Origin: a virus
Taxonomy: Duplodnaviria > Heunggongvirae > Uroviricota > Caudoviricetes
Direction: 5' to 3' (one strand)
Virus record (IMG/VR): IMGVR_UViG_3300008267_000033
Span: 1 to 64,000 of that record
Length of the DNA stretch: 64,000 bases
Shown: piece after piece, positions 1 to 64,000 of the stretch
Position numbering within the stretch: position 1 is the stretch's first letter
Layout of the letters: every line of letters begins with the position of its first letter
The notes under the pieces: model-generated
Seen by the model: only the letters and a program-made list of their open reading frames with translations
The model's database searches: none
What the model was told of the DNA's origin: nothing
Position numbers and translations under genes: made by a program

Positions 1-703
1 GTGGTCAACAAATCTTGTGTATCAAGGTGGTGTTGCACTCAACTGCTTGGCCAATAGACGACTAGGAAATTACTTTGACGACATCTGGATCATGCCCAAC
101 CCTGGAGACGCCGGTAGCAGCCTCGGAGCCGCTGCTCTTGCTTATGGTCAAAGATTGCATTGGCACAATGCTTACCTAGGTCACAATATTCCTGGCGCTT
201 ATCCTGTTGACGATATTGTCCGCGGTTTACTTCACGATGGTATTGCGGGAGTGGCTAGTGGCCGTGCTGAATTTGGGCCCAGGGCACTGGGTAACCGGAG
301 CCTACTTGCTGACCCCCGCGTTGCAAAAATTAAGGATCAAGTAAATGCAATCAAACGCAGACAAAAATTCCGACCTTTTGCCCCTGTTGTTTTGGCTGAA
401 CTGGCTGGCAATTATTTTGATATGCCTAGTGGCTGGCATACTCATGACTACATGCAGTCAGTAGCTCGTTGCCGGTCTCCTGATGTTTATCCTGCTGTGT
501 GTCATGTTGATGGCACCAGCCGAGTACAAACTGTTGCGGCGGATGGGTCAGGAATAAGACAGTTGTTGGAAGCATGGCACGCCAAAACAGGTTGTGCCAT
601 GTTGTTGAATACCAGTTTGAACATACGTGGCGAGCCCATGGTCAATGATCGAGCAGATGCTGATCGATTTGAAATGCTGTATGGGGTAACGGTGTATTCA
701 TGA
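1..703 (+). CDS. carbamoyltransferase-family protein (NodU/CmcH-like), C-terminal part; 5' end lies upstream of the window
   Basis: ORF open to the window edge; GGVALNCLAN...PGDAGSSLGAA motif typical of the carbamoyltransferase C-terminal domain. Confidence 0.5.
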   Translation, partial: WSTNLVYQGGVALNCLANRRLGNYFDDIWIMPNPGDAGSSLGAAALAYGQRLHWHNAYLGHNIPGAYPVDDIVRGLLHDGIAGVASGRAEFGPRALGNRSLLADPRVAKIKDQVNAIKRRQKFRPFAPVVLAELAGNYFDMPSGWHTHDYMQSVARCRSPDVYPAVCHVDGTSRVQTVAADGSGIRQLLEAWHAKTGCAMLLNTSLNIRGEPMVNDRADADRFEMLYGVTVYS

Positions 704-1485
704 TCGAATCTACAAAAACTCGATATTGCAATGAATTTTGGTACCACAGCAATGATCTAATGATTGGTGCCAGTCTTGCACGGTACGGAGAGTACAGTCA
801 ATGCGAAATTGATTTTCTACTGAGTTTCTTAACCAATGATGCCGTGGTATATGATGTGGGGGCCAACATAGGATACCATACCACAGCATTTGCCACACGG
901 GTCAAACGTGTGTATGCATTTGAACCTCACCCAGGAAATTATGCATTGTTGGAAAAAAACACTGAGGAATTTGACAATGTGTTTTTAGGGCAGTATGCAG
1001 TGAGTGACCGCAGGACAACTTGTTACATTTCAGATTATGATCCTGATCAGATCAGCAATTTTGGTGCTGTCAGTGTTGTTGATGACACCACAGGAATTGC
1101 GGTCCGTGCCATTGATTTAGATACTGCTGGGTTGGACCTACCGGACTTCATCAAGATTGATGCAGAAGGACACGAATTACAAGTGCTACAAGGTTGCAAA
1201 CAAATCGTACAACAACATTGCCCTGTGATCTACTATGAAGCACATGAATCACGGCACCTTAGAGACATATACTTGTTGTTGAGTGAAGATAGATATAGGT
1301 TTTATTGGGCGCAAGTGAACAATTATAATCCTGCAAATTTTGCCAACAACGCAGACAATGTATTTGGAAGTAGTGGATTGATGAGTATTCTAGCCTGGCC
1401 TAGAACGCTGGGAGAATTGCCGATGACTCCTGTGACAGGCATGGATGACACTGCTGGTAGATTCTACGCCAACGGACATCCTTAA
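700..1485 (+). CDS. FkbM-family methyltransferase
   Basis: VYDVGANIGYHT motif (FkbM SAM-binding signature); start overlaps the upstream stop by 4 nt. Confidence 0.5.
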   Translation: MIESTKTRYCNEFWYHSNDLMIGASLARYGEYSQCEIDFLLSFLTNDAVVYDVGANIGYHTTAFATRVKRVYAFEPHPGNYALLEKNTEEFDNVFLGQYAVSDRRTTCYISDYDPDQISNFGAVSVVDDTTGIAVRAIDLDTAGLDLPDFIKIDAEGHELQVLQGCKQIVQQHCPVIYYEAHESRHLRDIYLLLSEDRYRFYWAQVNNYNPANFANNADNVFGSSGLMSILAWPRTLGELPMTPVTGMDDTAGRFYANGHP

Positions 1486-2510
1486 AGATAAGTTTCTAGT
1501 CCGCCACGTCTGCGGATGTCTTGTGTGCAACAACTGATACCGCCATCCCAGAAGTAACTGTGACGCAGTTCACTGATGATAGGGTCTATTCGATGCCGGC
1601 GGCAGTAGTCAAATACTTCTTTGTTGTATGCACTGAATATAACATGCGACTCATCCAGTACCAAACAGTTGACATCAAACACAGTTTCAGCAACAAAGCC
1701 AGTCCACTTGGTCAGATAAGTGTTCACAAAGTCTGAGAACTCTGCGGTAGGAGTTTGCCCTTGCACGTACCAGGCACCCGGTGATTGTTCATACTTGAAC
1801 TTGCCAACTTCCATGGCTGCCCAGATTGAACTATCCCAGATCTTGCAAACATCCCAACCTGGGAAGTCCGCAGCCAAATTCAAGTTTACATCATGCTTGC
1901 TTGACAACAACACACCTGGCTTGAGAATAGCAAACACAGCATCACCGTGCCCATCTGTAATGGCCTCGTGTACTCTATATTCAGCACCCAGCACATTGTC
2001 CACAATCCAACGAGTTTGATCTGGACGCAAGAAGTCTGAGTTATCAAAAAACACATCACGACCCACACGCACAATGCAACTTGCACTGGCGCCATTTAAA
2101 ATACAATCTGAATCCCATGAACTTTTATGCGGATTAACCACTGCATCGCCATATTGTTTGCAAATATTATCTAGCTCTGGCATGGCCAACACACGTAACA
2201 ATTTGTCGCCTAATGTAATCTGCCAATCTCTTGGGGTAAGTGGTGGCAAGGGTGCACCACCACCTTCAGTTTGATGCCAAATAAAACTGTCTTTGTCGGG
2301 CAAGTCTGGACGTTTGACCACAGCACCAAAACGTTCAATGGTCTTGACAAGATTGTCAAGATCTTCGTCAGTCTCTGCCAAGATTTGTTGCAGTTGATTG
2401 CGTACTTGTGCATTGTCTATAAAATCAAAGTAATCAGGTGTGTACGCACACCCCACAATGACTTCTTCAAGTGGTTGCCAGCTGGTATAGGAGTTAACGA
2501 TGTTGTTCAT
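1482..2510 (-). CDS. amidinotransferase-family protein (glycine/inosamine amidinotransferase-like), paralog 1
   Basis: N-terminal WQPLEEVIVG and C-terminal GGISCCTQDIRRRGGLETYL match the amidinotransferase WDPLEEVIVG ... GGFHCxTxDxRRRG signature, including the catalytic Cys. Confidence 0.55.
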   Translation of the reverse strand: MNNIVNSYTSWQPLEEVIVGCAYTPDYFDFIDNAQVRNQLQQILAETDEDLDNLVKTIERFGAVVKRPDLPDKDSFIWHQTEGGGAPLPPLTPRDWQITLGDKLLRVLAMPELDNICKQYGDAVVNPHKSSWDSDCILNGASASCIVRVGRDVFFDNSDFLRPDQTRWIVDNVLGAEYRVHEAITDGHGDAVFAILKPGVLLSSKHDVNLNLAADFPGWDVCKIWDSSIWAAMEVGKFKYEQSPGAWYVQGQTPTAEFSDFVNTYLTKWTGFVAETVFDVNCLVLDESHVIFSAYNKEVFDYCRRHRIDPIISELRHSYFWDGGISCCTQDIRRRGGLETYL

Positions 2511-3684
2511 TTATTTGCTCGATTAAAGTATTTAAACGTCCGGCCTTTGAGGACTGAAATAATTGTTGGTTGTATTCAATGTCAGCTCTGCACTGTTCAA
2601 ACAACTGTGGCAGATGTTGCTTGGCATCGTGTATGGCTTTTGTGAGAGTGATCCAACGCTGAGTGTGATTGTGTTCACAGTCGTAATCATTGTCTAAAAT
2701 GCCATCAAAAACTCGATAGCCAAGATCGCGTAATGCTTGCAAACTGCCTGCACCACCGGCTACAAAAAACATCTGTCCATGCTTGATGGGTTTAAAAGTT
2801 TTTTCAGTGATAAAACATCCATTGGACTGATCCACATCAAATTGGCTTTCCAACACAATATTGCAATAACTATTGACATGGTATTTGGGAATCAGCACAC
2901 TGTGATCGTTGCGTTGGTCAAAGTCCAATTCGTCGCTGATGTATGGTGCGCCGTCAAGAAATTTCTTGCGCTCATATCTCAATCGGGATATCATGTCAAC
3001 TTCAATGGGGCAATCGTCATCTGCGCCTGTGGCAGGTTCACAATAACTCCAGTATGAATTGTCTAACAATCCGCTTTGCCATAGATCAGCTATTGCAGTG
3101 GCCCGCCACCATTTGTGGATTCTACTCAAACAAGTAAAATCATGCTCTCTTGGTTGATTGTGTGCAGGCAATGGCGCCTGGTCAAGATTGCGTTGATAAT
3201 ACCATAATTCAAAGTCATGAAAAGTTACAAATCCAGGTTGTTTGGCAGCGGCTGAATTTGCACTGACAAACACATAGCAATCCATGGGCATGCTGTGTTG
3301 CTGGGCCAATGTGTCCAATCGATTTTTGATACGTGCAGGGTGGTCACCTTCGTGATAGTAAAACAACAATCGCAAATCACCCTGACGCACACGTTGTCGC
3401 ACATGGTCATTCAACAACTCAAAATAATCAATGTCAAAATCAAAAAAGCCAATGCCAATGGGGTAAAAGGTATTGGGAGGTAGCACATCATGTATGGAAA
3501 AAATGTTGATGGGCACTGAATGTTGTTCGCAGTATTCTTGCAGTCTCAATGGAGTGGTGTAAGGCCAGTGCTGTCCAAACTCACGCCAGGCCTGTGTGTA
3601 AGGTCTGGCCTGATGACGTGCCAGTGCAGGATATATTCTACCTTTGACCGTGGCATCTGCCACAAAATTAAGACTTAAATTCAT
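2494..3684 (-). CDS. GT10-like glycosyltransferase, paralog 1 (fucosyltransferase-type C-terminal motif)
   Basis: C-terminal LESQF..CFITEKTFKPIKHGQMFFVAGG...FDGILDNDYD resembles the GT10 FENS..DYITEKxW..AGxVPVVxG motif; five paralogs in the window. Confidence 0.4.
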   Translation of the reverse strand: MNLSLNFVADATVKGRIYPALARHQARPYTQAWREFGQHWPYTTPLRLQEYCEQHSVPINIFSIHDVLPPNTFYPIGIGFFDFDIDYFELLNDHVRQRVRQGDLRLLFYYHEGDHPARIKNRLDTLAQQHSMPMDCYVFVSANSAAAKQPGFVTFHDFELWYYQRNLDQAPLPAHNQPREHDFTCLSRIHKWWRATAIADLWQSGLLDNSYWSYCEPATGADDDCPIEVDMISRLRYERKKFLDGAPYISDELDFDQRNDHSVLIPKYHVNSYCNIVLESQFDVDQSNGCFITEKTFKPIKHGQMFFVAGGAGSLQALRDLGYRVFDGILDNDYDCEHNHTQRWITLTKAIHDAKQHLPQLFEQCRADIEYNQQLFQSSKAGRLNTLIEQINEQHR

Positions 3685-4831
3685 TCAACATATCCTGTAA
3701 TTCCTGCCATAGTATGGCTTCAAAGCCGCCATGATAAAAATGATTCCAATTGTGCTCAATAATTTCATGTGCAGAGTCAAATAGGTCTTGGCGATGTTCT
3801 TCCAACCCATCTAACATTTTTAGCACTTGTGCAATCTTTTCTATGCGCTTGGCATCATCTGGTTCATCATCATAGCTTTCGTCCCACAAGTGATCAAATG
3901 TTCGAAATCCATAACTGCGCAAATACCTCAAACTGCCTTGGGTGCCTACTATGATAAACGGCATGCCCATGGCAATGGGTTTGAAAGTTTTCTCAGTCAA
4001 GTGATGTCTGCGTCCTGTGGCCACAGTCTCAGTAACCAAGTATAACAAACTTTCAGCAGATTCATCAAACAAACTGAGCCAGCACGAATGCATGGGATGA
4101 CCAGTTTCACCTTCAAAGTTCCGGGGTAATGATTGTTGGGCAAACACTGTTTCAATGTCAGGGTACTTGTTTTTAAGAGGTTGTATGGCATCTAGTATAG
4201 CAATGTTTTCCGCAGGACACACAGAGGGACACGACACATGATTTTTAGACATGCCCATTTTAAATATCCAGTACAACATTTCCAATCTGTGCTTGCGTTC
4301 GCCTGCCACAATACGATTAGGTGCCAAGAACGTTCGTGTGATTGTTCGTTGAGCAGGTGGAGTAATCAAAAAAGTTCGATCATATCCACGGAACCAATCC
4401 AATGCTGCCCAGCCATGAAAGAAATAATAATAACTTTTCCAGTTGTATTTGTTGCACACAAACTCAACGGTGTCACTGTCTCGCTCGCTGGTAATAATGC
4501 TGCCAACCTGGTGATCAATTCTTAGCGGCTTGGTGTACCCAGCATCAAGGGCTATTTTGTTTAATTTGATTCGATTGGTACACAATTCATGAATATCTTT
4601 GTTTTTATCCACAACAGATTCAAAAGTGGGCAAGTGTATGTTCAAATGAATAGGCTCTTGATCCCATAATAGTGTATAATTGTGTTCGTGAGTAATATCA
4701 CTGCCATAATTAACTAGACTGTCAGGGTCAGTTCTGCCAAACGGCTCGCACCACCATAATCTTACTCTAGGATGATTTTTTTTAAGCCAAGGCCAAAATG
4801 TGTTGTTGTAAATTTCATCTATTCTAATCAT
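3668..4831 (-). CDS. GT10-like glycosyltransferase, paralog 2
   Basis: LTEKTFKPIAMGMPFIIVGTQGSLRYLRSYGFRTFDHLWDESYD motif shared with 2494..3684. Confidence 0.4.
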   Translation of the reverse strand: MIRIDEIYNNTFWPWLKKNHPRVRLWWCEPFGRTDPDSLVNYGSDITHEHNYTLLWDQEPIHLNIHLPTFESVVDKNKDIHELCTNRIKLNKIALDAGYTKPLRIDHQVGSIITSERDSDTVEFVCNKYNWKSYYYFFHGWAALDWFRGYDRTFLITPPAQRTITRTFLAPNRIVAGERKHRLEMLYWIFKMGMSKNHVSCPSVCPAENIAILDAIQPLKNKYPDIETVFAQQSLPRNFEGETGHPMHSCWLSLFDESAESLLYLVTETVATGRRHHLTEKTFKPIAMGMPFIIVGTQGSLRYLRSYGFRTFDHLWDESYDDEPDDAKRIEKIAQVLKMLDGLEEHRQDLFDSAHEIIEHNWNHFYHGGFEAILWQELQDMLNEFKS

Positions 4832-7457
4832 GTTTGACGTATTTTATTCAGGAAAGAAGCCAGGCCGTTTTGCGCATGAGCGTGAGGCTGATAGTATCGA
4901 GCATGCACAGAAGTTGAGTCGCACAAGGTATTTTTGGTGGATACACTACTTAGCGGACCTCAACACATGGGATTGGCTTTTTGAACCTGTTCCATGGCAA
5001 ACCGACCAACGGCATGCATGGCCCAATCAACATCAACCTGATTCAGGCGTGTACCTTGTGCCACGTGCAGGATACACAGACACAAACTATCACAGTGAGC
5101 TGACTATTCGTCACCAGGCTGATCAGTCGTGCTGGCATGTGCCCGATTACATAGATGCTGCCAGCATTGATACACAGTGGAGTCCTGACCCCATGGATCC
5201 GCCTTACGTGTACGAATTTCCAGTGGAATGGGGATGGGACAACATAGGGGGTCCGGAGTATCGAGTACCTGGCGCTGTTGAACGCAAGTTTGTGATGAAT
5301 TTTGTGGCACGTACTGTGCCCGATCACTCAGCATGGCATCAGCACTGCTCAGCAGACTTGCCACCGGAACTTGCCCGTTGGAGACCCAACCCTGCGGACC
5401 CACCCTATGACTATGTGTTCGGGAATCAGTGGCATTCAGCTGAAGTCATGCCCACAGTGGAATATCGTGTGCCAGGTGCTGTCAGCAAGAAGTACATGTC
5501 AGAACTCAAAGCCCAATTGCCTGCCCAACACACTGATCACTGGCACACTTTGATCGATTGTGACTGGGACTATAGTTGGATACCTGATCCAGGAGATCCT
5601 CCTTATGTGTATGTGTTTGGCAATCAGTGGTGGTCAGCAGAGAAATGGCCCACAGTGGAATATCATGTGCCGGGTGCTACAGAACGCAAGTACATGGATT
5701 ACCCACGTGCTTCATTGCGGACTGTGAACACAGGCTGGCGTGACCGGAGTGATCATGGTTATACATTTGACTGGACCTGGCAGCCTGACCCTGGGGATCA
5801 GCCTTACATCTATGTGTTTGGCAATCAATGGCATTCAGCACAAGTCATGCCCACCGTGGAATGGCGACATCCTGCAGCCACAAATGACTCCCCTGTAAAG
5901 TACATGGACTGGCCACGTGCTGTGTTATTGCCTGATCCAACACTATGGACCATACCCGACGGTGTGGATCATGCACAGATTGATTTTTCTTGGCGGCCTG
6001 ACCCTGGTGAACCACCTTACATGTATCAGTTTGCCACACAGCATCAAAAAACAGGTGGGCCTGTGTACACAGTACCGGGCGCCACAGAAACCAAGTATCT
6101 TGAAAACATACAGATCAAGATCGAAGCAGAAACTGTGCCCATTGTGGAAATAGATCACTTGGACGGTGCAGCAGGGCAGATTGCCAACACCATCAAACGC
6201 ATAAGATACTTTGACAACTATCGCGACACGCTAATTCGCTTGGCCAAGAGTCTGGTGGACCAACATGAATTTGTTTGGGTGTGCTCGAGCATTTGTGACT
6301 ACACTGATTTTGATTTCTCTTGGCATCCTGAACAGTGGCAGCAGACCATGCTGCATGTGTTTGCCAGTGATACCCAAAAGTTTGGCGACACGTTTTACAT
6401 GCATGTGCCTACATTTGCTGCTAGAGCTGAAAAGAAAGCATTGTTGGAATGGTACAGTGTGAACTTTGTCAAAATCACTGTGTCACGACGACCCATGCCG
6501 GTTATTGTACACAACAGTGACAGTCAAGTAGATGCAGTAAAAACAACGAACTGGGCAGGACCACTGGCCACATTTACCAACCATGACTATGTGCAGGGTA
6601 ATCTGGTGACTGTGCCACTATGGCGGCAAGACACCAAGACCATTGTGCCTGTTGGGAGTGGCGCAGGCACAGTAGTTGTTCCCAAGGTCGCTGTTCCCTA
6701 CATAAAGACACAGTTGTATGACTATGCTCACATAGACCGCACACAACGTATTTTGAAAGACCCGCCGTTGGACATTGTGTTCATCAGCAATGGTGAAATA
6801 AATGCTGAAATTTACTTTGAACATTTGGAATACACAGCCCACGACGCAAATCATAAGAATCTCATGCATCATGTGTCAGGCGTGAATGGTCGTGTGGCAG
6901 CATATCAAGCGGCTGCTAGACAGAGCACTACGCCTTGGTTTTTTGCTGTGTTTGCCAAACTAGAAGTCACTAGAGATTTTGACTGGTCCTGGCAACCTGA
7001 CCGTATGCAACAGCCCAAGCACTATATCTTTCATGCACACAATCCTGTTAATGGATTAGTGTACGGTCACCAGGCCATGATTGCTTACAACAAACGATTG
7101 GTGTTGGAGAACTCAGGTGCGGGACTGGACTTTACACTAGACCAAGCACATGAAGTTGTGCCTATTTGCTGTGGCACAGCCATGTATCATGAGTCAGACT
7201 GGATGTGCTGGCGCACTGCTTTCCGTGAAGCGATAAAACTAAAAGCCAGTTTACCTGATGTTGAAAGCGAGCACAGACTAAATCGATGGCTCACGGTTGA
7301 CTCAACAGAAGGTGGGTGGAGTCGCAAAGGTGCTGAAGATGGTGTGGAGTACTATGACTCAGTTGGTGGTGACTTTGCGGCGCTTAAGAAAAGTTATGAG
7401 TGGAACTGGTTGGCCACGTATGCGTTTGTCAAACGCAGTCTAACAACTGATCAATAA
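4830..7457 (+). CDS. large tandem-repeat protein (875 aa) with at least 7 copies of a ~65-aa unit, W-x-PDP-x-DPPY-x-Y-x-FGNQW-x-SAE-x-MPTVEY-x-VPGA
   Basis: Repeats read directly from the translation (DPPYVYEF, DPPYDYVFGNQWHSAEVMPTVEYRVPGA, DPPYVYVFGNQWWSAEKWPTVEYHVPGA, DQPYIYVFGNQWHSAQVMPTVEWRHPAA, EPPYMYQFATQ...); no known family recognised. Confidence 0.55.
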   Translation: MFDVFYSGKKPGRFAHEREADSIEHAQKLSRTRYFWWIHYLADLNTWDWLFEPVPWQTDQRHAWPNQHQPDSGVYLVPRAGYTDTNYHSELTIRHQADQSCWHVPDYIDAASIDTQWSPDPMDPPYVYEFPVEWGWDNIGGPEYRVPGAVERKFVMNFVARTVPDHSAWHQHCSADLPPELARWRPNPADPPYDYVFGNQWHSAEVMPTVEYRVPGAVSKKYMSELKAQLPAQHTDHWHTLIDCDWDYSWIPDPGDPPYVYVFGNQWWSAEKWPTVEYHVPGATERKYMDYPRASLRTVNTGWRDRSDHGYTFDWTWQPDPGDQPYIYVFGNQWHSAQVMPTVEWRHPAATNDSPVKYMDWPRAVLLPDPTLWTIPDGVDHAQIDFSWRPDPGEPPYMYQFATQHQKTGGPVYTVPGATETKYLENIQIKIEAETVPIVEIDHLDGAAGQIANTIKRIRYFDNYRDTLIRLAKSLVDQHEFVWVCSSICDYTDFDFSWHPEQWQQTMLHVFASDTQKFGDTFYMHVPTFAARAEKKALLEWYSVNFVKITVSRRPMPVIVHNSDSQVDAVKTTNWAGPLATFTNHDYVQGNLVTVPLWRQDTKTIVPVGSGAGTVVVPKVAVPYIKTQLYDYAHIDRTQRILKDPPLDIVFISNGEINAEIYFEHLEYTAHDANHKNLMHHVSGVNGRVAAYQAAARQSTTPWFFAVFAKLEVTRDFDWSWQPDRMQQPKHYIFHAHNPVNGLVYGHQAMIAYNKRLVLENSGAGLDFTLDQAHEVVPICCGTAMYHESDWMCWRTAFREAIKLKASLPDVESEHRLNRWLTVDSTEGGWSRKGAEDGVEYYDSVGGDFAALKKSYEWNWLATYAFVKRSLTTDQ

Positions 7458-8511
7458 CATACTCAATTTCCAAGTCTGTTAGTTCAGGATAGATAGGTAG
7501 ACTCAAACATCTACGTGCTAGGCTGCTGCCAGCACTCAGCAAGTCTGGGCTCTGGTAATGTTGATATGCTGGTAACTCATGCATGGGTGTTGCGTAGTGT
7601 ACCTTGGTTTCAACACCACGCAAGGCAAGATTACGTTGCAAGATATCACGATTGTCCACATGAATCACAAATTTGTGAAAACAGTGCTCATCAAAATTGC
7701 TGCTGTCAATCAAACAAGTGATATTAGGATTTTGTTTCAACATCTCTATCCAGTGCTGAGCAATGGTGCGTCTACGTTGTTGCCACTGGTCAATGTAGCG
7801 AGTTTTTACCAACATCTGCGCACAGTCCGTTTCGCTCATTCTACTGTTGGTGCCAACTTCTGCATGTTTGCTGTGTTTGCCATTGCTGATCCAATCCTGG
7901 GCAAAATCTCTCAAGCCAGCATTGGCAGTGATTACCGCCCCACCATTGCTATAGTTGGCTAGATTCTTTGTGGGATCAAAACTAATAGCACAATCGCCCA
8001 GCCGATTATTGTCATTGCTGAGCCAATGCTGTGCGCCATCTTCAATTATGAGATGAGTAAGCGGCCAAATACTGTTTCTCAATGCGTGAAGGGACTGCCC
8101 ATACAAACCTACACCGCATATGGCTTGAACATCTGTACCGTGTAACAGTTTGTCCATGTCCATCACACCATACCGATCAGTGTCCACAATGTGCAAGTTC
8201 CAGCCTGCTCGCACAAATGCATTCAGTGTAGCAGGATATGTTATTGTGGGCACAGCCACAGTGGGCGGTATAAAACCTGATCGTGATTGATACCATTCAG
8301 CAATGATTTCTAATGCTTGTGTACCCGAGTGACAGGTTATGGCATAAGGTTGGTGATTGCGTCGAGCCAGCCAATCTTCAAACTCATAAGTGTAGTTGCC
8401 GCTCATGAGAGATCCTGAACGCAACACTGTATCTGTTACATCTAAGATCTCGGTGCGAAGATTGTTATACTGTTTTCGGATTCCAGTAAACGGAATTGTC
8501 AAGCCACTCAT
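7429..8511 (-). CDS. DegT/DnrJ/EryC1/StrS-family PLP-dependent sugar aminotransferase
   Basis: N-terminal IPFTGIRKQY...AITCHSGTQALEI and ISFDPTKNLANYSNGGAVITAN, the DegT SFxPxKxL..GxGGxxxTN Lys region. Confidence 0.55.
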   Translation of the reverse strand: MSGLTIPFTGIRKQYNNLRTEILDVTDTVLRSGSLMSGNYTYEFEDWLARRNHQPYAITCHSGTQALEIIAEWYQSRSGFIPPTVAVPTITYPATLNAFVRAGWNLHIVDTDRYGVMDMDKLLHGTDVQAICGVGLYGQSLHALRNSIWPLTHLIIEDGAQHWLSNDNNRLGDCAISFDPTKNLANYSNGGAVITANAGLRDFAQDWISNGKHSKHAEVGTNSRMSETDCAQMLVKTRYIDQWQQRRRTIAQHWIEMLKQNPNITCLIDSSNFDEHCFHKFVIHVDNRDILQRNLALRGVETKVHYATPMHELPAYQHYQSPDLLSAGSSLARRCLSLPIYPELTDLEIEYVIDQLLDCV

Positions 8512-9436
8512 AATACTTCTTAAATCCTTGTTCTACATCCGTCTTGGGATCAAAACTCAAGATGGTTCGGGCACGATCAACATTCAGCGCACCGCGACTG
8601 GGAAAGTCTGCATCCCGGTCCTGTATCTCAATAGTACCCTTGCCCACAATCTTCACAATCATTTCTGCGGCTTCTAACAAACTTACTGAATGTGATTTAG
8701 TAATGTTGAATGTCATGTTGCGGCACATGATACGTGTGGCTGCGGAAACAATGCCATCAGCGGCATCATCCACATAGGTAAAGTCTAAGGTTTCGTTTGC
8801 TCCATTAACTCGGAGCACTCCGCCGCGCATTGCTGTGAGCATGAATTTGGCAACGACTCGGTCTTCAACATCAAGTGGCCCATAAACAGCACTGGGGCGA
8901 ATAATAACATACTCAAAACCACAACGGCGGCTATAATCTTTGACAAGGTCTTCTCCACATAGTTTCATTATTCCATACTGCCCTTGCGGGTGGCATGGAT
9001 CATCTTCCAACACATCATCTTCGAAGTTGCCGTACACCATGCTTGAACTGATGTACACAAACCGTTCAATTTTGTGTTTTTTGGCACTCTCAAGCAAGTT
9101 GATCAACCCCCGCATCATGACATCTGCACCCAGTGCAGGGTTGGCATTGACCACTTTCTGTCGGGGAAAACTGGCACAGTGAATGATAACTTTGGGCTTG
9201 TGCTCACCTATGAGCAAGTCCATGTCTGACTCATCAGTGATGTCGTAAAGGTAGATTGGTGTGTCTGGTGCAATCTTCTTTTCACGTTCTGCCATCAAGT
9301 AATCAATTTCTGCTTGTGGAATGATGCCATAAGTGGTTTTGGTATCCATGATCACAGTTTTCTCACCACGTGCTTGCAGTCGTGCCACTATATTGTGCCC
9401 AATGAGGCCTAGTCCACCTGTAACTAAAAATGTCAT
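8465..9436 (-). CDS. NAD-dependent sugar epimerase/dehydratase (extended SDR)
   Basis: N-terminal Rossmann motif FLVTGGLGLIGHNIV; about 320 aa; YxxxK region present. Confidence 0.65.
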   Translation of the reverse strand: MTFLVTGGLGLIGHNIVARLQARGEKTVIMDTKTTYGIIPQAEIDYLMAEREKKIAPDTPIYLYDITDESDMDLLIGEHKPKVIIHCASFPRQKVVNANPALGADVMMRGLINLLESAKKHKIERFVYISSSMVYGNFEDDVLEDDPCHPQGQYGIMKLCGEDLVKDYSRRCGFEYVIIRPSAVYGPLDVEDRVVAKFMLTAMRGGVLRVNGANETLDFTYVDDAADGIVSAATRIMCRNMTFNITKSHSVSLLEAAEMIVKIVGKGTIEIQDRDADFPSRGALNVDRARTILSFDPKTDVEQGFKKYYEWLDNSVYWNPKTV

Positions 9437-9759
9437 TTGAATTTCAATCTAAAAAATGTTTGATTTGGCTCGCTGAGTCGGGCCATGATTCGATATCGAT
9501 AGCCATAACTGCTGTGATCTATTTGACGCATCCAATAAGGCTTTTCCACAGCATGCTCCATCACAAACTTTCCTGCTTCACTGTCTTGCCATTCACTTAT
9601 GGGCTGCGCCGCATACAAGTCCGGATCTTCTACATCGCCCATGGAGAACTCATGTACGCAAATGTCACTAAAGCGCACTACGTGATCATCGATGATTTTG
9701 CATTCTGCACCCTGCCAGTGCATGGAAGTTTCATAAAGAAGGGTAGCTAGTGTTGACAT
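9433..9759 (-). CDS. hypothetical protein
   Basis: ORF track; colinear minus-strand block; no motif recognised. Confidence 0.3.
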   Translation of the reverse strand: MSTLATLLYETSMHWQGAECKIIDDHVVRFSDICVHEFSMGDVEDPDLYAAQPISEWQDSEAGKFVMEHAVEKPYWMRQIDHSSYGYRYRIMARLSEPNQTFFRLKFK

Positions 9760-9775
9760 GCAACATTGTAGCAGA

Positions 9776-10456
9776 TTACTCTGCTAAGGTCGATGCCATT
9801 GGGAAGATGGCAGCAATGGCTTTGGCGCAGGCCCGAGCAACGGCCTGGTGTTCTTTTTGTGTGCCGTTGTCTGATCGTAGTTCAATAAAGTGAATCCATG
9901 ATCTCAAGGTGCCATTCATGTACAGTCGGCTTGACATCATGCCTTCGGGCAGCACAGCACGAGCCTGTTCCTTGGCAATGCCATTTTTGATAGCCCAGTC
10001 GTAGGCTTCAATGGCTGCCATTTTTACACGTTGTTGAGCACGTTCCCACCCCATGGCCAAGTTACGTGCTTCGGGATTGTCCTGTACCAGCTCTATGCTG
10101 TTCTGTCTATTCGTGGTGTCTTGCAGTCGTGCTTCGCGTAGTACGAATTCAAGATCCTTTGTTGGGTCAGCATAGCGTTGCGAAAACTCTTGGAAGCTGA
10201 AACTTCTGTGACGGAGGATTTGCCGCGCAATATCTCTTGTTGTCGTAATTTCCATGCAAGCACTGACCATTTCAAGGGGGCTCCAGTGCTGGTGTCGAAC
10301 AAGATACCGGATAAGTTTCTCGCTAGTGTCTGTGTTGAATTGGTTGGAGGGATTGCTGACACGGGCGCAGTACGCAATGAGTTCTTGTGCATCTCCAATG
10401 CCTTGAGTTGCAAATTCCTGGGTAGGTTGACTATAGCTGAGTAATTTAGCATTCAT
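9776..10456 (-). CDS. thyX: FAD-dependent thymidylate synthase ThyX
   Basis: ThyX signature RHRSFSFQEFSQRY (RHRxxSxxxxSxR) in the 226-aa ORF. Confidence 0.8.
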   Translation of the reverse strand: MNAKLLSYSQPTQEFATQGIGDAQELIAYCARVSNPSNQFNTDTSEKLIRYLVRHQHWSPLEMVSACMEITTTRDIARQILRHRSFSFQEFSQRYADPTKDLEFVLREARLQDTTNRQNSIELVQDNPEARNLAMGWERAQQRVKMAAIEAYDWAIKNGIAKEQARAVLPEGMMSSRLYMNGTLRSWIHFIELRSDNGTQKEHQAVARACAKAIAAIFPMASTLAE

Positions 10457-10725
10457 TTGGTGAAATTAATTTTTTTAAGGATTGGATCATTGGGAAAATT
10501 ATTTTTCAAAGTTTCAAGTGCATCCACACGCCACTCTAACAATTTGAAATTCAATACCCACGGAAAAATTGCATGAACAACACTGCCCAAAGACAAAAAA
10601 AGTAACTTACCGGCTTCGAACATTGACAGTGCAAAATGCCAAATGTAATTTACCACTGGATTATTTTTTTGTCTGCCAGCGTATGCGGATGCCTGTTGCA
10701 AGTGCTGAGAATTGAACCAAGTCAT
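10453..10725 (-). CDS. hypothetical small protein
   Basis: ORF track; 4-nt overlap with thyX start. Confidence 0.3.
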   Translation of the reverse strand: MTWFNSQHLQQASAYAGRQKNNPVVNYIWHFALSMFEAGKLLFLSLGSVVHAIFPWVLNFKLLEWRVDALETLKNNFPNDPILKKINFTK

Positions 10726-11072
10726 AGATCTTTTAGTAATTTGTCAGTTTCGGGTTGCACAATAGTAGCAATAGCACCAACGTCAAGAATAAAATCAACG
10801 TCACGCACAGCTTCTCCAAGGTCGGCCAAGGTTCTTGACATCACAGTTTCAATTTCATCAAAGTCAAGACCTTGACGTCGTAGTAGGTCAAGATTGATGG
10901 TGCGTTGCCGCTTGCCATGCAACTTGACCACAACTTTTTTTATACACTCAAGTGGAACATCGGTGATGTCTACATCGTCAATGATGTGTTCCCAGCGTTC
11001 CAAGAACTCATTACTGAACTGCATCGGCCGCTGCCTTCTTGCGACTGCGTGTTTTGGCGGCAACGGGTTCAA
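10722..11072 (-). CDS. hypothetical protein
   Basis: ORF track; likely real start is a later in-frame Met (MQFSNEF). Confidence 0.3.
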   Translation of the reverse strand: MNPLPPKHAVARRQRPMQFSNEFLERWEHIIDDVDITDVPLECIKKVVVKLHGKRQRTINLDLLRRQGLDFDEIETVMSRTLADLGEAVRDVDFILDVGAIATIVQPETDKLLKDL

Positions 11073-11736
11073 CGGCAGTGGTTACAGGAACAGTTTTAGC
11101 AGACTTCATGTTCACAGCAGGAAACATTTTTTGTGCTTCTTTTTTCATTCTGGCGGCTTCGGCAACCAGGCCTTTGGCATCCGCTTCCATTTTCTTGGCC
11201 TGCGCCAGCATGTTGGCTGCCAGTGACTGGTCATCCAATGCACCTGATGCAGGAGCGACCAATGGTGCTACTAACGCTTCGGCTTCTGAAATGCGACCTT
11301 CTTTGAATGCCTTCTCTGCTTTGCGTTTGGTGGCAGGGTCAACAATGCCGGCATTGGCATCCAGTTCCTGCATGCGTTTGAGAGCCTCGGCGCCTGATTC
11401 CATTTCTTTTACAATGCGGTTTAGTTCGTCAAGTTTGACATTGCTTTGTGCAGTGGGTGTGACAATCACCTGATTGGTATTGATCTTCTTCAACATGCCT
11501 TCATTGTGCAAGGCTTGTAAAATAACTCTACCATCCGGCAACAAGTTGCGATGCAACACATCAGCCAAGTTAGGACTTTGTTGACCAGGAGCTGATTCCA
11601 AAATAGTCATGATGGTATTGTGAATATGCGATGGTAATGTTTCGGGATAAATCACCAGGCACATGTGTTCTTGGCCGGGTAGTTCTCTAAATATGATTGC
11701 AACCTTGCGGTCACCGTGTCGTCCTATGTGTTTCAT
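11011..11736 (-). CDS. hypothetical protein with Lys/Ala/Glu-rich C-terminal coiled-coil-like tail
   Basis: ORF track; KKMEADAKGLVAEAARMKKEAQK segment. Confidence 0.35.
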   Translation of the reverse strand: MKHIGRHGDRKVAIIFRELPGQEHMCLVIYPETLPSHIHNTIMTILESAPGQQSPNLADVLHRNLLPDGRVILQALHNEGMLKKINTNQVIVTPTAQSNVKLDELNRIVKEMESGAEALKRMQELDANAGIVDPATKRKAEKAFKEGRISEAEALVAPLVAPASGALDDQSLAANMLAQAKKMEADAKGLVAEAARMKKEAQKMFPAVNMKSAKTVPVTTAVEPVAAKTRSRKKAAADAVQ

Positions 11737-12128
11737 TGTGATTCTCCTTGTGTGGGTTCAGCTGACGGTTGTGCCTCAGCCTGTGCGGCCAATTGTGCTT
11801 GAGTAGCTGTTAAGAAAGCACCCAGTTTGTCATAGATGCCGCCAACAGTGCTCATTTCATTGGCACGAAAAGCGCCACGTGCAGTGGCAGCTTCGATTAA
11901 GTTTTTGAGTGATGCCATGTCGGCCAGGGTAAGTGATGCGTTTTCCATGTAAATATTTAAGGCAACGGAATGAGGGTGGAATATTTTATGGAGTATTTTG
12001 GAAAAACTCTTCGGCCCGACGTTTTGCTTCTGCTTCACTTGCAGCCCACACTGTGACCATGGCTGTTGAGCCTGCAATCTCAATGTCAAACGGCACCGCA
12101 CCCGAAAAGGCAAAATCTTCAGGAACAC
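11733..12128 (-). CDS. hypothetical protein
   Basis: ORF track. Confidence 0.3.
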   Translation of the reverse strand: MFLKILPFRVRCRLTLRLQAQQPWSQCGLQVKQKQNVGPKSFSKILHKIFHPHSVALNIYMENASLTLADMASLKNLIEAATARGAFRANEMSTVGGIYDKLGAFLTATQAQLAAQAEAQPSAEPTQGESQ

Positions 12129-12312
12129 TTACTTTGACTATGAACTGTTCCAGACGCTTGATCCTGTTGATGATATGTTCAATGGTGTTCATCACGCTTG
12201 TTCCAGTCTCTACGTGCTATACGTGCTTCTTCAATACAACGAGTGATCATGGGCCATGCATACGGCGCCACAAATCCAAACATGGCACCGTACACAAACC
12301 ATTCAAATTGAA

Positions 12313-12534
12313 TCACGCTATTCGTCCCAGTACACTGTAAAACAATCCGTTGAGCATGTGGGTGCAGTTCTGACCTTGTCGGTGCAGGAGATACATCTGT
12401 TCAACCAATTCTCGGGCATTGATATTGCCTTCAGGAGGCAATTCGCCGCGTGATTCTAGTTCTTCTAACAAATCGTTGGTGTCAAAATCTACTAGATCTA
12501 CATCAACTTCTACTTCGGTGTACACTGTTGGCAT
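12313..12534 (-). CDS. hypothetical small acidic protein
   Basis: ORF track. Confidence 0.25.
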   Translation of the reverse strand: MPTVYTEVEVDVDLVDFDTNDLLEELESRGELPPEGNINARELVEQMYLLHRQGQNCTHMLNGLFYSVLGRIA

Positions 12535-12780
12535 TTAAAACTCCTTCATGCGCTTAATATCTTCATGTTTGACAATTACCACATTCTTTACAACACCTTC
12601 GTACTTGACGGGCAAATCCAAGTGTATGCTGATCTTGGGCCCTTGCACCGGACTGATTAGTGTGTCATTACCCACAGTGCCTGCAAAGGGAATGCCGTTC
12701 CAGTGACCGAATACCCTGTCGCCTATTGAGTACTCTGGCTGGTATCCAGTGCGTTCAAAGTATTCGGTCTGATTGCCCAT
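12535..12780 (-). CDS. hypothetical small protein
   Basis: ORF track. Confidence 0.3.
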   Translation of the reverse strand: MGNQTEYFERTGYQPEYSIGDRVFGHWNGIPFAGTVGNDTLISPVQGPKISIHLDLPVKYEGVVKNVVIVKHEDIKRMKEF

Positions 12781-12942
12781 TATTGTTGTTGCACACAGAA
12801 CAAGTGAGCATTTAGTCCACGGTCTTTTAATATCTTAGAAAGGTCTCTACATTCTTGATATGTTTTGACTTCGGCCAATTGAGAGAACTTTATCTCAAAC
12901 GGTGCCACATCCATTGTAAGTGCAATAATCAGTGCCCACATA

Positions 12943-13737
12943 TTACTTGGGCATCATCAATGCGTTGAAGTTTGAAGGAACCACAATGGTCTGCACTTGA
13001 CCGTTCTTGATACCTTCACTAATATTCAACATGGCCTGTGCTTGCATGAACGCAATTGACGCACCGCTATTGTTGGCCAGTGCTGCCATTCTGCGTGACT
13101 CTGCTTCGGCAGTTTTTACTTCAACTTCTTTCTGCTTCAACTCATTCTTGCTACGAACCAAAGCATTGGCACTCTCAACCACTGTGTCACTGGGCAACAC
13201 ATTACGAATCATAACTTGATTGATGGTGATCGAGCCATCTAGTTTTTCTTCAGCAAGATTGCGAGTAATCTCTTCCCTGATGTAGTTTTCCATTTCAGTG
13301 CGATTGTCTGCCATGTCCAGGGCTTCGTGCTTGCGGGCTGATTTGTAGATGGCATTGCGAGCATTTTGCACAATGTAGTTGTACATCACATAAGTGTCGC
13401 CTTTGAACTCAGCGTGGAAACTTTTGTTCTTGGTTGCGTACAATTCACTCACCTGTTGTGGGTTGATGTTGTAAACTACCACAGCATCAAAGTCTTTCAT
13501 GGTTGAGTTGTCTTTGGCCACAGGAGTCATGTTCTCCAATGTGACATTAACGTCCTTGATGGGGAATGTAAGCACATCACCTATCATGGTTTGATTGAAT
13601 GATCCAGGCAACAATTCACCTGGCTGAATCTGTCGGTCAAAGCCCACACGCACACCCACAGTACCAGTTTCAATGCGAGTACAACCTGAGGCAAGAACAG
13701 CGGCTGCAAGAATAGAGAGAGTCAAAATACGTTTCAT
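12943..13737 (-). CDS. SPFH/band-7 (prohibitin/stomatin-like) lipoprotein
   Basis: Lipoprotein signal LAAAVLASGC followed by TGTVGVRVGFD band-7-like core. Confidence 0.5.
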   Translation of the reverse strand: MKRILTLSILAAAVLASGCTRIETGTVGVRVGFDRQIQPGELLPGSFNQTMIGDVLTFPIKDVNVTLENMTPVAKDNSTMKDFDAVVVYNINPQQVSELYATKNKSFHAEFKGDTYVMYNYIVQNARNAIYKSARKHEALDMADNRTEMENYIREEITRNLAEEKLDGSITINQVMIRNVLPSDTVVESANALVRSKNELKQKEVEVKTAEAESRRMAALANNSGASIAFMQAQAMLNISEGIKNGQVQTIVVPSNFNALMMPK

Positions 13738-13746
13738 GTTTTTCCT

Positions 13747-13923
13747 TTAAAATAAAACTACAAGAGTGATTAAAAATACAAGTGTTAGTATAGCACAGAT
13801 AGCACTATATGTCAATAGTTTGGTCACCGACCAAAGTTCTTTTTCGGTCATTTCTCTAATGGTTTTAATGCCAACAAAGAACAGCCCAAAAATAACTACA
13901 AAAGCCAATATGATTTTAAACAT
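13747..13923 (-). CDS. small hydrophobic membrane protein (58 aa; below the ORF-track size cutoff)
   Basis: ATG at 13921-13923 (minus) gives MFKIILAFVVIFGLFFVGIKTIREMTEKELWSVTKLLTYSAICAILTLVFLITLVVLF; stop 13747; lies directly upstream of the lipoprotein RBS AAGGAAAAA. Confidence 0.35.
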   Translation of the reverse strand: MFKIILAFVVIFGLFFVGIKTIREMTEKELWSVTKLLTYSAICAILTLVFLITLVVLF

Positions 13924-14314
13924 TTCGATTGTTCCATTTATGTATATTTTCTAATCGTTGCTCATCTGTGAGTTCATCACAACGGCTGCTGTGATCTGGC
14001 ATGCGTAAGAATTGATCTGTGCCCACTCGTGGGCCATAGGTCTTCCTAAACACACTCATGATAAAGCCTGTGCTAAAAGCCATGGTGATCAAGGCAATAT
14101 GTCCCAGCATGTTGTAGCCAATATAAAATAGTTCTCCAAAGAACAGGCCAAACGCCAAACACCAAAAACACGCCAACAAAATACTAGTTAGATATTTAAG
14201 ATAAGTTGGCGCATACCGCAGGCTGTTGAGATTGGGATTGAGTCCATCTCTAAAGGCCTTGTACAAGATGTAGATAAACTTCAATACTGAAAACATTACA
14301 ATTCCTTTGTCCAA
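13916..14314 (-). CDS. membrane protein (possible partner of the SPFH protein)
   Basis: ORF track; several hydrophobic segments. Confidence 0.35.
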   Translation of the reverse strand: MDKGIVMFSVLKFIYILYKAFRDGLNPNLNSLRYAPTYLKYLTSILLACFWCLAFGLFFGELFYIGYNMLGHIALITMAFSTGFIMSVFRKTYGPRVGTDQFLRMPDHSSRCDELTDEQRLENIHKWNNRNV

Positions 14315-14748
14315 TGTGCGATAAAACTATCACGGTCTTTGCTATCTCTAAACCAAAATGCAGTAGGATCCACATAGTATCTAAGACCAGGTGCCTCAAC
14401 CTTTACAGTTTGTCCCACAATACCCTTAACTCTTCGACCTGCAGGACCAAATGTCTTTTCAGCCCACTCAATCATACTGGCACCGTGTTGCATTCTTATG
14501 GGCAATAGTGGCCTCACAACATGATATAGTTCGTTGTACAGCGACCTTGTTTGACACAGTAGGTTGTGATCCGGTGTCATTGATAACTCCATATCATTGT
14601 GGCACTGTCTTGGGTGAATTTTTTTGACCATGCAACATAACCGCCATTGCTGTCGCTCCAAGGACAATGCTGTTGCCACAGTGCCTGGGCCTCTGCAGGA
14701 TCTGGGTGACCCTTCATCAATTGATCCACTTGAGGTCGTGTGCGCCAA
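14296..14748 (-). CDS. hypothetical protein
   Basis: ORF track. Confidence 0.3.
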   Translation of the reverse strand: MAHTTSSGSIDEGSPRSCRGPGTVATALSLERQQWRLCCMVKKIHPRQCHNDMELSMTPDHNLLCQTRSLYNELYHVVRPLLPIRMQHGASMIEWAEKTFGPAGRRVKGIVGQTVKVEAPGLRYYVDPTAFWFRDSKDRDSFIAHWTKEL

Positions 14749-14794
14749 CCATCTAGGCTCCAGTCATGTGCTTGCAGTGCAATTTCTAATTCGT

Positions 14795-15073
14795 TCATTC
14801 TTCAACTCCGAAATGATTTCTAAATCTAACGACTGCATCTACGATACCTTGATTATTGCCTAGAAGGTATTCTCTGATTAAAGGATCTGTTTCTGTGGCA
14901 AGATCCTCATCGGCAACAATCTCCTCCCAAGCTTCTTTCATACATTCTCGCACAATCAACTGGGCGAACACACTGGAGAGTCGTGTCATCTGTTCATGAC
15001 TCAACTGGGTCCATGTTTCAGGCACCGCTTGATCCAATGCCTTGTCAAGTAGTTTTTTGATATGTTCATTCAT
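14795..15073 (-). CDS. hypothetical protein
   Basis: ORF track. Confidence 0.3.
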   Translation of the reverse strand: MNEHIKKLLDKALDQAVPETWTQLSHEQMTRLSSVFAQLIVRECMKEAWEEIVADEDLATETDPLIREYLLGNNQGIVDAVVRFRNHFGVEE

Positions 15074-15084
15074 TCTGGCACTCC

Positions 15085-16389
15085 TCAGTCTTGTTTGCTC
15101 TCATCATAGTAGGCATGTGTGCCCCAGGGTGGCACAATGGTTGTTGTGCCATGCAAGATCCAAGTGGTGTCACAGTATTCGGCGTCACCCCAAGAACCAA
15201 ACGGGTAGCCGTCTGTGAACACGATGAGTCGGCGTGGTGTGATCTCTTGATCTTTCAAGTAGGTAAAGATACAATCAAAATCAGTGCCACCACCACCAGA
15301 CACTTCGTAGTCAATCATGCTGTCAAGATTGTCCGAGTCATATTGCGCAGGGTTATAGCACTGGGTATCAAACGTTGCCACATGTATCTTGTAACTTGGG
15401 AACGAGTCCATGATGCCTTGGATCTCACTCAAAAAGTCTCTCAGCATGTCCTGGCTGATGGAACCAGACGCATCCAACATCACAGCAACATCAATCATTT
15501 CATCGGGCTTTTGTCCCGGCATCACTGCATCCATGTGCCAACCTTTGCGGCTGGCCCGCATCCATGTGTAGTCGGCTTTGATAGTGCTTTCCAGATTCAT
15601 GCGCAAAATTTCACGCCAGTTCAACTGTGGCTCAGTAAGTTGTTGGATCAGTCGCTTGACACCTGCGGGCAAGTTGCCAGCACCGTCCACTGTGGCCGCT
15701 GCCGCCAGCATGGCTTCTTTGATCTCGTCCTTGATGGCTTGTTTGTCCTCTGCGCTCAGTTTAGGACGGCCCTTGCCTTCGCCTTCTTGATCTCCGTCGC
15801 CATCACCTTCACCGTCCAAGTGCTCGTCGATCATTTGATCCAGCAATGAACCAATGTCAATCTTTTCTGCTTTTTCGTACAACTGATCGTATACTTCTTC
15901 CGAACTCAAGCCGTCATACTTGCGATCATACAAGCAAGGTACACTAGTGATCTTCTCACCCACATTGTGTTTCACCAAGTCACCATTCACACAATAGTCA
16001 TTGGCAATGTTCCACAACTGCGGGTCTCTGTCTCCGCGACGTCCAAAGTGATCATACACACAATGCAACACCTCATGTCCAAACAAGAATTCAATTTCTT
16101 TGGGACGCAACATCTCAATAAAGCGGGTATTGTAGTAAAAATTTCTGCCGTCTGTTGCGGCTGTGGCACACCATTCATCAGCATTGATCAGTTTGAGCCG
16201 TGTTGCAAGGTTACCAAAGAAACTAGCCTTCAACAGCAAACCCACACGAGCCGAAACCAACTTTTCACGCACCACGCGATCCAGTTTTGCATCTGTGGCG
16301 CCGATCAAGTTGGCAAATTTCTTTGCGTCATCTTTGGTGGCAGTGGTGCCTGCTGTGGCATGTAGTACGTCAGGGTTGAAATAGTGCAT
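15085..16389 (-). CDS. VWA-domain protein with N-terminal zincin-like (HEVLH) metallopeptidase domain (CobT-like partner of the CobS-like ATPase)
   Basis: HEVLHCVYDHF HExxH motif; VMLDASGSISQDML VWA MIDAS motif; start moved to the second Met (16389) because the TATAAT box sits 2 nt from the first ATG and AAGGAA precedes the second. Confidence 0.6.
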   Translation of the reverse strand: MHYFNPDVLHATAGTTATKDDAKKFANLIGATDAKLDRVVREKLVSARVGLLLKASFFGNLATRLKLINADEWCATAATDGRNFYYNTRFIEMLRPKEIEFLFGHEVLHCVYDHFGRRGDRDPQLWNIANDYCVNGDLVKHNVGEKITSVPCLYDRKYDGLSSEEVYDQLYEKAEKIDIGSLLDQMIDEHLDGEGDGDGDQEGEGKGRPKLSAEDKQAIKDEIKEAMLAAAATVDGAGNLPAGVKRLIQQLTEPQLNWREILRMNLESTIKADYTWMRASRKGWHMDAVMPGQKPDEMIDVAVMLDASGSISQDMLRDFLSEIQGIMDSFPSYKIHVATFDTQCYNPAQYDSDNLDSMIDYEVSGGGGTDFDCIFTYLKDQEITPRRLIVFTDGYPFGSWGDAEYCDTTWILHGTTTIVPPWGTHAYYDESKQD

Positions 16390-16412
16390 GTGATTCCTTG
16401 TTTGTTTCATGT

Positions 16413-16441
16413 ATTATAGCAGAAGTTGAATTAATGGTCAA
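16413..16441 (-). promoter_or_regulatory. sigma70-type promoter (TTGACC, 17-nt spacer, TATAAT) for the VWA/CobT-like gene
   Basis: Minus strand: -35 TTGACC at 16436-16441, -10 TATAAT at 16413-18, then AAGGAA SD and the second ATG. Confidence 0.6.
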
Positions 16442-16442
16442 T

Positions 16443-16460
16443 GTAGTACTTGAGTATTAC
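16443..16460. promoter_or_regulatory. 18-bp imperfect palindrome GTAGTACTTGAGTATTAC abutting the -35 of the 16413-41 promoter
   Basis: Half-sites GTAGTAC / GTAATAC inverted around TTGA; copies also at 21046-63, 41748-65 and 34360-77. Confidence 0.4.
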
Positions 16461-16461
16461 A

Positions 16462-17010
16462 CTAGTCTGACGCCGAATGAATTTCTATCAAAGGAATATG
16501 GTCGGGATGCTGTATGACGTAATCAATTATTTTAGCAATACTATCTAGTGCTAACCATTTTTCATGTCCAGGTTTGCCATCATTTAGTCCGCCGGCAATT
16601 ATATGTGAAGTTTTAATTCCTTTTTTGTTGTTCAATTGCAGGCTCCGGTCTCGCAATGCTCGCTTTTGTATACTGTATCCACCATAAATGCTATCTATGC
16701 GACCATCATCAACTCCCATCCACTCAGCAGTGCTTCCGATGTTTATAATATGCCCTTTGATATTGTGCTTGGACCAAACATGCCATGTGGTTTCAAGCAA
16801 TGCTAATTGTCCACCATTGCATATAAAACTGCTGTTGATAAAAACATTGTAGTTTTTAATCTTGTTTTGAAAAAAGTCTTCACTGCCCGAATCCCAAAAT
16901 CTCAAATCGTATCCAGTTGCCCTGCTAGCAAATTCTGCCTGAGGAAATTTTCTTTTGATAGCCGAAGCCACAGTAGTATGATCGGGGTTTCCTGTGCAAA
17001 GTATATTCAT
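16462..17010 (-). CDS. hypothetical protein
   Basis: ORF track. Confidence 0.3.
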   Translation of the reverse strand: MNILCTGNPDHTTVASAIKRKFPQAEFASRATGYDLRFWDSGSEDFFQNKIKNYNVFINSSFICNGGQLALLETTWHVWSKHNIKGHIINIGSTAEWMGVDDGRIDSIYGGYSIQKRALRDRSLQLNNKKGIKTSHIIAGGLNDGKPGHEKWLALDSIAKIIDYVIQHPDHIPLIEIHSASD

Positions 17011-18149
17011 GATATAATTTTACTCCATTCGGGGGTTAACGCCTTGAAATCTGTACCTCGTATGTGATTCAATGCAGATATATTTTTCCAAAAATGATCA
17101 TGGGATTGGTCGCTTGTTTTCAAGGATTGCACCAACAGGAGTAATTGGTTGTAGTTTTGAAATTTGCGTTGTAGCGTGGCATGACCCGACTCTGACAGAT
17201 AATCAAGTTCAAAATCACCAACTGCTTTTTGAAAAATTAAATTAGTTGGGTCGCCATATCTGTTTGAAGAAAAATTTTCATTCCACCAATCCCATACTTC
17301 GTTTAAATAAAAAAAGTTAAGATAACTCCATGTACAATTTATATTGAACATATGGTTGTGTGGCATATTAGCATAGAACCAATCCAAGGTAGAGTTGACT
17401 TTGTTCCAGTCTGCTCCAGTGCGTTGGTAATCAAATCGAGCACCAACATCATCAATGCTGAAATACAGTTCAATCAACTGACATTTCTCCCATAATTGTA
17501 AAATTTCATCCGACACTGTTTGCGTAGCATTGGTATTATAAAATACTCTAACATCTGACAGTCCTTTTACTTGTTGAATTTTTTGCAAAAGTCTAACATG
17601 ATTCTCAGACAACAGTGGTTCGCCACCACCATGAAAATGCACATGCTTGATATTTTCCAAAAGAGCCTGGTCAGTTATTTCTAATTGTTCATTTTTTTTG
17701 TATTGAAACGGTGCAATATCATATGTGGGGTGTAATTTTTGATAATCAGGAATCCATTGTGAACTGTTTTGAGGTCCGCATATGACACATTTCAAATTGC
17801 ATAAATTTCCAACACTGTAGTCAATACCTGTTGGCCCAGACAACTCAATGTTGATGTCTTTATGGTATTCTTCGTATAGTTTTTTTGATCCTTGTCGTCG
17901 GCTTTCTATCCCAGCATCTTCGGCACTGTAGCAGGCCTGGCATCCTGGTATAAAGGCATCAGTTTCAACACATTTTTTTAGCTCTAAGTGTTCGGGGCTA
18001 TTCCACACATCAGTCAAATTGAACTCTGATGATGTTTTGATATATCCATTGTAAAAAGAACAAGGATTGTAACCCAGTTCACCGTTGTGAGACCATATGG
18101 CAAGATTTTTATAAATTTCGTAGCAAAAGTATTTTTTATTTTTCATCAC
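17007..18149 (-). CDS. radical SAM protein
   Basis: CNLKCVIC = CxxxCxxC radical SAM cluster motif; 380 aa. Confidence 0.55.
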   Translation of the reverse strand: MMKNKKYFCYEIYKNLAIWSHNGELGYNPCSFYNGYIKTSSEFNLTDVWNSPEHLELKKCVETDAFIPGCQACYSAEDAGIESRRQGSKKLYEEYHKDINIELSGPTGIDYSVGNLCNLKCVICGPQNSSQWIPDYQKLHPTYDIAPFQYKKNEQLEITDQALLENIKHVHFHGGGEPLLSENHVRLLQKIQQVKGLSDVRVFYNTNATQTVSDEILQLWEKCQLIELYFSIDDVGARFDYQRTGADWNKVNSTLDWFYANMPHNHMFNINCTWSYLNFFYLNEVWDWWNENFSSNRYGDPTNLIFQKAVGDFELDYLSESGHATLQRKFQNYNQLLLLVQSLKTSDQSHDHFWKNISALNHIRGTDFKALTPEWSKIIS

Positions 18150-18451
18150 AGGTATTTAAGTATGAACCATGACTGTGAGGTTTCATTGTAGAAGTCCAAA
18201 TGCACTTGATATTCATAGTGGAATCCTGTTGGCGCCGCGCCCCAATGATAACCATCCAACACACCAACAGTTGGACGATTGGGTTCAAGTCCCTGATGGT
18301 CACGTGCAGTAAATCCCAGTTCACGCCGCATGATGTGCCGCATGCGTATGGCAGTGCCAAAATCTTGAGCCAAGCGGTCCAGCACCATGGACCACTCATC
18401 AGGGTTGTGAAAGATGATAAGATTCCGCTTGGTTGTTACCCGATAAGACAT
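18146..18451 (-). CDS. hypothetical protein
   Basis: ORF track. Confidence 0.3.
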   Translation of the reverse strand: MSYRVTTKRNLIIFHNPDEWSMVLDRLAQDFGTAIRMRHIMRRELGFTARDHQGLEPNRPTVGVLDGYHWGAAPTGFHYEYQVHLDFYNETSQSWFILKYL

Positions 18452-18885
18452 TATGCAGTGCCTAAATGTGCCAGTTCAAAGAACATAAGTTCCTTGTCCG
18501 AAGCCACGTAGATTCTATAGTTGCGGTACTCGGTGCTGTAGGCCCACTGTAGATTTAGATCATCTGACTGATGGCTTGAAGGTACTGTATCATTCAGTTG
18601 TTCAGCAATCTCGTTCTGTGTCTTGACATCTGTACTCCAGCCATATGTGCGGTTGAACCAACGTCGGGCTCGATCAAACTCCAGCACACCACTGCTGTAA
18701 TCACCCTTGGGGAATTCAATGGTGTACCGATAGATCTTGCTCCAACTGTTGCGACCATTTAGTTTGACAATTTCGTATTTCATATTAAAAGGGTGGCACA
18801 GCCACAGCCCTGTAAGACTGCACCACCCACCCCCATCAGCTGGCTTGCAAAATGTACTTGCCGTAACGAGCATGGAACTCGTCAA
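18451..18885 (-). CDS. hypothetical protein
   Basis: ORF track. Confidence 0.3.
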   Translation of the reverse strand: MTSSMLVTASTFCKPADGGGWCSLTGLWLCHPFNMKYEIVKLNGRNSWSKIYRYTIEFPKGDYSSGVLEFDRARRWFNRTYGWSTDVKTQNEIAEQLNDTVPSSHQSDDLNLQWAYSTEYRNYRIYVASDKELMFFELAHLGTA

Positions 18886-19927
18886 ACACCTTGATCTTGG
18901 TAGGCTGCATCGGCAACATATAAGTTGTCAGTGCAATACGAGCACCCAACACCACCAGTTCAGTCTCAAAGTTCTTCATCATATATGCCAAAAAGTTATT
19001 GCTCATTTCATGGAACTCTTTGTCTGACACTTTCTTTTGCTCAATGGCGTCTTTGAGTTCGTAGCACATGCTGATGACCAAACTGTACATGGCCGACACT
19101 TCTTTCACATTCAAGTCTGTTACCTTGCCACTCAAGATGTCCGAGGGCTGGGGCATGCGTCCGGACACTTTGCGGTGTGCTTTGAATTTCACAGCAAGGC
19201 CCTCGCCCACAGTACCTGCAATCAGGTTCATTTCTGTGTCCTCGTCACATTCATCCGCCAACAGCTCACTCACAAAACTCCAAGAGCGCGGTGTTGCAAA
19301 TGCACGTGAACTGGACTTGGCATCAAAGTCGTACAAGTCCTGCTTGGCAAAACTCAAGTAACCCACCACGTCTTTGTGGATGTTGTGATTCACAGCCCAC
19401 TCTTGCCATGATGCAAAGTCTACACGCATTTCCTGGTGAACAAAACGATTTGCCAGCGGAGTCGGCATGCGGAAGGTAACACCTTTGTCTGATTCACGAT
19501 TACCTGCTGCCACCATCACCACATTGTCAGGCAGTTTATACTTGCCAATGCGTCGATTCAAAATCAACTGATATGCGGCACTCTGCACTGACGCTGGAGC
19601 TGAGTTCATCTCGTCCAAAAACAGCACCACCACAGGGTACTGGCTGGCAGTTTCTTCATCGGGCATTTCCACAGGGGGAGCCCAATCCATCTTGCCAATG
19701 TCTTTGTTGTAAAACGGAATACCACGAATGTCTGTGGGTTCCATCTGTCCCAGGCGCAAGTCAATCATCAAGCCACCAAGTTCTTCTGTGATGCCAGCCA
19801 CAACTTCGCTCTTGCCGATGCCGGGAGGACCCCACAAAAACATAGGACGCTTTTTCTTAAAAGCATGCATGATGGATTTACGAACTTGGGCACTGGTTAC
19901 TGTACGTGCATCTGATACTGCTGACAT
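18836..19927 (-). CDS. cobS: AAA+ ATPase, CobS/MoxR-like
   Basis: Walker A FLWGPPGIGKSEV; Walker B VVVLFLDEMN; about 360 aa; neighboured by the VWA/CobT-like gene as in phage cobS/cobT pairs. Confidence 0.65.
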   Translation of the reverse strand: MSAVSDARTVTSAQVRKSIMHAFKKKRPMFLWGPPGIGKSEVVAGITEELGGLMIDLRLGQMEPTDIRGIPFYNKDIGKMDWAPPVEMPDEETASQYPVVVLFLDEMNSAPASVQSAAYQLILNRRIGKYKLPDNVVMVAAGNRESDKGVTFRMPTPLANRFVHQEMRVDFASWQEWAVNHNIHKDVVGYLSFAKQDLYDFDAKSSSRAFATPRSWSFVSELLADECDEDTEMNLIAGTVGEGLAVKFKAHRKVSGRMPQPSDILSGKVTDLNVKEVSAMYSLVISMCYELKDAIEQKKVSDKEFHEMSNNFLAYMMKNFETELVVLGARIALTTYMLPMQPTKIKVFDEFHARYGKYILQAS

Positions 19928-20171
19928 GGGCTGTTTCCTTTCGGGGGTTGTAGTAAGTTAAGTCGTTATTGTAGTTGATTGTGAATTTGTTGTCAACATG
20001 CATAGTTGCAGTTTTGCAACAGGTCATCGCGCACAATTTCTGCAATCATCTCTTGTGCTTCGCCTATGCTGAAGCCGTATTCTTGCACAACAAAATCAAT
20101 AACTTGATCTTCAGTGCAGTTGAGGCTGATCATTTCTTGAATGTCAGTGTAAAGTCTGCTCATCTGTCCCA

Positions 20172-20363
20172 TTATAGGTTCTCCTCCATTAATTGGTCAT
20201 CAATTTCACTCAACATGTCGTGCAACAAGCCACTGATCTCATCAAAGTCCACGCACTCGGGTTCAAACAGTCTTCGAAACTCTGTTATCTTTTTAGTCAA
20301 TACTTCAACAGCGTCAACCAGTTCGTCGAATCTGGCTTCAGCCTGTTCTAACTTCTCGCTCAT
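20172..20363 (-). CDS. hypothetical small acidic protein
   Basis: ORF track. Confidence 0.3.
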   Translation of the reverse strand: MSEKLEQAEARFDELVDAVEVLTKKITEFRRLFEPECVDFDEISGLLHDMLSEIDDQLMEENL

Positions 20364-20635
20364 TATGCTGTCTCCCGATCTGTGATGTAAGTGAATAAAA
20401 CAAATTTGGCACGGTTCAGCAGTTGTCGCTGATCTTCTATGGTGTTGAAGTCGGGCTGTTCGTATGCCATCATTTCCTGTGCATCGCTCAGCATACTTGC
20501 CACAACCATTGCAGGTCCTGAAAAACGGAACGTGCTACCGGACTCCACTGCTTCACGCATCTGTGCTTCAGTGCAACCGTACATGCCCACTTCACGGATT
20601 TCTTTAGTTGTCAGTCCTTCAAACGCTTTTCTCAT
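20363..20635 (-). CDS. hypothetical early protein (90 aa)
   Basis: Start set to ATG 20633-20635, preceded by AGGAG and the consensus promoter at 20666-20694; the longer track ORF would begin upstream of the promoter. Confidence 0.4.
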   Translation of the reverse strand: MRKAFEGLTTKEIREVGMYGCTEAQMREAVESGSTFRFSGPAMVVASMLSDAQEMMAYEQPDFNTIEDQRQLLNRAKFVLFTYITDRETA

Positions 20636-20665
20636 CTCAGGCTCCTTTTTGCTTTGTATGCCACT

Positions 20666-20694
20666 ATTATAACAGTTTGGCAATTATTGGTCAA
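20666..20694 (-). promoter_or_regulatory. sigma70-type promoter cassette (TTGACC-17-TATAAT) with conserved 24-nt 5' UTR AGTGGCATACAAAGCAAAAAGGAG
   Basis: -35 at 20689-94, -10 at 20666-71, SD 20642-46, ATG 20633-35. Confidence 0.65.
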
Positions 20695-20702
20695 CCAAAA
20701 TG

Positions 20703-20954
20703 TCAACTGTATTGTGTGGTATCTTCCATCGCCACGGTCAAGCCCAGTTGTTCCAAGACTTCCCACTCAGGTTTTTCACGCCAGGTTTGAATGTATGCCT
20801 CTTTGACGTCGTGGGCCAATGCCCGGGCAAATTTCTTACTCTGCATGATCTTTTGCATCTTGCGGGCGTCAACGATTTCAACGCCTGGCAGATTTTCAAA
20901 CACTGCCTGCAGTTCTTTTTCCGAGAATTCAATGGTCACTGTGATCTTGTTCAT
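20703..20954 (-). CDS. hypothetical early protein
   Basis: ATG 20952-20954 preceded by AGGAG and the consensus promoter at 20985-21013. Confidence 0.4.
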   Translation of the reverse strand: MNKITVTIEFSEKELQAVFENLPGVEIVDARKMQKIMQSKKFARALAHDVKEAYIQTWREKPEWEVLEQLGLTVAMEDTTQYS

Positions 20955-20984
20955 TGCGAGCTCCTTTTTGCTTTGTATGCCATT

Positions 20985-21013
20985 ATTATAGCAAATTGGG
21001 AATTTCCGGTCAA
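20985..21013 (-). promoter_or_regulatory. sigma70-type promoter cassette (CTTGACC-17-TATAAT) with the same conserved 5' UTR
   Basis: -35 at 21008-13, -10 at 20985-90, UTR AATGGCATACAAAGCAAAAAGGAG, ATG 20952-54. Confidence 0.65.
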
Positions 21014-21014
21014 G

Positions 21015-21044
21015 AAAAACCCTGCATCGAGCAGGGTTTTAAAA
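21015..21044. terminator. bidirectional rho-independent terminator
   Basis: AAAAACCCTGC atcgag GCAGGGTTTTAAAA: 7-bp GC stem flanked by A- and T-runs, between the phosphoesterase stop and the next promoter. Confidence 0.6.
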
Positions 21045-21045
21045 G

Positions 21046-21063
21046 GTAGTACTTGAGTATTAC
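21046..21063. promoter_or_regulatory. 18-bp palindrome GTAGTACTTGAGTATTAC (copy 2), upstream of the terminator and promoter unit at 20985-21044
   Basis: Identical to the copy at 16443-60. Confidence 0.4.
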
Positions 21064-21065
21064 TG

Positions 21066-21680
21066 TTAATCCACATGGTGTTCGGTCTTGAAATTGCCGT
21101 TTTTGAATCCAATCTCTCCACCTTCTGCTTGGATGCGCCGGTACACATCATCCAACAATATGGGTGCAAAGTCAGTCTGTTCCACGCACACACAATGGTA
21201 TCGCGGATCGATCTCAGTGCCGTACAATACTTCACCGGTCTTGGCGTTGACACCACGGGCCCGTTTCACACGACTGGCGTGCAAGTGTCCGTGAATGTTG
21301 GTACCAAAGCGACCCAACGAGGCCTCATGCACAGGGATATGACTCAAGATCATTCCGTTCATCACATGGTATGCCCGCAACTCACGAAAGTATTCGCGAT
21401 ACTCCACATCCGGAAAGATATCATGGTTGCCGCGAATCAATACCTTGTCCCCGTTCAAGCGAGCCAAAGTTTTCAACGCACGGCGGTTGATAACCACGTC
21501 ACCCAAATGGTACACTTTGTCAGTGGGCCGGACTCGTGCGTTCCACTTTGCAACCATGTCCTCATCCATCTCCTCGGGAGTGTCGTAAGGACGCAACTTG
21601 GTCACGCCATCGTTGCGAGTGAACTTGCACACACCCATGTGTCCAAAATGTGTGTCACTTACCAAAAACGTTGCTGGCAT
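21066..21680 (-). CDS. calcineurin-like metallophosphoesterase
   Basis: N-terminal FLVSDTHFGH, the DxH(x)nGDxxDR-type metallophosphatase motif; own consensus promoter and SD. Confidence 0.65.
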   Translation of the reverse strand: MPATFLVSDTHFGHMGVCKFTRNDGVTKLRPYDTPEEMDEDMVAKWNARVRPTDKVYHLGDVVINRRALKTLARLNGDKVLIRGNHDIFPDVEYREYFRELRAYHVMNGMILSHIPVHEASLGRFGTNIHGHLHASRVKRARGVNAKTGEVLYGTEIDPRYHCVCVEQTDFAPILLDDVYRRIQAEGGEIGFKNGNFKTEHHVD

Positions 21681-21705
21681 ACGTCACTCCTTTCTTTAAA
21701 GTGTA

Positions 21706-21734
21706 ATTATAACAGATTGGGCATTTCTGGTCAA
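21706..21734 (-). promoter_or_regulatory. sigma70-type promoter (CTTGACC-17-TATAAT) for the metallophosphoesterase gene
   Basis: -35 at 21729-34, -10 at 21706-11, AGGAG SD, ATG 21678-80. Confidence 0.6.
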
Positions 21735-21737
21735 GCA

Positions 21738-22208
21738 CTACTTGGGTACTACTTCCAACCAAGTGTGATCGCCCATGTACTTAACCTGTGCCTGGTACTC
21801 GTAATCCTCAGGTGCACTGCTTGACCAGTCGTCAGGACCATGCGGTGTCAACAAGGTATGTTGCCGGCGCCGGTCCCAGGCCAACCAATACACATTGCCC
21901 ATCACAGGACTGAATTGGTACACTGCCGCATGCACTAGATCTGTAACGGCTAGTCTGCGTCGAATGTCATCTGCTTGCTTTTGCAACACACTCACCAGTT
22001 CCATGATTCGATCATACTCTTGCTGGGCATACATCCTGGCATGATTGATCATGAGATCTTTTTGCTGTGTGACTGGTACTAGATCAAATGCAGGACCCAG
22101 TGTACTGGTGGCGTAGGGTGTGACATTACGGTTGAAGAAGTGCACCAAGGTATTGCCGGTGCTGACATCAAAGCTATCGCGACCCTTGGCGCTATTGCTT
22201 TCATCCAC
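21738..22208 (-). CDS. hypothetical protein (GTG start per ORF track)
   Basis: ORF track. Confidence 0.3.
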   Translation of the reverse strand: MDESNSAKGRDSFDVSTGNTLVHFFNRNVTPYATSTLGPAFDLVPVTQQKDLMINHARMYAQQEYDRIMELVSVLQKQADDIRRRLAVTDLVHAAVYQFSPVMGNVYWLAWDRRRQHTLLTPHGPDDWSSSAPEDYEYQAQVKYMGDHTWLEVVPK

Positions 22209-22210
22209 TG

Positions 22211-22477
22211 TTACAGGGGCTGTTGTTTGTTGCGTCTGCGTGGCTGAACTTCAGTCTCACGATAGATGTAGTCTCGGCCAATTTTACCTGCTTCAATTTC
22301 CAACATAGCTGTGACGCCGGCACTGTGTGCAAATTTAAGTGTGATTTTAGGCATGTCACCGCGACTCAGTTCCCGCATGCGGCGTGCGCCAGCCAGGACC
22401 AAATCGTATCGGTTACCGATCATGGCCACTGCCTGTTCTGAGTTGAGTCCTGCTGTTCTGTCTGCTGGGTGCTTCAT
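22211..22477 (-). CDS. rpoZ: RNA polymerase omega-subunit (RpoZ)-like protein (89 aa)
   Basis: [36 protein letters not shown] aligns with E. coli RpoZ [35 protein letters not shown]; start set to ATG 22475-22477, preceded by GGAAGA. Confidence 0.5.
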   Translation of the reverse strand: [88 protein letters not shown]

Positions 22478-22764
22478 GGTTCTTCCTTGGTTGATAATCC
22501 GTTTGAATGCTTGGCTGTTTGTTGTTCCAAGTCTTGGAACAGGCGCTTTTCTTGTTGGGTCAGTCTGTCCTTGTGTGTCTTGCGTGGATTGCCACACATG
22601 AAACATCGTGGTTGACCACAGTCCATGGCATGACGCTTGGCAAACTTATGCGGCTGACCAATGTTTGAACCAGCGGCTCGGGCAATTTTAACTTGTCTAG
22701 ACACAGCCACATCAGTTTTGTGTCGGCGTCGGCTGTTGACAAATCGGGCTAGGTCGTTGCTCAT
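22474..22764 (-). CDS. small basic protein with CxxxxCxxC motif
   Basis: ORF track; CGQPRCFMCGNPRKTH; ATGA overlap with neighbouring genes. Confidence 0.3.
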   Translation of the reverse strand: MSNDLARFVNSRRRHKTDVAVSRQVKIARAAGSNIGQPHKFAKRHAMDCGQPRCFMCGNPRKTHKDRLTQQEKRLFQDLEQQTAKHSNGLSTKEEP

Positions 22765-22925
22765 CCGCCGCGTCCCACTGTGCGTTGCACAGGTCTACCT
22801 GCAATGGCGGGAGTGCCAGATCGCTTGGTTTTGCCTGATTTGATTTTGGCATCAGGATGAGCAGCCGCATGTTTTTTGGCCAATGCGTCTCGAAGTGTAT
22901 CAGTCAATTTTTTAGGTTTAGTCAT
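22761..22925 (-). CDS. small Lys/Arg-rich basic protein (54 aa)
   Basis: Start set to ATG 22923-22925 (MTKPKKLTD...), downstream of the sigma70-like promoter at 22951-22979; the track ORF starts at TTG inside the -35 box. Confidence 0.35.
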   Translation of the reverse strand: MTKPKKLTDTLRDALAKKHAAAHPDAKIKSGKTKRSGTPAIAGRPVQRTVGRGG

Positions 22926-22950
22926 ACTGTTATTTACGTCCTTGGTGTAC

Positions 22951-22979
22951 AGTATAACAAAGAATCCATTGAGTGTCAA
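22951..22979 (-). promoter_or_regulatory. sigma70-type promoter (TTGACA-17-TATACT) for the small basic protein / RpoZ-like operon
   Basis: -35 at 22974-79, -10 at 22951-56, immediately downstream of the terminator hairpin at 22987-23008. Confidence 0.5.
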
Positions 22980-22982
22980 GAG

Positions 22983-23008
22983 AAAAGGGCCGACGGCCCT
23001 TTTGGTTT
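22983..23008. terminator. rho-independent terminator (bidirectional)
   Basis: GAAAAGGGCC gac GGCCCTTTTGGTTT. Confidence 0.5.
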
Positions 23009-23219
23009 AATGCTTTTGCAAATTAGCGTGTCATAAAATACATGGTAATTTCAAAACCATAACGCATATCTTGCGCGGCTGGTGTAGTCCATTTCATAGT
23101 AATCTCCTTTGGTTAAACATACTGTTGTATGTATGACTATTATACTACACAATCCATCAAGAACATATCCTGATAATCATGATTTTGTGTAAGTGGAACT
23201 CACTAAGTATTTACACTAG

Positions 23220-23657
23220 TTACTGTGTTTCTTTATGTGCAGCCAAGGCCTTGACAAAGCGGTTGGCGTGACTACGTTCTGCTTTGGCCAGTGTTTCAAA
23301 CCAATCAGCAATTTCGTCGTGGCCTTCATCACGTGCAGTTTTGGCCATGCCTGGATACATGTCAGTGTATTCATGTGTTTCACCGTGGATAGCACTTTCC
23401 AATGCTTGGGTAACAGTCCGGGCAGTCATTCCTGTACCAGGATCACCTGAACCACCGTCGATCAGGTATTCCATGTGACCATGTGCATGTCCAGTTTCGC
23501 CTTCGGCAGTGCTACGGAACAAGGCAGCAACATCGTTGTCTCCGGCCACGTCAGCCATGTTTGCAAAGTACAAGTACCGTCGGTTGGCCTGTGATTCACC
23601 GGCAAATGCTTCTTTTAAATTCAATTCAGTTCGGGTTCCTTTTACGGATTGTGTCAT
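23220..23657 (-). CDS. rubrerythrin/ferritin-like diiron protein
   Basis: [23 protein letters not shown] matches the rubrerythrin N-terminal helix; GGAGG SD. Confidence 0.55.
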
Positions 23658-23760
23658 GGGTTCCTCCTATTAGTGACATCACTAGTATATAGTATATCTA
23701 TGGCGCTGGTCTATGGATTTTGCCATTGTATTTTTTAATGGCAGTGTTTGACATTATCTA

Positions 23761-23789
23761 TTGTGTTTTACCAAAATTTATTATATAAT
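23761..23789 (+). promoter_or_regulatory. sigma70-type promoter (TTGTGT-17-TATAAT) for the plus-strand aminotransferase gene; the ATG lies 2-5 nt after the -10 (leaderless)
   Basis: -35 at 23761-66, -10 at 23784-89, ATGATG at 23792-97. Confidence 0.45.
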
Positions 23790-23791
23790 GT

Positions 23792-24664
23792 ATGATGAAT
23801 AATTTTCCTGCATGGCGCAATGGCGCCTATTGCAATGTCGCTGATCTCTCATTGAGCATACTGGATTTGGGTGTGATACACTCTGATGCCACATACGATG
23901 TGCTGGCTGTGAAGCATGGACGAGCACTACAACTCAATCAACATATCAACAGATTAGAGCAAAGTTGCCGTGGTTGGCGACTGCCCATGCTGTACACCAG
24001 CGAAGAACTAAAAACTGTTGTGGCAGAGTTATACCACCGCAGTGAATTGGAAGCGGCGTTTGTTTGGTTTGCAGTCACAAGAGGTATTCCTGAATCAGGC
24101 ATGCCTAGAGATCTGACTCGTTGTGACACACAAGTCATGGCCTATGTCAAACCCTATTACGGATTTAATGTGACCAACACCGCCAGACTGTGTTTGAGCA
24201 CAACTCCGAGAGTTCCATCAACGTCTATCAATCAGAGCTACAAGAACTGGGCCTGGCAAGATCTAACACAAAGCCAATGGCAGGCTCAAGACCGTGGATA
24301 TGACAGTGCAGTGCTGTTGGATCACAATGGGCATTTGACCGAAGGACCTGGATTCAATGTCGGTGTGGTAATTGATTCAGTCATACACATACCACGACAA
24401 AATGTCCTGGGTGGTATTACCATGCAGCTTGTGCAACAGTTGTGTGATGCTCATGACATCAACTATAAATATTCTGACATTGATGCAGGCATGCTGGAAG
24501 CTGCCACAGACATGTTTGTTACCAGCACAGCCGGTGACATTGTGCCTGTTACTGAATTTGAATCTCAAAAGTTTTCAGTATCTGCTGAGCAATACACGCT
24601 GAAAAAACTCATACAAAAAGCCTGGACCTTGGATGGTTATTCCACACTATTACGTACCGTTTGA
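23792..24664 (+). CDS. class IV aminotransferase (BCAT / aminodeoxychorismate-lyase fold)
   Basis: DLGVIHSDATYDVLAVKHGRALQLNQHINRL region typical of the fold type IV PLP enzymes. Confidence 0.5.
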   Translation: MMNNFPAWRNGAYCNVADLSLSILDLGVIHSDATYDVLAVKHGRALQLNQHINRLEQSCRGWRLPMLYTSEELKTVVAELYHRSELEAAFVWFAVTRGIPESGMPRDLTRCDTQVMAYVKPYYGFNVTNTARLCLSTTPRVPSTSINQSYKNWAWQDLTQSQWQAQDRGYDSAVLLDHNGHLTEGPGFNVGVVIDSVIHIPRQNVLGGITMQLVQQLCDAHDINYKYSDIDAGMLEAATDMFVTSTAGDIVPVTEFESQKFSVSAEQYTLKKLIQKAWTLDGYSTLLRTV

Positions 24665-25538
24665 ATCAGGGAACATTTATGTTCACACAGTCACTGCACC
24701 TGGCAACGGCCGTGCTGTGGTAATCCTGCCTGGCCGTTCAATGAGTGGCAGAAACTTTTGGCATTTTGATCCAGGCACTGGCGTCACACATGCTGAACAA
24801 TTGGCTGCACAAGGTGTGGATGTGTACATGGTAGATGCCCTGGGATTTGGCAACAGCACAGGTATGTCGCGTTCAGACTACAATAGAATTTACTTTGCCA
24901 AACAAATTGCGGCTGTGATCGAAACCATGCCACACTACAATAACATTGCTGCCTTGGGTTTTTGCAATACCACGGTAGTGCCTTTAGTGTTAGCAGCACA
25001 AGGCTTGGTCAATCGAGCGGTGGTAATGAGCCCCACTGTGTTTGATACCACATGGTGTGAACAAAACCCTGGCATGATAAGACTGTGGCAACGCACTGCC
25101 ACAGAGTCAGGCTACTGGAGCACCAGTTTGGATGTGTTGATAGAACAACAACTTGCCAAGATCAGTGATAGAGAAATAGGCGAGCCACAGCGTGTTGCAC
25201 CATGGTATCAAAAAATGCAAACACTCACACAAGGCTATACTTCTTACAATTTAGATTCGTGGACAGCACCCAGAACATGGTGGTTAGACAGAATCACGTG
25301 GCCTTTGTTGCATGACAGTCACGGCTTTGACACAGATGCATTGGCTGGAGTGCCAATCTTGTTCACTCGTGGTGAATATGATGTGGATGTTCCACAAGAT
25401 TGGTTTGATCGTGCATGTGGATACTTTGGTAACGCTGATTTGCAAACATACACCATACCTGGCGTCACACACTTTGCACTGTGGGAACATGGTTATCAAG
25501 CCGCTGTGGATCGTGTGCAGGAGTTCTTGCTGTCATGA
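24633..25538 (+). CDS. alpha/beta-hydrolase-like protein (tentative)
   Basis: ORF track; VVILPG...GFGNSTG pattern. Confidence 0.3.
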   Translation: MVIPHYYVPFESGNIYVHTVTAPGNGRAVVILPGRSMSGRNFWHFDPGTGVTHAEQLAAQGVDVYMVDALGFGNSTGMSRSDYNRIYFAKQIAAVIETMPHYNNIAALGFCNTTVVPLVLAAQGLVNRAVVMSPTVFDTTWCEQNPGMIRLWQRTATESGYWSTSLDVLIEQQLAKISDREIGEPQRVAPWYQKMQTLTQGYTSYNLDSWTAPRTWWLDRITWPLLHDSHGFDTDALAGVPILFTRGEYDVDVPQDWFDRACGYFGNADLQTYTIPGVTHFALWEHGYQAAVDRVQEFLLS

Positions 25539-26770
25539 TTTACGTTCCAGATTCAGTAGGTGAGGTATTATACAGCCCACTAGGGCATTACACAGTGGGC
25601 GATAATTGGTTCTACAGCAACAGAGATGCACTAGAGGCCAGTCACCGTACCGGCCAACCTGTGGCTTGGCATTACTATGATGATGTTTGGGCTACTGCAC
25701 ATGCCGCTGGACACTGGCGCAATCAAAATCTACGCGAACTATATTATGCCAGAGCAAGACAAATACGTGAGCAGTATGACTATGTGGCGGTGTTGTTCAG
25801 TGGCGGCTGGGACAGTCGCAACATAATTGAAAGTTTTGCCGCACAAGGACTGCGCATAGATGATATCATTGTGTTGACCACACCAGAACTAGAAAACACA
25901 ACAGACTTCAACAATCAAGACCCCACAAACTGGTACGGTGAGATCATGTATCATGCAGTGCCCTATGCTGAACGTTATGCTGCCGCACATCCGGGCACAG
26001 GAGTGATCAAGATAGAGTGGCTGGATCGTGTGGTAAATGCTTATCGTAATCCTGAGCAAGTGTTCAAGGACAGTCGCCCCAAGCCTGGTGTGTTCTTTGG
26101 CCGTTGGCTCAGCGTAGCAACAAATGCTCAGCTAGAAAAACGAATAGGCAACCGTCGTGCCACATTACTAACTGGGCTAGATAAGCCTTGTGTGATGCGC
26201 ACTGGAGACTCTTACCGAGGATTTTTTCCCGAAGGCCTAATGCGTGTGTACACCTATTGCACAAAAAGCAACGGGTTCCCAGACAATGTGATATGGGAAC
26301 CATTTTATTGGACGCCCAACATGCCTGAACTGGCCATACGTGGTTGGTATGAACTGATAGATTTGTGTCGTCGAGATGCTGTGGTAGCACATGCTCATGA
26401 TTCCACATTGAGCATGGAACAACGTGCCACAGCCAAAATGAGTCGCTATGTACAAGATGCCATGCGCAGACATTTGTACCCAGGGTTTGATGCCGGTGCC
26501 TGGCAAGCAGACAAACAAAACGACTATGGTTTTTTTATGCAATTCGAGTTGCCAATATTGAATTTGCTGGCGCAAAAACAAGTACCGGTTAGAGAAGTGT
26601 TGGGTGAAGTTTTGGCAGAAACTGCTCAACGCATTGGTGAGAGTTCTGTTGCCATCGGCGACCGAACCAACAGCGGTCTGGTGCCTTGGGTTGACATGCC
26701 TGGTGGGCATACTGTGTTAGATTACAAAACCTTTACCAGTTGTGTGATCAATTTAGATGGCCGGCCCTGA
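25481..26770 (+). CDS. PP-loop ATP pyrophosphatase (SGGxDS), asparagine-synthetase / QueC-like
   Basis: VAVLFSGGWDSRNI PP-loop motif; 3' end overlaps tRNA-Arg(TCG) by about 13 nt; true start may be a later Met (MIYVPDS). Confidence 0.4.
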   Translation: MGTWLSSRCGSCAGVLAVMIYVPDSVGEVLYSPLGHYTVGDNWFYSNRDALEASHRTGQPVAWHYYDDVWATAHAAGHWRNQNLRELYYARARQIREQYDYVAVLFSGGWDSRNIIESFAAQGLRIDDIIVLTTPELENTTDFNNQDPTNWYGEIMYHAVPYAERYAAAHPGTGVIKIEWLDRVVNAYRNPEQVFKDSRPKPGVFFGRWLSVATNAQLEKRIGNRRATLLTGLDKPCVMRTGDSYRGFFPEGLMRVYTYCTKSNGFPDNVIWEPFYWTPNMPELAIRGWYELIDLCRRDAVVAHAHDSTLSMEQRATAKMSRYVQDAMRRHLYPGFDAGAWQADKQNDYGFFMQFELPILNLLAQKQVPVREVLGEVLAETAQRIGESSVAIGDRTNSGLVPWVDMPGGHTVLDYKTFTSCVINLDGRP

Positions 26771-26832
26771 CGGAATCGAACCGCCACCGCTTGTTTCGAA
26801 GACAAGCATGATATCCATTTCACCAAGGGCCG
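26758..26832 (-). tRNA. tRNA-Arg (anticodon TCG)
   Basis: Minus-strand cloverleaf: T-arm GGCGGTTCGATTCCGTC, anticodon loop CTTCGAA, acceptor CGGCCCT/AGGGCCG, encoded CCA. Confidence 0.7.
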
Positions 26833-26850
26833 GTGTTTGCTAAGTAACGT

Positions 26851-27552
26851 ATGACTGAACTATTATATACCCTGATTGCAACACATATCACCATTGTTGC
26901 TGTCACACTATTCCTGCACAGAAGCCAAGCACACAGAAGCGTACAGTTTCACCCTGTAGTGTCACACTTCTTTAGATTTTGGCTGTGGCTCACAACTGGC
27001 ATGGTCACAAAACAATGGGTAGCGGTACATCGCAAGCATCACAGATTCAGCGACGAGCCGGGTGATCCACACTCACCGCATGTGTATGGAATCAAACAAG
27101 TTTTCTTCAAAGGAGCAGTGCTATATCATGCGGCATCAAAAGATAAAGTCATGGTTGATACATATGGTGTTGGTACTCCTGCTGATTGGATTGAGCACAA
27201 CCTATACAGTGCTCACTCCAGACTTGGCATTGGCATTCTCTTTTTGTTCAACATCATCGTCTTTGGTTGGGTTGGCGCCATAATCTGGGGCATACAAATG
27301 CTATGGATCCCATTATGGGCCGCTGGTGTTGTGAATGGCATTGGACACTGGTGGGGGTATCGCAATGGTCAAACAAAAGATCAAAGCCAAAACATTGTGC
27401 CTTGGGGCATTGTGATCGGCGGCGAAGAACTACACAACAATCATCACCTTAATCCTGCCGGTGCTCGACTCAGCAGACACTGGTGGGAGTTTGATATTGG
27501 ATGGATGTACATCCGATTGCTCAGTGCCTTGCAGTTGGCCACTGTGAAATAA
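26851..27552 (+). CDS. membrane fatty-acid desaturase / hydroxylase-like protein (His-box)
   Basis: Three His boxes HRKHH, HWWGYRNGQ, HNNHH with hydrophobic segments between. Confidence 0.5.
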   Translation: MTELLYTLIATHITIVAVTLFLHRSQAHRSVQFHPVVSHFFRFWLWLTTGMVTKQWVAVHRKHHRFSDEPGDPHSPHVYGIKQVFFKGAVLYHAASKDKVMVDTYGVGTPADWIEHNLYSAHSRLGIGILFLFNIIVFGWVGAIIWGIQMLWIPLWAAGVVNGIGHWWGYRNGQTKDQSQNIVPWGIVIGGEELHNNHHLNPAGARLSRHWWEFDIGWMYIRLLSALQLATVK

Positions 27553-27553
27553 C

Positions 27554-27627
27554 TGGTGCTCTCACCGAGAATTGAACTCAGGATTCAGTCTTACCAAGAC
27601 TGTGTTATACCACTTAACTACAAGAGC
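27554..27627 (-). tRNA. tRNA-Thr (anticodon GGT)
   Basis: Anticodon stem CAGTC/GACTG with loop TTGGTAA; T-loop TTCAATT; encoded CCA. Confidence 0.6.
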
Positions 27628-27633
27628 AAAAGA

Positions 27634-27707
27634 TGGAGCAGGATACCAGAATCGAACTGGTGACTGGACGTTGGCAACGTTCTATTTTCCCCCTAAACTA
27701 ATCCTGC
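27634..27707 (-). tRNA. tRNA-Gly (anticodon GCC, tentative)
   Basis: T-arm ACCAGTTCGATTCTGGT; acceptor GCAGGAT/ATCCTGC; anticodon loop TTGCCAA with one A-C mismatch in the stem; CCA. Confidence 0.55.
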
Positions 27708-27713
27708 GATATT

Positions 27714-28196
27714 TTAGGCCGCCTGCAGACCTTTGAATCTGTCGGCAGCATAACTTGCGGCAAATGCATGTGGTTTCACAAAAGGAATCACGTTGCATGT
27801 GCCTTTGATGTAGCCTATGGCTTGGCTTAGGACACAACTTGAACCGTGCATTTCGTCAGGGTTGATGTCCAAGTGAACTTCGACATCACGTCCTTCCAAC
27901 ACTTCCGCCAGTTTCAAGTACAACTCTGATACTTTATAAACTTCAGTCATGAGTCGCATGGCAGGTTTGGACACCTTTTGATCCCACACACGTTCACGAT
28001 GCACTTCACCAAAGATCTTGCAACCGTTGTTGCCGTTGATGTGAACCACAACAGCCAACACATAGTCAGCATGCCATGCACCGTCGATGCGCAGGCGTTC
28101 TGAATCACAGCCAAGATAGATCTTGGTTTCCGGAGACTGAGCCCGGATAAATTCTGCCACTTGTTCTAGATCAAGTTTTTTCATATGCACTTTCAA
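27714..28196 (-). CDS. DUF458/YkuK-like RNase H-fold protein (tentative), embedded in the tRNA array
   Basis: Family recalled from memory only (YLGCDS..LAVVVHI..LDINPD..KPHAFAASYAADR); weak. Confidence 0.3.
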   Translation of the reverse strand: MKVHMKKLDLEQVAEFIRAQSPETKIYLGCDSERLRIDGAWHADYVLAVVVHINGNNGCKIFGEVHRERVWDQKVSKPAMRLMTEVYKVSELYLKLAEVLEGRDVEVHLDINPDEMHGSSCVLSQAIGYIKGTCNVIPFVKPHAFAASYAADRFKGLQAA

Positions 28197-28210
28197 GATT
28201 ATTTATTGTT

Positions 28211-28290
28211 GACTGGTACCCCCACTCTGATTCGAACAGAGAACATATACTCCCTTTTGAGGAGAGTGACTTTACCAATTTGTCCATGGG
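28211..28290 (-). tRNA. tRNA, 80 nt, anticodon probably CAA (Leu-like but without a long variable arm)
   Basis: Acceptor GCCCCCA/TGGGGGT; T-arm CTCTGTTCGAATCAGAG; anticodon stem CTCTC/GGGAG with loop CTCAAAA; CCA. Confidence 0.45.
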
Positions 28291-28295
28291 GGCAG

Positions 28296-28372
28296 GTGTG
28301 GTGGATGTTAGTGGGATCGAACCACTGACCCACAGCATGTCGAGCTGTTGCACTACCGCTGTGCTAAACATC
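28296..28372 (-). tRNA. tRNA-Val (anticodon GAC, tentative)
   Basis: GGATGTTTAGCACAGCGGTAGTGC D-arm; anticodon stem ACAGC/GCTGT with loop TCGACAT (C33); GGTTCGATCC; CCA. Confidence 0.55.
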
Positions 28373-28377
28373 CTGAA

Positions 28378-28454
28378 TTGGTGCCCCAGAGGAGACTCGA
28401 ACTCCTAAAATACGGCTTCTAAGACCGGCATGTATACCAATTCCATCACCGGGG
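28378..28454 (-). tRNA. tRNA, anticodon probably TAG (Leu-like, type-I length)
   Basis: Acceptor GCCCCGG/CTGGGGC; T-arm GGAGTTCGAGTCTCC; anticodon loop CTTAGAA; CCA. Confidence 0.45.
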
Positions 28455-28747
28455 CATTAAATACAATATGATTCCATACGAACTACGAGATACCACACAA
28501 GTACTGTATGCTAAGTTCAGCTGTCAGCCCTACGTGCCTGCTAGTTACTGGACCACCTCTAGAGAATTTGTGTTGAATCCACTTTACCAACACACTGTGA
28601 CACAGTATGTGGCGGATCCTGTGTTTGAAAAACCTCAGCATGAATTTGTGCTGGATACCACATTCTTGGTGCCTCCTCCAGGTTCCGACCCTGGTTCTCC
28701 GGATTTTCAATCCGATGCTATGACCACATCAGCTAAAGAGGCAAATT

Positions 28748-28822
28748 TGGTACCTTGTGACGGGATCGAACCGCCGACATTCGCCGTGTAAAGGCGCTAC
28801 TCTACCGCTGAGTTAACAAGGC
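28748..28822 (-). tRNA. tRNA-Val (anticodon TAC)
   Basis: GCCTTGTTAACTCAGCGGTAGAGT; anticodon loop TTTACAC; GGTTCGATCC; CCA. Confidence 0.6.
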
Positions 28823-29012
28823 TTAGGAAATTTGTTGCAATGCGTCTCGACGCATCAGCAGTTGGCGTGTTTCGTTGACTCTATGCACAGAGATGTACTC
28901 GATGCCTTCGAATATTCTTACATGTCTGATATCATCGCAAATGAGTATTTCTCTTGTGATCTTGTTTTCAAATGTAATTTTGTTCATAATCATCTCCTGT
29001 TACAGTACTTAT

Positions 29013-29104
29013 TTGGCGGAAGACGGAGGAGTCGAACCCCATCCCTGTTAAGAGAACCTGGTTTTCAAGGCCAGTCGCAGGACCAACCCCGCTGCATCAT
29101 CTTC
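29013..29104 (-). tRNA. tRNA-Ser (anticodon TGA), type II
   Basis: 92 nt with long variable arm; anticodon stem CTGGC with loop CTTGAAA; T-arm GGGGTTCGACTCC; GCCA end. Confidence 0.65.
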
Positions 29105-29113
29105 CTGTATTTT

Positions 29114-29191
29114 TTGGAGCAACGGGTGAGATTTGAACTCACGGTTTTTGGGATTTGCAATCCCATGCGTTGGGCCACTCCGCCACCGTTG
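29114..29191 (-). tRNA. tRNA-Cys (anticodon GCA)
   Basis: Acceptor GCAACGG/CCGTTGC; anticodon stem TGGGA/TCCCA with loop TTGCAAA; GTTCAAATC; TCCA end. Confidence 0.65.
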
Positions 29192-29197
29192 CATTGC

Positions 29198-29271
29198 ATG
29201 GTCTCCGATGCAAGAATCGAACTTGCGCTCCTTGGTCCCAAACCAAGAGTGATACCATTTCACCAATCGGA
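29198..29271 (-). tRNA. tRNA-Pro (anticodon TGG)
   Basis: Anticodon stem CTTGG/CCAAG with loop TTTGGGA; T-arm GCAAGTTCGATTCTTGC; CCA. Confidence 0.65.
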
Positions 29272-29330
29272 GTAAAAAATTAGACCACAAGTGTAAGGGA
29301 CTTACGCCGGCGGGCTTTGCCTAGCGGGTA

Positions 29331-29537
29331 TTACTTGCGATCCAAATGAGGTTCTCGAGTCTTGTCAACTTCAACATAACGTACAGACTGCATACTCTCT
29401 GGCAAGTTCCAGTTGAGATTTTTCCAGTATCGATGCAACAAGTTGTTGACCAACAGCACTAGACCTACCAGCACTATGATGCCACAGCTCAGTAAAATTA
29501 CACATACCAAAAAGGTTGCGGCACTCTCAATTGTCAT
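29331..29537 (-). CDS. small membrane protein
   Basis: ORF track; hydrophobic core VCVILLSCGIIVLVGLVLLV. Confidence 0.3.
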   Translation of the reverse strand: MTIESAATFLVCVILLSCGIIVLVGLVLLVNNLLHRYWKNLNWNLPESMQSVRYVEVDKTREPHLDRK

Positions 29538-29557
29538 TGTTGTTTCTTTCAGTTGAA

Positions 29558-29631
29558 TGGAGCGGCGTGCGAGAATCGAACTCGCGACACGAACTTGGAA
29601 GGATCGGGTAATACCATTTTACGAACGCCGC
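29558..29631 (-). tRNA. tRNA-Gly (anticodon TCC)
   Basis: Acceptor GCGGCGT/ACGCCGC; anticodon loop CTTCCAA; T-arm GCGAGTTCGATTCTCGC; CCA. Confidence 0.6.
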
Positions 29632-29677
29632 TTATACATTAATTATACAACAAGCCACCGGGTTTGTCTATGTTGTT

Positions 29678-29753
29678 TGGCAGGGGAGATGAGATTCGAA
29701 CTCATGATCACGATTTCAAAGACCGTTGCCTTAGGCCACTAGGCGACACCCCA
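29678..29753 (-). tRNA. tRNA-Gln (anticodon TTG)
   Basis: Architecture parallels E. coli tRNA-Gln (TGGGGTG..GCCTAGTGGCCTAAGGC..); anticodon stem ACGGT/ATCGT with loop CTTTGAA; unpaired 1:72 as in bacterial tRNA-Gln; CCA. Confidence 0.55.
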
Positions 29754-29761
29754 ACAGGAAC

Positions 29762-29835
29762 TGGTAGCCAGTACAAGAATTGAACTTGTGATAATCGCTT
29801 ATCAAGCGACCGTTATACCATTTAACTAACCGGCT
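29762..29835 (-). tRNA. tRNA-Ile (anticodon GAT)
   Basis: Anticodon stem GTCGC/GCGAT with loop TTGATAA; T-loop TTCAATT; CCA. Confidence 0.65.
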
Positions 29836-29841
29836 GAAATT

Positions 29842-29917
29842 TGGTGGTAATAGTTGGACTCGAACCAACGGTGGGTTGCGTATGAAGCAACTGCATTAGC
29901 CACTATGCTATATTACC
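29842..29917 (-). tRNA. tRNA-Met (anticodon CAT), elongator or Ile2 type
   Basis: Acceptor GGTAATA/TATTACC; anticodon stem GTTGC/GCAAC with loop TTCATAC; GGTTCGAGTCC; CCA. Confidence 0.65.
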
Positions 29918-29992
29918 ATATAGAAACACACTTGATATAGGAGATCACTCTCTCACGGATGAACCCGAGGTTGGTCAAATATGTTTTTATAT
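29918..29992. repeat. inter-tRNA spacer bounded by the leader/trailer inverted repeats ATATAGAAACACAC (29918-31) and ATATGTTTTTATAT (29979-92)
   Basis: The motifs abut the 5' end of tRNA-Met and the 3' CCA of tRNA-Lys and are mutually complementary. Confidence 0.55.
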
Positions 29993-30066
29993 GGTAGGAG
30001 CACAGGGAATCGAACCCTGATTAACTGGTTAAAAGCCAGCTACTTTGGCCGTTAAGTTATGCTCCC
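29992..30066 (-). tRNA. tRNA-Lys (anticodon TTT)
   Basis: Anticodon stem GCTGG/CCAGT with loop CTTTTAA; T-arm CAGGGTTCGATTCCCTG; CCA. Confidence 0.65.
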
Positions 30067-30071
30067 GTACA

Positions 30072-30147
30072 TGGTCCCTGCGGTCAGATTCGAACTGACG
30101 ACCAGCGGATTAAGAGTCCGTTGCGCTACCAACTGCGCCACACAGGG
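30072..30147 (-). tRNA. tRNA-Lys (anticodon CTT, tentative)
   Basis: D-arm GCGCAGTTGGTAGCGC; anticodon loop CTCTTAA; T-arm GTCAGTTCGAATCTGAC; CCA. Confidence 0.5.
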
Positions 30148-30251
30148 TCAGTCGTAATTTTTTGATTTTACGTGCCAACCCTAGACCAATACGGGATCTA
30201 GAGCGACACTACGGTTTACCTCGTTTCATGCCATCTCCTTGTTAAAAACGT

Positions 30252-30280
30252 ATTATACAATAAACGGAATCTATCGTCAA
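30252..30280 (-). promoter_or_regulatory. sigma70 consensus promoter (TTGACG-17-TATAAT) reading into the tRNA block 30147 to 29558
   Basis: -35 revcomp of cgtcaa at 30275-80, -10 revcomp of attata at 30252-57; about 100-nt leader before the tRNA at 30147. Confidence 0.6.
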
Positions 30281-30864
30281 CCTTTTGTTCGGCGTTGAAA
30301 GCCGAACCATGCCTTGATGGATTTGCTGATGGGCAAATCTTTATCAAACCCAATTGTCAAACTTATTCTGTGACCAGACAATTCAGGATTAGGATGTACG
30401 CTATGTACGCACGATGCATCAAATAACACTGGTGACACCAATTCAAATTCGGTAATTAGTTCACGTTCTTGATCCATTGGAAATCCTGTATATAATATAC
30501 CATTTGTATCACTAGTAAGTTTTCCAGCACCGTCAGGAACTTGCCAAAGTTTTGTCATTGAGCCTTGACAATTTCTAACTGGCCATAAGATTCTTACATA
30601 CGGGTCTACACCGTCGTTGTCTTTGTGCATGCTTACAATATCATTATCAGCGCAAACTATGGTGGCCAATCTTTCTGGAATCAAATGCCGACTGTTTAAA
30701 AATTCTGCTAGCAACGGACAATGACTCAGCATATGATGTATTGATTGATCATTGAAATAATTTTTACTCAACATTGCATCAGTGTGGTCAACAATATACT
30801 TGTAGACTTCTTCACTTATGTCCTGATGATTTTCTACATCTAAGAATTTGTATGCTAACTTCAT
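30277..30864 (-). CDS. cupin / 2OG-Fe(II)-oxygenase-like protein, paralog 1
   Basis: HKDNDG (HxD) and VHSVHP His motifs; shares PxxNCxxxxTxxW with 35702..36316; start moved to ATG 30862-30864 so the gene does not overlap the tRNA at 30878. Confidence 0.35.
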   Translation of the reverse strand: MKLAYKFLDVENHQDISEEVYKYIVDHTDAMLSKNYFNDQSIHHMLSHCPLLAEFLNSRHLIPERLATIVCADNDIVSMHKDNDGVDPYVRILWPVRNCQGSMTKLWQVPDGAGKLTSDTNGILYTGFPMDQERELITEFELVSPVLFDASCVHSVHPNPELSGHRISLTIGFDKDLPISKSIKAWFGFQRRTKG

Positions 30865-30877
30865 GCTATTACTTATT

Positions 30878-30951
30878 TGGTGCCCCACGACAGAATCGAA
30901 CTGCCATCACAGGATTACAAAACCAGTGTAATGCCATTATACTAGTAGGGC
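30878..30951 (-). tRNA. tRNA, anticodon uncertain (possibly TGT, Thr)
   Basis: Acceptor GCCCTAC/GTGGGGC with one G-U; T-arm GGCAGTTCGATTCTGTC; CCA; anticodon stem pairs poorly (loop TTTGTAA). Confidence 0.4.
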
Positions 30952-30958
30952 GGCGGTA

Positions 30959-31141
30959 TTAAGACTTTGCTATGATCTTTTGAATTGTTTTCTTATAGTC
31001 CAAGGCACGTTGAATCTTTGCACGATTTTTTGGTCTAGCAGTTTCCAACAGGGCTGTTAGCTGTGCCACATTCAGTGGACCAAGCCTGGGCCGGCCACTG
31101 TGATGTTTCATTGGATCGTTGTGTGTGTTATATGCTGACAT
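30959..31141 (-). CDS. hypothetical small basic protein
   Basis: ORF track. Confidence 0.25.
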   Translation of the reverse strand: MSAYNTHNDPMKHHSGRPRLGPLNVAQLTALLETARPKNRAKIQRALDYKKTIQKIIAKS

Positions 31142-31157
31142 AGTTTTCCTTTTTGTT

Positions 31158-31232
31158 TGGCTCCTCAGACTGGGATCGAACCAATGACCGAACGGTTAAC
31201 AGCCGTTTGCTCTACCTCTGAGCTACTGAGGA
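31158..31232 (-). tRNA. tRNA-Asn (anticodon GTT)
   Basis: TCCTCAGTAGCTCAGAGGTAGAGC closely parallels E. coli tRNA-Asn; anticodon stem AACGG/CCGTT with loop CTGTTAA; GGTTCGATCC; CCA. Confidence 0.7.
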
Positions 31233-31240
31233 ATATACTT

Positions 31241-31330
31241 TGGCGGAACGTTAGGGAGTCGAACCCTATGAGCAAGTTTCCTCACCCTACGCATTAGCAG
31301 TGCGTTGCCTTACCGTCCGGCCCACGTTCC
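31241..31330 (-). tRNA. tRNA-Ser (anticodon GCT), type II
   Basis: 90 nt; acceptor GGAACGT/ACGTTCC; D-arm GGGCCGGACGGTAAGGC; anticodon loop CTGCTAA; long variable arm; GGGTTCGACTCCC; CCA. Confidence 0.65.
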
Positions 31331-31352
31331 TTGCGAATACTTATACTGACAT

Positions 31353-31427
31353 TGGTGGAGGGTAAGGGAATCGAACCCTTAACTCATGCTTGCAAAGCAC
31401 ATGTGTTCCCGTTAGCACCAACCCCCC
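31353..31427 (-). tRNA. tRNA-Ala (anticodon TGC)
   Basis: Acceptor GGGGGGT/ACCCTCC with G3-U70 wobble (Ala identity element); anticodon loop TTTGCAA; AAGGGTTCGATTCCCTT; CCA. Confidence 0.65.
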
Positions 31428-31434
31428 AAATACA

Positions 31435-31508
31435 TGGCATCCCGGGAGGGACTCGAACCCCCACAAACGGTTTTGGAGACCGCTATGCTGCCATTACACC
31501 ACCGAGAC
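31435..31508 (-). tRNA. tRNA-Trp (anticodon CCA)
   Basis: Anticodon stem GCGGT/ACCGT with loop CTCCAAA; GGGGGTTCGAGTCCCTC; CCA. Confidence 0.65.
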
Positions 31509-31535
31509 AAATTAAACACACTGTTGCCAATGTGT

Positions 31536-31614
31536 GTATTAAAACAGATTGTATGCTTAGGGAATAATATTTCTGTCAAGCGACCAGCAACGGATACGCA
31601 ATCTGTTTTAATAC
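31536..31614. repeat. perfect 16-bp inverted repeat GTATTAAAACAGATTG / CAATCTGTTTTAATAC enclosing a 47-nt loop, upstream of tRNA-Trp
   Basis: Arms at 31536-51 and 31599-614. Confidence 0.5.
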
Positions 31615-31712
31615 GCTCGGATTTTTTTATGTACAAGAACACAAGCCATCCCCGAGGCCGCCCGTTTATTTTTTTGAGTGCTTGTAGGACCGCGTTTCCG
31701 TTTGCACTAAAT

Positions 31713-31745
31713 AAAAAAACCCCGGAGTGTTTAGTTCCGGGGTTC
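31713..31745. terminator. strong bidirectional rho-independent terminator
   Basis: AAAAAAACCCCGGA gtgtttagt TCCGGGGTTCTTGTT; on the minus strand the stem is followed by T7. Confidence 0.65.
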
Positions 31746-31977
31746 TTGTTAGATATACGAATATAGTCTATCAGAACCCCGGGTCTCCTGGAATACTGTT
31801 GAATGTGCCATTGGCCAACAGCCAGGTTGTTGCCTGGAAGGACATGGGTTTTGTCATTGAACAGAATTGTTGTTTCATCATAGTTCCTATTATAGTTTAT
31901 TTATTATTTGTTGTCAACCACAGAGCAAAATTATTTGCAGTGCTCTGCATTACAAAACTCATTCTATTGCTAGTATA

Positions 31978-32376
31978 TCAAACTTGCTGTATGAATGCAC
32001 TCCAAAGAACAGTGCCATCTTCACTGACAATTGGAACAGCCCAGACGTTCTCAAAATCACATGTGTTGATACTGGCTTGGGTATCAAAGTGAATAAGACT
32101 CCAAAACTTTCGCATGGAAAAATCAGCCTCTAAATTTTGAAATTTGTCAACAAAGGCCTGTGCAGCTTCTTCGCTGATGGAATAATAAATTGATACGTCA
32201 GGCCATGTGTCTGCGTTCACCACGCACAAATTCAATATCAAATTTTCATTTATGCACTCATTCCAGAAATTGACAATAGGATCGAAATGATCAACTACAT
32301 GTTCGCTTCCTTTTGAGCTTATGTTAAGGTCAGACGCCTCTTCCCTAGCAGTCATTATTATTGTAATTTCATACAT
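31978..32376 (-). CDS. hypothetical acidic protein
   Basis: Start set to ATG 32374-32376 (MYEITII...), preceded by AAGGAAA; the upstream part of the track ORF would overlap tRNA-fMet. Confidence 0.35.
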   Translation of the reverse strand: MYEITIIMTAREEASDLNISSKGSEHVVDHFDPIVNFWNECINENLILNLCVVNADTWPDVSIYYSISEEAAQAFVDKFQNLEADFSMRKFWSLIHFDTQASINTCDFENVWAVPIVSEDGTVLWSAFIQQV

Positions 32377-32390
32377 ATATTTCCTTTTAT

Positions 32391-32465
32391 TTGGTTGCAG
32401 AGGACGGATTCGCACCGCCGGTCCCCGGGTTATGAGCCCGATGAGATACTACTTCTCCACTCTGC
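32391..32465 (-). tRNA. initiator tRNA-fMet (anticodon CAT)
   Basis: CGCAGAGTGGAG...TCGGGCTCATAACCCGG...AACCA: C1xA72 mismatch, three G-C pairs closing the anticodon stem, close parallel to E. coli tRNAfMet; T-loop TGCGAAT. Confidence 0.7.
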
Positions 32466-32670
32466 GCTATGTTTATTTATATTGAATGAAGCACTGCCCG
32501 GTGTTTAAAGGTACGTATAGCAATATGCCGATACCATCCTTCCAGGAACATGACTTCGACTGTGACTAGCAGTCCACGCGGCTCTCGCCCGGTCAGCGGC
32601 TCTGGATCAATAAGTCCCTGGCAGTTGGGCCCATTGTCAATGAGTTTTTAACACGCTTCAATCAATATCG
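32466..32670 (-). ncRNA. 205-nt GC-rich non-coding segment between tRNA-His and tRNA-fMet; candidate small structured RNA
   Basis: CCAGG..CCTGG enclosing a GCGGCTCT direct repeat; no ORF. Confidence 0.25.
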
Positions 32671-32747
32671 TGGGGTGCATGATGGGATTCGAACCCACGC
32701 ATATCGGAATCACAATCCGAGGTCTTGACCGCTTGACGACACGCACC
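32671..32747 (-). tRNA. tRNA-His (anticodon GTG)
   Basis: Extra 5' G-1 opposite discriminator C73; anticodon stem TCGGA/TCCGA with loop TTGTGAT; GTGGGTTCGAATCCCAT; CCA. Confidence 0.7.
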
Positions 32748-32826
32748 ATATAGAAACACACTAGTCGGAAACGACTTAGAGACCTACTTGCCCACAGTCA
32801 CGAAGGCTTCTAATGTGTTTTTACAT
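32748..32826. repeat. inter-tRNA spacer bounded by ATATAGAAACACAC (32748-61) and AATGTGTTTTTACAT (32812-26); the spacer contains an AGTCG gaaa CGACT hairpin
   Basis: Abuts the tRNA-His 5' end and the tRNA-Arg(ACG) 3' end. Confidence 0.55.
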
Positions 32827-32902
32827 GGCGCGACCGGAGAGATTCGAACTCCCGACCCCTTGGTTCGTAGCCAAGTACTCTATCCAACTGAGCTACGGTC
32901 GC
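32826..32902 (-). tRNA. tRNA-Arg (anticodon ACG)
   Basis: GCGACCGTAGCTCAGTTGGATAGAGT; anticodon stem CTTGG/CCAAG with loop CTACGAA; GGGAGTTCGAATCTCTC; perfect 7-bp acceptor; CCA. Confidence 0.75.
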
Positions 32903-33518
32903 CGGTTGAATTTGAGAGCCTACGCCGCTTTTATCGTAGATTTATTCAGGACTTACCGGCCGCCTAGCCTGACCTCGAGCACGATGGATATCACTTGGGC
33001 TCCATCCAGCGTGGTCCCCGAGTGGACTACCGCAGTTGCCCGCGGCTGGGTCTCGAACCCACTTGCCTTCTGCTGTTTTGGTCCTTCGAAGAAACCTAGA
33101 CAGCGTGACTTCACTTGCTGACACTCTCAAAACTGGATTTGTTTAGTAGGCTACCCCTCATGTTCTCTTACTCTTGGGTAGCGTGACCATGTCGTATATC
33201 ACCGAAGAACAATCCGCAATATACTAGGCTCCCTCGCTAAAGGCATTACTAAACAAAAACTTGGCGGTCCTAGGGGGTAACGATCCCCACTCTTACGGCG
33301 TGACAAGCCGTCGTGCGTCCATGAACACTTTAGGACCAAAAATCTTGTTGTTACATTAAAAATGCGGCTTGCGCCTCCCACTGCTAACTACTGCTTCCCA
33401 ATTTATCGTCCATCGGCACCCGTGGTAGGGCTTGCGATGCGCATCGGCCTGACGTTCTGGCGTCAGTGATCCTTGGGATAGGACTGCTGGGCCTTGACCT
33501 GCCCAGCATCAGGTTGTT
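32903..33518 (-). ncRNA. about 0.6 kb GC-rich non-coding island inside the tRNA array; candidate structured RNA(s), class unknown
   Basis: No credible ORF; many GC hairpins (TGCTGGGC..GCCCAGCA, CTGACG..CGTCAG, GATGCGCATC) and a T-arm-like GTGGGTTCGAGACCCAG at 33043-62; same strand as the tRNAs. Confidence 0.3.
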
Positions 33519-33604
33519 TGGTGGAGACGGATGGATTCGAACCACCGCGCTTTTTACGGGCCAGATTTACAGTCTGGTGCAATCAACCACTCTGCCACGT
33601 CTCC
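33519..33604 (-). tRNA. tRNA-Tyr (anticodon GTA), type II
   Basis: 86 nt; acceptor GGAGACG/CGTCTCC; anticodon stem CCAGA/TCTGG with loop CTGTAAA; long variable arm; GGTTCGAATCC; CCA. Confidence 0.7.
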
Positions 33605-33614
33605 AAAACGTACT

Positions 33615-33716
33615 ATATAGAAACACACTATACAACAGGTTTAGGTCTGCTTCTGTATCCTGTCACGGCGTAGTATGAAGTTATCTCTAGACCTCAGCCG
33701 TAATGTGTTTTTATAT
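33615..33716. repeat. inter-tRNA spacer bounded by ATATAGAAACACAC (33615-28) and AATGTGTTTTTATAT (33702-16); the spacer contains a GGTCT..AGACC hairpin
   Basis: Abuts the tRNA-Tyr 5' end and the tRNA-Glu 3' end. Confidence 0.55.
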
Positions 33717-33790
33717 GGTACACGATACGAGAATCGAACTCGTCTTTCCGCCTTGAAAGGGCAGCGTCCTAACCGATAGACGAATCGTGC
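33716..33790 (-). tRNA. tRNA-Glu (anticodon TTC)
   Basis: D-arm GTCTATCGGTTAGGAC; anticodon stem CTGCC/GGCGG with loop CTTTCAA; T-arm ACGAGTTCGATTCTCGT; CCA. Confidence 0.6.
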
Positions 33791-33868
33791 ATGCTATACG
33801 AAAACACACTTCGGATACTGTACTAAACAGAAACTATCCAACACGGGCTATCCCGCTGAAGCATGTTT
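33791..33868. repeat. spacer bounded by GCTATACGAAAACACAC (33791-809) and the degenerate GCATGTTTACATATAG (33852-67)
   Basis: Follows the tRNA-Glu 5' end; the partner side is followed by a CCCTGT aactag ACAGGG hairpin instead of a tRNA. Confidence 0.4.
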
Positions 33869-33991
33869 ACATATAGTACCCTGTAACTAGACAGGGACTA
33901 CATGACAATCAAAATTTTAACGAACTTTTCAACTAGTCTCGATCGACTGTGCTGTTTTAAACTGTTTGGTCAACACCATAGAAAAACACAC

Positions 33992-34060
33992 TCTCAGGAA
34001 TCGAACCTGCTACCCTGTAGTACGGGGCTGTATCCAACGGACCATCGCGCATGGTCTGAG
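33992..34060 (-). pseudogene. tRNA-like remnant (T-arm only), flanked by the array's leader/trailer motifs in swapped order
   Basis: GCAGGTTCGATTCCTGA T-arm-like hairpin plus a GACCAT..ATGGTC hairpin; no intact D or anticodon arm; the 14-nt motifs at 33976-33991 and 34061-34074 can pair like an acceptor stem. Confidence 0.25.
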
Positions 34061-34168
34061 TGTGTTTATCTATGTTGTCGCGGAGGCCGAGTCTACAAAC
34101 TCGCTTCGAGTCCCTTGGTTCCAACCCTTTTTGCATCTCTGCGTGGGTTCTTACATTCGAGGACCGCC

Positions 34169-34196
34169 TTGCTTTCTAACTAGTCTCTAGTATAAC
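34169..34196 (+). promoter_or_regulatory. sigma70-like promoter, copy 1 of a 32-bp direct repeat (TTGCTT-16-TATAAC)
   Basis: TTGCTTTCTAACTAGTCTCTAGTATAACATCT at 34169-34200. Confidence 0.4.
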
Positions 34197-34267
34197 ATCT
34201 TGTGTTATTCTGGTCAACTTGTTTTGCAAAATCCCTTTGCTTTGTAGGGTCTTTGCAAACTTTGCTG

Positions 34268-34295
34268 TTGCTTTCTGACTAGTCTCTAATATAAC
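34268..34295 (+). promoter_or_regulatory. sigma70-like promoter, copy 2 of the direct repeat (TTGCTT-16-TATAAC)
   Basis: TTGCTTTCTGACTAGTCTCTAATATAACATCT at 34268-34299, 99 bp after copy 1. Confidence 0.4.
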
Positions 34296-34325
34296 ATCTC
34301 TGCCATTATTGGTCTAGCCGAAAAA

Positions 34326-34353
34326 GAAAAACCCGCCTAGATAGCGGGTTTTT
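34326..34353. terminator. bidirectional rho-independent terminator
   Basis: AAAAACCCGC ctagata GCGGGTTTTTG; ends the minus-strand small gene and the putative plus-strand sRNA. Confidence 0.6.
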
Positions 34354-34359
34354 GCTTGA

Positions 34360-34377
34360 GTAGTACTTTTGTATTAG
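34360..34377. promoter_or_regulatory. palindrome variant GTAGTACTTTTGTATTAG upstream of a TG-extended -10 (GTGTATAAT at 34416-24) inside a CCTCAC..GTGAGG hairpin
   Basis: Motif follows the terminator at 34326-53; possible plus-strand promoter, antisense to the small gene 34533..34724. Confidence 0.3.
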
Positions 34378-34532
34378 GTACCACTGCTCCCGCTGTTAGT
34401 ATAGGCCAGCGCCTCACGTGTATAATCATGTGAGGGTATCTCAAAGGACAGTTGGGTGTATTGCTTGTTCATAGTTTATTATATATGACAGTGAGTCGAA
34501 AGTCAATGATTTGTTAGATGTCTTTTGCCAAT

Positions 34533-34724
34533 TTATGTTCTTCCGGGTGGAGGTTTTGTAGTACCTAGTTGTCGCTCAAACGAACCAGGTCCTGCCAGTT
34601 CGGGTGGTAGTGGTGGCGGAACATAACGTTCCTTCACAGGCTTCTTGCCAAAAATTGATTCGTGTCTGGTGGCCAGTTCTTGTTGACTGACCACTGATGG
34701 ACGGGGTCTTGTGCCTTTGCTCAT
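34533..34724 (-). CDS. small Pro-rich basic protein (63 aa)
   Basis: GAGGAGA SD 5 nt upstream of the ATG. Confidence 0.35.
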   Translation of the reverse strand: MSKGTRPRPSVVSQQELATRHESIFGKKPVKERYVPPPLPPELAGPGSFERQLGTTKPPPGRT

Positions 34725-34780
34725 GGTGTCTCCTCAAATGTGTAGTATATATTAGTGTTGCCAGTGGGTCAACACTTTTA

Positions 34781-35365
34781 TCAAATCACTTGGGCAATAC
34801 GAGCCAAGATGATTTCAACCACTTGATTGCTGATCACAACTTCATAGTGGTTCAGCGGAAGTTCTACCAATTCAAAATCTGTGCGATATTGTTGGCTTTC
34901 TATTGTGACCACACCGTCATTGGGTTCTTGTATCCAGGGACTGGCTCCGCGTGTGGTCACAACCTGTGTCCAACATGGTGGTGCAGGCAACTTTTTGGCC
35001 GCAGCCATGGGATGACTTGCAGGACCAATGTCTTTCATCAGCCGGTTAAACGGCAGGAAGTAACGTGCATAATCTGCTTGTTTGCTGCCACCATAAGGTG
35101 TGCTCAAGCTCACACCGCCCACAGTGGTCGCACTGTAGTGGTTGGCCAGGTGCAGGGCATAGATACCGCCCAGGCTGTGACTGACGAAGAACAGTCGATC
35201 CTGATCATCCAGTTGGCCCTTCATTTCTGCCAGGTTGTGATCAAATCCTGCTTCGCTGTTGTATTCCAGGGCTAGGTCGGGCTCTTCTGTGTGATCCCGC
35301 ACAAACTGTCTGATGTGTGTGAAACTTTCTGCTGTGGCTGATGCCCCGTGTATGTAAACTATCAT
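34781..35365 (-). CDS. alpha/beta hydrolase (lipase/esterase-like)
   Basis: GxSxG nucleophile elbow VSHSLGG; 194 aa. Confidence 0.5.
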   Translation of the reverse strand: MIVYIHGASATAESFTHIRQFVRDHTEEPDLALEYNSEAGFDHNLAEMKGQLDDQDRLFFVSHSLGGIYALHLANHYSATTVGGVSLSTPYGGSKQADYARYFLPFNRLMKDIGPASHPMAAAKKLPAPPCWTQVVTTRGASPWIQEPNDGVVTIESQQYRTDFELVELPLNHYEVVISNQVVEIILARIAQVI

Positions 35366-35377
35366 TTGAATATTTAT

Positions 35378-35405
35378 TGTAGAGAAACCCGCCGAAGCGG
35401 GTTCT
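35378..35405. other. GC hairpin with GNRA-like loop (CCCGC cgaa GCGGG), possible terminator or attenuator upstream of the hydrolase gene
   Basis: AGAGAAACCCGCCGAAGCGGGTTCTGAGTTTCTGTT. Confidence 0.3.
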
Positions 35406-35701
35406 GAGTTTCTGTTACGAGGTATGTCTTACCCTAGGCAGTGTTTAGGCTGCCAAAGCGAACTGTTCGTCGTTTGCATTTACGGTTTTTGCTTGATTAA
35501 CGGTCATCGCCTACCGTGCTGTCCACTCTGTTACTTGTTGCCCTGTCGAAACTATGCACCCCCATCAAAAGAATTATTGACTAACATTCCCCCCATACTT
35601 CATTTCTGGTGCGGCTAATGCAAAAACTCTTTTGGTGGAGGTGGGGGGATTTGCACCCCCGTCCAGAACACTTTTCTCTCGGCTTCATACAACAATAACT
35701 A

Positions 35702-36316
35702 CTATTTAATCAAATGTGGCCATAAGTTGCCATATTCATCCAATGGTTCAGGTTTAAACCTGATGCTTGCGGCTACTCTCAATTGGGTGTGATGAGTTTC
35801 TGGGCGATGTAAAATATTGACATTGATCCAATGAGGAATATTAGAATCACATCGTCCAATTTCTACTGCTGTACGAGGATCCACAACTCTAGCTATTTCA
35901 ACAATAGAAGTACCAATAACATAGTCTGGTAAACTTTGATCTTTGATCTTGCCATCATACCACACAGTGTAGGTGTCTTCACAGTTGATCAGTGGAATGT
36001 TCAGTGCAATATCCACACCTACATCCACATGCGGAGGAAATTCACGAGTGCTTTCAACAGAGATAAACGTTATTACAAAAAAATTGTTGTATATACCCAG
36101 TCGTTGGAACTCTTGCATCAGAGTAGTACAAGTGTTGTGCATGAGTACTTTGTAGCTGATTTCCACAGCGGTGCTGGTATATGGAACCAGTGTGTCTTTC
36201 TTGGTTTGAATAAACAACTTCAATAATTCTTTTTGTATTGCAGGTAATAATTCTGGATTTAGGCTGGGCTCATGATACAGCCAATCAGGAGTGGTATTTC
36301 GATATTTGTAAACCAT
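35702..36316 (-). CDS. cupin / 2OG-oxygenase-like protein, paralog 2
   Basis: PPHVDVG (HxD) plus ETHH His motif; start set to ATG 36314-36316 (MVYKYRN), 7 nt after the stop of the upstream gene; the long N-terminal extension in the ORF track overlaps that gene. Confidence 0.35.
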   Translation of the reverse strand: MVYKYRNTTPDWLYHEPSLNPELLPAIQKELLKLFIQTKKDTLVPYTSTAVEISYKVLMHNTCTTLMQEFQRLGIYNNFFVITFISVESTREFPPHVDVGVDIALNIPLINCEDTYTVWYDGKIKDQSLPDYVIGTSIVEIARVVDPRTAVEIGRCDSNIPHWINVNILHRPETHHTQLRVAASIRFKPEPLDEYGNLWPHLIK

Positions 36317-36323
36317 ATGGTAT

Positions 36324-36818
36324 TTATACGCTGTTGGGCTCGTCGGCCACACGCCATGACAACAGTGCCAAATCTGCGGCAATTTCGTCGGTGACTGTGC
36401 CTTCACTGACGAAATTTCGTGAGCCGTCAGTGTCTCCGTTGCCCAGGCCATCACCAATGCCTGAACAGTACCAGTCCATGTAGTCGCCACCCTTGTCTTG
36501 CAGGTCAGCCACAATACCACCTGCACTACGCCAGGTGCATGACCAATAGACGTCTTTGAGTATGAGCCAAACATCTTGTTTTTGGAAACTGTTGTTGCAC
36601 AAGGCAGCATACAGGTTCTGTGCATAGGTGTCACTGCCACGCACTTTGCTCAAGAACCAGTCGGCCTGGCTCATGTCGTATTCCATGTTGTTGATCCGGT
36701 ACTCAGGAGTCTGCCTGCGTTCAGCTTCCAACTTGACCCACTTGCCACGGATGTCATCAAAGAAGTCATCATCAGTGCCTTCGCTTGCATGTTGTGGTTC
36801 TATTGTGATGTCGTTCAT
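36324..36818 (-). CDS. hypothetical acidic protein
   Basis: Start set to ATG 36816-36818 (MNDITIEP), preceded by AAAGGAA; avoids overlap with tRNA-Leu(TAA). Confidence 0.35.
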   Translation of the reverse strand: MNDITIEPQHASEGTDDDFFDDIRGKWVKLEAERRQTPEYRINNMEYDMSQADWFLSKVRGSDTYAQNLYAALCNNSFQKQDVWLILKDVYWSCTWRSAGGIVADLQDKGGDYMDWYCSGIGDGLGNGDTDGSRNFVSEGTVTDEIAADLALLSWRVADEPNSV

Positions 36819-36829
36819 GTCAGTTCCTT

Positions 36830-36913
36830 TGGTACGAGTAACCGGAGTCGAACCGGTACGCATTCAGCGGCGGATTTTAAGTCCGCTGGGTCTACCTATT
36901 CCCCCATACTCGC
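36830..36913 (-). tRNA. tRNA-Leu (anticodon TAA), type II
   Basis: 84 nt; anticodon stem GCGGA/TCCGC with loop CTTAAAA; long variable arm CGCTGAATGCG; ACCGGTTCGACTCCGGT; CCA. Confidence 0.65.
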
Positions 36914-36927
36914 ATGTTTGTATTTAC

Positions 36928-37002
36928 TGGTCCGGCGTACAGGAATCGAACCCATATTCGCGGAGTAGAAATCCGCTGTATTATCCATTATACTAACGCC
37001 AG
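36928..37002 (-). tRNA. tRNA-Arg (anticodon TCT)
   Basis: D-arm GTATAATGGATAATAC; anticodon stem GCGGA/TCCGC with loop TTTCTAC; CCA. Confidence 0.6.
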
Positions 37003-37005
37003 TGT

Positions 37006-37080
37006 TGGTGCCCACAGAGGGAATTGAACCCCCACTCAAGCGATTATGAGTCGCCTGCTTTACCATTAAGCTATGTGGGC
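37006..37080 (-). tRNA. tRNA-Met/Ile2 (anticodon CAT), third CAT tRNA in the array
   Basis: Acceptor GCCCACA/TGTGGGC; anticodon stem GGCGA/TCGCT with loop CTCATAA; GGGGGTTCAATTCCCTC; CCA. Confidence 0.65.
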
Positions 37081-37103
37081 TGATGTATATTGTAACAGGA
37101 ATT

Positions 37104-39158
37104 TTATTTATTGTCAAGCGACACTGTTGGTCTGGTCCAGACATCTGTGTGAACCCACTTGAAATCAAAATCTAATGATTGGCCTTGACCATGATGGTTG
37201 GCAGCTGGATTGTGATCATAAGTTTCGGCTTGTAAACTGATATCAAAATCTGCGTTCCATACCCCATCTGCATTAATTTCAAAATTGTAAACAGCACGGA
37301 ATTCAAATTTTGTTCCTGATGAACAATTATCAGGATATTTTGGATATCGTCTTGTGCCAAATTCTTTGAGATCTCGATCTGGATCAAACTCCACTCTAAA
37401 CCGGTAGGCACCCATGGCCAACCAGAACACCCGCAACAAAGGCCAAATTTCGTTGATCAAACTATTGGCCATGGGATTGATGTTCACTTTGATGATCTCG
37501 TAGTCAAAGTCTTTTTCCCAAGGAATTGAATCTGCCCAATTTGCAGGGTCTGACTCAATCTGATATTGATTTTTTAAGTCAGGTTCTTGACAGTGCGGTT
37601 GATAACGCCTTTTGGTGCCGTGCAATCTAAATTGTTCCAGCAGTATATTGGTAAGTTTGAATCTGACAAATCTGTGAAACACAGTGTTGCGCAGATCCTG
37701 TGTGGCCCATCCGTGAGTCCAGTCAATTCGTCTCACACCAAATCGTTCGCGTTCTAGATCCAAGGGTGTGTTGTGTCCCAGTCCGCAGGTGCCGGCACTT
37801 TGTGCGCCCATGCCTGAGTTACGCAGCCGCCACATCAAGGTTTGTGTTTGTGCCACGTCAGTCAATTCTTCGCCTGGAAATCCTGTGAACCAAGTAGCAA
37901 ACTGATTGCAAAAATCAATCTCAGCCATGTCGTTAAAATTTTGTTCGATCCATTCCACTCGACAATTTTTTTTCATCAAGTCCAGCACATTCTGTGATCC
38001 AGATTCCACACCAAAAGCAAACCCTGTGGCTCCTGATCGTTTTAACAGTGCCCAAAAGTCTCGGTCCATTTTACCATCAATTCGACTGTAGCCACTCCAA
38101 CTGATACATATTTGTCTTTCCATCAGTCCTTCAGCAAACCCTCTCAACTCACGAAGATTTCCATTCAGCAAACTGTCTATGAATGTGACACTTTGTATGT
38201 GTTGATTGCGATAGGCAATTTCAATTTCCTTCAACACACGAGATCCTTGACGGGCACGATATTTCCAAAACACTGTTTCATTGCAATACACACAGTTGGC
38301 AATGCACCCTCGGCTGAATTCGCTGGTTATGCCGTAAGATTCATATAACGAGATATCAAAATCACTGTAGTCAGCTGGGGGCATGCTGTCTAGATCTATA
38401 CGTGCATCTTTGCTTTGAGTTAAAAATTTTGGCAATTCTTCAGTGGGATTTTCTATGTTTTCCAGCACCTGCAACCACAACATTTCACCTTCGCCAGACA
38501 CATAATGATCAATTGCAGGGTTGTCGGCTCGGCTACCGCCAGGGCTAACGCCGCTGTTGTTGTTCATTTGTGTGATATTGGGACCGCCAATGATGATTTT
38601 TAAATCAGGTGATCGGCGTTTGAATTGTTCAATCATCCACATGACACATGCATCGTTGGTGTACCAACAACTGAATCCCAATACTGTGGGCTGCCAAGAC
38701 AAGATTTCATCTAAGTATGGCGTCAACATTGGCTCAAGCATGGGGTGCAATATCTTGCTGTAATGAGGATCTTGCCATTTCCAATCTTCATAACTGCTCC
38801 AATACGGCAGCAACTCCGGGCCTGCTTGTTTTTTACACACAGCATTGATATCCCATGTTTTGGTAGCAAACCCTGCATGCTTGCTCAGTGCTGCCATTCT
38901 AGCAATGCCATATGGTGGCGAAACAGTACTCCATTCGGGCATGACAATCAGTGCCACACGATTTGATCTAATTGTTTCGTAATGTATTACAACTTCAGTG
39001 AGATTTTTTTGTTTGCGACTTTCAGTTGGACTTTTTTGTGCGGCCACAAACATTTCAGAAAGTTTCACATGTGTGTCATTGCCGACCGCGACTGGAGACA
39101 CAGTTGGATACTGTGTTGTTTGAATGGGTATTATTTTTTTTGAATCGATAACTGACAT
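37104..39158 (-). CDS. B12-binding-domain radical SAM (class B) protein
   Basis: N-terminal Rossmann-like B12-binding region followed by FSRGCIANCVYC (CxxxCxxC); 684 aa. Confidence 0.6.
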   Translation of the reverse strand: MSVIDSKKIIPIQTTQYPTVSPVAVGNDTHVKLSEMFVAAQKSPTESRKQKNLTEVVIHYETIRSNRVALIVMPEWSTVSPPYGIARMAALSKHAGFATKTWDINAVCKKQAGPELLPYWSSYEDWKWQDPHYSKILHPMLEPMLTPYLDEILSWQPTVLGFSCWYTNDACVMWMIEQFKRRSPDLKIIIGGPNITQMNNNSGVSPGGSRADNPAIDHYVSGEGEMLWLQVLENIENPTEELPKFLTQSKDARIDLDSMPPADYSDFDISLYESYGITSEFSRGCIANCVYCNETVFWKYRARQGSRVLKEIEIAYRNQHIQSVTFIDSLLNGNLRELRGFAEGLMERQICISWSGYSRIDGKMDRDFWALLKRSGATGFAFGVESGSQNVLDLMKKNCRVEWIEQNFNDMAEIDFCNQFATWFTGFPGEELTDVAQTQTLMWRLRNSGMGAQSAGTCGLGHNTPLDLERERFGVRRIDWTHGWATQDLRNTVFHRFVRFKLTNILLEQFRLHGTKRRYQPHCQEPDLKNQYQIESDPANWADSIPWEKDFDYEIIKVNINPMANSLINEIWPLLRVFWLAMGAYRFRVEFDPDRDLKEFGTRRYPKYPDNCSSGTKFEFRAVYNFEINADGVWNADFDISLQAETYDHNPAANHHGQGQSLDFDFKWVHTDVWTRPTVSLDNK

Positions 39159-39358
39159 TGTCAGTTACTTATGCACAGTCAGTTTAGGAGTTTGTTGATA
39201 GCGTCTATGGCCATTTTTGCCAGATCTAAATCAATGCCCATTCTGTGTGCTATTTCTGCGGTGCTGAGATTGCGTTCCAACAGTTCGCGCACCTGGTTTA
39301 CGAGTTCTCGTTTCATGTACTATATATAACGTCTTAGCCCTGGCTAGATCAATTTTGC

Positions 39359-39625
39359 CTAACTGAACAACACCCATGTCCATGCTTTGACAAACAGCCA
39401 GATTGCGCCCAAGTACATCAACCCTATTGCAAGGCCAATCAGATCAAACGGTTCCGTCTTGGGGTTGTTAACGTGTCGCACCACAGCCGCACCCATGTGC
39501 AGGTCTTTTGCAATCAACACCATCAATGGCGCTACAACTTCGGGCACGGGTGCATGAAACTCTGCCATCATTTCGTCTGTAAAATCGGGCATGTCAAAGT
39601 CATCATCAACAGGTGTGGTGGCCAT
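39359..39625 (-). CDS. small membrane protein
   Basis: ORF track; hydrophobic C-terminus. Confidence 0.3.
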   Translation of the reverse strand: MATTPVDDDFDMPDFTDEMMAEFHAPVPEVVAPLMVLIAKDLHMGAAVVRHVNNPKTEPFDLIGLAIGLMYLGAIWLFVKAWTWVLFS

Positions 39626-39849
39626 TATTCTAGTCCCAGTGTGGCAGGTGAGTGATCTAAACTATCACGACCATCCTCGCTATAAAAAAACGCATCCGGA
39701 TCTGTGATTCTGATGCTCAAATCACTGTGCATCAAATCATAGTCCACAAAGTCATGATTGGCATCGTACACACGGAAATAATATTCTCCGTCGATACCGC
39801 GTATCAAACATCCTTCAACGCCTGTGGCACTTTTTGCAGTAGTCATCAT
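39625..39849 (-). CDS. hypothetical small protein
   Basis: ORF track; ATGA overlap. Confidence 0.3.
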   Translation of the reverse strand: MMTTAKSATGVEGCLIRGIDGEYYFRVYDANHDFVDYDLMHSDLSIRITDPDAFFYSEDGRDSLDHSPATLGLE

Positions 39850-40134
39850 TTACTCCCAGGTTCTGTGACGTTCAGCCACCCATTCACGGCCGTCATATTC
39901 CTCAACGTACCAATTGACATCATCGGGAACACTTACAATCTTCAATTCAGCATACTCACCGTTAGCGTCAGAGCTCATGAGTTCAACTATTGAAATCAAG
40001 TGCTCATCGTCTCTTGGAATGCGGCGGCTGTGAAAATCAAGATCTGTTATGCCGGCCAGTTCCCGGTATTTATTCTCGGCCGCGGCACTGAGCCCAAAAC
40101 CACCGTGGCAAGTGTTGATCACAACCTTGGTCAT
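39850..40134 (-). CDS. hypothetical small protein
   Basis: ORF track. Confidence 0.3.
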   Translation of the reverse strand: MTKVVINTCHGGFGLSAAAENKYRELAGITDLDFHSRRIPRDDEHLISIVELMSSDANGEYAELKIVSVPDDVNWYVEEYDGREWVAERHRTWE

Positions 40135-40622
40135 AGTTCATCCTCATACCAGTCAACAGCATCAGTTTCAATTACGACATGTCCAAACTGGAGTTGTCCG
40201 CCTTGTGAGCCAGTCACAAATGGCTCGGCAAACTCTTGAATAGCACCCAAGTCCAAGAATTGATCAAAATTGTCAACGTACTTTATATCGTCTAATCGAA
40301 TACAACCGATACTTCCTGCGTCTACACTGTATGCATGACCGTGTTGATCATGATAGGTGCCGTCACCGTAGGCAGTGCTGTAGATGGCAAACCTGCGTCC
40401 ATCGGGCAGTTCAAATTCGCCGTCAAGAATCCGTGGCTCTTTTATGATGATGTTGCAAATTTCACGCCACTCTTCATCGGCCATGACATAGCACAAATCA
40501 CCAATGTAGTATTTTCCGGCGGGCATCATGTTAGTATGTCTCCTTGATGATGTCAAACTGTTCAGCAGGCCATTGGGCCTTGAACTCGTCTGTTTTGACG
40601 TAGGCATTGTAGTCCGTGGCAT
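40131..40622 (-). CDS. hypothetical protein
   Basis: ORF track. Confidence 0.3.
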   Translation of the reverse strand: MPRTTMPTSKQTSSRPNGLLNSLTSSRRHTNMMPAGKYYIGDLCYVMADEEWREICNIIIKEPRILDGEFELPDGRRFAIYSTAYGDGTYHDQHGHAYSVDAGSIGCIRLDDIKYVDNFDQFLDLGAIQEFAEPFVTGSQGGQLQFGHVVIETDAVDWYEDEL

Positions 40623-40703
40623 TGAAAAACACCTTGCGAAACACTGCCGTGTGCTTGCCCTTTTCAGTGATTGTGAGATAAACTGATTTTGCTTTGCCTG
40701 CCA

Positions 40704-40916
40704 TTATGCTGTCTCCCGATCAAATTTACGTTCAACATCTGCCCACAGGGCAGGGTTCATCATGTCTGTATGGTATGCACAAATTTCTTCGGCATCCTCA
40801 AGCACCGAGCACCGGTCTACTGTGGTGCCAGCATACACACCTTCAACTGTTTCGGACCAACGAACCACGTCCCAACGTTCGGCTTTGTCATGCCATTCAA
40901 CTGTGAATCTCATCAT
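40704..40916 (-). CDS. hypothetical small acidic protein
   Basis: ORF track. Confidence 0.3.
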   Translation of the reverse strand: MMRFTVEWHDKAERWDVVRWSETVEGVYAGTTVDRCSVLEDAEEICAYHTDMMNPALWADVERKFDRETA

Positions 40917-41284
40917 GCAGCCTTTCTAAAATAACCGTAGGGCAAGCCCTGGGTGAAACAAAAATAGTCGGCGTCGCCATTGGCGTGTTCAGCATCCATG
41001 AGCCAGGCAATCACACGCTCACGGTCGGCGCCTGTGTGCATGAGACTAGTAACACGATCTTCAAACTTCACAACAGCGTCGGCTTCAGCTGTCTTGCGGT
41101 CAGCCTCTTCACGCTGGATCACAGCACCAAGGCTGGCAAACTCTATTTCAAAGTCTGCAAAGGTCCAGCTGGAGGTGTCAACACCACGGGGACGATGGCC
41201 GTAAGCGTCCTTGTACATGTCCCAATAGGTGCATTGGGCTTGCTCAAGATCTGTCATGTCTTCCCAAGATTTCAACTGTTCCAT
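40913..41284 (-). CDS. hypothetical early protein
   Basis: ATG 41282-41284 preceded by AGGAG and the consensus promoter at 41315-41343. Confidence 0.35.
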   Translation of the reverse strand: MEQLKSWEDMTDLEQAQCTYWDMYKDAYGHRPRGVDTSSWTFADFEIEFASLGAVIQREEADRKTAEADAVVKFEDRVTSLMHTGADRERVIAWLMDAEHANGDADYFCFTQGLPYGYFRKAA

Positions 41285-41314
41285 TGCTGACTCCTTTTTG
41301 CTTTGTATGCCACT

Positions 41315-41343
41315 ATTATAGCAGTTTGTGAATTATTGTGCAA
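41315..41343 (-). promoter_or_regulatory. sigma70-type promoter cassette (TTGCAC-17-TATAAT) with the conserved 5' UTR AGTGGCATACAAAGCAAAAAGGAG
   Basis: -35 at 41338-43, -10 at 41315-20, SD 41291-95, ATG 41282-84. Confidence 0.6.
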
Positions 41344-41665
41344 CCGATTTAACACGCACATCAGTGTTGAGTGAAGGTGTGTACTTTTGTATTAACTCGC
41401 GCTCTAACTTGTGTGCAACATCTTTGCCACGCACAATGTCCACGATTGCATAGTTTACAGCGGCTTCGCCTGCGGCACGAATTGCTTCGTACAGGTTCCA
41501 GCTCTTGTCTTCTGTGCGGGCGCGGTAGATGTGCTTGTTAACACGGCTACGAATAGACATGTTGATTGTGCGCTGAGTTTTAGCGGTAATACCAATGTAG
41601 TACTCCAATCCAATTTGGATTGTGTACACAATGTGGGTTCGATCAGTACGTTTCTTTCTTATCAT
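41333..41665 (-). CDS. GIY-YIG nuclease (standalone catalytic domain)
   Basis: IVYTIQ...YYIGIT GIY-YIG motif with downstream Arg/Glu/Asn; -10 box only 6 nt from the ATG (leaderless). Confidence 0.6.
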
Positions 41666-41671
41666 GTGTGT

Positions 41672-41700
41672 ATTATAGCATTTCGGGCATATTCGGTCAA
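41672..41700 (-). promoter_or_regulatory. sigma70-type promoter (TTGACC-17-TATAAT) giving a leaderless GIY-YIG mRNA
   Basis: -35 at 41695-700, -10 at 41672-77; only ACACAC between the -10 and the ATG at 41663-65. Confidence 0.55.
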
Positions 41701-41747
41701 CCGAACGGTTGTACTACAAAAGTACTACTTTTTGGGTTTCACACCCG

Positions 41748-41765
41748 GTAATACTTGAGTACTAT
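41748..41765. promoter_or_regulatory. palindrome variant GTAATACTTGAGTACTAT directly upstream of the plus-strand GT10-like gene (ATG 41776)
   Basis: Overlaps TATAAGTAT, reminiscent of a T4-type late promoter TATAAATA. Confidence 0.35.
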
Positions 41766-41775
41766 AAGTATTTGT

Positions 41776-42831
41776 ATGACTGACTTGTACCACAGCATAT
41801 ACGAAAACGAAATATTTGTCAAGAGCCGTTGTATTTGGCACGAAAACACCTTGCTGGACTTTTTCCGCAGTCAGCTTATGGCCTTGGGTTACAGCGCCGC
41901 AGACCATAGCAACAAGGTATGGCGGCGAGGTGATCAAACTGTGATTACTTGCCTAGTAGATGATTTTACCACCTGCAACACCAACCATGATCTCAAACTG
42001 CCTTACATGTTTGATCGCAACACTGTGGTCATAACCGACACCTGGTGTGGGGCGCCTACTCAATATCAAGTGGCAACATTGCCCAACAGTTTTTTTGGTA
42101 TCTATGCACATGATCCTGAACGCCTGGCCTGGCAACCCCAACGCAGGTTTAATTTTGCAGTGAATCGCCTGGATGCCAAACGCATGTTGATGCTGTTGGA
42201 ATTGCAGTTAAGGTCAGAAGATCATCCTAGTGACCAGGATTACATCAATTTCAACTGCTGGTCATGGGATGGTGACAATTCCAACACACCTGGACTACAA
42301 GCAAACTTTCAACGCCAGTACCACTTGTTGGAATCACAATACAATGACGTATATGAGCACACTTACAATAGACTGTGTGACACAATGCCTTATGTCAATC
42401 ATGAATTGTCACAGACACAGGTACATCGATCAGCCTGGATGAACATTGTGATGGAAACTTACAGCAGTGACAACACTGTGGCCTTGAGTGAAAAAACATT
42501 TAGGGCCTTGTGTTTGCCTGTGCCTTGGCAACTGTATTCAGGACGACACACTGTGGCCCGACTGGCCAGCCTGGGTTTTGACACCCTAGCAGACACAGTC
42601 ACACATGGTTACGATTCCATGATTGAAAATCGCACAGCAGCCTACGGAGACAAAATGGTAGACTTTTTGTTTGAAGCCACTGAAAATGTACAGCAATTTC
42701 AACAGCAAGATATCACTGATCGTTGTGTTCAGGCCGCTGAACATAACATCACACTGTTACAATCCATGCAACAGCAGTGGCCTTCAGACTTTGCTGCCTG
42801 GTGGCCTGGAGTGCTGAAAAAATTACAATGA
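41776..42831 (+). CDS. GT10-like glycosyltransferase, paralog 3
   Basis: LSEKTFRALCLPVPWQLYSGRHTVARLASLGFDTLADTVTHGYD motif; start moved from the TTG at 41755 to ATG 41776. Confidence 0.4.
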   Translation: MTDLYHSIYENEIFVKSRCIWHENTLLDFFRSQLMALGYSAADHSNKVWRRGDQTVITCLVDDFTTCNTNHDLKLPYMFDRNTVVITDTWCGAPTQYQVATLPNSFFGIYAHDPERLAWQPQRRFNFAVNRLDAKRMLMLLELQLRSEDHPSDQDYINFNCWSWDGDNSNTPGLQANFQRQYHLLESQYNDVYEHTYNRLCDTMPYVNHELSQTQVHRSAWMNIVMETYSSDNTVALSEKTFRALCLPVPWQLYSGRHTVARLASLGFDTLADTVTHGYDSMIENRTAAYGDKMVDFLFEATENVQQFQQQDITDRCVQAAEHNITLLQSMQQQWPSDFAAWWPGVLKKLQ

Positions 42832-43451
42832 ACATTGAACAAGCATTGACAGATAAATTTTGTATGTTTTACAAGATCAATGTTGACCCAATGCTACTAG
42901 CGCCTGGTCAATTGTTGTCAACGTCGTTGAATCATGTGAATCATTGTTTACGCACCCTGGGAGCCAACATTGCATCATGGCCCTGGGGAGATCAAGACGA
43001 AGCCACACGCCTGGTTAGAGTCAACTGGATCTATCAAAATCTACAGCAAGAACCCATACGAAAACCTATTCTAGTAGATCATTTGCACAGAGTCATCTGC
43101 GGAGATACTAGACTCATGGCCTTGTCTTTGTTAAAAGATCTCCCGGCTGTGAGTGTTGTAATGGTCTGCCCAGTGCACCTGCAGGATCAGTATAATCATT
43201 GGATACGCATACGCAACAATCAAGATCTTGTACACGCAGCGAATTTCCAGCCGGATGCACAGGTTCTGGTTGACATCAGCGGTGACAAAATCTGCTGGTT
43301 AGAAATTGGAGATCAAAGTACTGCTCACCATTTGCATGATCATGACACAAGAGTTGCAATGATGACCAACTACTTGAAGACTCAATCTGCAGAACTTGAG
43401 ATAACTACTCAGTGGTGCAGCGACTCGATTGATTGGTCCAGATTCATATGA
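42828..43451 (+). CDS. hypothetical protein
   Basis: In-frame Met MNIEQALTD inside ORF 42777..43451; overlaps flanking genes by a few nt. Confidence 0.3.
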   Translation: MNIEQALTDKFCMFYKINVDPMLLAPGQLLSTSLNHVNHCLRTLGANIASWPWGDQDEATRLVRVNWIYQNLQQEPIRKPILVDHLHRVICGDTRLMALSLLKDLPAVSVVMVCPVHLQDQYNHWIRIRNNQDLVHAANFQPDAQVLVDISGDKICWLEIGDQSTAHHLHDHDTRVAMMTNYLKTQSAELEITTQWCSDSIDWSRFI

Positions 43452-44410
43452 TCAGACATTATTCAGAATTTTTTCAAAACACACTGACAAAGTTAGGTTT
43501 TGACGTGCATGGTGTTTGGAATACATTTGATCCTCCTTACAATCACGACACTGGGTGGCCAATCAAATTACCTGACATTGAATTCCGCGCCAGCACTTTG
43601 TTGGTCATGCACTTTCAAGATTTTGTCACACACAAAGATGGCAAAATTTTAGAACTCGAACAGGTTGAACAAAAATATCAACAATATGCCAATCAAGTGG
43701 TGGTGATTTATTGGCCACACAACCTCAAACACTACTACACAGGCCCAATCAAATTGATCGAATTCAATGTACACGAATATCAGATCTTGCAAAATTTACA
43801 TGTTCGTTGGGACGAATGGCGACACATGGTATCCATGCCCAAAACCCTAGCCTGGCAATGTTTGAATGGCAGGATGTGTGCGCATAGATTTCAAGTCAAA
43901 GAGATTTTGCAACACTGGCCCAATGGCATACTCAGTTATCACGATGCTGTGCCTTTGAGCCAATGGGATTACAGCACATATCAGGGCACCGAGAACGAAG
44001 ACAATTTCATACGGTTGCTAGATGTGTATGGCAGTTGTGCAGTAAACATTGTGACAGAAACTCAATACAACACAGCACCAGGCATAATCACAGAAAAAAC
44101 TTTTATGGCCATGTTGGCCGAACAAATACCCATTGTGATTGGATATCCAGGCATTGTTCAAGATTGCATTGAATTGGGATTTGACATGTTCACGGACATT
44201 GTCGATGTATCTTATGATTACCTGTCCAATGATCAACGGATTCAACATGCCTTAGAAACAAATCGAGATATAATACTTGGCAAGATAGATCTTGCACCCT
44301 ATCGTGAACGTCTATGTGCGCAACGTGAATTCTTGTTGGATGATTATCCCACTGTAATGGAGTTGCGTTTTATTCGTGACTGCGAACAACTCAGTAACTC
44401 AAACTTGTGA
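43433..44410 (+). CDS. GT10-like glycosyltransferase, paralog 4
   Basis: ITEKTFMAMLAEQIPIVIGYPGIVQDCIELGFDMFTDIVDVSYD motif. Confidence 0.4.
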   Translation: MVQIHMIRHYSEFFQNTLTKLGFDVHGVWNTFDPPYNHDTGWPIKLPDIEFRASTLLVMHFQDFVTHKDGKILELEQVEQKYQQYANQVVVIYWPHNLKHYYTGPIKLIEFNVHEYQILQNLHVRWDEWRHMVSMPKTLAWQCLNGRMCAHRFQVKEILQHWPNGILSYHDAVPLSQWDYSTYQGTENEDNFIRLLDVYGSCAVNIVTETQYNTAPGIITEKTFMAMLAEQIPIVIGYPGIVQDCIELGFDMFTDIVDVSYDYLSNDQRIQHALETNRDIILGKIDLAPYRERLCAQREFLLDDYPTVMELRFIRDCEQLSNSNL

Positions 44411-44750
44411 TGAATCGTTGCATGTCTCCATGCAACACAGCCATCATTGCTTCTTTGCTGCCAAACATTATCAGTTTGTTCAGCTTGCGATTGTTGATCA
44501 TGTAGTAGGGACAAGTCATGCGACGATCCAATGCAATTAAGTTTTTGGGTGTCAACAGTTTTTCTGGAAGATCAAATGAATAACTGCTAAGTTCCAACAA
44601 GTTCTCAAACACATAAAAACCTTCATATGTGAGTCGCAATCCCCCATCATCTCTGATGTTCTGCCACCAGGTACGCATGGCATCATCCAAAGTGGGCGCA
44701 TCAGGATAACGTGTTATGAGTTCTTGAGTAAGGGCAAGTTTATTGAGCAT
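44391..44750 (-). CDS. hypothetical protein
   Basis: ORF track. Confidence 0.3.
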   Translation of the reverse strand: MLNKLALTQELITRYPDAPTLDDAMRTWWQNIRDDGGLRLTYEGFYVFENLLELSSYSFDLPEKLLTPKNLIALDRRMTCPYYMINNRKLNKLIMFGSKEAMMAVLHGDMQRFITSLSY

Positions 44751-45036
44751 TGGGATAAATTTTATCCCCTTGCGTTAACAGCACCACACTGAACTTGTCA
44801 GTTCGGAATTGTGTGTTAAGTTTGCGAGCTAGGTTGATAGCGTGTCCGGGGTTGGAGAAAGATACCTTTTTGTATTTGGGTCCAGGAAACTGCGTAAGCA
44901 AGTTGCTGGTCTTTAGATTGATAGGCTTGGTATCAAAGAACACTGCCCACACACCTTCCGAGGCCAGCACTTGTTCTGTCTTGTAGGTTTGTTTGTTTGT
45001 GTGCTCGATCAGCACTGTTGGCTTTGGTCTTGACAT
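44740..45036 (-). CDS. hypothetical protein
   Basis: ORF track. Confidence 0.3.
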   Translation of the reverse strand: MSRPKPTVLIEHTNKQTYKTEQVLASEGVWAVFFDTKPINLKTSNLLTQFPGPKYKKVSFSNPGHAINLARKLNTQFRTDKFSVVLLTQGDKIYPNAQ

Positions 45037-45066
45037 ATTAAACTCCGTGTTTATTTATGTCAATAT

Positions 45067-45279
45067 CTATGTACTTTTAAAACTACCCCCAGTGATCTGC
45101 ACTTCCACTACTTCTGCACCACGTGCTTGTTGTTCACGCAATTGTTCCAATATTAGCAACAATTTGGTTATGTCTGCGTGTAAGTCTTTGGCATCTCGCA
45201 TGGGCATCATGAAATCTTTTTGCCCACGTGCTTCGTGTGCTTTGACGTTGTCTACAAAACGATTTATGTGTATGCTCAT
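45067..45279 (-). CDS. hypothetical small protein
   Basis: ORF track. Confidence 0.3.
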   Translation of the reverse strand: MSIHINRFVDNVKAHEARGQKDFMMPMRDAKDLHADITKLLLILEQLREQQARGAEVVEVQITGGSFKST

Positions 45280-45698
45280 TTTTTCAAGAAGGGAACCAAA
45301 TTAGGTGCAGTCCAGCCCTGAGGCTTGAGCACTTTGCCATCCTCACGCTTGCGCACCTTGCCTGTATCTCGATCAATCTTGGCAAGGTTAGTGGCCATAA
45401 CTTCTTTCCATGCACTTTCTGCATCTGCACCCATCGAATGGATAGCACCTATTGTTACAACCAGAATGTCTATAAGCGCATCCAATTGTTCTACGCGGTC
45501 ATCCGATAATGTAGCTTCCAATAATTCTTGATGTTCTTCGTTAATTAAATTAATATACATTGCATACTGTAGTTCATTAGATGAGTCTACAGTTTGATCG
45601 CAAGCTCGCATGAACTTTTCCTGATCACGAAAGGGATTTGTCACGTGCTGCCTCCTGGGTATGAAATGGACCTTGATATTGATAGCGTTCCAACACAA
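45276..45698 (-). CDS. mazG: MazG-like nucleotide pyrophosphohydrolase
   Basis: LINEEHQELLEA and DALIDILVV helices (EExxE/D motifs of the all-alpha NTP-PPase fold). Confidence 0.55.
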   Translation of the reverse strand: MCWNAINIKVHFIPRRQHVTNPFRDQEKFMRACDQTVDSSNELQYAMYINLINEEHQELLEATLSDDRVEQLDALIDILVVTIGAIHSMGADAESAWKEVMATNLAKIDRDTGKVRKREDGKVLKPQGWTAPNLVPFLKK

Positions 45699-46074
45699 TC
45701 AGCTTGGGGTTGCGAAGCAGTTTCCATGCACGATGTTGTTTCACAGCATACCAACCTGCGGCATACCAAGACTTGGATTTGCTTTCTTTGGTAAACAATG
45801 GCAACCGGTGCTTGACGTCCCACATAGGATTGAATGCTCTACAACCTGTTTCAAATCCATGCACTTGATCTGGTGCTGGTTTAGTGGTTTTTTCTGGCGG
45901 CGCAAACTCAATGCCAACTTTTTTACGCACCATGGGAATGGTCTTGAACTTGCCCACTTGATCATTAATGCGCACAGTGTAGCCATCGGCTTCAGCTTCT
46001 AACGCACCAATCTTGCGATTGTCTTTTTTAAGTATCCAATACTTTTTATCAATTACTGGCTTGGCTTCGATCAT
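45625..46074 (-). CDS. hypothetical protein
   Basis: ORF track; overlaps the mazG start region, true start probably downstream. Confidence 0.3.
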   Translation of the reverse strand: MIEAKPVIDKKYWILKKDNRKIGALEAEADGYTVRINDQVGKFKTIPMVRKKVGIEFAPPEKTTKPAPDQVHGFETGCRAFNPMWDVKHRLPLFTKESKSKSWYAAGWYAVKQHRAWKLLRNPKLIVLERYQYQGPFHTQEAARDKSLS

Positions 46075-46092
46075 CTAAAACTCCTTTGTGTG

Positions 46093-47124
46093 TTATTCGT
46101 CATAAAACAATGTGGTATTAATTTTTTTGACAATTCGTTCATAGAGATCAATCTTATGAACTTCCTTGATTTCATCTTTGATTTGCTGTGGTAATTGTTT
46201 AATATGGTCCAATGTAACCGGCGGGGTCTGTGGCCAGTCAATCCCTTTGATATCGTTATACACAGTGGTGATCCTATATCCTTCGGCTTGATTGAGTTTA
46301 AATGCACTTCCTATTTTGCATTGGTTCTGGTAAGGCATTTTTAAATACTCGAGTCTTTGGTCAGGACTAGATTTTTCAGACCATGTTAGCAACTGTTGAA
46401 AATATTTAATTTCGCTGGAATCCAAATCTTCTAATACAGAATTACTTAACCGGGCATTAACAAAAAAATATTTTGGATATTTGTCTAGTTTGGTTGAGTC
46501 TGCTAGATTACATATTTTTGCCAATAGGCCAAATTCAGAGTCTGACTCAAGAAGATTCATCCAAAAATCATAATATTCGGGCTTAGTTAGCCAGGCTGAT
46601 GAATCACCTATCATAAGTATTTTCAACTGTCCCAGGGTCTCAAGCTGTTTGACTGCATCAGTTACTGTTGGCCATTTGCTGTTGCTGTAGTCATCTTGGC
46701 ATATTAAGCCGTTAGTTGACAGATTATTTAGATAAAATTTTAGATCTGACAATGTGATATCAAAGTTTTTACTACCGTCAATATGGCAGTAAGAAAATTT
46801 AGGCCAATTAAATTGGCCCAGTATTTTACTGTCAACAGTCTTGAGCACAGATTTAGCTGCTGGCCAATGCTCGGTAGATCCAAAATGTGCTAATTCTGCA
46901 GGATCAACATCAAACACATAAAAGTCTCGACTATGCTGTTGTGACAACTCAGTCATAGCATATGTGCTACCACCAACACCAATCTCGCTTATTGCACCAT
47001 CAAGATTTGATACTGCAAGATGTCCTAGATAATAAAACAACAATGTATCGCAGTATGACTTGAGACAACAAGAAATCGAATCTTGATTAGACAATTCTAA
47101 AAATTTACAATTATCTAGTATCAT
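46093..47124 (-). CDS. SAM-dependent methyltransferase-like protein (TylF/MycF type, tentative)
   Basis: EIGVGGSTYAM and CHIDGSKNFDITLSDL resemble the macrocin O-methyltransferase family hIDgDlYeS motif; weak. Confidence 0.3.
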   Translation of the reverse strand: MILDNCKFLELSNQDSISCCLKSYCDTLLFYYLGHLAVSNLDGAISEIGVGGSTYAMTELSQQHSRDFYVFDVDPAELAHFGSTEHWPAAKSVLKTVDSKILGQFNWPKFSYCHIDGSKNFDITLSDLKFYLNNLSTNGLICQDDYSNSKWPTVTDAVKQLETLGQLKILMIGDSSAWLTKPEYYDFWMNLLESDSEFGLLAKICNLADSTKLDKYPKYFFVNARLSNSVLEDLDSSEIKYFQQLLTWSEKSSPDQRLEYLKMPYQNQCKIGSAFKLNQAEGYRITTVYNDIKGIDWPQTPPVTLDHIKQLPQQIKDEIKEVHKIDLYERIVKKINTTLFYDE

Positions 47125-48154
47125 CTAGAACTCCTTTGTATGTCTGATTCATCCAGCGACCCATGGCATCTGCATGTTCGCTGAGCTTGTTGAGCTCGTA
47201 CCGGCCACAGAACCGTAAAAAATGCGCACCTACCATGCCTACATCTCTGTGACTGATCTGCTCACGTATGGCTTCATCTACTACAGCTTTGATTGCATCA
47301 GGCTGTGCCGTTAGATCGATCAGAGTGCAATTGCGTTCATAGTCGTCCAGCACCTTGCGTTCCGTTTGTTCATGATCCATCCAACGTTGCAACATGAGAT
47401 TGTTCCAGGCATAGCCACGCCGGCCACGATCTTCAAATGCTTCTGTTAGTCCCACTTGATTCTTGGTGCCTTTCACACGCACACCAGGGTAGGCCGAGAA
47501 CACATTGTCACCTGGATCGCCACGCATGCACTTCAAGAACAGCACCCACTGTTGATAATCAACAGGTGGCACAAAGTTGGCATCGGGTTTGCCCACCTTG
47601 ATCTTTGAGTTGCTCTCAATAGTAAATGCCAAGTTTTTGCCTTTTGCGTCTGTCACACCCGTGGTACTGAACAAGTGATCGTTGATGCCATTGTACAATT
47701 TCACATTGGGTGCAATCAACTGCACAAAGTCGGAATCTGAACTGACCACAACATGTTCATCCAGGGGGTGTAGTGCAATCCAACGTGCAATGATGTCATC
47801 TGCTTCTGCTGTGGCACAACGAACAACACTACAGTTGGTTTTTGTAGACAAGTATTTAGTCAGCTCATCATAGGTTTCCCAGAACAGTTTGTCCTCTTCT
47901 GCTTCTGACTCACTCATTTGCCCACGAGCCACAGCACGGTTGGCCTTGTAGGGTCGATAGTGATCCTTGCGCCAGCTTCGACCCTCTAATGCGAATACCA
48001 CATGATCAGCACCAAGATCACGTGCCACTTTGTTGGCACTCATCAAGGTAAGATGTAGTGCAAATCCCAATTTGGTCCAAGTATCTGCGGCACGATGCGC
48101 TTGATGCCGCGCACGGAAAAACATGTTGCTTGTGTCAATCAGTAGATAGCGCAT
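47111..48154 (-). CDS. rnh: 5'-3' exonuclease / RNase H (FEN family, T4 rnh-like)
   Basis: N-terminal LLIDTSNMFFRARH matches the LIDGSNLAFR flap-endonuclease PIN motif; 347 aa. Confidence 0.65.
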   Translation of the reverse strand: MRYLLIDTSNMFFRARHQAHRAADTWTKLGFALHLTLMSANKVARDLGADHVVFALEGRSWRKDHYRPYKANRAVARGQMSESEAEEDKLFWETYDELTKYLSTKTNCSVVRCATAEADDIIARWIALHPLDEHVVVSSDSDFVQLIAPNVKLYNGINDHLFSTTGVTDAKGKNLAFTIESNSKIKVGKPDANFVPPVDYQQWVLFLKCMRGDPGDNVFSAYPGVRVKGTKNQVGLTEAFEDRGRRGYAWNNLMLQRWMDHEQTERKVLDDYERNCTLIDLTAQPDAIKAVVDEAIREQISHRDVGMVGAHFLRFCGRYELNKLSEHADAMGRWMNQTYKGVLDDTR

Positions 48155-48857
48155 GTGTGGTTACCAAGTTGTGTTGTTTGATGTATTGTAACACATACTT
48201 GGCCCAAAAGCAATGTCCTTTGGCATCAAAGTGATAGGAATTTGGTGTAACCCACTCAAATCCGTTGTTTACAAGTACAGAATTGTAACTTAGATCTCGA
48301 CTGTACGGACCAAGATAACTTTTACCAAAATCTTTTTTATCTGAGATATCACTAAATGTACTCCATCCGTTGTAAAACAAATGTGTTACTTTTTTGTCTG
48401 ATAGTTCAACGTGCAGATTCCAGATTTTTTTATACCATTCTTGAGTCTTTGCCCAGTAATCGTGATTGGCCACATATTGCTTGTAGCGTAATTGTAAATC
48501 TTTTGGAATCCAGTCAGTTCCGCTGGCGTTAACCTGGTAATAGGTACCATTGTGCAACCACTCTTCTCGTTCCCAAGTAGTCCACTGTATCACAACAAAA
48601 ACGTCTGATAAGTCTGTTTGATTATCTAGCCATTGCTGTGTGGTCCTAAGTATCCGGTCATTGCTGGATGCAGATTCTGCATCACACACCAAGTTGGCAT
48701 CTATTTGTTCTGCAAGTCGGGTACACCAACTGGCTGCTAGGTTTACAGGATGTGGACGTCGATCAATACCTGCACCACCATTGTCCACAGCAAATGCATC
48801 AGGAACAACTGCTTCTGCAGCCGCGGTGTGGCTGCAGCCATTTGCATACAGTATCAT
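48135..48857 (-). CDS. SGNH/GDSL-like hydrolase paralog (GCSH variant of block I)
   Basis: N-terminal LYANGCSHT; C-terminal ..KGHC.. (block V-like); one of six paralogs. Confidence 0.35.
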   Translation of the reverse strand: MILYANGCSHTAAAEAVVPDAFAVDNGGAGIDRRPHPVNLAASWCTRLAEQIDANLVCDAESASSNDRILRTTQQWLDNQTDLSDVFVVIQWTTWEREEWLHNGTYYQVNASGTDWIPKDLQLRYKQYVANHDYWAKTQEWYKKIWNLHVELSDKKVTHLFYNGWSTFSDISDKKDFGKSYLGPYSRDLSYNSVLVNNGFEWVTPNSYHFDAKGHCFWAKYVLQYIKQHNLVTTHALSTD

Positions 48858-49345
48858 CGCGGGCTGGGACCACCTGTGTCGTCAGCACCCACTGGTTCCC
48901 ATGCTTCAAGTTTCTTTTTCAAGAGTTCGGCATTGACCACACGCTGTCGTAATTCACTGCTACTAAACGAATGATCGCGTCCATTAAAGTGTAATTCAAT
49001 ATCACGTTTGTGACAAATCTCGCGTCCAGTGAATTCACGACCTTCGTATTCCACACCTAGTATGCGCACGTCAATGGGCAGGATCAATAACAGGTCTTCT
49101 AGATCTTTTTCTGTGTTATAAACCCAGACTTCATCCACATACTTGCAGCCTATCAATTGCAGTTGTCGCTCCACAATGCTTTGCACTGGGCGATTCTTGT
49201 TGGGTCGGTCCAAGGTGGGATCATTTTGCAATGCGCAAATCAAGTAATCGCATTCTTCTTTTGCTTCACGCAACATGGCTATGTGGCCAGCATGTAACAA
49301 ATCAAATGTGCTGGCAGTAAAGCCAACTCGTCGTCCATCCATCAT
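48854..49345 (-). CDS. cytidylyltransferase-like nucleotidyltransferase
   Basis: GFTASTFDLLHAGHIAML = HxGH nucleotidyltransferase motif (glycerol-3-P cytidylyltransferase / RfaE domain II type). Confidence 0.55.
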   Translation of the reverse strand: MMDGRRVGFTASTFDLLHAGHIAMLREAKEECDYLICALQNDPTLDRPNKNRPVQSIVERQLQLIGCKYVDEVWVYNTEKDLEDLLLILPIDVRILGVEYEGREFTGREICHKRDIELHFNGRDHSFSSSELRQRVVNAELLKKKLEAWEPVGADDTGGPSPR

Positions 49346-49356
49346 AATCTATTTCC

Positions 49357-49779
49357 TTAACTGATCTCTGTGCGCCCATCGCCGATGTCTCTGGTTCGAA
49401 CATATTGTGCACCAGAGTTACGAATGGCTTGTTCTTGTTCCCATGTTTCCATCACAACGTGTCTGCACACATTTTGGAACCACCGATCCACCAGATCCGA
49501 GTCTGCGTCTGTGGGTTTCATCATGTAACCAGCCTTGACCAATCTAGCAATGAATATCTCATTCCAGTCCAGTTCAAATGCGCCTTGGTGCAAGTTGTTG
49601 GGATCAATGTCCATGGTTACAATGGCCACATAAGGCTCACCTTTTTCAGTGGCAAGTTCTTTGGCGGTTTTTTCTGGTGCTCGGGGCACACGCAGAACCT
49701 TTTCTTTTTCCTCTTTTGCAGGAGGTTTTGTTTTAAATCTATCAAAGAATCTCATTATTTGCCCCATCCATTGCCCCAA
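49357..49779 (-). CDS. hypothetical protein
   Basis: ORF track. Confidence 0.3.
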   Translation of the reverse strand: MGQWMGQIMRFFDRFKTKPPAKEEKEKVLRVPRAPEKTAKELATEKGEPYVAIVTMDIDPNNLHQGAFELDWNEIFIARLVKAGYMMKPTDADSDLVDRWFQNVCRHVVMETWEQEQAIRNSGAQYVRTRDIGDGRTEIS

Positions 49780-50600
49780 AGATCAACGTGCAATCTGGGA
49801 CTGTACCAGTAGCCACGCTTGAGTGCTTCGTCAGCAACATTGATCCTGTTGCCATCGTATACCGACACCACACCGCCCACTGGCATCACAAACACAGGAC
49901 CACCAAACTCACGCAGGCGATATTCATCCACAGCACGATCCAGTTCGTTAAAGTCCGCAACCTTTTCCACCACAAACTTGAGATATGTCACACCGTATGT
50001 TTCGTAGTCCCATACCACGTCAGGCTTGATAGCATCCTCCCATGACTCTCCTGATACTGATAGTTTGGGACTTACACTGAAGGTGATCTCACCAAACCAA
50101 TTGCGCAAATAGTCCTTGAACTCTCGCGTCAAGTCTTGAGTACCATTGGTTTCAAATGTGATGTGTCGCAGGCCACGTTCGTGCAACACATCCAACAACT
50201 CAGGATAGGCACGTTGCCAACCCAGCAGTGGCTCGCCACCTGTGATCACAAGATGCACAGGATTGCCATTGGGTTGCAGCCAGTTACCACGGGGCAACAA
50301 TGCTGTCATCTTGTCAACCAGTTGTTCCACTGTATATGTGGGACTCAAGTGCTTGAAGTCTGGATGCCATGACGCATAACTGTCACAGCCTGTGTTCACT
50401 AGTGGCAGTTCTTCAAATGTCTTGTACAACTCCACAGTCTTGGCCACTTCGTCTGCTTCCTTACTCTTTTCTCCTGGCTTGCAACCAAATCCTGAACAGG
50501 TAAAGTTGCAACCAAACATACGCAAGAACACGCTGGGCACACCAACATAGCGTCCTTCACCTTGTGCTGAATAAAATAATTCTGATACTTTTAATTTCAT
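49755..50600 (-). CDS. queE: QueE-like 7-carboxy-7-deazaguanine synthase (radical SAM; atypical CX3CX4C cluster motif)
   Basis: MKLKVSELFYSAQGEGRYVGVPSVFLRMFGCNFTCSGFGC matches the QueE N-terminus ..EIFxSIQGEG..G.P..F.R..GC. Confidence 0.5.
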   Translation of the reverse strand: MKLKVSELFYSAQGEGRYVGVPSVFLRMFGCNFTCSGFGCKPGEKSKEADEVAKTVELYKTFEELPLVNTGCDSYASWHPDFKHLSPTYTVEQLVDKMTALLPRGNWLQPNGNPVHLVITGGEPLLGWQRAYPELLDVLHERGLRHITFETNGTQDLTREFKDYLRNWFGEITFSVSPKLSVSGESWEDAIKPDVVWDYETYGVTYLKFVVEKVADFNELDRAVDEYRLREFGGPVFVMPVGGVVSVYDGNRINVADEALKRGYWYSPRLHVDLWGNGWGK

Positions 50601-51307
50601 AATCTTGTTACCTTTGCCATGCCCGACTTGCGGGGATCTTTATTTAGATTGATACTTTCTTCATGCATTTTAACACGGGTTTCTGTTTTTGTCACCCAAC
50701 CTGGTAATACTGCATCCAAATAGGCCAAATGCTCCTCAGGACTAGGATGCGGATCGCCATTTCGATTGGGCCATCCAGTTTTGGCAAACACAGTTTTGTC
50801 ATAGCCCGGCAAGATAGTGTCCAATACATCACTGTACAATCTCATGACATCTCTGTGCAAACTAATATCATCATTGGGCCAAGGACGAGCCATGAGTTCT
50901 ACCATGCTTATGAATCGCCAGGTCAACCCTGTACGAGTTTCTAACAACGTTTTGACTGCCTTGATATATGCAAGGTCTCGTATCAAATACCCTCGCTCGT
51001 CTATGTGTGTTTTGAGATATTCTTTGTTGAATACGTTGGTTGCAAAATGCGCATTGCCTGGAGTGTGCCACCGTCCGTCAACATACCGATCTTCGCGATC
51101 TAAACTTGTCCAACAAACTATCACAGTATCGGCAACACCGAACTGATGACGTTGATCCGCTTCCATTACTGAGTTAAAAATGTAATGATTGCCGCCACCG
51201 GCCTGTCCCCAATTTTCAAAGTGATCAAATTCTGGTGCCAAGCAATCGGCCCAGGTGCTCCAACGATAGTTGGTAAAACTACACCCAAATGTAAACAGCC
51301 TTGACAT
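50597..51307 (-). CDS. SGNH/GDSL-like hydrolase paralog (GCSF variant)
   Basis: LFTFGCSFT, NWGQAGGGN (block II-like), HPSPEEH (block V-like). Confidence 0.35.
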   Translation of the reverse strand: MSRLFTFGCSFTNYRWSTWADCLAPEFDHFENWGQAGGGNHYIFNSVMEADQRHQFGVADTVIVCWTSLDREDRYVDGRWHTPGNAHFATNVFNKEYLKTHIDERGYLIRDLAYIKAVKTLLETRTGLTWRFISMVELMARPWPNDDISLHRDVMRLYSDVLDTILPGYDKTVFAKTGWPNRNGDPHPSPEEHLAYLDAVLPGWVTKTETRVKMHEESINLNKDPRKSGMAKVTRL

Positions 51308-53313
51308 CAGGTCACTAGTTGTTTTTTCTTAATTGAAAAAGCACCTTGTGCTTTGGCAGCACCTGCACCTCGACGTGTGCCCTTGACATTTTCAACACCA
51401 ATGCGATCCACTGTGGCCTTGCCAAAGTTTCTACGTCGGGCAAAATAAAACAGTTCCAAGAAACGGTTCAAACTCATGGTCTTGTCTTCGGGAAAATCCA
51501 GCCTGTATGTTGTGGCAGTTTTTTCCAAGGGCTGATTGAAACTGAGATAATCCCAGATGTTGTAATCTACATCAAGATTCATGGGATATTGATTTCTATC
51601 ATTGTACTTGATGTAGTAATTTCTTTGCAGTTTCATCAAACTGGCCAACAAATCTTCGGGCAAGTTATAACGTTGTAAAAACTTTTCCAGCACGTCATAC
51701 AGTTCATCCACACGGTCTTCCTGGTGCATGTTCATACTTGTTCTGTGAATGATGTTCCAGCCATGTATTTCTACACCAATCTTGGGATGGTTGATTTTGC
51801 CAGTCATCATCCAGTTGGCAAAGTATTGGCGTGTTTCGGCTTCTTCTTTCTTCACCCATTCATTGGTCATAAAATACTCAAACAAATCTTCATAGTAATC
51901 ATTGTAACTGATGCCCATGTACTTGTTGATGAAACGTGCAACTAGTGTAGCAAAGCCATTGATGTGGAATGTGGTTTGAAACCAGGAGAAAATCTGTGCA
52001 TCCAACATAATGGGTGTGGGCATGTCCTTGGTGCCTGTTATGACATCAATACTTTCTTCAATGTGTTCCACACTGTAACTGCCGGCAAAGTAATCTGTCA
52101 CAGGCTGACTGGTGATCTTGAACAGCTTCTTTTGCAACAGGTTCATCTCAGCATTTTCCAACAACTGTGCCTGGAACACAGTGATGCCGGTGTGCTGATT
52201 CAAGTCATACAGGGCATAGAAGTTCTTTTTCCATGTTTCCAATGTCTCACCAGGCAAGCCCAAGATCAGTTCTGTGTAAGCAGGAATGTTGCGTTGATCA
52301 CACAATTCAAACACTTCGTTTAGCTTGTTCATTTCCATGTTCTTGCGACGAATGTTTTCCAGCACGTCATGGTCCAGACTTTGCACACTCAGTGTGAGGC
52401 CTTGATTGAAGCCACGTGCATCCAGCAGTTTCTTCACAATGTCTATGACTTCTTTCTTTTGATTCTTGGCCCAGGCCACACTGAATGTTCTGGGTGAGCC
52501 ATATTTTTCTTGCATTTCAATAATCTTGTCTGCAATCATGCCATCACGTTCGGGGAACATGCCAAAGTTAGCATCAGTGATTGAGATCCAGTCAAAGTTT
52601 CGCTTGGCCATCCATTCCAGTTCTTCAAACACACGTTCAAGTTCAAACTTCTTGACCTTGTTGTAGGTCAGACTGCCCCAGTCACAAAATGTACAAGCAT
52701 AAGGGCAACCACGATTGGTTTCCAATGTGCCTTGCCATGTGACTTCGGGATGCTGAGCTATCATTTGGTCAAAGATACCTGACAAATAAGGACTGGCTAC
52801 TTCTTCCAAACTTTCAATGCGTTCAGCATCTTGTGTTTTTACTGCTTCGCCGTCTCTGTTGATCAATAGACCTGGCACTGTTTCCCAGTCTTGAGTTTCA
52901 AAATGTTCCAACACACGTTTGAAAGTTATCTCACCTTCATAACAAATCACAAGATCTATAAACGGTTCTTTGACAAACAATTCGGGATCAGTTATGGCCA
53001 CTTCTGGTCCACCAAATATGGTCAACACTGAGGGATTGATTTCTTTGATACGTCGAGCCAGGGCGTAGTTGTAACGATGATTCCACACATACGTACTGAA
53101 GGTTACAATTTCGTTCTTGGCCAAGCGTTGTGCCAATGGCTCCACAGCATCTCTACGCCAAATCCAATCTGTAACTTCAAATTGTTCACGTATGCAAGGA
53201 TCTGCCAGGCTGTAACTCCATACCACACCTGCTGAATATGGCAGGTAATATGCGTTGAATTCTTTTGGCCCTTGTTGAAAGTTGGGCTGAACAAAGGCTA
53301 GTTTATATGTCAT
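51307..53313 (-). CDS. B12-binding-domain radical SAM (class B) protein
   Basis: TNRGCPYACTFC (CxxxCxxC) after an N-terminal B12-binding-like Rossmann region; 668 aa. Confidence 0.6.
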   Translation of the reverse strand: MTYKLAFVQPNFQQGPKEFNAYYLPYSAGVVWSYSLADPCIREQFEVTDWIWRRDAVEPLAQRLAKNEIVTFSTYVWNHRYNYALARRIKEINPSVLTIFGGPEVAITDPELFVKEPFIDLVICYEGEITFKRVLEHFETQDWETVPGLLINRDGEAVKTQDAERIESLEEVASPYLSGIFDQMIAQHPEVTWQGTLETNRGCPYACTFCDWGSLTYNKVKKFELERVFEELEWMAKRNFDWISITDANFGMFPERDGMIADKIIEMQEKYGSPRTFSVAWAKNQKKEVIDIVKKLLDARGFNQGLTLSVQSLDHDVLENIRRKNMEMNKLNEVFELCDQRNIPAYTELILGLPGETLETWKKNFYALYDLNQHTGITVFQAQLLENAEMNLLQKKLFKITSQPVTDYFAGSYSVEHIEESIDVITGTKDMPTPIMLDAQIFSWFQTTFHINGFATLVARFINKYMGISYNDYYEDLFEYFMTNEWVKKEEAETRQYFANWMMTGKINHPKIGVEIHGWNIIHRTSMNMHQEDRVDELYDVLEKFLQRYNLPEDLLASLMKLQRNYYIKYNDRNQYPMNLDVDYNIWDYLSFNQPLEKTATTYRLDFPEDKTMSLNRFLELFYFARRRNFGKATVDRIGVENVKGTRRGAGAAKAQGAFSIKKKQLVT

Positions 53314-53325
53314 CCTGTATTTACG

Positions 53326-54159
53326 TCATTTGGCAAAGTGCCGGTGTGGATTGTCAAATTGCACCATTTGCTTGTTGACATCATTCTGGGCTAATTTTTC
53401 CCAAGGATCTTGTGTGCCTTTGAATATGTTTGTAAAGAATTCAGTACTAATTCCTTGGTTGTGCATGTGCGTGGCCAACTTGACACAGTCCTGATGTCGT
53501 AGTTCAATCTGAGTCTTGCTGTGGAAATCTGCTTCGTCAAATGGACGTCCTTCTAGTGATGCACGTTCTTTGAATGTGGCATCGTTGTTGTTGCCCGTGA
53601 TGTCAGCACGGTCATGCAACACCCAAACAGGTATGCGTTCCCAAATGTCCAACATGTAGGCCTGTTGACTGAGCCAGCCATCTTGCACACTGTGCGGACT
53701 GATATAGCCCAACAACTCATACCACTTGCGTGGCAGTATGGGAAAGATGCTGTAGGGATGATCCAAGTGAGTGTGGAATGCCAGCAGTTTGAATTCCCCT
53801 TCACGGTTCATAATCTCTGTGTCCCAACTTTTGGTCTCCATCACAGCATCATCGTTCCAGATCATCAGCCAACTAGCATCTGTATGTTCGGCCAGTTTGT
53901 TGTTGTACACATTGAGTCTATGGTAGCCCTGGCGTTCAAACTGCATGGCAGTATAACTGAGTTCTTGCTGGTCCAGCCATGGCTGTAGTTCAGTACGGAA
54001 GTATTCAGTGCCTGCTGCATCGTCATTGTCAAACGCAAACATCAATTGTAGTCGGTCAGGACGATCAGCAAGACTGATCAGGCTGCGAACACTGCGACCT
54101 AAACTTTCAGTGCGGCCTCGTGTGGCCAACAGCATTGCAATATCGTACTCAGGTGTCAT
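53326..54159 (-). CDS. hypothetical protein
   Basis: ORF track; no motif recognised. Confidence 0.3.
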   Translation of the reverse strand: MTPEYDIAMLLATRGRTESLGRSVRSLISLADRPDRLQLMFAFDNDDAAGTEYFRTELQPWLDQQELSYTAMQFERQGYHRLNVYNNKLAEHTDASWLMIWNDDAVMETKSWDTEIMNREGEFKLLAFHTHLDHPYSIFPILPRKWYELLGYISPHSVQDGWLSQQAYMLDIWERIPVWVLHDRADITGNNNDATFKERASLEGRPFDEADFHSKTQIELRHQDCVKLATHMHNQGISTEFFTNIFKGTQDPWEKLAQNDVNKQMVQFDNPHRHFAK

Positions 54160-54689
54160 GCAAACAAATCCTCATTCCATTCTCTATGGCCTTCTCTAAA
54201 AGCCATATTTGATTGTGTTTCTCTCACTTCTACTCGGTAGCACCACAAGCGTTGTGCCTCACCAGGCCCCCACATGTCGGGAATGTACACACCGTTCACG
54301 TACCGGTACAACTGATCAGCAAGACCTTCGCAGCCTAGTTTGGGTAATATAGTTAGCTTGGCAATGTTTCTGCGTTGCATTTCCCGGTAGAACTCCAATT
54401 CAGGATCGTCTTCTGCCACCAACAAGGTGTGATCAAATTGACTTTCCAACACTGCCTTGAGCTCTTTGAGTCCACCATAGTCAGCGGCCCAGTTGCGTGT
54501 GTCCAACTGATCTGTTCCAAAGTAGAACTTCATGGAGAAACTGTAACCATGTATCAAATTGCAATGGCTGTCTGCCCGCCACTGACGATATGCACATGGA
54601 AATGCATCGTGGTATTCTTTGGTACTGGTATATTTGTATTGTCTTGCGGACATCCAACGGTGTCCCACTTCATTTTGATCTTGTGTCAT
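54156..54689 (-). CDS. queD: 6-carboxytetrahydropterin synthase QueD / PTPS-like
   Basis: SHCNLIHGYSF = Cx3HGH(Y) PTPS/QueD motif; own promoter (TTTACA-17-TATAAT) and GGAGAA SD. Confidence 0.55.
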   Translation of the reverse strand: MTQDQNEVGHRWMSARQYKYTSTKEYHDAFPCAYRQWRADSHCNLIHGYSFSMKFYFGTDQLDTRNWAADYGGLKELKAVLESQFDHTLLVAEDDPELEFYREMQRRNIAKLTILPKLGCEGLADQLYRYVNGVYIPDMWGPGEAQRLWCYRVEVRETQSNMAFREGHREWNEDLFA

Positions 54690-54707
54690 GCTTTTTCTCC
54701 TATGTTA

Positions 54708-54736
54708 ATTATAGCATAGGCGGCAGAGTTTGTAAA
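54708..54736 (-). promoter_or_regulatory. sigma70-type promoter (TTTACA-17-TATAAT) for queD
   Basis: -35 at 54731-36, -10 at 54708-13, GGAGAA SD, ATG 54687-89. Confidence 0.55.
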
Positions 54737-54770
54737 GCGGGAATGACGCCAAGACCGCTTAAAGGAATAC

Positions 54771-55220
54771 TTATGCTGGCAGTTGATATCCTGTGGCTTT
54801 GTAGTTGGCCTGTCCTGCAATAACTCCGCGCACACCACCCACAGGGTCAGCGCAGTCGCCGTTGCGTCTGGGAATCAAATGCACATGTGGATACATCACA
54901 GTTTGGCCAGCGGCTTGCCCCATGTTGATGCCTATGTTGAATGCATCACATTCTCCATCTCGGACCATTCTACGACCATGCCGCATGGCTGATTCAAAGC
55001 AGTCTGTTATCACGTCATCTGTATTGTATTGCGGCACAAACAACAAGTGTCCCGACGCCACAGGATATCGATCTTGGAACACAGAGACATGATAGTCGCT
55101 ATATTCTCCAACCTTGAGGTCCCAAGGTGCAACTCCTGCGACCTGTGCTTGTTCTAATGTTTCATACTTCATTGATAATCTTTCTCTTTTCACCACGACG
55201 TCGAATATCCAGTGTAACAC
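54771..55220 (-). CDS. HIT-family (histidine triad) protein
   Basis: HVHLIP HxHxHxx triad near the C-terminus; real start may be the internal MKYETLEQ. Confidence 0.5.
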   Translation of the reverse strand: MLHWIFDVVVKRERLSMKYETLEQAQVAGVAPWDLKVGEYSDYHVSVFQDRYPVASGHLLFVPQYNTDDVITDCFESAMRHGRRMVRDGECDAFNIGINMGQAAGQTVMYPHVHLIPRRNGDCADPVGGVRGVIAGQANYKATGYQLPA

Positions 55221-56220
55221 AATGCGGACCTGCTGCCCAAAAAGTTTTATGTCTCAATGATGCTTCATGACACGTAATACCCAAGGATGCCATGTGCTCA
55301 AACAGCACAGAATGATGATTATTAAAAATCACATTGTGTGGGTCAACCACCAAGACATTGGTACTGAATGAGACTATTTGCTCATAGCCTTTTGATTCAT
55401 CTAATAGATGCTCCAAGTTTTCAATTTTTTTTTGTTTTTTTTCTGGTGGGAAATACAATTTGATTTCGTGTATGGTTTTGTTTTGCAGTGCTCTGGGCAC
55501 AAATGAACGATCCACACAAAATACAGTGTCATCGTCGGTCATGAAAAAACCATGATCAATATGCCCCCAATTTTGTAGTGCATCACTGTCTGTAGACACA
55601 ATGGTATTGTTAGGAAGATTTCGTTGCATCCATGCTAGGCCTAGTTGACTGCCCGGACCTTGAGTGTTGGTAATCAAATGCTCACCACATTTGAACATGG
55701 TGGCGGTGTGCCAAAGTAGATGTCTGGCATATAATTTGTGATAAACTATACGACCTAAATCTTTGTAGTTATCCATCCATTTTTTTGAGTCAGTCATGGG
55801 CCATAGATTGGGCATGGGTTGACTGATCCAATTGGACCCGTTTTCAAACAGCGTTCTAAAAATATCGTAATAGCTTCTGCCATCAAAAAATCTGTCAGTC
55901 ATGCTGGTATATGTTTGATACACTGTGTCGCCATACACCAAGTACTGATCCCTAGGCACAATCGGGGCCATGGGAATATCAACTGAGAATGAAGATAAAT
56001 TCACTGGCTGTTGATACTGATACACCCGGGGACGATGCACTACCACACCTAACTCTTGCAATAGTGCGGCTAGATTGTCAAGATCTTGTTTGGTTTCTTC
56101 CAACACATGGTTGAAAGCTGACTGAAGTTCTACTGGTATGGCCCAATCAAGATCGCCCGGTGCATAGCAGTCGCCCACTATGACTTCTTCCAGTGGATCC
56201 CAATCAGTCCATACTGCCAT
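55162..56220 (-). CDS. amidinotransferase-family protein, paralog 2
   Basis: WDPLEEVIVG N-terminus and AAGPHCVTLDIRRRG C-terminus (catalytic Cys). Confidence 0.55.
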   Translation of the reverse strand: MAVWTDWDPLEEVIVGDCYAPGDLDWAIPVELQSAFNHVLEETKQDLDNLAALLQELGVVVHRPRVYQYQQPVNLSSFSVDIPMAPIVPRDQYLVYGDTVYQTYTSMTDRFFDGRSYYDIFRTLFENGSNWISQPMPNLWPMTDSKKWMDNYKDLGRIVYHKLYARHLLWHTATMFKCGEHLITNTQGPGSQLGLAWMQRNLPNNTIVSTDSDALQNWGHIDHGFFMTDDDTVFCVDRSFVPRALQNKTIHEIKLYFPPEKKQKKIENLEHLLDESKGYEQIVSFSTNVLVVDPHNVIFNNHHSVLFEHMASLGITCHEASLRHKTFWAAGPHCVTLDIRRRGEKRKIINEV

Positions 56221-56222
56221 GA

Positions 56223-56921
56223 TTATTCTTTTCTACCGCCAAACAACTGCAACAAATTCAAGAACAAGTTGATAAAGTCCATGTACAATGTCAGCGCACC
56301 ACGTACTTCTACAGCCGCACTGGTCTCTACTGAAATTTCTTCGCGAATCTTTTGTGTGTCGTAGGCAGTGAGTCCCAGGAAGATTATGATAGCCAATGCA
56401 CTGATTACCATCTGCATCACAGTTGACCCAATGAAGATGTTCACAATGCTGGCAATGATGATGGCAATCAAGCCCACAAACATAAACCGGCCCACACTGT
56501 CAAGACTGCGTTTGGTAAAGTAGCCATAGCCACTCATTACCCCAAACAAGATGGCTGCACTCATAAACGCTGACACAATACTGCCCATGGTAAACACCGC
56601 AAAGATCATTGAAAAACTCAAGCCCATGAGTGCCGCAAATCCATGTAAACACAACTGTGCCACAGGTTTTGTGGGGTTATTGGCCAGTACCATGCTGATA
56701 CCAAATATTGCTGCCAAGGGTGCAAAAATCACAATCCATTTCAGCACGCCTGTAAAAAAGAATTGCAACAGTTCTGGAGTGGTACCAATCCAATAACTGA
56801 CCAGCATGCTGACCAGCACAGCCACACTCATGTGTCCATATACACGGCCCATGGCCGAATTAATTTCTTCTGCTGCGCGATATTTTGTTTCATCATTGTC
56901 GTTGTAGTTTGTGCCAAACAT
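56223..56921 (-). CDS. Bax-inhibitor-1 / YccA-family membrane protein
   Basis: 232 aa, 7 predicted TM segments, Lys-rich C-terminal tail typical of BI-1/TMBIM. Confidence 0.5.
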   Translation of the reverse strand: MFGTNYNDNDETKYRAAEEINSAMGRVYGHMSVAVLVSMLVSYWIGTTPELLQFFFTGVLKWIVIFAPLAAIFGISMVLANNPTKPVAQLCLHGFAALMGLSFSMIFAVFTMGSIVSAFMSAAILFGVMSGYGYFTKRSLDSVGRFMFVGLIAIIIASIVNIFIGSTVMQMVISALAIIIFLGLTAYDTQKIREEISVETSAAVEVRGALTLYMDFINLFLNLLQLFGGRKE

Positions 56922-56930
56922 GATATCTCC

Positions 56931-57125
56931 TTAAGACTCAATTTCCATTGTGTTCCACTCTTTGACTACATCCAGCATTTCTGCTTCCGTAGCACAAAGA
57001 ACTTTGGCGGTTTTCCAATCGTTTTCTTTGTCTCGTCCGCCTACTTCCACCATAAAACCATTATCGTAACGATTTACAGTGATGGATTCGTTTACTTTGT
57101 CCAGTTTGCTTAATTTCTTAGCCAT
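56931..57125 (-). CDS. hypothetical small protein
   Basis: ORF track. Confidence 0.3.
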   Translation of the reverse strand: MAKKLSKLDKVNESITVNRYDNGFMVEVGGRDKENDWKTAKVLCATEAEMLDVVKEWNTMEIES

Positions 57126-57272
57126 GCTCTTTCTCCTTAAGTTAATTCTAACACTCTATATTTGCTTGCAGGATAGTTCTCCTGCAACCATTCCAACAGC
57201 CCTGGTTCCCAAGGCAGTTTGATTTCGCCTGTGATATTGGTGATATACATTATTTGTCCTCGTTTAATTTGG

Positions 57273-57965
57273 TTAAAATACCTCTATCCATTCAGGGTAT
57301 AGATAATTTTTAAGTACCCTATTTCCTTTTACACTTGGGTGAGTGTCGCGTTGCTTGAAATAAGTTGGATGTTGAATATAAAAATTATTTTTCGATAGAA
57401 CAAAGTCAGATAGCACTAGCCATTCATCTAACAAGTCTGATCTATGTTCTTTAATGAAAATTCCAATTTCTTCCCAATTGTGGTCCTGATTGAATATAGA
57501 TTCAACATGCTTTTCACTAAGTAAACTGCACCAACTTGGTACAGCGCAAACTAAATTATCTAACCCACTTACAACACTGGGGTCTAAGTCGCACAATCCA
57601 CCAATTAAATTAATTTTAATTTTAAAATTGCCAGCCAACCGGTCAGCTCTTTGTAAATTATCATTCAAAATATTATTAGCTGCTTCCTTAATGGTAGTCC
57701 ATGTTTTTATATTAGTGATATCTATATTTCTTAATGGGTTAGTCAAAATCCAATAAAATGTATCAGTGTAATCAGGGGTATATCTATTTAGGAATTTTTC
57801 ATATGTGTCCAATGCTTGTGACAACGTGCTATTGCAACGGGATAAATTTGCTGATCCCAGCTCATTATCATGATGTAAAGATGCTATAGTAACAAAATTA
57901 GCACCAGTCACTCCCCCGTCTGTCCAGCTTCCTATGCCCCAACTATCACCAGCAATAACAATCAT
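57273..57965 (-). CDS. SGNH/GDSL-like hydrolase paralog
   Basis: N-terminal VIAGDSWGIG (block I GDS). Confidence 0.35.
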   Translation of the reverse strand: MIVIAGDSWGIGSWTDGGVTGANFVTIASLHHDNELGSANLSRCNSTLSQALDTYEKFLNRYTPDYTDTFYWILTNPLRNIDITNIKTWTTIKEAANNILNDNLQRADRLAGNFKIKINLIGGLCDLDPSVVSGLDNLVCAVPSWCSLLSEKHVESIFNQDHNWEEIGIFIKEHRSDLLDEWLVLSDFVLSKNNFYIQHPTYFKQRDTHPSVKGNRVLKNYLYPEWIEVF

Positions 57966-58705
57966 CTTGATGCAAACTCCTGTTGTAGTTTGATATTGTC
58001 CATGAACTCTTTTTTTACACCGTCGTCCGTTTTGAAAGCACCACGCAACACAGTGGTCTGTGTAAGGCTGCTATGTGCCATGATACCACGATTCTCACAG
58101 CATCCGTGTGTGGCCTGTATGTACACGCCCACATCCTTTGATGCAGTTGCGGCCATGATTTCGTTGGCTATGTCTATACACAGTTCTTCCTGTAGTGTAC
58201 CACGCCTAGCGCACCACTGAGCAATGCGAGTATACTTAGATAAACCAATGAGCTTGTTGGCAGCGATGATTCCAATATAGGCGACCCCACTAACTGGTTG
58301 ATGATGATGACTGCACATACTGCGAAGTTCACTGCGTACAACCAGCATGCCTTCATAACGGTCTTGCGAATCATTTGGAAATGCTGTTGCGTCTGGTGGG
58401 GGTTCATATCTTCCTGCCATTATTTCGTTGTAGTACATCTTGGCCAAGCGTCTTGCTGTGCCCTTTGAGTTGGGATCATTCTCGCGATCAATCAGCAATG
58501 CATCCAACACACCTTCAAAAGCCACTGTAGCTTCGTCAATGAGTTTTTCTTTCACAGCGTCACTCATGTAATCGCTGATGTTGTCGCCAGCCCAGAAGCG
58601 TTGACCTCGTGCCTGCATTTGTTCTCTAAGCACTTGTGATAAATTTTTGCTGGTACTCACTGTTTGTTCTTCATCATTGCTGACATATACTTTATCGTAA
58701 CCCAT
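57962..58705 (-). CDS. folE: GTP cyclohydrolase I
   Basis: CSHHHQPV (CEHHLxP-type zinc motif) and downstream HGC region; 247 aa. Confidence 0.65.
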   Translation of the reverse strand: MGYDKVYVSNDEEQTVSTSKNLSQVLREQMQARGQRFWAGDNISDYMSDAVKEKLIDEATVAFEGVLDALLIDRENDPNSKGTARRLAKMYYNEIMAGRYEPPPDATAFPNDSQDRYEGMLVVRSELRSMCSHHHQPVSGVAYIGIIAANKLIGLSKYTRIAQWCARRGTLQEELCIDIANEIMAATASKDVGVYIQATHGCCENRGIMAHSSLTQTTVLRGAFKTDDGVKKEFMDNIKLQQEFASR

Positions 58706-58748
58706 TTATTTCTCCAATGTGTGATTGTACACTATTTAGACTGTACGG

Positions 58749-59426
58749 TCAAGTGTTTTTAATAAAGTCTAGAATTATTTGGGCAATTTTCTCATGTCCG
58801 GCCTGATTGGGATGGCTGATGTTTGGATAGACATAAGGATTTTGGTCTTGATATAGACCACGATCAATGTCCATGTCAAAGCCAAGATCATCTTTCAAAC
58901 TGCGTTGACCTTGCCCGTATATCGTTGTAAGATCTACTTCAGGCCAAAAGTCAAAGTTTTGCCATCCGGCAATGTAATAATCTTTTATGCGGTATTTTTT
59001 ACATATGGCCTGACAGGTTAACACTGTAGTATTGATTCGCAGTGCAGTGTCAGGGGCACTGTCAAAATACCTGTAGTGCATGTCATTACAACGTGTGGCC
59101 AAATCTCTGTCGTGGCCTGGGGGGACCACAGCACCAGTTGGTGTCCAAAACCACCAACGATTGTCTACCCAGGTCATGTGACGATGTTGGCTGGTAAGAA
59201 AAAATACCGCTGTGTGTTCATAACCGTTGTCACGAAACAGTCGAGTTTGATCTAAAAACGTTTTGAGTTGCACAATCAAGTGTGTCAAACTAGATCCAGG
59301 TGCAGCATTGTTGTATACTCTTTCTGCTGGCAACATCTCAGCCAACAGTGTGCCATAGTTCTTTTCACCAGGCTCTAGCTCTGACCCCTGTGGCCAACTG
59401 TCACCAAACACACCCAATATGGTCAT
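58749..59426 (-). CDS. SGNH/GDSL-like hydrolase paralog
   Basis: VFGDSWPQG (block I), NAAPGSS (block II), HPNQAGHEKI (block V). Confidence 0.35.
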   Translation of the reverse strand: MTILGVFGDSWPQGSELEPGEKNYGTLLAEMLPAERVYNNAAPGSSLTHLIVQLKTFLDQTRLFRDNGYEHTAVFFLTSQHRHMTWVDNRWWFWTPTGAVVPPGHDRDLATRCNDMHYRYFDSAPDTALRINTTVLTCQAICKKYRIKDYYIAGWQNFDFWPEVDLTTIYGQGQRSLKDDLGFDMDIDRGLYQDQNPYVYPNISHPNQAGHEKIAQIILDFIKNT

Positions 59427-60163
59427 AGCAAATTGTTTTGATTGATCCAGGGCATGATCACTTGATCCACAAATTTTTCGTGCTGATCGGGCCTGGGATG
59501 AAAGTTGTTGACACCGTCAATTGGGCAAGTTTCTTTGACCCATTCATGTTGATTCTTGACGGGCAACCATTTGGTCCAGTCTATCTGTTCCCAAAGCCAC
59601 GCACAGTTGGTGTTGTTTTTGTAGTAGTCATTGAAAGTGTTGGCAGCGGCTGTGGTCATAAAGTACTTGACATTGTGTAACTTCAAGAAATTCTGCAGAT
59701 TGATAATGTGTTCCAGCGTGTAAATCTGTGCTGCTACTTCGTTATGATAATGTCTGTACCAAGGTGCATTGTGTGGGTGAGTCCAATGCGGGTTACAAAT
59801 AACCCAGCCACCGGGTGCGTTGTCGGCTACTCTAGTGGGATTTTCGATCCAACCATCCATGTTTGTAGTGAACTCAATAGGTTGCTCAAAATAGAAATCA
59901 AATCTATCTCGACCAGTCCACATGATACCCACTGACAAATCTTCAGCAGCGTGTGTTTTCAACAACTGACTCACACGATATTGAACTCTTCTGCTGATCA
60001 ATCCGTTGCCTTGCGATCCCATGGCCTCACTGTGATGTTGTACTCCATCTAGACGTTCTCTAAGAAAGATGGGCCATGTGCGGTTCTCAGGATTGTGATT
60101 GACGTCCCAGTTTATGCACTCACTGAAACTGCATCCTGCTGTTACCAAAACTTTATTGTTCAT
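59423..60163 (-). CDS. SGNH/GDSL-like hydrolase paralog (GCSF variant)
   Basis: VLVTAGCSFSE, AMGSQGNG, HPRPDQHEK. Confidence 0.35.
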   Translation of the reverse strand: MNNKVLVTAGCSFSECINWDVNHNPENRTWPIFLRERLDGVQHHSEAMGSQGNGLISRRVQYRVSQLLKTHAAEDLSVGIMWTGRDRFDFYFEQPIEFTTNMDGWIENPTRVADNAPGGWVICNPHWTHPHNAPWYRHYHNEVAAQIYTLEHIINLQNFLKLHNVKYFMTTAAANTFNDYYKNNTNCAWLWEQIDWTKWLPVKNQHEWVKETCPIDGVNNFHPRPDQHEKFVDQVIMPWINQNNLL

Positions 60164-61154
60164 TGAAATCCTTGATTGTGTGTTGAAATTGCAGTTTCAC
60201 TGTTGATGCATGCTGCAACAACATATTGAAATTATTGTTGAGTCTATCGTGTATATTATCTCTCAATTGCTGGCACTGTGATAAATCCATGCTGTGATTT
60301 AATCTTTGTGTCTGATCAAATATCTGCGCAAATCTTTGCTGTTCATCAACCACTTGATCATAACTGTGATTCACAATGTCATCAAACATATCAAATCCCA
60401 GTTTGCGTACTTCGGCAACTAGGCCGGGAACTGCAAACCAAATGGGAATCTGTCGTAGTCCGAATGCCTTGAAAGTTTTTTCAGTTATAAAAATACTGCG
60501 CCATATACCAGGATCAGTTTGACTGCTACTTTCTACCACTAGGTTAAACAAACAACTGTGGAACACAGGGTTGGTTTGCACATGCTCAATGTTGTTGGTA
60601 GCACGATCTATGATGCCATCTATTGTGATGGGAATATCACAGTCAGGAAACAGGTGTCGATAGTTGCCTAAAACTTCGGGATGGCACATTGAACCAAAAC
60701 TGAATCTGGCATCAATGTTGTTGTCTATCAACCATCTGGCAATTGAGGCTCTACTGGGGCTGGGTCTACGCATCAGGCATAAAAATTTGTGATCTAGCAC
60801 AGAGTTGTACAGCACAGATTGTAACAATGGCAACCATTGCCCCAGTACTACCAACCAATTTGGCATGCTCACAGCCTGGTAAGGCAATGCAGTCACATCA
60901 ACACTAGTGTTGAAAACTACCAATAAATCTTTCACTGGCAGTTGTGTTAAAAATTCAATTAGATCATGTGCCGAATTGTTGCACTGTCCTTCGCATCTAA
61001 AATCAACCACCAACTTGTTGGCCTGCAGGTCTGTCAAAGTCAACCCACTGTCCTGCAGATCTTGATTGAGTTGTAATTCAACATCAGTGTCTCGATTGAT
61101 GTGCAACGCACCGTATTGCAAGGTGTTGGGATATATTCTAAAAATGCAGTTCAT
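60153..61154 (-). CDS. GT10-like glycosyltransferase, paralog 5
   Basis: FITEKTFKAFGLRQIPIWFAVPGLVAEVRKLGFDMFDDIVNHSYD motif. Confidence 0.4.
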   Translation of the reverse strand: MNCIFRIYPNTLQYGALHINRDTDVELQLNQDLQDSGLTLTDLQANKLVVDFRCEGQCNNSAHDLIEFLTQLPVKDLLVVFNTSVDVTALPYQAVSMPNWLVVLGQWLPLLQSVLYNSVLDHKFLCLMRRPSPSRASIARWLIDNNIDARFSFGSMCHPEVLGNYRHLFPDCDIPITIDGIIDRATNNIEHVQTNPVFHSCLFNLVVESSSQTDPGIWRSIFITEKTFKAFGLRQIPIWFAVPGLVAEVRKLGFDMFDDIVNHSYDQVVDEQQRFAQIFDQTQRLNHSMDLSQCQQLRDNIHDRLNNNFNMLLQHASTVKLQFQHTIKDFNEQ

Positions 61155-61741
61155 GACTGTATAATGATTTGTCTACAGTCAGGATATGGCACATGCCGTG
61201 GGGATTGGCTTTGATATTGATCCAACAGTTGTTGGCCACGAACTGCTTCTTCTATTGTGGGCCGATAATGGTAACCAACTCGAAAAGTTTGTTGTGAAAT
61301 CCAGGGAGAAACTGTCAAATCTCTGCCATCATAACGCATAGCCAACAAGGCACGATAAGCCTCAGCATCATTCAACAGTATGGCACCACCACGCCCTATG
61401 GGCAAGGGTTTGTCATGCCCGAAACTCAAGCACTGCATTTGCCCTGGGCGGTACATGCCGCTCTCTAATCGTCTGGCACTGTCCCATATACGTGTTTTCT
61501 GAAATGAATACTCGCCCACCCAACGCTGCCACGCATGATCCAAGTACTGATATTCAATCGCCAGTTTGTGCATGAGCATGGGTATGCTCAAATAGGTATA
61601 TGGAGTGAATTCGCAAGATTCAACACCGTCATACCGCATACACAGTTCAATGGCATGGGTACAACAGTCAGTCATCACAGCATATGGTGCGCCAGTGAAC
61701 TGGGCCAAGGCTGTTTCGAACGCAACAATCTTATCGAACAT
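61151..61741 (-). CDS. compact DegT-like PLP aminotransferase (196 aa, about half the normal length)
   Basis: FETALAQFTGAPYAVMTDCCTHAIEL (DegT N-terminal) and LSFGHDKPLPIGRGGAILLND (Lys/GGxxxTND region) present; C-terminal domain absent. Confidence 0.4.
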   Translation of the reverse strand: MFDKIVAFETALAQFTGAPYAVMTDCCTHAIELCMRYDGVESCEFTPYTYLSIPMLMHKLAIEYQYLDHAWQRWVGEYSFQKTRIWDSARRLESGMYRPGQMQCLSFGHDKPLPIGRGGAILLNDAEAYRALLAMRYDGRDLTVSPWISQQTFRVGYHYRPTIEEAVRGQQLLDQYQSQSPRHVPYPDCRQIIIQS

Positions 61742-61745
61742 ATTT

Positions 61746-62411
61746 TTAATCTGTTAAGAAATTATAAATTTTATCAGCTACAATTTGATGGCCTTCTTCA
61801 AGGAAGTGTAATCGAGGCCCAGTTGGTGTCCCAACCGTCCATTCTTGCATAGATTCTGTTGGCCACCCTAAGAATGTTCTAGTATCAATTTTGTCAATGA
61901 GGTCTTTATTTTTTTCATCAAACCTAATAGGTGATTTGTGATTAATAAACGTATCAAGCATTACGTATTTTTTGTTATAATATTTTAAGTAACTTTGAGT
62001 CAAAATTATTTGTACAAGATATTGTTGTCGATACAAGTACTCATCAACATGATGGCGGTTGATATAATCAATCAATGTGCTTCGAAATTTAGTAGATTGA
62101 TCTGGGATTCGATATTGATTTTTACTTGCACCAGGTATAGTTTCCCAAACACTATATTCGTCGGCAATTTCTATGCGATCAAATCCGCTCCAGGCAATAA
62201 CAGCTAAATCGTAATTGTCCACTGGTTCTTCCACCAATGACCGTACCATTTTAATGTTGCCACTACCAACTACACCTCGATTGATAATGCCATAATTTAA
62301 TTTGTCGGCCAATAGATTGCCCCAACATTTAGTGCGATCCGCTAACTCGTCACCGTATGTAAAACTATCACCTATTACCAGTAAATTTTTTATCATTTTT
62401 AATCTATCCAA
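61746..62411 (-). CDS. SGNH/GDSL-like hydrolase paralog
   Basis: LLVIGDSFTYGDE (block I), NRGVVGSGN (block II), EEGHQ (block V). Confidence 0.35.
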   Translation of the reverse strand: MDRLKMIKNLLVIGDSFTYGDELADRTKCWGNLLADKLNYGIINRGVVGSGNIKMVRSLVEEPVDNYDLAVIAWSGFDRIEIADEYSVWETIPGASKNQYRIPDQSTKFRSTLIDYINRHHVDEYLYRQQYLVQIILTQSYLKYYNKKYVMLDTFINHKSPIRFDEKNKDLIDKIDTRTFLGWPTESMQEWTVGTPTGPRLHFLEEGHQIVADKIYNFLTD

Positions 62412-63112
62412 TTAAGTTGCACAACTTCAAGGTCTAAATTGTTACATGGCTTTTCAGTTGATGTAAAAATAAGCATTGATGGGTCGTTCATTACTGTACC
62501 TGTGACATGGTGCCTCCATCCAAAAAAGTTAGTTGGCACATAATCATCAAACCTGGCAGTATTTAATAAATTATCAACTATAAATTTTTGATCACCTATA
62601 CTTGGCTGTTGCGGAGTCGGGGTACTACATTGTTTTATAATATTATCCTGGTCACTGATATACTTGTTATATAACAAACTGTAATCACCATCCCAGTAAA
62701 TAACTGAACTATTCAACACATACTTATAATATTGTTGGCCAGTAACAGCATCAATTTCTATTGTATAAGGTTCGTTGGGCATCAACAATAAGTCTGGTGG
62801 CAAAATTTTTACTACCTCTGTCAAGTTCTTGCATATAACAACATCCAAGTCAATATACAAGCAAGGTCCGGCAAACAATCCTGGACGAAACATGTCTAAT
62901 TTGTTCCACCAGCCCCAAGAATCTGTGGTCAGTGGAATAATACGGTAGTTGCATTGCTGTTGATTTAAATCATTACTCAAGCATACAAATTCAAATGGGA
63001 GATGAAGATTACGAGTAATTGCGCTGTGCAGTCGATCTACCCACATTTTAGAATATACAGGACGTTTCCAATTAGCTGGATCAATTGTGCATACACAAAT
63101 TACCGTTAACAT
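62399..63112 (-). CDS. hypothetical protein
   Basis: ORF track. Confidence 0.3.
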   Translation of the reverse strand: MLTVICVCTIDPANWKRPVYSKMWVDRLHSAITRNLHLPFEFVCLSNDLNQQQCNYRIIPLTTDSWGWWNKLDMFRPGLFAGPCLYIDLDVVICKNLTEVVKILPPDLLLMPNEPYTIEIDAVTGQQYYKYVLNSSVIYWDGDYSLLYNKYISDQDNIIKQCSTPTPQQPSIGDQKFIVDNLLNTARFDDYVPTNFFGWRHHVTGTVMNDPSMLIFTSTEKPCNNLDLEVVQLNWID

Positions 63113-63474
63113 TATGCGCTCAAATGATCATGTTTGATCTCGTGCAAATATGATTGACCTAATTTATCAGCCATTGTATTTTTTAGACGTATACGTTTGT
63201 TGTTCCAATCTCGTATCAGAATGGCTCTGCGGCCAATTTCTTCAAGTGGCAATTGGTGCTCCGTGCCAGATTTTAATTCTTTTTCCAATGCCCAAATTTC
63301 ATCATGTATTTGATACAGCATCTTTAATTCTTCTTGTACCAAATTGAGATCGTAATTGATTAATTGATGTTGATAAAATATTAACTCTTCTTGATTTTTC
63401 GAAGTTTTTTCAAATTTCAGTTTGGCAATGCAATACCTGTCAACTAGTTCAATAATAGGAAAAATCGGAGTCAT
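63112..63474 (-). CDS. hypothetical protein
   Basis: ORF track. Confidence 0.3.
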   Translation of the reverse strand: MTPIFPIIELVDRYCIAKLKFEKTSKNQEELIFYQHQLINYDLNLVQEELKMLYQIHDEIWALEKELKSGTEHQLPLEEIGRRAILIRDWNNKRIRLKNTMADKLGQSYLHEIKHDHLSA

Positions 63475-63989
63475 ACAAATAATGTTTCCATGGTCATAGG
63501 ATTGTCTAGTGCATTTTGTATTTGAATATTATTTATATTAGGCCTGCAAGGTTGACAAAACTCAACACGAGTTTTATTATAAATTTCATAATGTCGTTGA
63601 TTCAACCAAGAATCTCTAAAATCACCCTGATCCCAATTTGCTAGTTCAAATTGTGAGTTTCCTTTGCCTTCACAACAAGTGTATATTTTTCCATCAGCAC
63701 AAAACACAGGAAACTGAAACATTTGGTGGCATTTTTTATAATTGCGTGGCAATGTTTTATTTGTGTTAATATGATATAGCACCTGGTGTTGATTACTTAG
63801 CTCAGCTATTAATGCAATGATTTCTTCTGTGATCAAGTGTGCCTGATTGTTGACAATAACCGGCCGGAAATAAATTTTCCGGCCGCCCACACGTTTAACC
63901 AACACAAACAGATCATTCATAGCATCAATATTGTCGTTGAATGGATTAAGCAAGCACTTAAAATCTACGTTTACTCCAACATCAATCAA
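63471..63989 (-). CDS. hypothetical Cys-rich protein
   Basis: ORF track; runs to within 11 nt of the window end. Confidence 0.3.
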   Translation of the reverse strand: MIDVGVNVDFKCLLNPFNDNIDAMNDLFVLVKRVGGRKIYFRPVIVNNQAHLITEEIIALIAELSNQHQVLYHINTNKTLPRNYKKCHQMFQFPVFCADGKIYTCCEGKGNSQFELANWDQGDFRDSWLNQRHYEIYNKTRVEFCQPCRPNINNIQIQNALDNPMTMETLFV

Positions 63990-64000
63990 ATTACGTGCAT

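Follow-up and report, generated by a model that had tools for sequence, protein, structure and literature searches.

Why would a phage encode an omega subunit of RNA polymerase (RNAP)? Phages redirect host RNAP with sigma factors, anti-sigmas, ADP-ribosylation and small inhibitors, and omega is the least understood subunit of the enzyme, with proposed roles as a β′ chaperone, in ppGpp site 1 and in sigma competition. The question is raised by a small gene in a stretch of viral DNA of 64,000 nt (positions 1 to 64,000 of IMG/VR record IMGVR_UViG_3300008267_000033; hereafter the window), for which the original prediction proposed an RpoZ-like ORF in a sigma70-driven phage operon. Here we ask in turn whether the ORF is real, whether its product is an omega, whether phages have kept and changed it, and what it might do to host transcription.

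The omega-like gene, its operon and its phage

Its gene content identifies the window as a piece of an uncultured jumbo phage that has Xanthomonas phage XaC1, Pseudomonas phage PA5oct and Pectobacterium phage CBB as distant relatives. The phage context assumed at the outset is borne out by the IMG/VR relatives, the PHROG matches and a flap endonuclease that is 45–46% identical to those of the three phages. Close relatives of the omega locus occur on contigs of 110–364 kb in IMG/VR and of about 360 kb in JGI data, and the window encodes a pair of the jumbo-phage type, a MoxR-type ATPase and a VWA/metallopeptidase protein (PHROG matches at 325 and 360 bits). No nucleotide-level relative was found when 15 kb of the window were compared by megablast with INPHARED (50,697 deposited phage genomes). 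The window has a GC content of 44.5% and contains 30 tRNA genes for all 20 amino acids, a permuted tmRNA, and accessory genes including ThyX, rubrerythrin, radical-SAM/B12 enzymes, a fatty-acid desaturase, a class IV aminotransferase and others. The tmRNA fits RF01850, the model for Betaproteobacteria (138.6 bits versus 84; tag ANDEQFALAA), and its type, the only hint about the host, suggests a betaproteobacterium.

The omega gene is the third of four tightly packed genes, the first three of which overlap by ATGA. The features of the locus, in the order of transcription, are the following (coordinates in the window, strand, description):

22983..23003, minus: GC-rich hairpin with A-run and T-run flanks, AAAAGGGCC-GTC-GGCCCTTTT, read from the sequence
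22951..22979, minus: sigma70-type operon promoter TTGACA-17-(TG)TTATACT with extended -10, 11/12 consensus matches
22761..22925, minus: gene 1, very basic protein of 54 aa (pI 11.5), stop overlapping the next start (ATGA)
22474..22764, minus: gene 2, here called cys96, basic protein of 96 aa (pI 10.5), matching phrog_4499
22211..22477, minus: gene 3, phage omega (RpoZ-like), 88 aa, pI 10.2, assigned by profiles, alignment and model
21738..22208, minus: gene 4, DUF2452 protein of 156 aa with a GTG start, 2 nt past the omega stop
21706..21734, minus: next sigma70-type promoter TTGACC-17-TATAAT with extended -10, directly past the DUF2452 stop
21066..21680, minus: calcineurin-like metallophosphoesterase of 204 aa, phrog_547, by profile match

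The ORF originally predicted at these coordinates exists, but its 267 nt encode 88 aa and a stop codon rather than 89 aa, and its strand, which had been left unstated, is minus. Its ATG at 22477 is preceded by an AAGGAAG ribosome-binding site and sits in an ATGA overlap with the stop of the upstream gene, and the ORF contains no frameshift or stop. We note that JGI gene calls for the relatives are 128–131 aa long, being over-extended into another frame of cys96. A corresponding reading of 131 aa in the window (22211..22606) was rejected as an artefact, its added N-terminus lying in another frame of cys96; relatives L002 and L003 lack this stretch. In the 88-aa protein, residues 1–7 form an N-terminal extension, residues 8–12 (TAGLN) stand in for the cellular MARVT, residues 13–66 make up the helical core, and residues 67–88 are a conserved basic tail.

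The sigma70-driven operon of the original prediction is likewise real by consensus (11/12 positions plus the extended -10), and it does contain two small basic proteins, although the fourth gene, DUF2452, had been omitted. The promoter is one of 15 sigma70-type promoters (TTGAC-N17-TA.A.T) in the window, all of them on the minus, i.e. coding, strand (0.5 expected). Going by promoter type, the operon would be transcribed early. The hairpin upstream is likely an intrinsic terminator working in both directions, which ends the transcript of the upstream rubrerythrin gene and keeps the omega operon insulated; a consensus terminator scan missed it because its A and T runs pair, which shortens the T tail. 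Downstream, the second predicted promoter drives the metallophosphoesterase gene, for which NCBIfam gave only a sub-threshold PdeM match.

Homology to cellular omega subunits

Judged by profiles, alignments and a predicted structure, the product of the ORF is a full-length RpoZ/omega homologue. Pfam PF01192, the profile chosen beforehand as the test of the prediction, matches residues 19–66 with 35 bits against a gathering cut-off of 26 (E 1.5e-8), spanning 47 of 53 profile positions and so extending well beyond a 17-aa segment. The rpoZ equivalog model TIGR00690 is passed as well (33.2 bits, cut-off 23.6); the subfamily model NF001579 is not reached (20.2 versus 58). When all PDB chains were searched with phmmer, 22 omega chains were found at E<=1, 20 of them at E<0.01, with 9gdo_E at the top (E 3.6e-7) and E. 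coli omega at E 2e-6, and the sole non-omega match was an XRE-family regulator (E 0.72). In this search residues 12–78 of phage omega align with residues 5–72 of E. coli omega with one single-residue gap. The protein thus aligns with RpoZ over most of its length, as had been claimed, and both of the alignments quoted for it were reproduced.

The AlphaFold monomer model, built from 54 homologues, has a mean pLDDT of 77 (86–89 over residues 21–70) and predicts helices at residues 13–20, 23–38 and 53–62. In a Foldseek search of the PDB with this predicted model, the best 50 matches were all omega chains, the best being 8tom_K (rmsd 1.1 Å over 58 columns, 40% identity); against the omega chains of E. 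coli RNAP structures the model gives rmsd values of 1.1–1.5 Å over 54–59 residues. Twelve core residues (N22, R23, Y24, L26, L28, R32, R33, R35, A57, E60, I61 and G64) are invariant in the phage clade, and they are the ones most conserved in cellular omegas. The hallmarks GNR[FY]xLxL...ARRxR and A.xEIxxG, shared with E. coli omega, are invariant or nearly so in 54 phage sequences. Since profiles, PDB alignment and model agree, the similarity covers the whole structured part of omega and is not a 17-residue coincidence.

Distribution, neighbourhood and altered ends

Relatives of phage omega are common in metagenomes. A word-indexed metagenome search found 198 of them, with identities down to 64% among the 120 listed, and 142 clusters emerged at E<=1e-3 when cluster representatives were searched exhaustively. 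All 120 listed relatives match PF01192, and many have been auto-named 'RNA polymerase omega subunit' by JGI, i.e. the homology is already in the databases, unremarked, because pipelines label such proteins automatically. The search for homologues in related phages that had been proposed as a check was positive in IMG/VR, where a pattern scan found 506 viral contigs (up to 364 kb) encoding an omega relative, and negative in deposited cultured phages: at the sensitivity of tblastn no cultured phage with this omega was found, and apart from two matches at E 2–4 everything traced back to contaminating bacterial sequence or host DNA, namely rpoZ of E. coli and Salmonella in 'phage' records and Acinetobacter assemblies. 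Omega, the 54-aa protein and DUF2452 are all without a PHROG family, and a literature search over 8 million full texts found no description of a phage-encoded omega. As rpoZ serves as a 'bacterial' marker in metagenome analyses (PMC10134851), its presence on hundreds of viral contigs is also a practical concern.

In a scan of one genome from each of 185,579 cellular species, phage-type omegas were found on just four MAG contigs (two from one Haliscomenobacter MAG, one from a Lentimicrobiaceae and one from a Polynucleobacter MAG), at 41–57% identity. MAG contig L096 is probably mis-binned phage DNA, because it has the full phage synteny. True cellular omegas are at most about 46% identical to phage omega, in a sample biased by the pattern that the scan required. 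Nei-Gojobori dN/dS values between the window omega and four close relatives are 0.055–0.085 (dS 0.7–1.1), and those among the four relatives themselves are 0.046–0.131; values of 0.05–0.13 indicate strong purifying selection.

Conservation extends to the gene neighbourhood, and omega synteny holds down to about 50% identity. In 72 of the best 80 IMG/VR loci, cys96 lies directly 5′ of omega in the same orientation, its stop right at the start of omega, and at least two of the eight loci without an adjoining cys96 are cut by a contig end. The metallophosphoesterase is found downstream of omega in 65 of the same 80, making it by position an associate of omega. DUF2452 follows omega in 31 of 93 loci, and gene 1 is poorly conserved (detectable in 14/93). 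Cellular rpoZ is typically found in a gmk-rpoZ-spoT context (PMC6416229), whereas phage omega sits between cys96 and DUF2452 in a phage operon; none of the 76 cellular omega loci fetched has cys96, DUF2452 or the metallophosphoesterase beside omega.

The upstream neighbour, cys96, is widespread (2501 relatives) and constrained (dN/dS 0.07–0.21). Its motif is DCGxPxCxxCGNPRKTHKD.LT.QEKR.FQ, in which the block CGNPRKTHKD.LT.QEKR.FQ is invariant, and the invariant residues His39, Cys49, Cys54, Cys57 and His64 form a putative zinc site. In Pfam we found only a sub-threshold zinc-ribbon match and in a PDB profile search nothing; its AlphaFold model is of low confidence (pLDDT 64.5), the best fold-search match (E 3.5) is meaningless, and phrog_4499 is annotated as of unknown function. 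Weak homologues of cys96 occur in phiKZ-like phages (PHIKZ238.1), among hypothetical genes, and no omega was found near them. In the converse test on the best 80 IMG/VR cys96 loci, 19 have no omega within 1.5 kb, and cys96 is followed there by other accessory genes, e.g. one for a peroxiredoxin-like protein. Omega thus nearly always has cys96 in front of it, but cys96 can do without omega. The idea of an obligate pair was softened accordingly, and the case for a partnership of the two is weakened by these 19 loci. The pair may be functional, being co-translated, or the adjacency may reflect one ancestral insertion beside a backbone gene.

The core of omega is kept, and both of its ends differ from those of cellular omegas. 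All 36 cellular omegas listed, out of 76 retrieved (from Alteromonas, Psychrosphaera, Comamonadaceae, Thiobacillaceae and others), have MARVTVED or MARITV[ED]D, either at the very start or further in where the ORF start had been over-extended. From the MAR motif one can predict whether an RNAP binds (p)ppGpp at site 1 (PMC6912228), which lies in a cleft between β′ and omega (PMC6912228; PMC6416229). The window omega does not have the Met-Ala-Arg at the very N-terminus that marks the site-1-competent type; instead it has seven extra residues, followed by T8-A9-G10-L11-N12 at the MAR-aligned positions. Among the 50 distinct omegas of the best 80 IMG/VR loci, all have x-x-G-L-[S/T/N/D] where cellular proteobacterial omegas have MAR[VI]T; MAR is absent throughout, and the position of Arg3 is always Gly. 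At the other end, the tail D-Y-[IL]-x-[RK]-E-x-[ED]-[VI]-x-P-R-R-R is conserved and net basic in 50/50 sequences, whereas E. coli omega has an acidic tail (pI 4.5 versus 10.2 for phage omega) and betaproteobacterial omegas end at about residue 66, without a tail. E36, R39-G40-D41, Y70, P79 and R82 are invariant within the phage clade and are taken to be specific to it, by eye against E. coli omega only. On some more distant phage-like contigs (L097, L099 and L256) the encoded omega retains MAR, so that viral omegas differ among themselves and any idea about ppGpp is limited to the clade of the window omega.

Possible roles of phage omega and comparison with known systems

What could such a protein do? 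We consider it probable that it is a functional, phage-adapted omega that becomes part of host RNAP and alters how the enzyme is regulated, possibly its sensitivity to ppGpp. Unmodified host RNAP would make phage omega early, from the sigma70 promoter, and the product would bind host β′ at the normal omega site, by exchange or in newly assembled enzyme, giving an RNAP in which the viral omega replaces, or competes with, that of the host. The β′-contacting core is kept and the two termini are re-designed, and the consequence could take two forms: control by ppGpp (the stringent response) at site 1 would be lost or altered, the DksA-dependent site 2 staying untouched; and/or the basic tail would offer a new docking surface for phage factors, for which the translationally coupled cys96 is the obvious candidate. 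Binding to host β′, the ppGpp effect and the partnership with cys96 are what we infer from the sequence. Such a mechanism is plausible because phages can be held back by the stringent response and have countermeasures against it (PMC13483052), and because the gene transfer agent RcGTA of Rhodobacter contacts omega (see below). A bolder version, in which phage omega replaces the host subunit, abolishes site 1 and thereby makes phage transcription immune to the stringent response, and tethers RNAP to phage DNA or phage factors via its tail and/or cys96, is possible but doubtful; if true, it would be both nature's counterpart of the 'omega-fusion recruitment' on which bacterial two-hybrid systems rely and a new class of host-RNAP takeover.

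Modulation of host RNAP has the best support, since no RNAP is encoded by the closest cultured relatives and PA5oct is sensitive to rifampicin: PA5oct has no RNAP gene, and rifampicin given before infection completely suppresses its progeny production (PMC7318152). The 15 sigma70-type promoters of the window also point to host RNAP as the likely target. The facts on the cultured relatives make it very unlikely that phage omega belongs to a phage-encoded multisubunit RNAP with β and β′ encoded elsewhere in the genome, although many jumbo phages do encode such enzymes (PMC7598289), the window is just 64 kb of a roughly 360-kb genome, and the phiKZ-like phages with weak cys96 homologues are among those that have them. 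The XaC1, PA5oct and CBB group is of the type without RNAP; characterised jumbo-phage RNAPs work without added subunits and have no alpha assembly platform (PMC7598289); phiKZ-like phages have no omega beside cys96; and phage omega keeps the residues typical of cellular omegas that bind cellular β′. Nothing in the window supports a phage polymerase, and no RNAP-like gene was found among the approximately 35 window proteins put through profile libraries, from 64 kb of a genome of about 360 kb. That the gene is a decaying passenger captured from a host has in its favour only how often jumbo phages capture host genes in general, and is effectively refuted by selection and conservation, i.e. by the low dN/dS, an intact ORF free of frameshifts and stops, and hundreds of contigs with an intact ORF, conserved synteny and translational coupling.

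Two further readings were weighed. A plain supplement or chaperone, which would fold and stabilise β′, promote core assembly and so raise or maintain the amount of active RNAP during a long infection with its regulation unchanged, would explain the conserved β′-binding core and fits the description of omega as a β′ chaperone (PMC7598289), the up-regulation of host rpoZ and other RNAP genes in some phage infections, and a window rich in host-like auxiliary genes and tRNAs. We regard it as unlikely: a plain copy would be expected to keep host-type ends, whereas here both have been re-designed and then conserved clade-wide, which favours a regulatory change, and an identity to cellular omegas of at most about 46% argues for an old specialised lineage rather than a recent pick-up from a host. 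An inhibitor or decoy, which competes with host omega or binds an omega-interacting factor and so causes host shut-off or a sigma shift, is quite unlikely. An early-type sigma70 promoter would suit early take-over, and the new basic tail, like the N-terminal extension, could obstruct sites nearby, but the promoters of this phage in the window are themselves sigma70-type, so that a crippled holoenzyme would hurt the phage, and PA5oct needs active host RNAP, given that rifampicin suppresses its progeny. Strict retention of the β′-contact core also suggests productive binding, though it is compatible with inhibition.

With a conserved core and altered ends, the viral omegas are a large natural family of ready-made separation-of-function variants, and they connect phage infection with stringent control in a way that can be tested.

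Compared with known systems, phage omega appears, on present sequence evidence, to be a known family in a new use, namely a viral copy of an accessory subunit of host RNAP. It has in common with bacterial RpoZ (E. coli omega) the family, the predicted three-helix core and the hallmark residues; it differs in its ends, which in cellular RpoZ are MAR and an acidic (gamma) or absent (beta) tail and in the phage protein an extension with T-x-G-L and a basic PRRR. A precedent for omega as a target comes from RcGTA, whose regulator GafA contacts host omega to control the genes of the element, so that omega can serve as a regulatory docking site (PMC9638019). The omega there is the host's and the partner GafA the element's, whereas here the phage brings the omega, and its candidate partner cys96 resembles nothing that has been characterised.

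Phage sigma factors such as T4 gp55, and Thermus phage gp39, which switches promoter specificity, are alike in that an early phage product joins or binds host RNAP and redirects it (PMC7318152, for phage sigma factors; PMC3950348). These proteins act on sigma or promoter recognition, whereas phage omega is the omega subunit itself. In large eukaryotic DNA viruses Rpb6 comes with a complete viral polymerase, and these viruses resemble the present case, as do phiKZ and AR9, in that the virus encodes a component of a multisubunit RNAP. Here, by contrast, omega appears by itself, and the cultured relatives of its clade depend on host RNAP; it points to an undescribed way of re-tuning that enzyme.

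Neighbors of the omega gene

The genes flanking the phage omega gene (RpoZ-like) include the following two.

22474-22764, minus strand: 96-aa Cys/His protein (cys96), phrog_4499-like
21066-21680, minus strand: small calcineurin-like metallophosphoesterase, phrog_547

The cys96 family is very large and highly conserved, with 2501 metagenome relatives, and omega is absent beside cys96 in 19 of the 80 related contigs (loci L176-L255). Weak cys96 homologues were also found in phiKZ-like phages (PHIKZ238.1). The metallophosphoesterase is retained 3' of omega in 65/80 loci despite varying intervening genes, which in one related locus (L008) encode an AdoHcy hydrolase, a dual-specificity phosphatase and an AAA_33 kinase. 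As pure speculation, a metallophosphoesterase acting as a nucleotide-signal hydrolase would be compatible with the idea that the phage omega alters ppGpp control of host RNAP.

Promoters, tRNAs and tmRNA

We identified 15 near-consensus sigma70-type promoters in the window (0.5 expected from shuffles), all 15 on the minus strand and the majority with a TG-extended -10. Two copies of a promoter with its 5' leader (…GGCATACAAAGCAAAAAGGAGC…), at 20694 and 21013, each precede a small ORF.

13815, 16441, 19996, 20694, 21013, 21734, 22979, 30280, 31917, 34217, 34506, 34772, 37117, 41700, 58752, minus strand: sigma70-type promoters
26758-37080, minus strand: tRNA array (30 genes, with all 20 amino acids represented)
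35381-35746: permuted (two-piece) tmRNA, with the tRNA array

The tmRNA, a trans-translation RNA carried by the phage, scores 138.6 bits against RF01850, the tmRNA model for Betaproteobacteria, and encodes the tag peptide ANDEQFALAA; this match hints at the host.

Other protein families in the window

Outside the omega operon, the window also encodes the following proteins.

15085-16410 and 18836-19927, minus strand: pair of a MoxR-type AAA ATPase and a metallopeptidase/VWA (DUF2201) protein
1482-4831, 41755-44410, 55162-56220, 60153-61154: several paralogous large ORFs with common motifs such as 'ITEKTFKP…'
17007-18149, 37104-39158, 49755-50600, 51307-53313: four radical-SAM proteins (the last radical-SAM-like)

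Both members of the MoxR/VWA pair match PHROGs very strongly (325-360 bits). The PHROGs label of the second, 'HNH endonuclease', appears to be a mis-annotation in view of its Pfam domains, metallopeptidase/VWA (DUF2201). For two of the paralogous ORFs (41755-42831 and 55162-56220), searches of Pfam or PHROGs returned nothing significant. Among the radical-SAM proteins, 37104-39158 has a sub-threshold B12-binding match, and 51307-53313, which had no match in PHROGs (the sole library used for it), looks radical-SAM-like judged by its sequence. Together, the paralogous ORFs and the radical-SAM proteins suggest that this phage has an elaborate cluster for modification or biosynthesis.

Other omega-like genes and rpoZ as a marker

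More distant omega-like genes were found on other phage-like contigs without cys96 (L097, L099 and L256/L257), some keeping an intact MAR (Met-Ala-Arg) N-terminus; viral omegas are probably not confined to a single phage lineage. Of the contigs binned into a Haliscomenobacter MAG, two look like jumbo-phage DNA. Metagenome stoichiometry analyses take rpoZ gene clusters as a bacterial core marker (PMC10134851), and such marker sets could be contaminated by hundreds of viral contigs with rpoZ homologues.

What the first reader, a model, noticed from the sequence alone, without database searches (positions are those of the whole stretch)
26758..37080. 29-gene tRNA array covering nearly all amino acids, with initiator, His (G-1) and Gln-type identity features
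About 29 tRNA genes, all on the minus strand, are packed into roughly 10 kb. They cover 18 amino acids and include three CAT tRNAs. One of these is a textbook bacterial initiator: C1xA72 mismatch and a GGG/CCC anticodon stem. The array also carries a tRNA-His with a genome-encoded G-1 and a tRNA-Ala with G3-U70. The Gln tRNA has an unpaired 1:72 position like bacterial tRNA-Gln. Asp and Phe were not found. Two Leu-like tRNAs (CAA, TAG) lack the long variable arm. A complement this large is characteristic of jumbo or T4-like phages that uncouple from host codon usage.
Basis: seen in the sequence. Interest (0 to 1): 0.55.

Follow-up and report, generated by a model that had tools for sequence, protein, structure and literature searches.

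The report
Jumbo-phage tRNA array with two-piece tmRNA
This is a real block of 31 transfer-RNA genes plus a ribosome-rescue RNA (tmRNA) in an uncultivated giant bacteriophage; such blocks are already known, but this one holds several oddly shaped tRNAs that are nevertheless conserved across related phages.

Summary
The array is real and larger than reported. A further Ser(UGA) tRNA at 29014-29105 has an 8/4 cloverleaf. The initiator, His G-1, Ala G3-U70, Gln 1:72 mismatch and the two short-armed Leu tRNAs are all confirmed.

Every tRNA carries an encoded CCA and bacterial-type identity elements. Five near-consensus sigma-70 promoters lie on the array strand, against 0.17 expected by chance.

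The same array, built around a DUF458 RNase-H-like gene, recurs in at least 80 IMG/VR viral loci, some on contigs of 220-365 kb. Compensatory changes there support the odd Leu, Asp and Ser tRNAs as functional.

This is a new member of a known kind: huge-phage tRNA plus tmRNA modules. The likely role is a near-complete phage-owned decoding set that reads about 91-96% of the phage's codons. The host is unknown, so the codon-usage argument remains untested.

The novelty is modest: covarying tRNA-elbow variants, including A18:G55 in both initiator tRNA and tmRNA, and the DUF458-tRNA linkage.

The parts
37089..37117 (-). sigma-70-like promoter (TTGACA-17-TACAAT with extended -10 TG); the -10 ends 9 nt before the first tRNA
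37006..37080 (-). tRNA with CAU anticodon; probable tRNA-Ile2 (lysidine type, reads AUA)
   Evidence: (73.9 bits). It has A73, C4-G69, U12-A23, C29-G41 and A37A38, and the same D and T loops as the phage Ile(GAU). The Ile identity rules are from memory. BLAST annotation was inconclusive.
36928..37002 (-). tRNA-Arg(UCU)
36830..36913 (-). tRNA-Leu(UAA), normal class II with a 13-nt variable arm
35381..35746 (-). two-piece (permuted) tmRNA gene. Acceptor piece ends in CCA at 35633; intervening segment 35564-35632; coding piece starts at 35563; tag ORF 35445-35477 (ANDEQFALAA plus stop); 3' hairpin about 35385-35405.
34478..34506 (-). sigma-70-like promoter (11 of 12), followed by a 32-codon ORF and the terminator at 34327-34353
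33716..33790 (-). tRNA-Glu(UUC)
33519..33604 (-). tRNA-Tyr(GUA), bacterial type with a long variable arm
33262..33337 (-). tRNA-Asp(GUC), atypical: A8/U14 and A54/U58 in place of U8-A14 and T54-A58
   Evidence: 32.8 bits. Nine homologues are 100% paired and all 5 anticodon-stem pairs covary.
32826..32902 (-). tRNA-Arg(ACG)
32671..32747 (-). tRNA-His(GUG) with encoded G-1 (32747) opposite C73
32392..32466 (-). bacterial-type initiator tRNA (C1xA72, three G-C pairs in the anticodon stem, A11:U24) with A18 and G55 in place of G18 and U55
31889..31917 (-). sigma-70 consensus promoter (12 of 12)
31435..31508 (-). tRNA-Trp(CCA)
31353..31427 (-). tRNA-Ala(UGC) with G3-U70
31241..31330 (-). tRNA-Ser(GCU), class II
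31158..31232 (-). tRNA-Asn(GUU); 55 nt are 98% identical to the tRNA-Asn of Limnohabitans phage DC31
30878..30951 (-). tRNA-Thr(UGU)
30252..30280 (-). sigma-70-like promoter (11 of 12), 105 nt upstream of Lys(CUU)
30072..30147 (-). tRNA-Lys(CUU)
29992..30066 (-). tRNA-Lys(UUU)
29842..29917 (-). tRNA with CAU anticodon; probable elongator tRNA-Met (lacks the Ile identity pairs)
   Evidence: no match among isolate phages
29762..29835 (-). tRNA-Ile(GAU)
29678..29753 (-). tRNA-Gln(UUG) with U1xU72 and G73
29642..29670 (-). sigma-70-like promoter (11 of 12); the -10 ends 11 nt before Gly(UCC)
29558..29631 (-). tRNA-Gly(UCC)
29199..29272 (-). tRNA-Pro(UGG) with C1-G72 and A73
29115..29192 (-). tRNA-Cys(GCA) with U73
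29014..29105 (-). tRNA-Ser(UGA) with an 8/4 cloverleaf: 8-bp acceptor stem, 4-bp T stem, long variable arm, G73, CCA
   Evidence: Twelve homologues are 99.3% paired, and 7 pairs carry compensatory changes, including the 8th acceptor pair.
28748..28822 (-). tRNA-Val(UAC)
28667..28742 (-). tRNA-Phe(GAA), atypical T loop GTCGGAA (G54, G58)
   Evidence: (50.7 bits)
28379..28455 (-). tRNA-Leu(UAG), class-I-like (5-nt variable loop); keeps the Leu-type D arm and A73
   Evidence: Sixteen homologues are 99.4% paired and 12 of 20 pairs carry compensatory changes.
28299..28373 (-). tRNA-Val(GAC)
28214..28293 (-). tRNA-Leu(CAA) with a shortened (8-nt) variable region and A73
27714..28196 (-). DUF458 / PF04308 RNase-H-like ORF embedded in the array (probable ATG start at 28184). 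It is the one protein gene shared by all 80 related loci; that set was retrieved by searching with this gene.
27634..27707 (-). tRNA-Gly(GCC)
27554..27627 (-). tRNA-Thr(GGU)
26758..26832 (-). tRNA-Arg(UCG)

Best explanation
This is the translation-RNA module of an uncultivated jumbo bacteriophage, probably from fresh water. It comprises 31 co-oriented tRNA genes and one two-piece tmRNA gene. The tRNAs include an initiator, an elongator Met, a probable lysidine-type Ile2, and at least one decoder for every amino acid.

Shown here:
- The genes, their cloverleaf folds and their anticodons.
- Encoded CCA ends on all 31 tRNAs.
- Discriminator bases and key identity pairs that match the bacterial rules.
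- Strong sigma-70-type promoters on the same strand.
- Conservation with compensatory changes across related phages.

Inferred mechanism:
1. Host RNA polymerase transcribes several polycistronic precursors early in infection.
2. Host RNase P and 3' exonucleases cut out the tRNAs. Thirteen junctions are 9 nt or shorter, and no CCA-adding step is needed.
3. Host aminoacyl-tRNA synthetases charge them.
4. The phage thereby owns a near-complete decoding set for its AT-leaning codons. Its translation no longer depends on the host tRNA pool, whether that pool is mismatched in codon usage, decaying after host shut-off, or cut by tRNA-targeting defences.
5. The tmRNA is alanylated through G3-U70 and A73 and works with host SmpB. 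It frees stalled ribosomes and tags the products with ANDEQFALAA for host proteases.
For: - Gene calls.
- All 30 ARAGORN tRNAs and the 8/4 Ser tRNA end in an encoded CCA, as do 1440 of 1451 tRNAs in the related loci.
- Twenty-nine of the 30 ARAGORN-called discriminator bases fit the E. coli rules; the exception is Glu, which has A73. Also present are G3-U70 (Ala), G-1/C73 (His), C1-G72/A73 (Pro), U73 (Cys, Gly) and a long-armed Tyr.
- Five promoters match 11 or more of 12 positions on the minus strand and none on the plus strand. Two hundred shuffles gave 0.17 +/- 0.42 and none reached 5. Two promoters end 9 and 11 nt before a tRNA 5' end.
- Codon coverage is 89.6% by plain wobble. The codons left unread are GCC, GCU, AUA, CCU, CCC, CUU, CUC, UCU and UCC. 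AUA makes up 25% of Ile codons and GC3 is 0.43.
- The array is conserved around DUF458 in 80 IMG/VR loci, on contigs up to 365 kb, and all 1421 tRNAs there lie on the gene's strand. L003 is syntenic with the window.
- Purifying selection on the odd tRNAs is shown by compensatory changes.
- The tmRNA matches the full length of RF01850, has an intact tRNA-like domain, resume codon and stop, and 18 of the 80 loci carry a permuted tmRNA call (14 distinct sequences), most with the tag ANDEQFALAA or ANDSQFALAA.
- Precedents: huge phages with up to 67 tRNAs plus tmRNA and SmpB (PMC7162821), and two-piece tmRNAs in aquatic phages (PMC9004378).
Against: - There are no expression, processing or charging data.
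- The host is unknown, so neither the codon-mismatch idea nor the defence idea is tested.
- No SmpB, synthetase or CCA-adding enzyme was found in the 64-kb window. The rest of the genome was not available.
- Four tRNAs and the tmRNA deviate at normally invariant elbow positions, which might lower their activity.
- Four C-ending codons (4.4% of codons) still need host tRNAs or superwobble.
- No near-consensus promoter was found directly upstream of the tmRNA.
Confidence: 0.85

Rival explanations
1. Pure codon compensation. The tRNAs exist mainly to supply decoders for A/U-ending codons that a GC-richer host reads poorly.
For: - The window's ORFs have GC3 of 0.43 and prefer A/U-ending codons.
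- The array opens with what looks like the classic rare-codon trio: Ile2(AUA), Arg(AGA) and Leu(UUA).
- Bacteria sharing the tmRNA tag are mostly Rhodocyclaceae, Limnobacter and Pasteurellaceae. That Rhodocyclaceae are GC-rich is my recollection, not a tool result.
Against: - The set also includes decoders for C- and G-ending codons that need no supplement: GCC, GGU, GAC, CUU, CAA and ACG anticodons.
- It includes an initiator and a tmRNA, which codon bias does not explain.
- The host and its codon usage are unknown.
Confidence: 0.3
2. Counter-defence set. The tRNAs replace host tRNAs destroyed by tRNA-targeting immunity or toxins, and their unusual shapes make them poor substrates for those nucleases.
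For: - Published cases show phage tRNAs evading PrrC-, PARIS-, retron- and Schlafen-type tRNases (PMC10264068, PMC11555353, PMC13056530).
- Conserved structural deviations occur here: class-I-like Leu, 8/4 Ser, A8:U14 with A54:U58 in Asp, G54/G58 in Phe, and A18:G55 in the initiator and tmRNA. All keep paired stems.
Against: - The known escape mutations sit in anticodon loops, not in the elbow or the variable arm.
- No host tRNAs were available for comparison.
- No nuclease that targets the elbow is known for any candidate host. The Burkholderia CdiA T-loop nuclease is recalled from memory only.
- Most of the 31 tRNAs are canonical.
Confidence: 0.25
3. The locus is a bacterial chromosomal tRNA island, or a cellular contig misfiled as viral, and not a phage module.
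For: - All features are bacterial in type.
- One relative (L085) is filed in a Haliscomenobacter MAG.
Against: - There are 544 relatives in IMG/VR, with contigs up to 365 kb.
- The window's genes give PHROG hits, and the window has no rRNA or other core cellular translation genes.
- L085 is a 23-kb contig with the phage gene order Met-Arg(UCU)-tmRNA-Glu-Asp-Trp, and it carries a permuted tmRNA, a form that (from memory) is not expected in Bacteroidota.
- DUF458 also lies within tRNA arrays in isolated phages.
Confidence: 0.03
4. The array is largely decaying or non-functional: pseudo-tRNAs, recombination or integration targets.
For: - Asp falls below Rfam's filters in window-scale searches, and Ser(UGA) is sub-threshold.
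- The ORFs between the tRNAs are poorly conserved.
Against: - Stems are 99-100% paired with many compensatory substitutions across relatives.
- CCA ends are universal.
- Identity elements are intact.
- Strong promoters lie on the array strand.
Confidence: 0.03

Closest known systems
tRNA plus tmRNA complements of huge/jumbo phages (Al-Shayeb et al. 2020, PMC7162821; from memory also mycobacteriophage Bxz1-type, Vibrio phage KVP40 and Xanthomonas phage XacN1)
   Same: Dozens of clustered tRNAs, tmRNA present, and a large genome rich in auxiliary genes. The tRNAs are presumed to be charged by host enzymes.
   Different: This lineage has no cultured relative: the only megablast hit to isolate phages is 55 nt. 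No SmpB or synthetase lies in the window. The tmRNA is two-piece.
Two-piece (permuted) tmRNAs of aquatic phages such as Methylophilales phage Melnitz and pelagimyophages (PMC9004378)
   Same: A phage-encoded permuted ssrA with a complete tag, in an aquatic setting. Fifty-three of 133 unique phage tmRNAs were reported as permuted.
   Different: This one is the betaproteobacterial subtype (RF01850, 138.6 bits), not the alpha type. No glutamine riboswitch was detected. It sits inside a 31-tRNA array. Its tRNA-like domain has A18:G55 in place of G18:U55.
(8/4) tRNA-Ser / allo-tRNA in phage tRNA clusters (Mukai et al. 2017, PMC5389517)
   Same: An 8-bp acceptor stem, 4-bp T stem, long variable arm, G73 and a serine anticodon, located in a phage tRNA cluster.
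   Different: It comes from a different phage lineage. No accompanying 8/4 tRNA-His is present: His here is 7/5 with G-1. The D arm is a 5-bp stem preceded by a 5-nt linker; I did not compare this with the published consensus.
Bacterial class II tRNA-Leu
   Same: A73, a 3-bp D stem with the GAAUUGGUA-type D loop, and leucine anticodons. LeuRS identity rests on A73 plus tertiary structure; deleting the variable arm mainly lowers affinity (PMC2377443).
   Different: Two of the three Leu tRNAs lack the long variable arm (5 and 8 nt). Both long and short forms occur in the phage family on the same acceptor and D-arm backbone. Short Leu tRNAs are also annotated in Stenotrophomonas phage DLP_6 and Roseobacter phage DSS3P8.

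Membership tests
Phage tRNA gene array (jumbo/huge phage type) | Many tRNA genes clustered in one orientation | tested here: met
   31 tRNAs in 10.3 kb, all on the minus strand
Phage tRNA gene array (jumbo/huge phage type) | The genome is viral and large | tested here: met
   Relatives lie on IMG/VR contigs up to 365 kb. L003 (225 kb) is syntenic with the window, and the window's genes give PHROG hits. The window's own contig length was not obtained; notes only that one contig carrying the gene falls in the 50-200 kb class.
Phage tRNA gene array (jumbo/huge phage type) | The tRNAs are expressed and aminoacylated during infection | not testable with these tools
   Only indirect support: promoters, identity elements and covariation
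Two-piece tmRNA, betaproteobacterial type (Rfam RF01850 / RF04321) | Covariance-model score above gathering over the full model | tested here: met
   138.6 bits (gathering 84) over model positions 1-331; 142.7 bits (gathering 47) over 1-213
Two-piece tmRNA, betaproteobacterial type (Rfam RF01850 / RF04321) | Permuted gene order: the 3' acceptor half with CCA lies upstream of the 5' half and the tag ORF | tested here: met
   ARAGORN calls it 'tmRNA*'. The CCA is at 35633, the coding piece starts at 35563, and the tag ORF is 35445-35477
Two-piece tmRNA, betaproteobacterial type (Rfam RF01850 / RF04321) | Alanine identity (G3-U70, A73) and a tag ending in ALAA plus stop | tested here: met
   GGGGGTG / CACCTCC-A-CCA gives G3-U70 and A73; the tag is ANDEQFALAA*
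Two-piece tmRNA, betaproteobacterial type (Rfam RF01850 / RF04321) | An SmpB partner is available | tested here: inconclusive
   No SmpB among the window's ORFs. The rest of the phage genome and the host were not available.
(8/4) tRNA-Ser / allo-tRNA | 8-bp acceptor stem plus 4-bp T stem | tested here: met
   The 8th pair covaries, G-C to A-U, in 2 of 12 sequences. The 7/5 alternative gives a U:C or U:U mismatch at 49:65.
(8/4) tRNA-Ser / allo-tRNA | Long variable arm and G73 (SerRS identity) | tested here: met
   A 17-nt variable region with a 4-bp covarying stem; G73 followed by CCA
(8/4) tRNA-Ser / allo-tRNA | Serylation and use in translation | not testable with these tools
   Not addressed here
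Bacterial initiator tRNA | C1xA72 mismatch, three consecutive G-C pairs (29-31:39-41) and A11:U24 | tested here: met
   Read directly from 32392-32466. The same features are kept in 25 unique homologues.
Bacterial initiator tRNA | Canonical T loop (T54-U55-C56) | tested here: not met
   The T loop is TGCGAAT (G55), with A18 in the D loop. This covaries in 6 of 6 G55 sequences against 0 of 19 U55 sequences. It is a family variant, not a disqualification.
Class II tRNA-Leu | Long variable arm (more than 10 nt) | tested here: not met
   Leu(UAG) has 5 nt and Leu(CAA) has 8 nt. Leu(UAA) has 13 nt and meets the criterion.
Class II tRNA-Leu | A73 and the Leu-type D arm and tertiary nucleotides | tested here: met
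   A73, U8, A14, A15 and G18G19 in the GAATTGGTA loop, with a 3-bp D stem

The most novel reading that the evidence does not exclude
The phage lineage may be remodelling the tRNA 'elbow' and overall tRNA shape under selection.

Observations that prompt this reading:
- Normally invariant tertiary pairs are swapped in a covarying way. G18:U55 becomes A18:G55 in both the initiator tRNA and the tmRNA. G19:C56 becomes A19:U56 in relatives. U54:A58 becomes A54:U58 and U8:A14 becomes A8:U14 in Asp.
- tRNA-Leu has lost its long arm.
- tRNA-Ser uses an 8/4 fold.

One reading is that these RNAs escape a host factor, or a phage-made one, that recognises canonical elbows or class II arms: a nuclease, toxin or modification enzyme.

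Separately, the DUF458 RNase-H-like gene is co-transcribed inside tRNA arrays in several unrelated phage groups, and in a Rhizobium phage it sits beside CCA-adding, Thg1-like, RNA-ligase and PNK genes. It may be a dedicated tRNA-processing or host-tRNA nuclease.
Probability: 0.12. Interest if true: 0.7.

Novelty: new member of a known kind. Interest (0 to 1): 0.38.

Why it matters
Large phage tRNA sets with tmRNA are already documented, so the array does not change the picture. Its value is as a clean, well-populated natural dataset: hundreds of related loci (544 DUF458 hits in IMG/VR, of which 80 were examined here).

- A virus keeps an almost complete decoder set with bacterial identity rules.
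- Positions usually called invariant in tRNA vary in a compensated way.
- tRNA-Leu tolerates loss of its long arm.
- An uncharacterised nuclease family (DUF458) gains a testable link to tRNA biology.

These are leads for tRNA structure and identity work and for the debate over why phages carry tRNAs. They are not a new class of system.

Tried and rejected
- **Megablast of the array against 50,697 isolate phages.** The only match was 55 nt of tRNA-Asn, to Limnohabitans phage DC31. There is no cultured relative, and this is too little to name a host.
- **Host inference from the tmRNA tag.** A genome-contig scan for ANDEQFALAA found 41 loci in Rhodocyclaceae, Limnobacter and Pasteurellaceae, 40 of which ARAGORN called, and all but one of those have one-piece tmRNAs. 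The single permuted hit (L085, filed as a 'Haliscomenobacter' MAG) has the phage gene order and is most likely a mis-binned phage contig. The host stays unknown.
- **Which betaproteobacteria carry two-piece tmRNA.** I could not retrieve this from the library.
- **Telling Ile2 from Met by BLAST annotation.** The tRNA at 37006-37080 hits phage genes labelled only 'tRNA-Met', and the one at 29842-29917 hits nothing. The assignment therefore rests on identity elements recalled from memory.
- **DUF458 structure.** No PDB sequence match was found. A single-sequence AlphaFold model was unusable (pLDDT 42), and I ran no fold search on it.
- **Relaxed ARAGORN runs (-ps85, -ps80).** These add only scattered low-quality calls, many on the wrong strand or inside ORFs. 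I rejected all except Ser(UGA).
- **A possible small RNA between the promoter at 34506 and the terminator at 34327.** It reads as a 32-codon ORF instead.
- **A remnant of the CUA (amber) tRNA that L003 carries after Asp.** L003's amber-tRNA segment has no aligned counterpart in the window; I did not scan the intervening window bases for a remnant.

Full report
**Observation.** ARAGORN finds 30 tRNA genes and one permuted tmRNA, all on the minus strand, between 26758 and 37080. Rfam at gathering thresholds confirms 29 of the tRNAs at 46.6-73.9 bits (gathering 29). It also confirms the tmRNA: RF01850 beta_tmRNA scores 138.6 bits over the full model, and RF04321 tmRNA_permuted scores 142.7 bits. 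The tRNA that Rfam misses at window scale, Asp at 33262-33337, scores 32.8 bits when searched alone.

A 31st gene lies at 29014-29105. It surfaces as a sub-threshold tRNA-Sec hit (36.6 bits, gathering 47, E 2e-4) and as Ser(UGA) when ARAGORN is relaxed slightly.

The anticodon set is:
- Arg UCG, ACG, UCU
- Thr GGU, UGU
- Gly GCC, UCC
- Leu CAA, UAG, UAA
- Val GAC, UAC
- Ser GCU, UGA
- Lys UUU, CUU
- Three CAU tRNAs
- One each for Phe, Cys, Pro, Gln, Ile(GAU), Asn, Ala, Trp, His, Asp, Tyr and Glu

All 20 amino acids are covered.

Confirmed directly from the sequences:
- The initiator at 32392-32466 has C1xA72, G29-31:C39-41 and A11:U24.
- His has C73, and a G is encoded one base upstream (G-1 at 32747).
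- Ala has G3-U70.
- Gln has U1xU72 and G73.
- Leu(UAG) has a 5-nt variable loop and Leu(CAA) an 8-nt variable region.

Wrong:
- Asp and Phe are present. Both have non-canonical T loops (ATCGTTA and GTCGGAA), which is the likely reason they were overlooked.
- The count is 31, not 29.
- The tmRNA was missed.

**Identity and maturation signals.** All 30 ARAGORN tRNAs end in a genome-encoded CCA, and so does Ser(UGA). Discriminator bases match the E. coli identity rules (rules from memory) for 29 of the 30 ARAGORN tRNAs:
- A73: Leu, Val, Phe, Ile, Met, Lys, Thr, Ala, Tyr, Pro
- G73: Gln, Asn, Ser, Asp, Trp, and two of the three Arg tRNAs (Arg(UCU) has A73)
- U73: Gly, Cys
- C73: His

Glu has A73 and is the exception. 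Tyr has the bacterial long arm and Pro has C1-G72.

Of the two non-initiator CAU tRNAs, the one at 37006-37080 carries C4-G69, U12-A23, C29-G41, A37A38 and A73. It also shares its D and T loops with the phage Ile(GAU). I recall this as the IleRS identity set (Nureki et al. 1994, from memory). The tRNA at 29842-29917 has none of these pairs. I therefore read the first as tRNA-Ile2 (lysidine type, decoding AUA) and the second as elongator Met. BLAST annotation could not settle the question.

Thirteen tRNA-tRNA junctions are 9 nt or shorter (coordinates).

**Transcription.** Five sigma-70-type promoters matching at least 11 of 12 positions lie on the minus strand of 26.0-39.5 kb. None lie on the plus strand. 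Two hundred dinucleotide-preserving shuffles gave 0.17 +/- 0.42, and none reached five. One ends 9 nt before the first tRNA (37080) and another ends 11 nt before Gly(UCC) (29631). No near-consensus promoter precedes the tmRNA, so it may be read through from the promoter at 37117. That last point is inference.

**The tmRNA.**
- The acceptor piece ends ...CACCTCCACCA at 35633.
- A 69-nt intervening segment follows.
- The coding piece starts GGGGGTG at 35563. This gives G3-U70 and A73, the alanine identity.
- The tag frame GCA...TAA at 35445-35477 encodes ANDEQFALAA.
- A terminal hairpin follows.

Bacteria with exactly this tag are Rhodocyclaceae, Limnobacter and Pasteurellaceae, and all of those have one-piece genes. 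The single permuted hit is a 23-kb contig in a Haliscomenobacter MAG with the order Met-Arg(UCU)-tmRNA-Glu-Asp-Trp. That is the phage arrangement, so the contig is most likely mis-binned.

Phage two-piece tmRNAs are known: 53 of 133 unique phage tmRNAs were reported as permuted, mostly from aquatic phages (PMC9004378). No SmpB is encoded in the window.

**Genomic setting.** The only megablast match among 50,697 isolate phages is 55 nt of tRNA-Asn, in Limnohabitans phage DC31.

The 156-160-aa DUF458 / PF04308 RNase-H-like ORF inside the array (27714-28196) has 544 relatives in IMG/VR. The best 80 loci share 76-93% amino-acid identity, and several lie on contigs of 220-365 kb. Of 30 of these loci scanned with ARAGORN, each carries 19-38 tRNAs. 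Across all 80 loci, all 1421 tRNAs are on the DUF458 strand, and the nearest upstream tRNA is a median of 30 nt away. Eighteen of the 80 loci carry a permuted tmRNA call (14 distinct sequences), most with the tag ANDEQFALAA or ANDSQFALAA. L003, from a 225-kb contig, is syntenic with window 19.5-39.3 kb.

The other ORFs inside the array are poorly conserved. The rest of the window encodes:
- ThyX
- GTP cyclohydrolase I, QueD and a QueE-like protein
- MoxR ATPase with a VWA protein
- three radical-SAM proteins
- sugar-nucleotide enzymes
- a 5'-3' exonuclease
- an RNA polymerase omega-like protein

No structural genes lie in the window. The exact DUF458 protein occurs in JGI samples 3300022407 and 3300017778. 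A freshwater origin is my inference.

**Codon usage.** Sixty-eight window ORFs (17,006 codons) have GC3 of 0.43. The phage tRNAs read 89.6% of codons by simple wobble. This rises to about 91% if the Ile2 assignment is right; AUA is 25% of Ile codons. It rises to about 96% if the U34 tRNAs of the Ala, Pro, Leu and Ser boxes also read U-ending codons. Only GCC, CCC, CUC and UCC (4.4%) then remain uncovered (the arithmetic is mine). Relatives carry the missing GGC, GGG and GAG anticodons. The set is therefore close to a full decoder, not a selective supplement.

**The unusual tRNAs are under selection.**
- **Leu(UAG).** Sixteen unique 77-nt homologues fit a class-I cloverleaf with 99.4% of cells paired, and 12 of 20 pairs show changes on both sides. 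Long-armed (83-85 nt) and short forms share the same acceptor and D-arm backbone. The short forms keep A73, U8, A14, A15 and the Leu-type D loop. Bacterial LeuRS identity rests on A73 and the tertiary core, and removing the arm mainly lowers affinity (PMC2377443).
- **Asp.** Nine unique homologues are 100% paired, and all five anticodon-stem pairs covary. They keep G34U35C36, C38, G73, G10 and G2-C71, and always have A8, U14, A54 and U58.
- **Ser(UGA).** Fourteen unique homologues occur in at least 25 loci. On an alignment of 12 of them the 8/4 fold is 99.3% paired, and seven pairs covary, including the eighth acceptor pair. This matches the (8/4) tRNA-Ser already described in phage tRNA clusters (PMC5389517).

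**Elbow covariation (a side result).**
- Among 899 unique family tRNAs, 47 have A54...U58, 32 have A8:U14, and 15 have both.
- All 11 T loops with U56 pair with a D loop reading G18-A19. This is G19:C56 changed to A19:U56.
- Among 25 unique initiators, the 6 with G55 all have A18, and the 19 with U55 all have G18. The exact probability is 1 in 177,100, not corrected for phylogeny. The switch appears on at least two different sequence backbones.
- The same A18:G55 switch appears in the tmRNA tRNA-like domain. All ten distinct sequences with TGCRAAT have ...TAG...TTCGAC, while the two with TTCGA have TGG. The Rfam consensus for bacterial beta two-piece tmRNA is U55 with GG.

In this window the initiator and the tmRNA carry A18:G55, Asp carries A8:U14 and A54:U58, and Phe carries G54/G58. 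I know of no published account of this, and I have no tested explanation.

**DUF458.** The family is a predicted RNase-H1-like endonuclease of unknown function (PMC3985635). The papers that mention it do not link it to tRNA. Beyond this lineage, I checked nine isolate phages:

| Phage | DUF458 context |
|---|---|
| Stenotrophomonas phage DLP_6 | inside a tRNA array |
| Roseobacter phage DSS3P8 | inside a tRNA array |
| Xanthomonas phage BUDD | 28 tRNAs around it |
| Synechococcus phage BUCT-ZZ01 | beside a permuted tmRNA |
| Pseudomonas phage Astolliot | near three tRNAs |
| Rhizobium phage RHph_I1_18 | next to CCA-adding enzyme, Thg1-like, RNA ligase and PNK genes |
| Vibrio phage nt-1 | no tRNA link |
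| Vibrio phage phiKT1024 | no tRNA link |
| Xanthomonas phage X1 | listed but not examined |

Six of the eight phages examined show a tRNA or tRNA-repair context. No PDB sequence match exists, and a single-sequence structure model was unusable.

**Verdict.** This is a genuine, dense and conserved tRNA plus tmRNA module of an uncultivated jumbo phage, and a new member of a known kind (PMC7162821). The likely function is a phage-owned, near-complete decoding set with ribosome rescue. It would be transcribed from strong host-type promoters and matured and charged by host enzymes. Whether codon mismatch, host shut-off or tRNA-targeting defence is the main selective driver cannot be decided without the host.

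Noticed in passing
window 22211-22606 (-): A 131-aa ORF with an RNA polymerase Rpb6/omega domain (PF01192, E 3.4e-8, 33.8 bits against a cutoff of 26). This would be a phage-encoded RpoZ-like protein, which seems unusual to me.
   Followed up: no
window 27714-28196 (-); loci L001-L080, L081, L083, L125-L127, L129: The DUF458/PF04308 RNase-H-like gene is embedded in tRNA arrays in this lineage: all 1421 tRNAs in 80 loci lie on its strand, and the nearest upstream tRNA is a median of 30 nt away. It is also embedded in or near tRNA arrays in several unrelated isolate phages. In Rhizobium phage RHph_I1_18 it sits beside CCA-adding, Thg1-like, RNA-ligase and PNK genes. No literature link to tRNA was found.
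   Followed up: partly
window 32392-32466 and 35381-35746; family loci: Covarying swaps of 'invariant' tRNA elbow contacts. A18:G55 occurs in the initiator tRNA and in the tmRNA tRNA-like domain. A19:U56 occurs in Cys, Arg and Pro tRNAs of relatives. A54:U58 and A8:U14 occur in Asp and other tRNAs.
   Followed up: partly
L014, L033, L034, L040, L048, L058, L073; L081 (Stenotrophomonas phage DLP_6): Relatives and DLP_6 carry 90-92-nt tRNAs with a UAU anticodon and an insertion or long arm; ARAGORN calls them 'Ile(tat)'. L003, L058 and Synechococcus phage BUCT-ZZ01 carry CUA (amber-reading) tRNAs. Neither kind was found in the window. The UAU ones recall the allo-tRNA(UAU) group of Mukai et al..
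   Followed up: no
window 34320-34506 (-): A near-consensus promoter (34506-34478) is followed by a 32-codon ORF (MNKQYTQLSFEIPSHDYTREALAYTNSGSSGT) with almost no leader, then a strong intrinsic terminator (34353-34327). The unit is conserved in L003, L053, L057 and L058.
   Followed up: partly
window 54156-54689 (-), 57962-58705 (-): QueD/PTPS and GTP cyclohydrolase I, plus a QueE-like radical-SAM PHROG hit whose ORF I did not map. This is a 7-deazaguanine precursor pathway. Whether it serves DNA modification or queuosine for the phage's own GUN-anticodon tRNAs is open.
   Followed up: no
window 15085-16410 (-), 18836-19927 (-); 17007-18149, 37104-39158, 51307-53313 (-): A MoxR-type AAA ATPase paired with a DUF2201 VWA/metallopeptidase protein, and three radical-SAM ORFs, two of them with B12-binding domains.
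   Followed up: no
L085 (NZ_JBBAKG010000090.1, filed as a 'Haliscomenobacter sp.' MAG): A 23-kb contig with the order Met-Arg(UCU)-permuted tmRNA-Glu-Asp-Trp, 67% identical to the window's tmRNA. It is probably a phage contig binned into a bacterial MAG.
   Followed up: partly
L070, L071: Two relatives have permuted tmRNAs with an unusually long predicted tag, ANVNKTVTVSGKN[IL]KFSARSAKEALAV.
   Followed up: no
window 56223-56921, 12943-13737, 23220-23657, 54771-55220, 9776-10456 (all -): Auxiliary genes: Bax-inhibitor-1/YccA-like membrane protein, SPFH/Band 7, rubrerythrin, HIT hydrolase and ThyX. Three DUF6071 paralogues lie at 48135-48857, 59423-60163 and 61746-62411.
   Followed up: no

Follow-up and report, generated by a model that had tools for sequence, protein, structure and literature searches.

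We identified a conserved RNA hairpin, located directly 3' of tRNA-Lys(UUU) genes, that is predicted from sequence comparison to base-pair with the CCA end of that tRNA. It appears to be a cis-acting element of the polycistronic tRNA precursor in a large group (hundreds) of uncultured phages, many of which have contigs of >200 kb, and it has no counterpart in Rfam or in deposited phage genomes. In the window analyzed (a 64-kb stretch of phage DNA), the minus-strand tRNA array contains six clear copies (E1 to E5 and E7) and one degenerate copy (E6) (Table 1).

Copies of the element in the window

The exact 14-mer ATATAGAAACACAC occurs three times (positions 29918, 32748, and 33615), every time within the tRNA array, and a near-complementary partner lies 47 to 75 nt from each occurrence. 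A repeat search recovered four elements with arms of 21 to 23 nt that are 83 to 90% complementary (E1, 22 nt and 86%; E2, 23 nt and 83%; E3, 21 nt and 86%; E5, 21 nt and 90%), as well as the arms of E7 (16 nt, 100% complementary, and 47 nt apart). An earlier note on this DNA had described 14-nt inverted repeats bracketing at least four inter-tRNA spacers. These repeats are nonrandom, being far above chance in the window, and the rest of the 64 kb holds no comparable match to the arms. Folding, which the note had proposed as a check, returned the expected terminal stem in all five elements from E1 to E5 (z = -2.8 to -5.8). Complementary arm pairs are indeed present, but the helix is about 20 bp long, taking in N72 to A76 of the upstream tRNA on one strand and a conserved GGU(A) that follows the 3' arm on the other. 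Only three of the spacers are truly inter-tRNA (Lys-UUU/Met, Arg-ACG/His, and Glu/Tyr), but E4 has no tRNA on its 5' side. A fifth pair (33978 to 34073; E5), said to flank a tRNA-like remnant in swapped order, does enclose a tRNA-like interior, but its arms stand in the same order as in the other copies. Two copies, E6 and E7, had been overlooked.

Table 1. Hairpin elements of the tRNA array and the tRNAs that flank them
Feature	Position	Strand	Arms	Context
E1 hairpin element	29914..29996	-		Spacer between tRNA-Lys(UUU) (29992-30066) and tRNA-Met(CAU) (29842-29917)
E1 5' strand	29996 down to 29975	-	UACC-AUAUAAAAACAUAUUUGA	
E1 3' strand	29935 down to 29914	-	UCAAGUGUGUUUCUAUAU-GGUA	
E1 core	29918-29992	-		A76 to U-1
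E2 hairpin element	32742..32832 (core 32748-32826)	-		Spacer between tRNA-Arg(ACG) (32826-32902) and tRNA-His (32671-32746, G-1 at 32747)
E3 hairpin element	33610..33721 (core 33615-33716)	-		Starts at A76 of tRNA-Glu(UUC) (33716-33790); ends 10 nt short of tRNA-Tyr (33519-33604)
E4 variant-arm element	33796..33874	-	AUAUGUAAACAUGCUUC...GAAGUGUGUUUUCGUAU	Ends 5 nt upstream of tRNA-Glu
E5 variant-arm element	33973..34078	-	AUAGAUAAACACACUC...GAGUGUGUUUUUCUAU	First element downstream of the operon promoters
E6 minimal degenerate relative	31516..31535	-	ACACAUUG/CAGUGUGU, 8 bp, 4-nt loop	7 nt upstream of tRNA-Trp (31435-31508)
E7 family member, no mismatch	31536..31614	-	GUAUUAAAACAGAUUG...CAAUCUGUUUUAAUAC	27 nt upstream of tRNA-Trp

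The first arm base of E1 is A76 of tRNA-Lys, and the E1 interior family is also found in loci L085, L092, and L113. The outer helix of E2 reaches 6 to 7 bp into the tRNA ends on both sides, and its interior is kept in loci L012, L040, L084, and L117. In E4, position 6 is a U·U mismatch and several G·U pairs are possible on the tRNA strand only; its interior belongs to cluster 0, as in loci L017, L024, and L036, where the tRNA contexts differ. The interior of E5 adopts a cloverleaf-like fold with a T-arm (pseudo-tRNA; dG -42.8, z -5.75 for the element), gave no tRNA match in Rfam at E<=10, and has a relative in locus L020. The arm type of E7 (GTATTAAAGCATATT/AGTATGCTTTAATAC) recurs in other loci. 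E6 was flagged as terminator-like in signal prediction.

Helix anatomy and interiors

In order, the 5' strand comprises N72, N73, C74, C75, A76, UAUA, a mismatch position, and AAACACAUU. The 3' strand opens with AGUGUGUUU and continues through the mismatch position to UAUAU and then GGU(A), and the next tRNA often follows immediately. With the 5' strand thus beginning within the upstream tRNA, the CCA end, overwhelmingly that of tRNA-Lys(UUU), would be locked in a helix of 19 to 21 bp (about two turns), made up of a weak, AU-rich outer segment of 9 bp (mode) and a stronger inner segment of 10 to 12 bp. The two are commonly divided by a 1x1 mismatch, most often A·C, that about half of the arm types and about three quarters of the tRNA-abutting copies carry. 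Of the 192 abutting copies, 185 have A76 as their first arm base, and the tRNA end is paired at C75 (with G, 94%), C74 (with G, 94%), N73 (with U, 83%), and N72 (78%, the pair varying among U-A, C-G, and U·G). N73 usually faces a complementary base (111 copies with A-U, 8 with G·U, and 6 with C-G), and the pairing of N72 to C75 persists where no tRNA comes after the element. Among 338 detected elements, 146 do not adjoin a predicted tRNA 3' end.

Across 133 distinct arm pairs, 86% of the cells are paired versus 73% in shuffles, double (compensatory) changes occur in 17 of 19 stem pairs, and the covariation score is 0.43 versus 0.17 for shuffles, a value matched by 0 of 500 shuffles; this alignment was preselected for at least 13 of 15 pairs, and the covariation is therefore partly circular. 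The statistics for the outer pairs and for position 16 (89% paired versus 44% expected) are free of this circularity. When the register of the arm alignment was slid, only 31 to 54% were paired. Outside mismatch position 6, G·U (302) outnumbers A·C (68); the element keeps a single orientation with respect to the tRNAs beside it, and the polarity of the A·C mismatch is uniform. The covariation, the G·U asymmetry, and the fixed orientation thus support pairing of the arms as RNA on the tRNA strand, as the earlier note had held. Such pairing would loop out the spacer, so that the 3' end of one tRNA comes to lie beside the 5' end of the next, a geometry that the same note had anticipated.

The inner half closes an interior of 4 to ~110 nt of nearly any sequence. 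The interiors of 141 elements fall into 77 unrelated clusters, and minimal copies of 34 to 40 nt with loops of 4 to 10 nt are present; the interior therefore appears to be dispensable. Most interiors have no common fold. Some are conserved and structured, including a tRNA-like cloverleaf with a stub anticodon arm (compensatory changes at 13 of 35 pairs) and hairpins that covary between clusters 8 and 17, and one interior family occurs in differing tRNA contexts.

Association with tRNA-Lys(UUU) and distribution

In a sample of 80 loci retrieved via an unrelated protein, and thus independent of the arms, a pairing test independent of sequence detected a CCA-pairing hairpin at 47 of 51 tRNA-Lys(UUU) genes (92%) versus 27 of 1,359 other tRNAs (2%), about 15 of the latter being estimated as chance. 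Another arm-independent scan found an abutting element at 31 of 64 tRNA-Lys(UUU) genes. In some arrays, the element is also found 3' of Gln(UUG) and Glu(UUC). The tRNA-Lys body is represented by 66 distinct sequences among 99 genes, and the arms are far more conserved, which suggests sequence-specific recognition.

The canonical arms, searched for with a pattern of 21 fixed and 2 two-fold degenerate bases, were found in >117 IMG/VR contigs, always within tRNA arrays (117 of 117 loci; median, 16 tRNAs); the earlier note had suggested such a search of other phage tRNA clusters. Across 596 Gb of prokaryote genomes, the same pattern yielded only seven chance-like matches and two true ones. The 50,697 deposited phages contained no copies. 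An Rfam search of the elements returned no match to any family, including YrlA, HDV, hammerhead, and hatchet.

Candidate roles and related systems

The hairpin is probably a site of cutting that controls the timing of tRNA release. We tentatively propose, at somewhat less than even confidence, that it is a cis-acting precursor helix whose cleavage by an RNase III-type enzyme would gate the maturation of tRNA-Lys(UUU). Until an endonuclease cuts the helix, the tRNA would be neither usable nor trimmable by 3' exonucleases. The likeliest enzyme would be the host RNase III, which is double-strand specific and would cut at or near the central mismatch. The AU-rich outer half would then melt; the CCA end would keep a few extra nucleotides, to be trimmed by exonucleases, and the next tRNA a short leader, to be removed by RNase P. 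The inner half would be freed together with the interior; in some families the freed piece would be a tRNA-like cargo RNA, and otherwise a by-product. The RNase III-type geometry claimed by the earlier note stands as far as the helix is concerned: 19 to 21 bp, two turns, and a frequent near-central mismatch would fit such a site under the substrate rules generally known for E. coli and T7, which may not be those of the hosts here. The T7 R1.1 site is an RNase III signal of comparable geometry (two turns with an internal interruption). Neither the window nor 3.2 Mb around related arrays yielded an RNase III gene, and the enzyme would thus be the host's or encoded elsewhere. Like the 16S/23S rRNA leader-trailer helices and R1.1 in T7 early mRNA, the element joins distant strands of a polycistronic stable-RNA precursor in a helix of about two turns; an internal mismatch or loop often breaks this helix, and the sequence between the strands would be excised as it is in those systems. 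Unlike them, it is bound to one particular tRNA, CCA end included, has arms that are nearly invariant across many phages, and encloses a short, mostly arbitrary sequence. A stem that merely serves RNase III could do without a near-invariant arm sequence, the central mismatch is missing from about half of the arm types, and the 146 elements mentioned above have no adjoining tRNA 3' end; these points count against the RNase III reading. Nor does a generic tRNA-separating stem explain the near-exclusive position 3' of tRNA-Lys(UUU) or the conservation of the arm sequence beyond pairing.

Alternatively, the helix may act as a mask or "pro-tRNA" cap that keeps tRNA-Lys(UUU) inactive, stable, or protected without RNase III, a reading that we consider unlikely but give an appreciable chance. 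It could serve as a 3' exonuclease barrier, a CCA shield, or a precursor reserve unusable by host anticodon- or CCA-directed defense nucleases. Lys(UUU), Gln(UUG), and Glu(UUC) are U-rich-anticodon tRNAs attacked by known anticodon nucleases, and the near-exclusive link to the first, the occurrences after the other two, the specific coverage of N72 to A76, and the sequence-specific recognition suggested by the arms all favor masking. Release would then depend on a different nuclease, for instance RNase E acting on the AU-rich 5' arm as it breathes, RNase Z/BN or RNase P, or an enzyme of the phage (e.g., the RNase H-like PF04308 protein encoded inside the array and by 544 related contigs). However, nothing links any of these nucleases to the element, the RNase H-like gene was seen near only 16 of 117 element loci, and a simple mask needs neither the tight two-turn length nor, where present, the near-middle mismatch. 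We regard it as improbable that the elements are small-RNA genes punctuated by tRNAs, with the stem serving as a scaffold for protein binding or processing (cf. the stem of Y RNA or of a pri-miRNA) and the interior as a cargo freed by tRNA-processing enzymes. The conserved, structured interiors with covarying arms, the covarying hairpins of clusters 8 and 17, and the interior family shared by different tRNA contexts would suit such genes, and E5 and interior cluster 4 resemble YrlA (Y RNA-like) in combining a long terminal stem with a tRNA-like head. In these tRNA-like interiors, however, the long stem prolongs the acceptor stem, not the anticodon stem as in YrlA; most interiors are unrelated, and minimal copies have only short loops. 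Furthermore, the partner of the conserved GGU(A) is the ACC of the tRNA itself, which points to a precursor role, not to a released RNA, and neither interior targets nor a Ro/TROVE gene were found in the window.

A DNA-level origin is more doubtful still. Under this reading, the arms would either bound a MITE- or REPIN-like mobile element as its terminal inverted repeats or act in recombination that shuffles tRNA cassettes, as T4-type PeSL cassettes do. Variable DNA is enclosed by inverted repeats, related arrays differ heavily in tRNA order, tandem elements occur, and the same interior recurs in different contexts; like PeSLs (promoter-early stem-loops), MITEs, REPINs, and Correia elements, these are short, conserved, stem-loop-capable repeats dispersed in a hyperplastic phage region, and Correia elements are moreover transcribed and cut by RNase III, as we infer for the phage element. 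Unlike all of these, it has no promoter, target-site duplication, or common interior (copies of one genome share arms, not interiors), and its orientation is fixed and its position precise at the tRNA 3' end. The outer bases covary as an inverted, not a direct, repeat, the G·U asymmetry has no meaning in duplex DNA, a Pfam search found no transposase nearby, and host genomes lack the element apart from the two true copies mentioned above. A transcription signal, either a terminator or a promoter whose -10 or late-type box would be TATAAAAA, is very improbable. The 5' arm does contain TATAAA 17 nt after the T-loop TTCGAT, and E6 was flagged as noted; however, no arm overlaps a predicted sigma-70-type site, separate good promoters are present in the array, the stems are AU-rich with large loops and no U-tract, and the complementary 3' arm, the covariation, and the CCA pairing would be left unexplained.

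Other tRNA-linked RNAs share single features with the element. HDV-like "theta" ribozymes are structured RNAs immediately 3' of phage tRNAs that are proposed to make the tRNA 3' end, but they have a nested pseudoknot architecture that is absent here, where interiors are mostly arbitrary. In tRNA-hairpin chimeras (i.e., MHV68 TMER tRNA-pre-miRNA units, MALAT1-mascRNA, and synthetic tRNA-gRNA arrays), tRNA processing likewise sets the ends of an adjoining RNA; TMERs form a virus-encoded array with the hairpin immediately 3' of the tRNA, and in the MALAT1-mascRNA type a tRNA-like fold directs end formation. These chimeras are, in contrast, eukaryotic or synthetic and tRNase Z dependent, and their hairpin is the desired product and is not paired to the tRNA's own acceptor end. 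The pairing of the 3' GGU(A) with the (U)ACC of the acceptor end recalls the UGGN/GGU-NCCA pairing of the T-box antiterminator bulge and the RNase P RNA L15 loop; unlike these, it is neither a sensor nor an enzyme contact and would form in cis, within the precursor, as part of a 20-bp helix.

Hairpin copies in the window and their pairing on the tRNA strand

The exact 14-mer ATATAGAAACACAC occurs three times in the window (at 29918, 32748, and 33615), and each copy is followed 47 to 75 nt downstream by an imperfect complement, in agreement with the earlier note. Two variant arm pairs (E4 and E5), an extra copy with variant, perfectly paired arms found by a repeat search (E7), and a minimal hairpin (E6) are listed in the table below. 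The repeat search also lengthened the arms: the inverted repeats described as 14 nt span 21 to 23 nt, because their complementarity continues into the flanking tRNA ends. A location in inter-tRNA spacers was borne out for three elements, i.e., E1 between tRNA-Lys(UUU) and tRNA-Met, E2 between tRNA-Arg(ACG) and tRNA-His, and E3 between tRNA-Glu and tRNA-Tyr, but not for E4, which lies ahead of tRNA-Glu and has no tRNA on its upstream side. The fifth pair, which had been read as having its arms in swapped order, has the same arm order as the others and encloses a pseudo-tRNA. On the tRNA strand, each element folds into 5 to 6 bp, a 1x1 mismatch, and 10 to 12 bp closing a multiloop (z scores of -2.8 to -5.8). 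Complementarity also exists between the 3' arm of E4 (33796-33814) and the 5' arm of E3 (33698-33716), so that a leader-trailer helix around tRNA-Glu could form instead, an arrangement possible wherever two elements flank a tRNA.

Covariation and an asymmetry of G·U wobbles upheld the proposal that the arms pair as RNA on the tRNA strand. All tRNA-abutting copies lie on the strand of that tRNA, and in 185 of 192 the arm opens with A76. The A·C mismatch always has the same polarity. Variant arms carry compensatory changes (e.g., UAUGAAAGCAUUCU/AGAGUGCUUCCAUAU, AUAGAU.../...UUCUAU, and GUAUUAAAGCAUAUU/AGUAUGCUUUAAUAC). Across 133 distinct arm pairs, 86% of cells were paired (73% in shuffles), double changes occurred in 17 of 19 stem pairs, and the covariation score was 0.43 versus 0.17, a value reached by none of 500 shuffles; this set had been preselected for at least 13 of 15 pairs, which makes the covariation partly circular. 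Position 16, not part of the preselection, was paired in 89% of cases versus 44% expected, and slid registers paired at 31 to 54%. G·U outnumbered A·C by 302 to 68 outside position 6, the site of the 1x1 mismatch, with wobbles at positions 9, 12, 14, and 16; these point to the tRNA strand, since the opposite strand would turn every wobble into a mismatch. At position 6, 124 of 234 arm types have A·C.

The helix includes the CCA end of the upstream tRNA. C75-G and C74-G pair in 94% of the elements, N73-U in 83%, and N72 in 78% (U-A, C-G, and U·G variants), and pairing falls to 20% at the next position outward. The GGU(A) that follows the 3' arm is retained even where several nucleotides precede the next tRNA or no tRNA follows. 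Because N72 to A76 belong to the helix, its outer segment is typically 9 bp; in most of 168 tRNA-abutting elements, an outer segment of about 9 bp and an inner segment of 10 to 12 bp add up to a tightly distributed 19 to 21 bp, with a central mismatch in about half of the arm types. When the whole Lys-E1-Met precursor was folded, this helix outcompeted even the AU-rich acceptor stem of tRNA-Met.

Features of the window and of related loci (L numbers denote fetched loci outside the window)
Feature	Position	Strand	Context
Hairpin E4, variant arm pair	33796-33874	minus	upstream of tRNA-Glu
Hairpin E5, variant arm pair	33978-34073	minus	
Hairpin E6, minimal	31516-31535	minus	
Hairpin E7, perfectly paired variant arms	31536-31614	minus	
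Leader of tRNA-Lys pair, ~110 nt, conserved	30148-30262	minus	upstream of tRNA-Lys(CUU) (30072-30147); after sigma-70-like promoter (30280-30252)
Noncoding RNA, ~225 nt	32903-33140	minus	between tRNA-Arg(ACG) and tRNA-Asp
Conserved noncoding stretch	28823-29114, roughly 29010-29112		upstream of tRNA-Cys; kept in 39 loci
Operon-start region	33876-33977 / 34074-34330		kept in 4-9 loci
Permuted (two-piece) tmRNA, betaproteobacterial type, tag ANDEQFALAA	35354-35746	minus	between tRNA blocks of array
RNase H-like protein, PF04308, PHROG 11311, function unknown	27714-28196	minus	inside tRNA array
Small ORF with RNA polymerase Rpb6/omega domain	22211-22606	minus	kept in 23 array loci
QueD-like PTPS, GTP cyclohydrolase I, several radical SAM/B12-binding enzymes	54156-54689, 57962-58705, 17007-18149, 37104-39158, 51307-53313		
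Second inter-tRNA spacer family, 72-78 nt, GUUUUAGGAUAGCAACAGCAAA...(AU-rich)...GCUAUCCUGUUUUAU	L002 390-461, L016 8916-8988, L015 13329-13403, L117 1216-1287, ~20 other loci		
Third stem-closed family, ~128 nt, UUUGUUUUGUUGAU...GUCAACAAAACAAAUGG, terminal stem ~17 bp	L025 2303-2431, L031 7739-7865, L041 10479-10608		after tRNA-Glu(UUC)

Association with tRNA-Lys(UUU) and distribution among viral contigs

A search pattern built from both arms (21 fixed and 2 two-fold degenerate bases) matched more than 117 IMG/VR contigs, and every viral locus among the matches listed contained a tRNA array (median, 16 tRNAs). Every copy is situated within a tRNA array; of 338 elements, 192 directly adjoin the 3' end of a tRNA and 89 the 5' end of one. 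In 596 Gb of bacterial and archaeal genomes, the pattern was found at nine places, of which seven are plain chance matches lacking both extended arms and tRNAs; the two true copies sit on very small contigs with tRNA arrays that had been binned into freshwater MAGs, and a host repeat was thereby ruled out. The arm sequence is almost invariant across the viral loci, and the fixed arms offer a simple metagenome marker for this very abundant group of uncultured large phages. The interiors of 141 elements fell into 77 unrelated clusters, ranging from a few nucleotides to about 110 nt; some contain a T-arm. A common interior fold was sought and not found, and a guide or antisense role was rejected, there being no complementary targets in the window. 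A full-text literature search returned no description of such a tRNA-flanking hairpin, and both the Lys-arm junction and the Lys module are absent from 50,697 deposited phage genomes. The element is real and widespread, a structured RNA motif of phage tRNA operons that appears not to have been described before.

The element is preferentially attached to one tRNA. In the arm-retrieved loci, it follows 83% of tRNA-Lys(UUU) genes, 22% of tRNA-Gln(UUG), 11% of tRNA-Glu(UUC), 9% of tRNA-Leu(UAG), and none of 44 tRNA-Lys(CUU) genes, and an arm-independent scan placed an abutting element at 31 of 64 phage tRNA-Lys(UUU) genes. The cleanest test used the 80 best of 544 contigs' loci, fetched through the RNase H-like protein, and was blind to sequence: N73-CCA plus 14 nt was compared with segments up to 140 nt downstream, and at least 15 of 18 positions had to pair. 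It was positive for 47 of 51 tRNA-Lys(UUU) genes (92%) and for 27 of 1,359 other tRNAs (2%), about 15 of the latter being estimated as chance. The tRNA-Lys body is itself variable (66 distinct sequences among 99 genes). Near-invariant arms set against a diverging tRNA body and spacer suggest that this tRNA is under special control in its maturation or availability.

Rival readings and a proposed role in maturation of tRNA-Lys(UUU)

Dispersed inverted repeats might represent a mobile DNA element of the MITE or REPIN type, which we consider unlikely. Copies within one genome share the arms alone and not the interior, their orientation and their anchoring at A76 are fixed, and the elements are absent from host genomes. 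They lack a target-site duplication: the outer bases are complementary (AUAGA/UCUAU, AUAUG/CGUAU, and ACC/GGU), and TATA was rejected as such a duplication, as the variant arms covary as inverted and not as direct repeats. The G·U asymmetry also argues against a DNA element. A Pfam scan of the window ORFs (64 kb of a larger genome) found no cognate transposase or RAYT. The reading as a small-RNA cassette with the interior as cargo has partial support from one interior family, a conserved tRNA-like cloverleaf whose anticodon arm is a stub and whose arms covary. Against it, the majority of interiors are arbitrary, some copies are minimal, and the partner of the conserved GGU is the tRNA itself.

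Several known element types were likewise discarded. Predicted sigma-70-type promoters lie elsewhere in the array (34217-34189, 31917-31889, 30280-30252, and 29670-29642), not at the arms, and the AU-rich stems with 40- to 110-nt interiors and no U-tract do not resemble intrinsic terminators, E6 alone being flagged. Hand inspection and Rfam scans of the elements, run with the gathering score or an E cutoff of 10 or 0.5, for hammerhead, HDV/theta, hatchet, twister, and YrlA RNAs found nothing: Rfam 15 gave no match to the window elements at the gathering score or at an E value of ≤10, nor any non-tRNA match to the elements of 20 other loci among the matches listed. The window ORFs contain no TROVE (Ro/Rsr) domain.

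The element belongs to the theme of processing stems; unlike the known examples, it locks the CCA end of one particular tRNA. It shares with RNase III signals a two-turn double-stranded helix of about 20 bp (19 to 21 bp on the tRNA strand) and a location beside stable RNAs in a polycistronic precursor, and we take it to resemble the T7 R1.1-type and rRNA-stem signals. Its anatomy fits a double-strand-specific cut (two turns, a frequent near-central mismatch, a weak AU-rich outer half, and a U at -1 of the next tRNA). With its CCA end paired, the tRNA could probably be neither used nor readily trimmed by exonucleases before the cut, after which the AU-rich outer half would melt and leave short tails for 3' exonucleases and RNase P. 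No RNase III homologue turned up in the window or across 3.2 Mb of related loci, the latter being a weak negative. The restriction to tRNA-Lys(UUU), the near-invariant arms, and the lack of a phage RNase III near the arrays point to more than generic separation of tRNAs, and sequence-specific recognition by a host or phage factor and a role in keeping this tRNA masked are live alternatives. The motif is a concrete, testable RNA element through which the nuclease or binding protein involved might be traced.

Another conserved structure in these arrays concerns the lysine tRNAs. The leader occurs in the subset of arrays that have tRNA-Lys(CUU), upstream of the Lys(CUU)/Lys(UUU) pair, and its mini-ORF is followed by structured hairpins; a tie of its mini-ORF to tRNA-Lys(UUU) itself was ruled out, since the leader accompanies tRNA-Lys(CUU). 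In the window, it carries a strong Shine-Dalgarno sequence (AAGGAG) and the mini-ORF ATG AAA CGA GGT AAA CCG TAG (MKRGKP), and an MKRxGKR-type ORF (MKRSGKR, MKRGKR, MKRAKR, MKRGKL, and others) is present upstream of 54 of the 64 tRNA-Lys(CUU) genes among the loci fetched, with 89 AAA and 2 AAG lysine codons. The mini-ORF search pattern ends at TAG followed by TG(T/C), so that the stop codon shares bases with the 5' strand of a hairpin (GUGUC...GGCAC); this hairpin is conserved, with compensatory variation in its inner stem, and the mini-ORF region also shows hairpin-like covariation. To judge from its sequence, the leader looks like a leader-peptide sensor of Lys-tRNA(UUU) that would control the phage Lys tRNA genes, the coding of the ORF being unproven.

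Phage tRNA arrays are now seen as countermeasures to host defenses that cleave tRNAs, and tRNA-Lys(UUU) is a well-known target. A speculative and rather improbable extension is that the hairpin forms part of a regulated "lysine-tRNA module" directed against host nucleases that destroy tRNA-Lys(UUU) (e.g., PrrC, PARIS, or Cas13). The phage tRNA would then be produced as an inert pro-tRNA, its CCA end locked by a sequence-specific helix, and released on demand by a dedicated nuclease, with the AAA-rich leader mini-ORF possibly sensing loss of Lys-tRNA(UUU) via ribosome stalling and the hypervariable interiors and tRNA-like cargos possibly serving as decoys or by-products.

Gene content and other noncoding RNAs of the arrays

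The window carries 30 tRNA genes, all encoding CCA, and a permuted tmRNA; they all occupy the minus strand from 26.7 to 37.1 kb. The array is flanked by auxiliary metabolic genes typical of large phages (i.e., radical SAM enzymes, ThyX, FolE/QueD, sugar-modifying enzymes, and a MoxR/VWA pair), and the window also encodes an RNA polymerase omega-like protein and, inside the array, an RNase H-like PF04308 protein. The QueD-like PTPS, GTP cyclohydrolase I, and radical SAM/B12 enzymes suggest 7-deazaguanine or other nucleotide modification pathways in this phage. No closely related deposited phage was found in 50,697 phage records, where only tRNA bodies matched. Relatives of the RNase H-like protein are encoded by 544 IMG/VR contigs, some up to 365 kb; the 80 best are 76 to 93% identical, and 71 of these 80 loci have at least five tRNAs. 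This protein is a candidate RNA-processing factor, with no link to the hairpin shown.

The ~225-nt RNA is kept in 45 fetched loci at 74 to 91% identity. It has a closing stem (UUUGAGAGU/GCUCUCAAA) and several hairpins, including a T-arm-like one, with compensatory changes in 14 of 60 predicted pairs; its sole Rfam match is a weak YrlA-like one (33014-33062; E = 5). At the operon start, a promoter-like unit occurs as two direct repeats (TTGACC-17-TATACT at 34217-34189 and TAGACC-17-TATATT at 34316-34288), and the upstream unit has a strong terminator at 34353-34327.

Related arrays contain other stem-closed spacer families. The second family has a covarying 8- to 9-bp stem and conserved flanks and does not pair with the CCA end. 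Its start (GUUUUAGGAU) raised the possibility of a viral sgRNA, which was rejected because the preprint describes no tRNAs and the pairing misfits a repeat:anti-repeat duplex. In seven loci from other phage arrays (L149, L170, L176, L181, L202, L207, and L212), tRNA-Lys is followed by a tRNA-His that appears to lack an encoded CCA and is bracketed by a complementary leader and trailer (e.g., AGAAUUCUUUGG...CCAAAGAAUU), a pairing different in kind from that of the hairpin element. A GOLLD RNA (148.5 bits, cut off at the locus end; L013 2321-2676) adjoins the tRNA array of one hairpin-bearing contig, which puts this phage group with the lake phages from which GOLLD is known.
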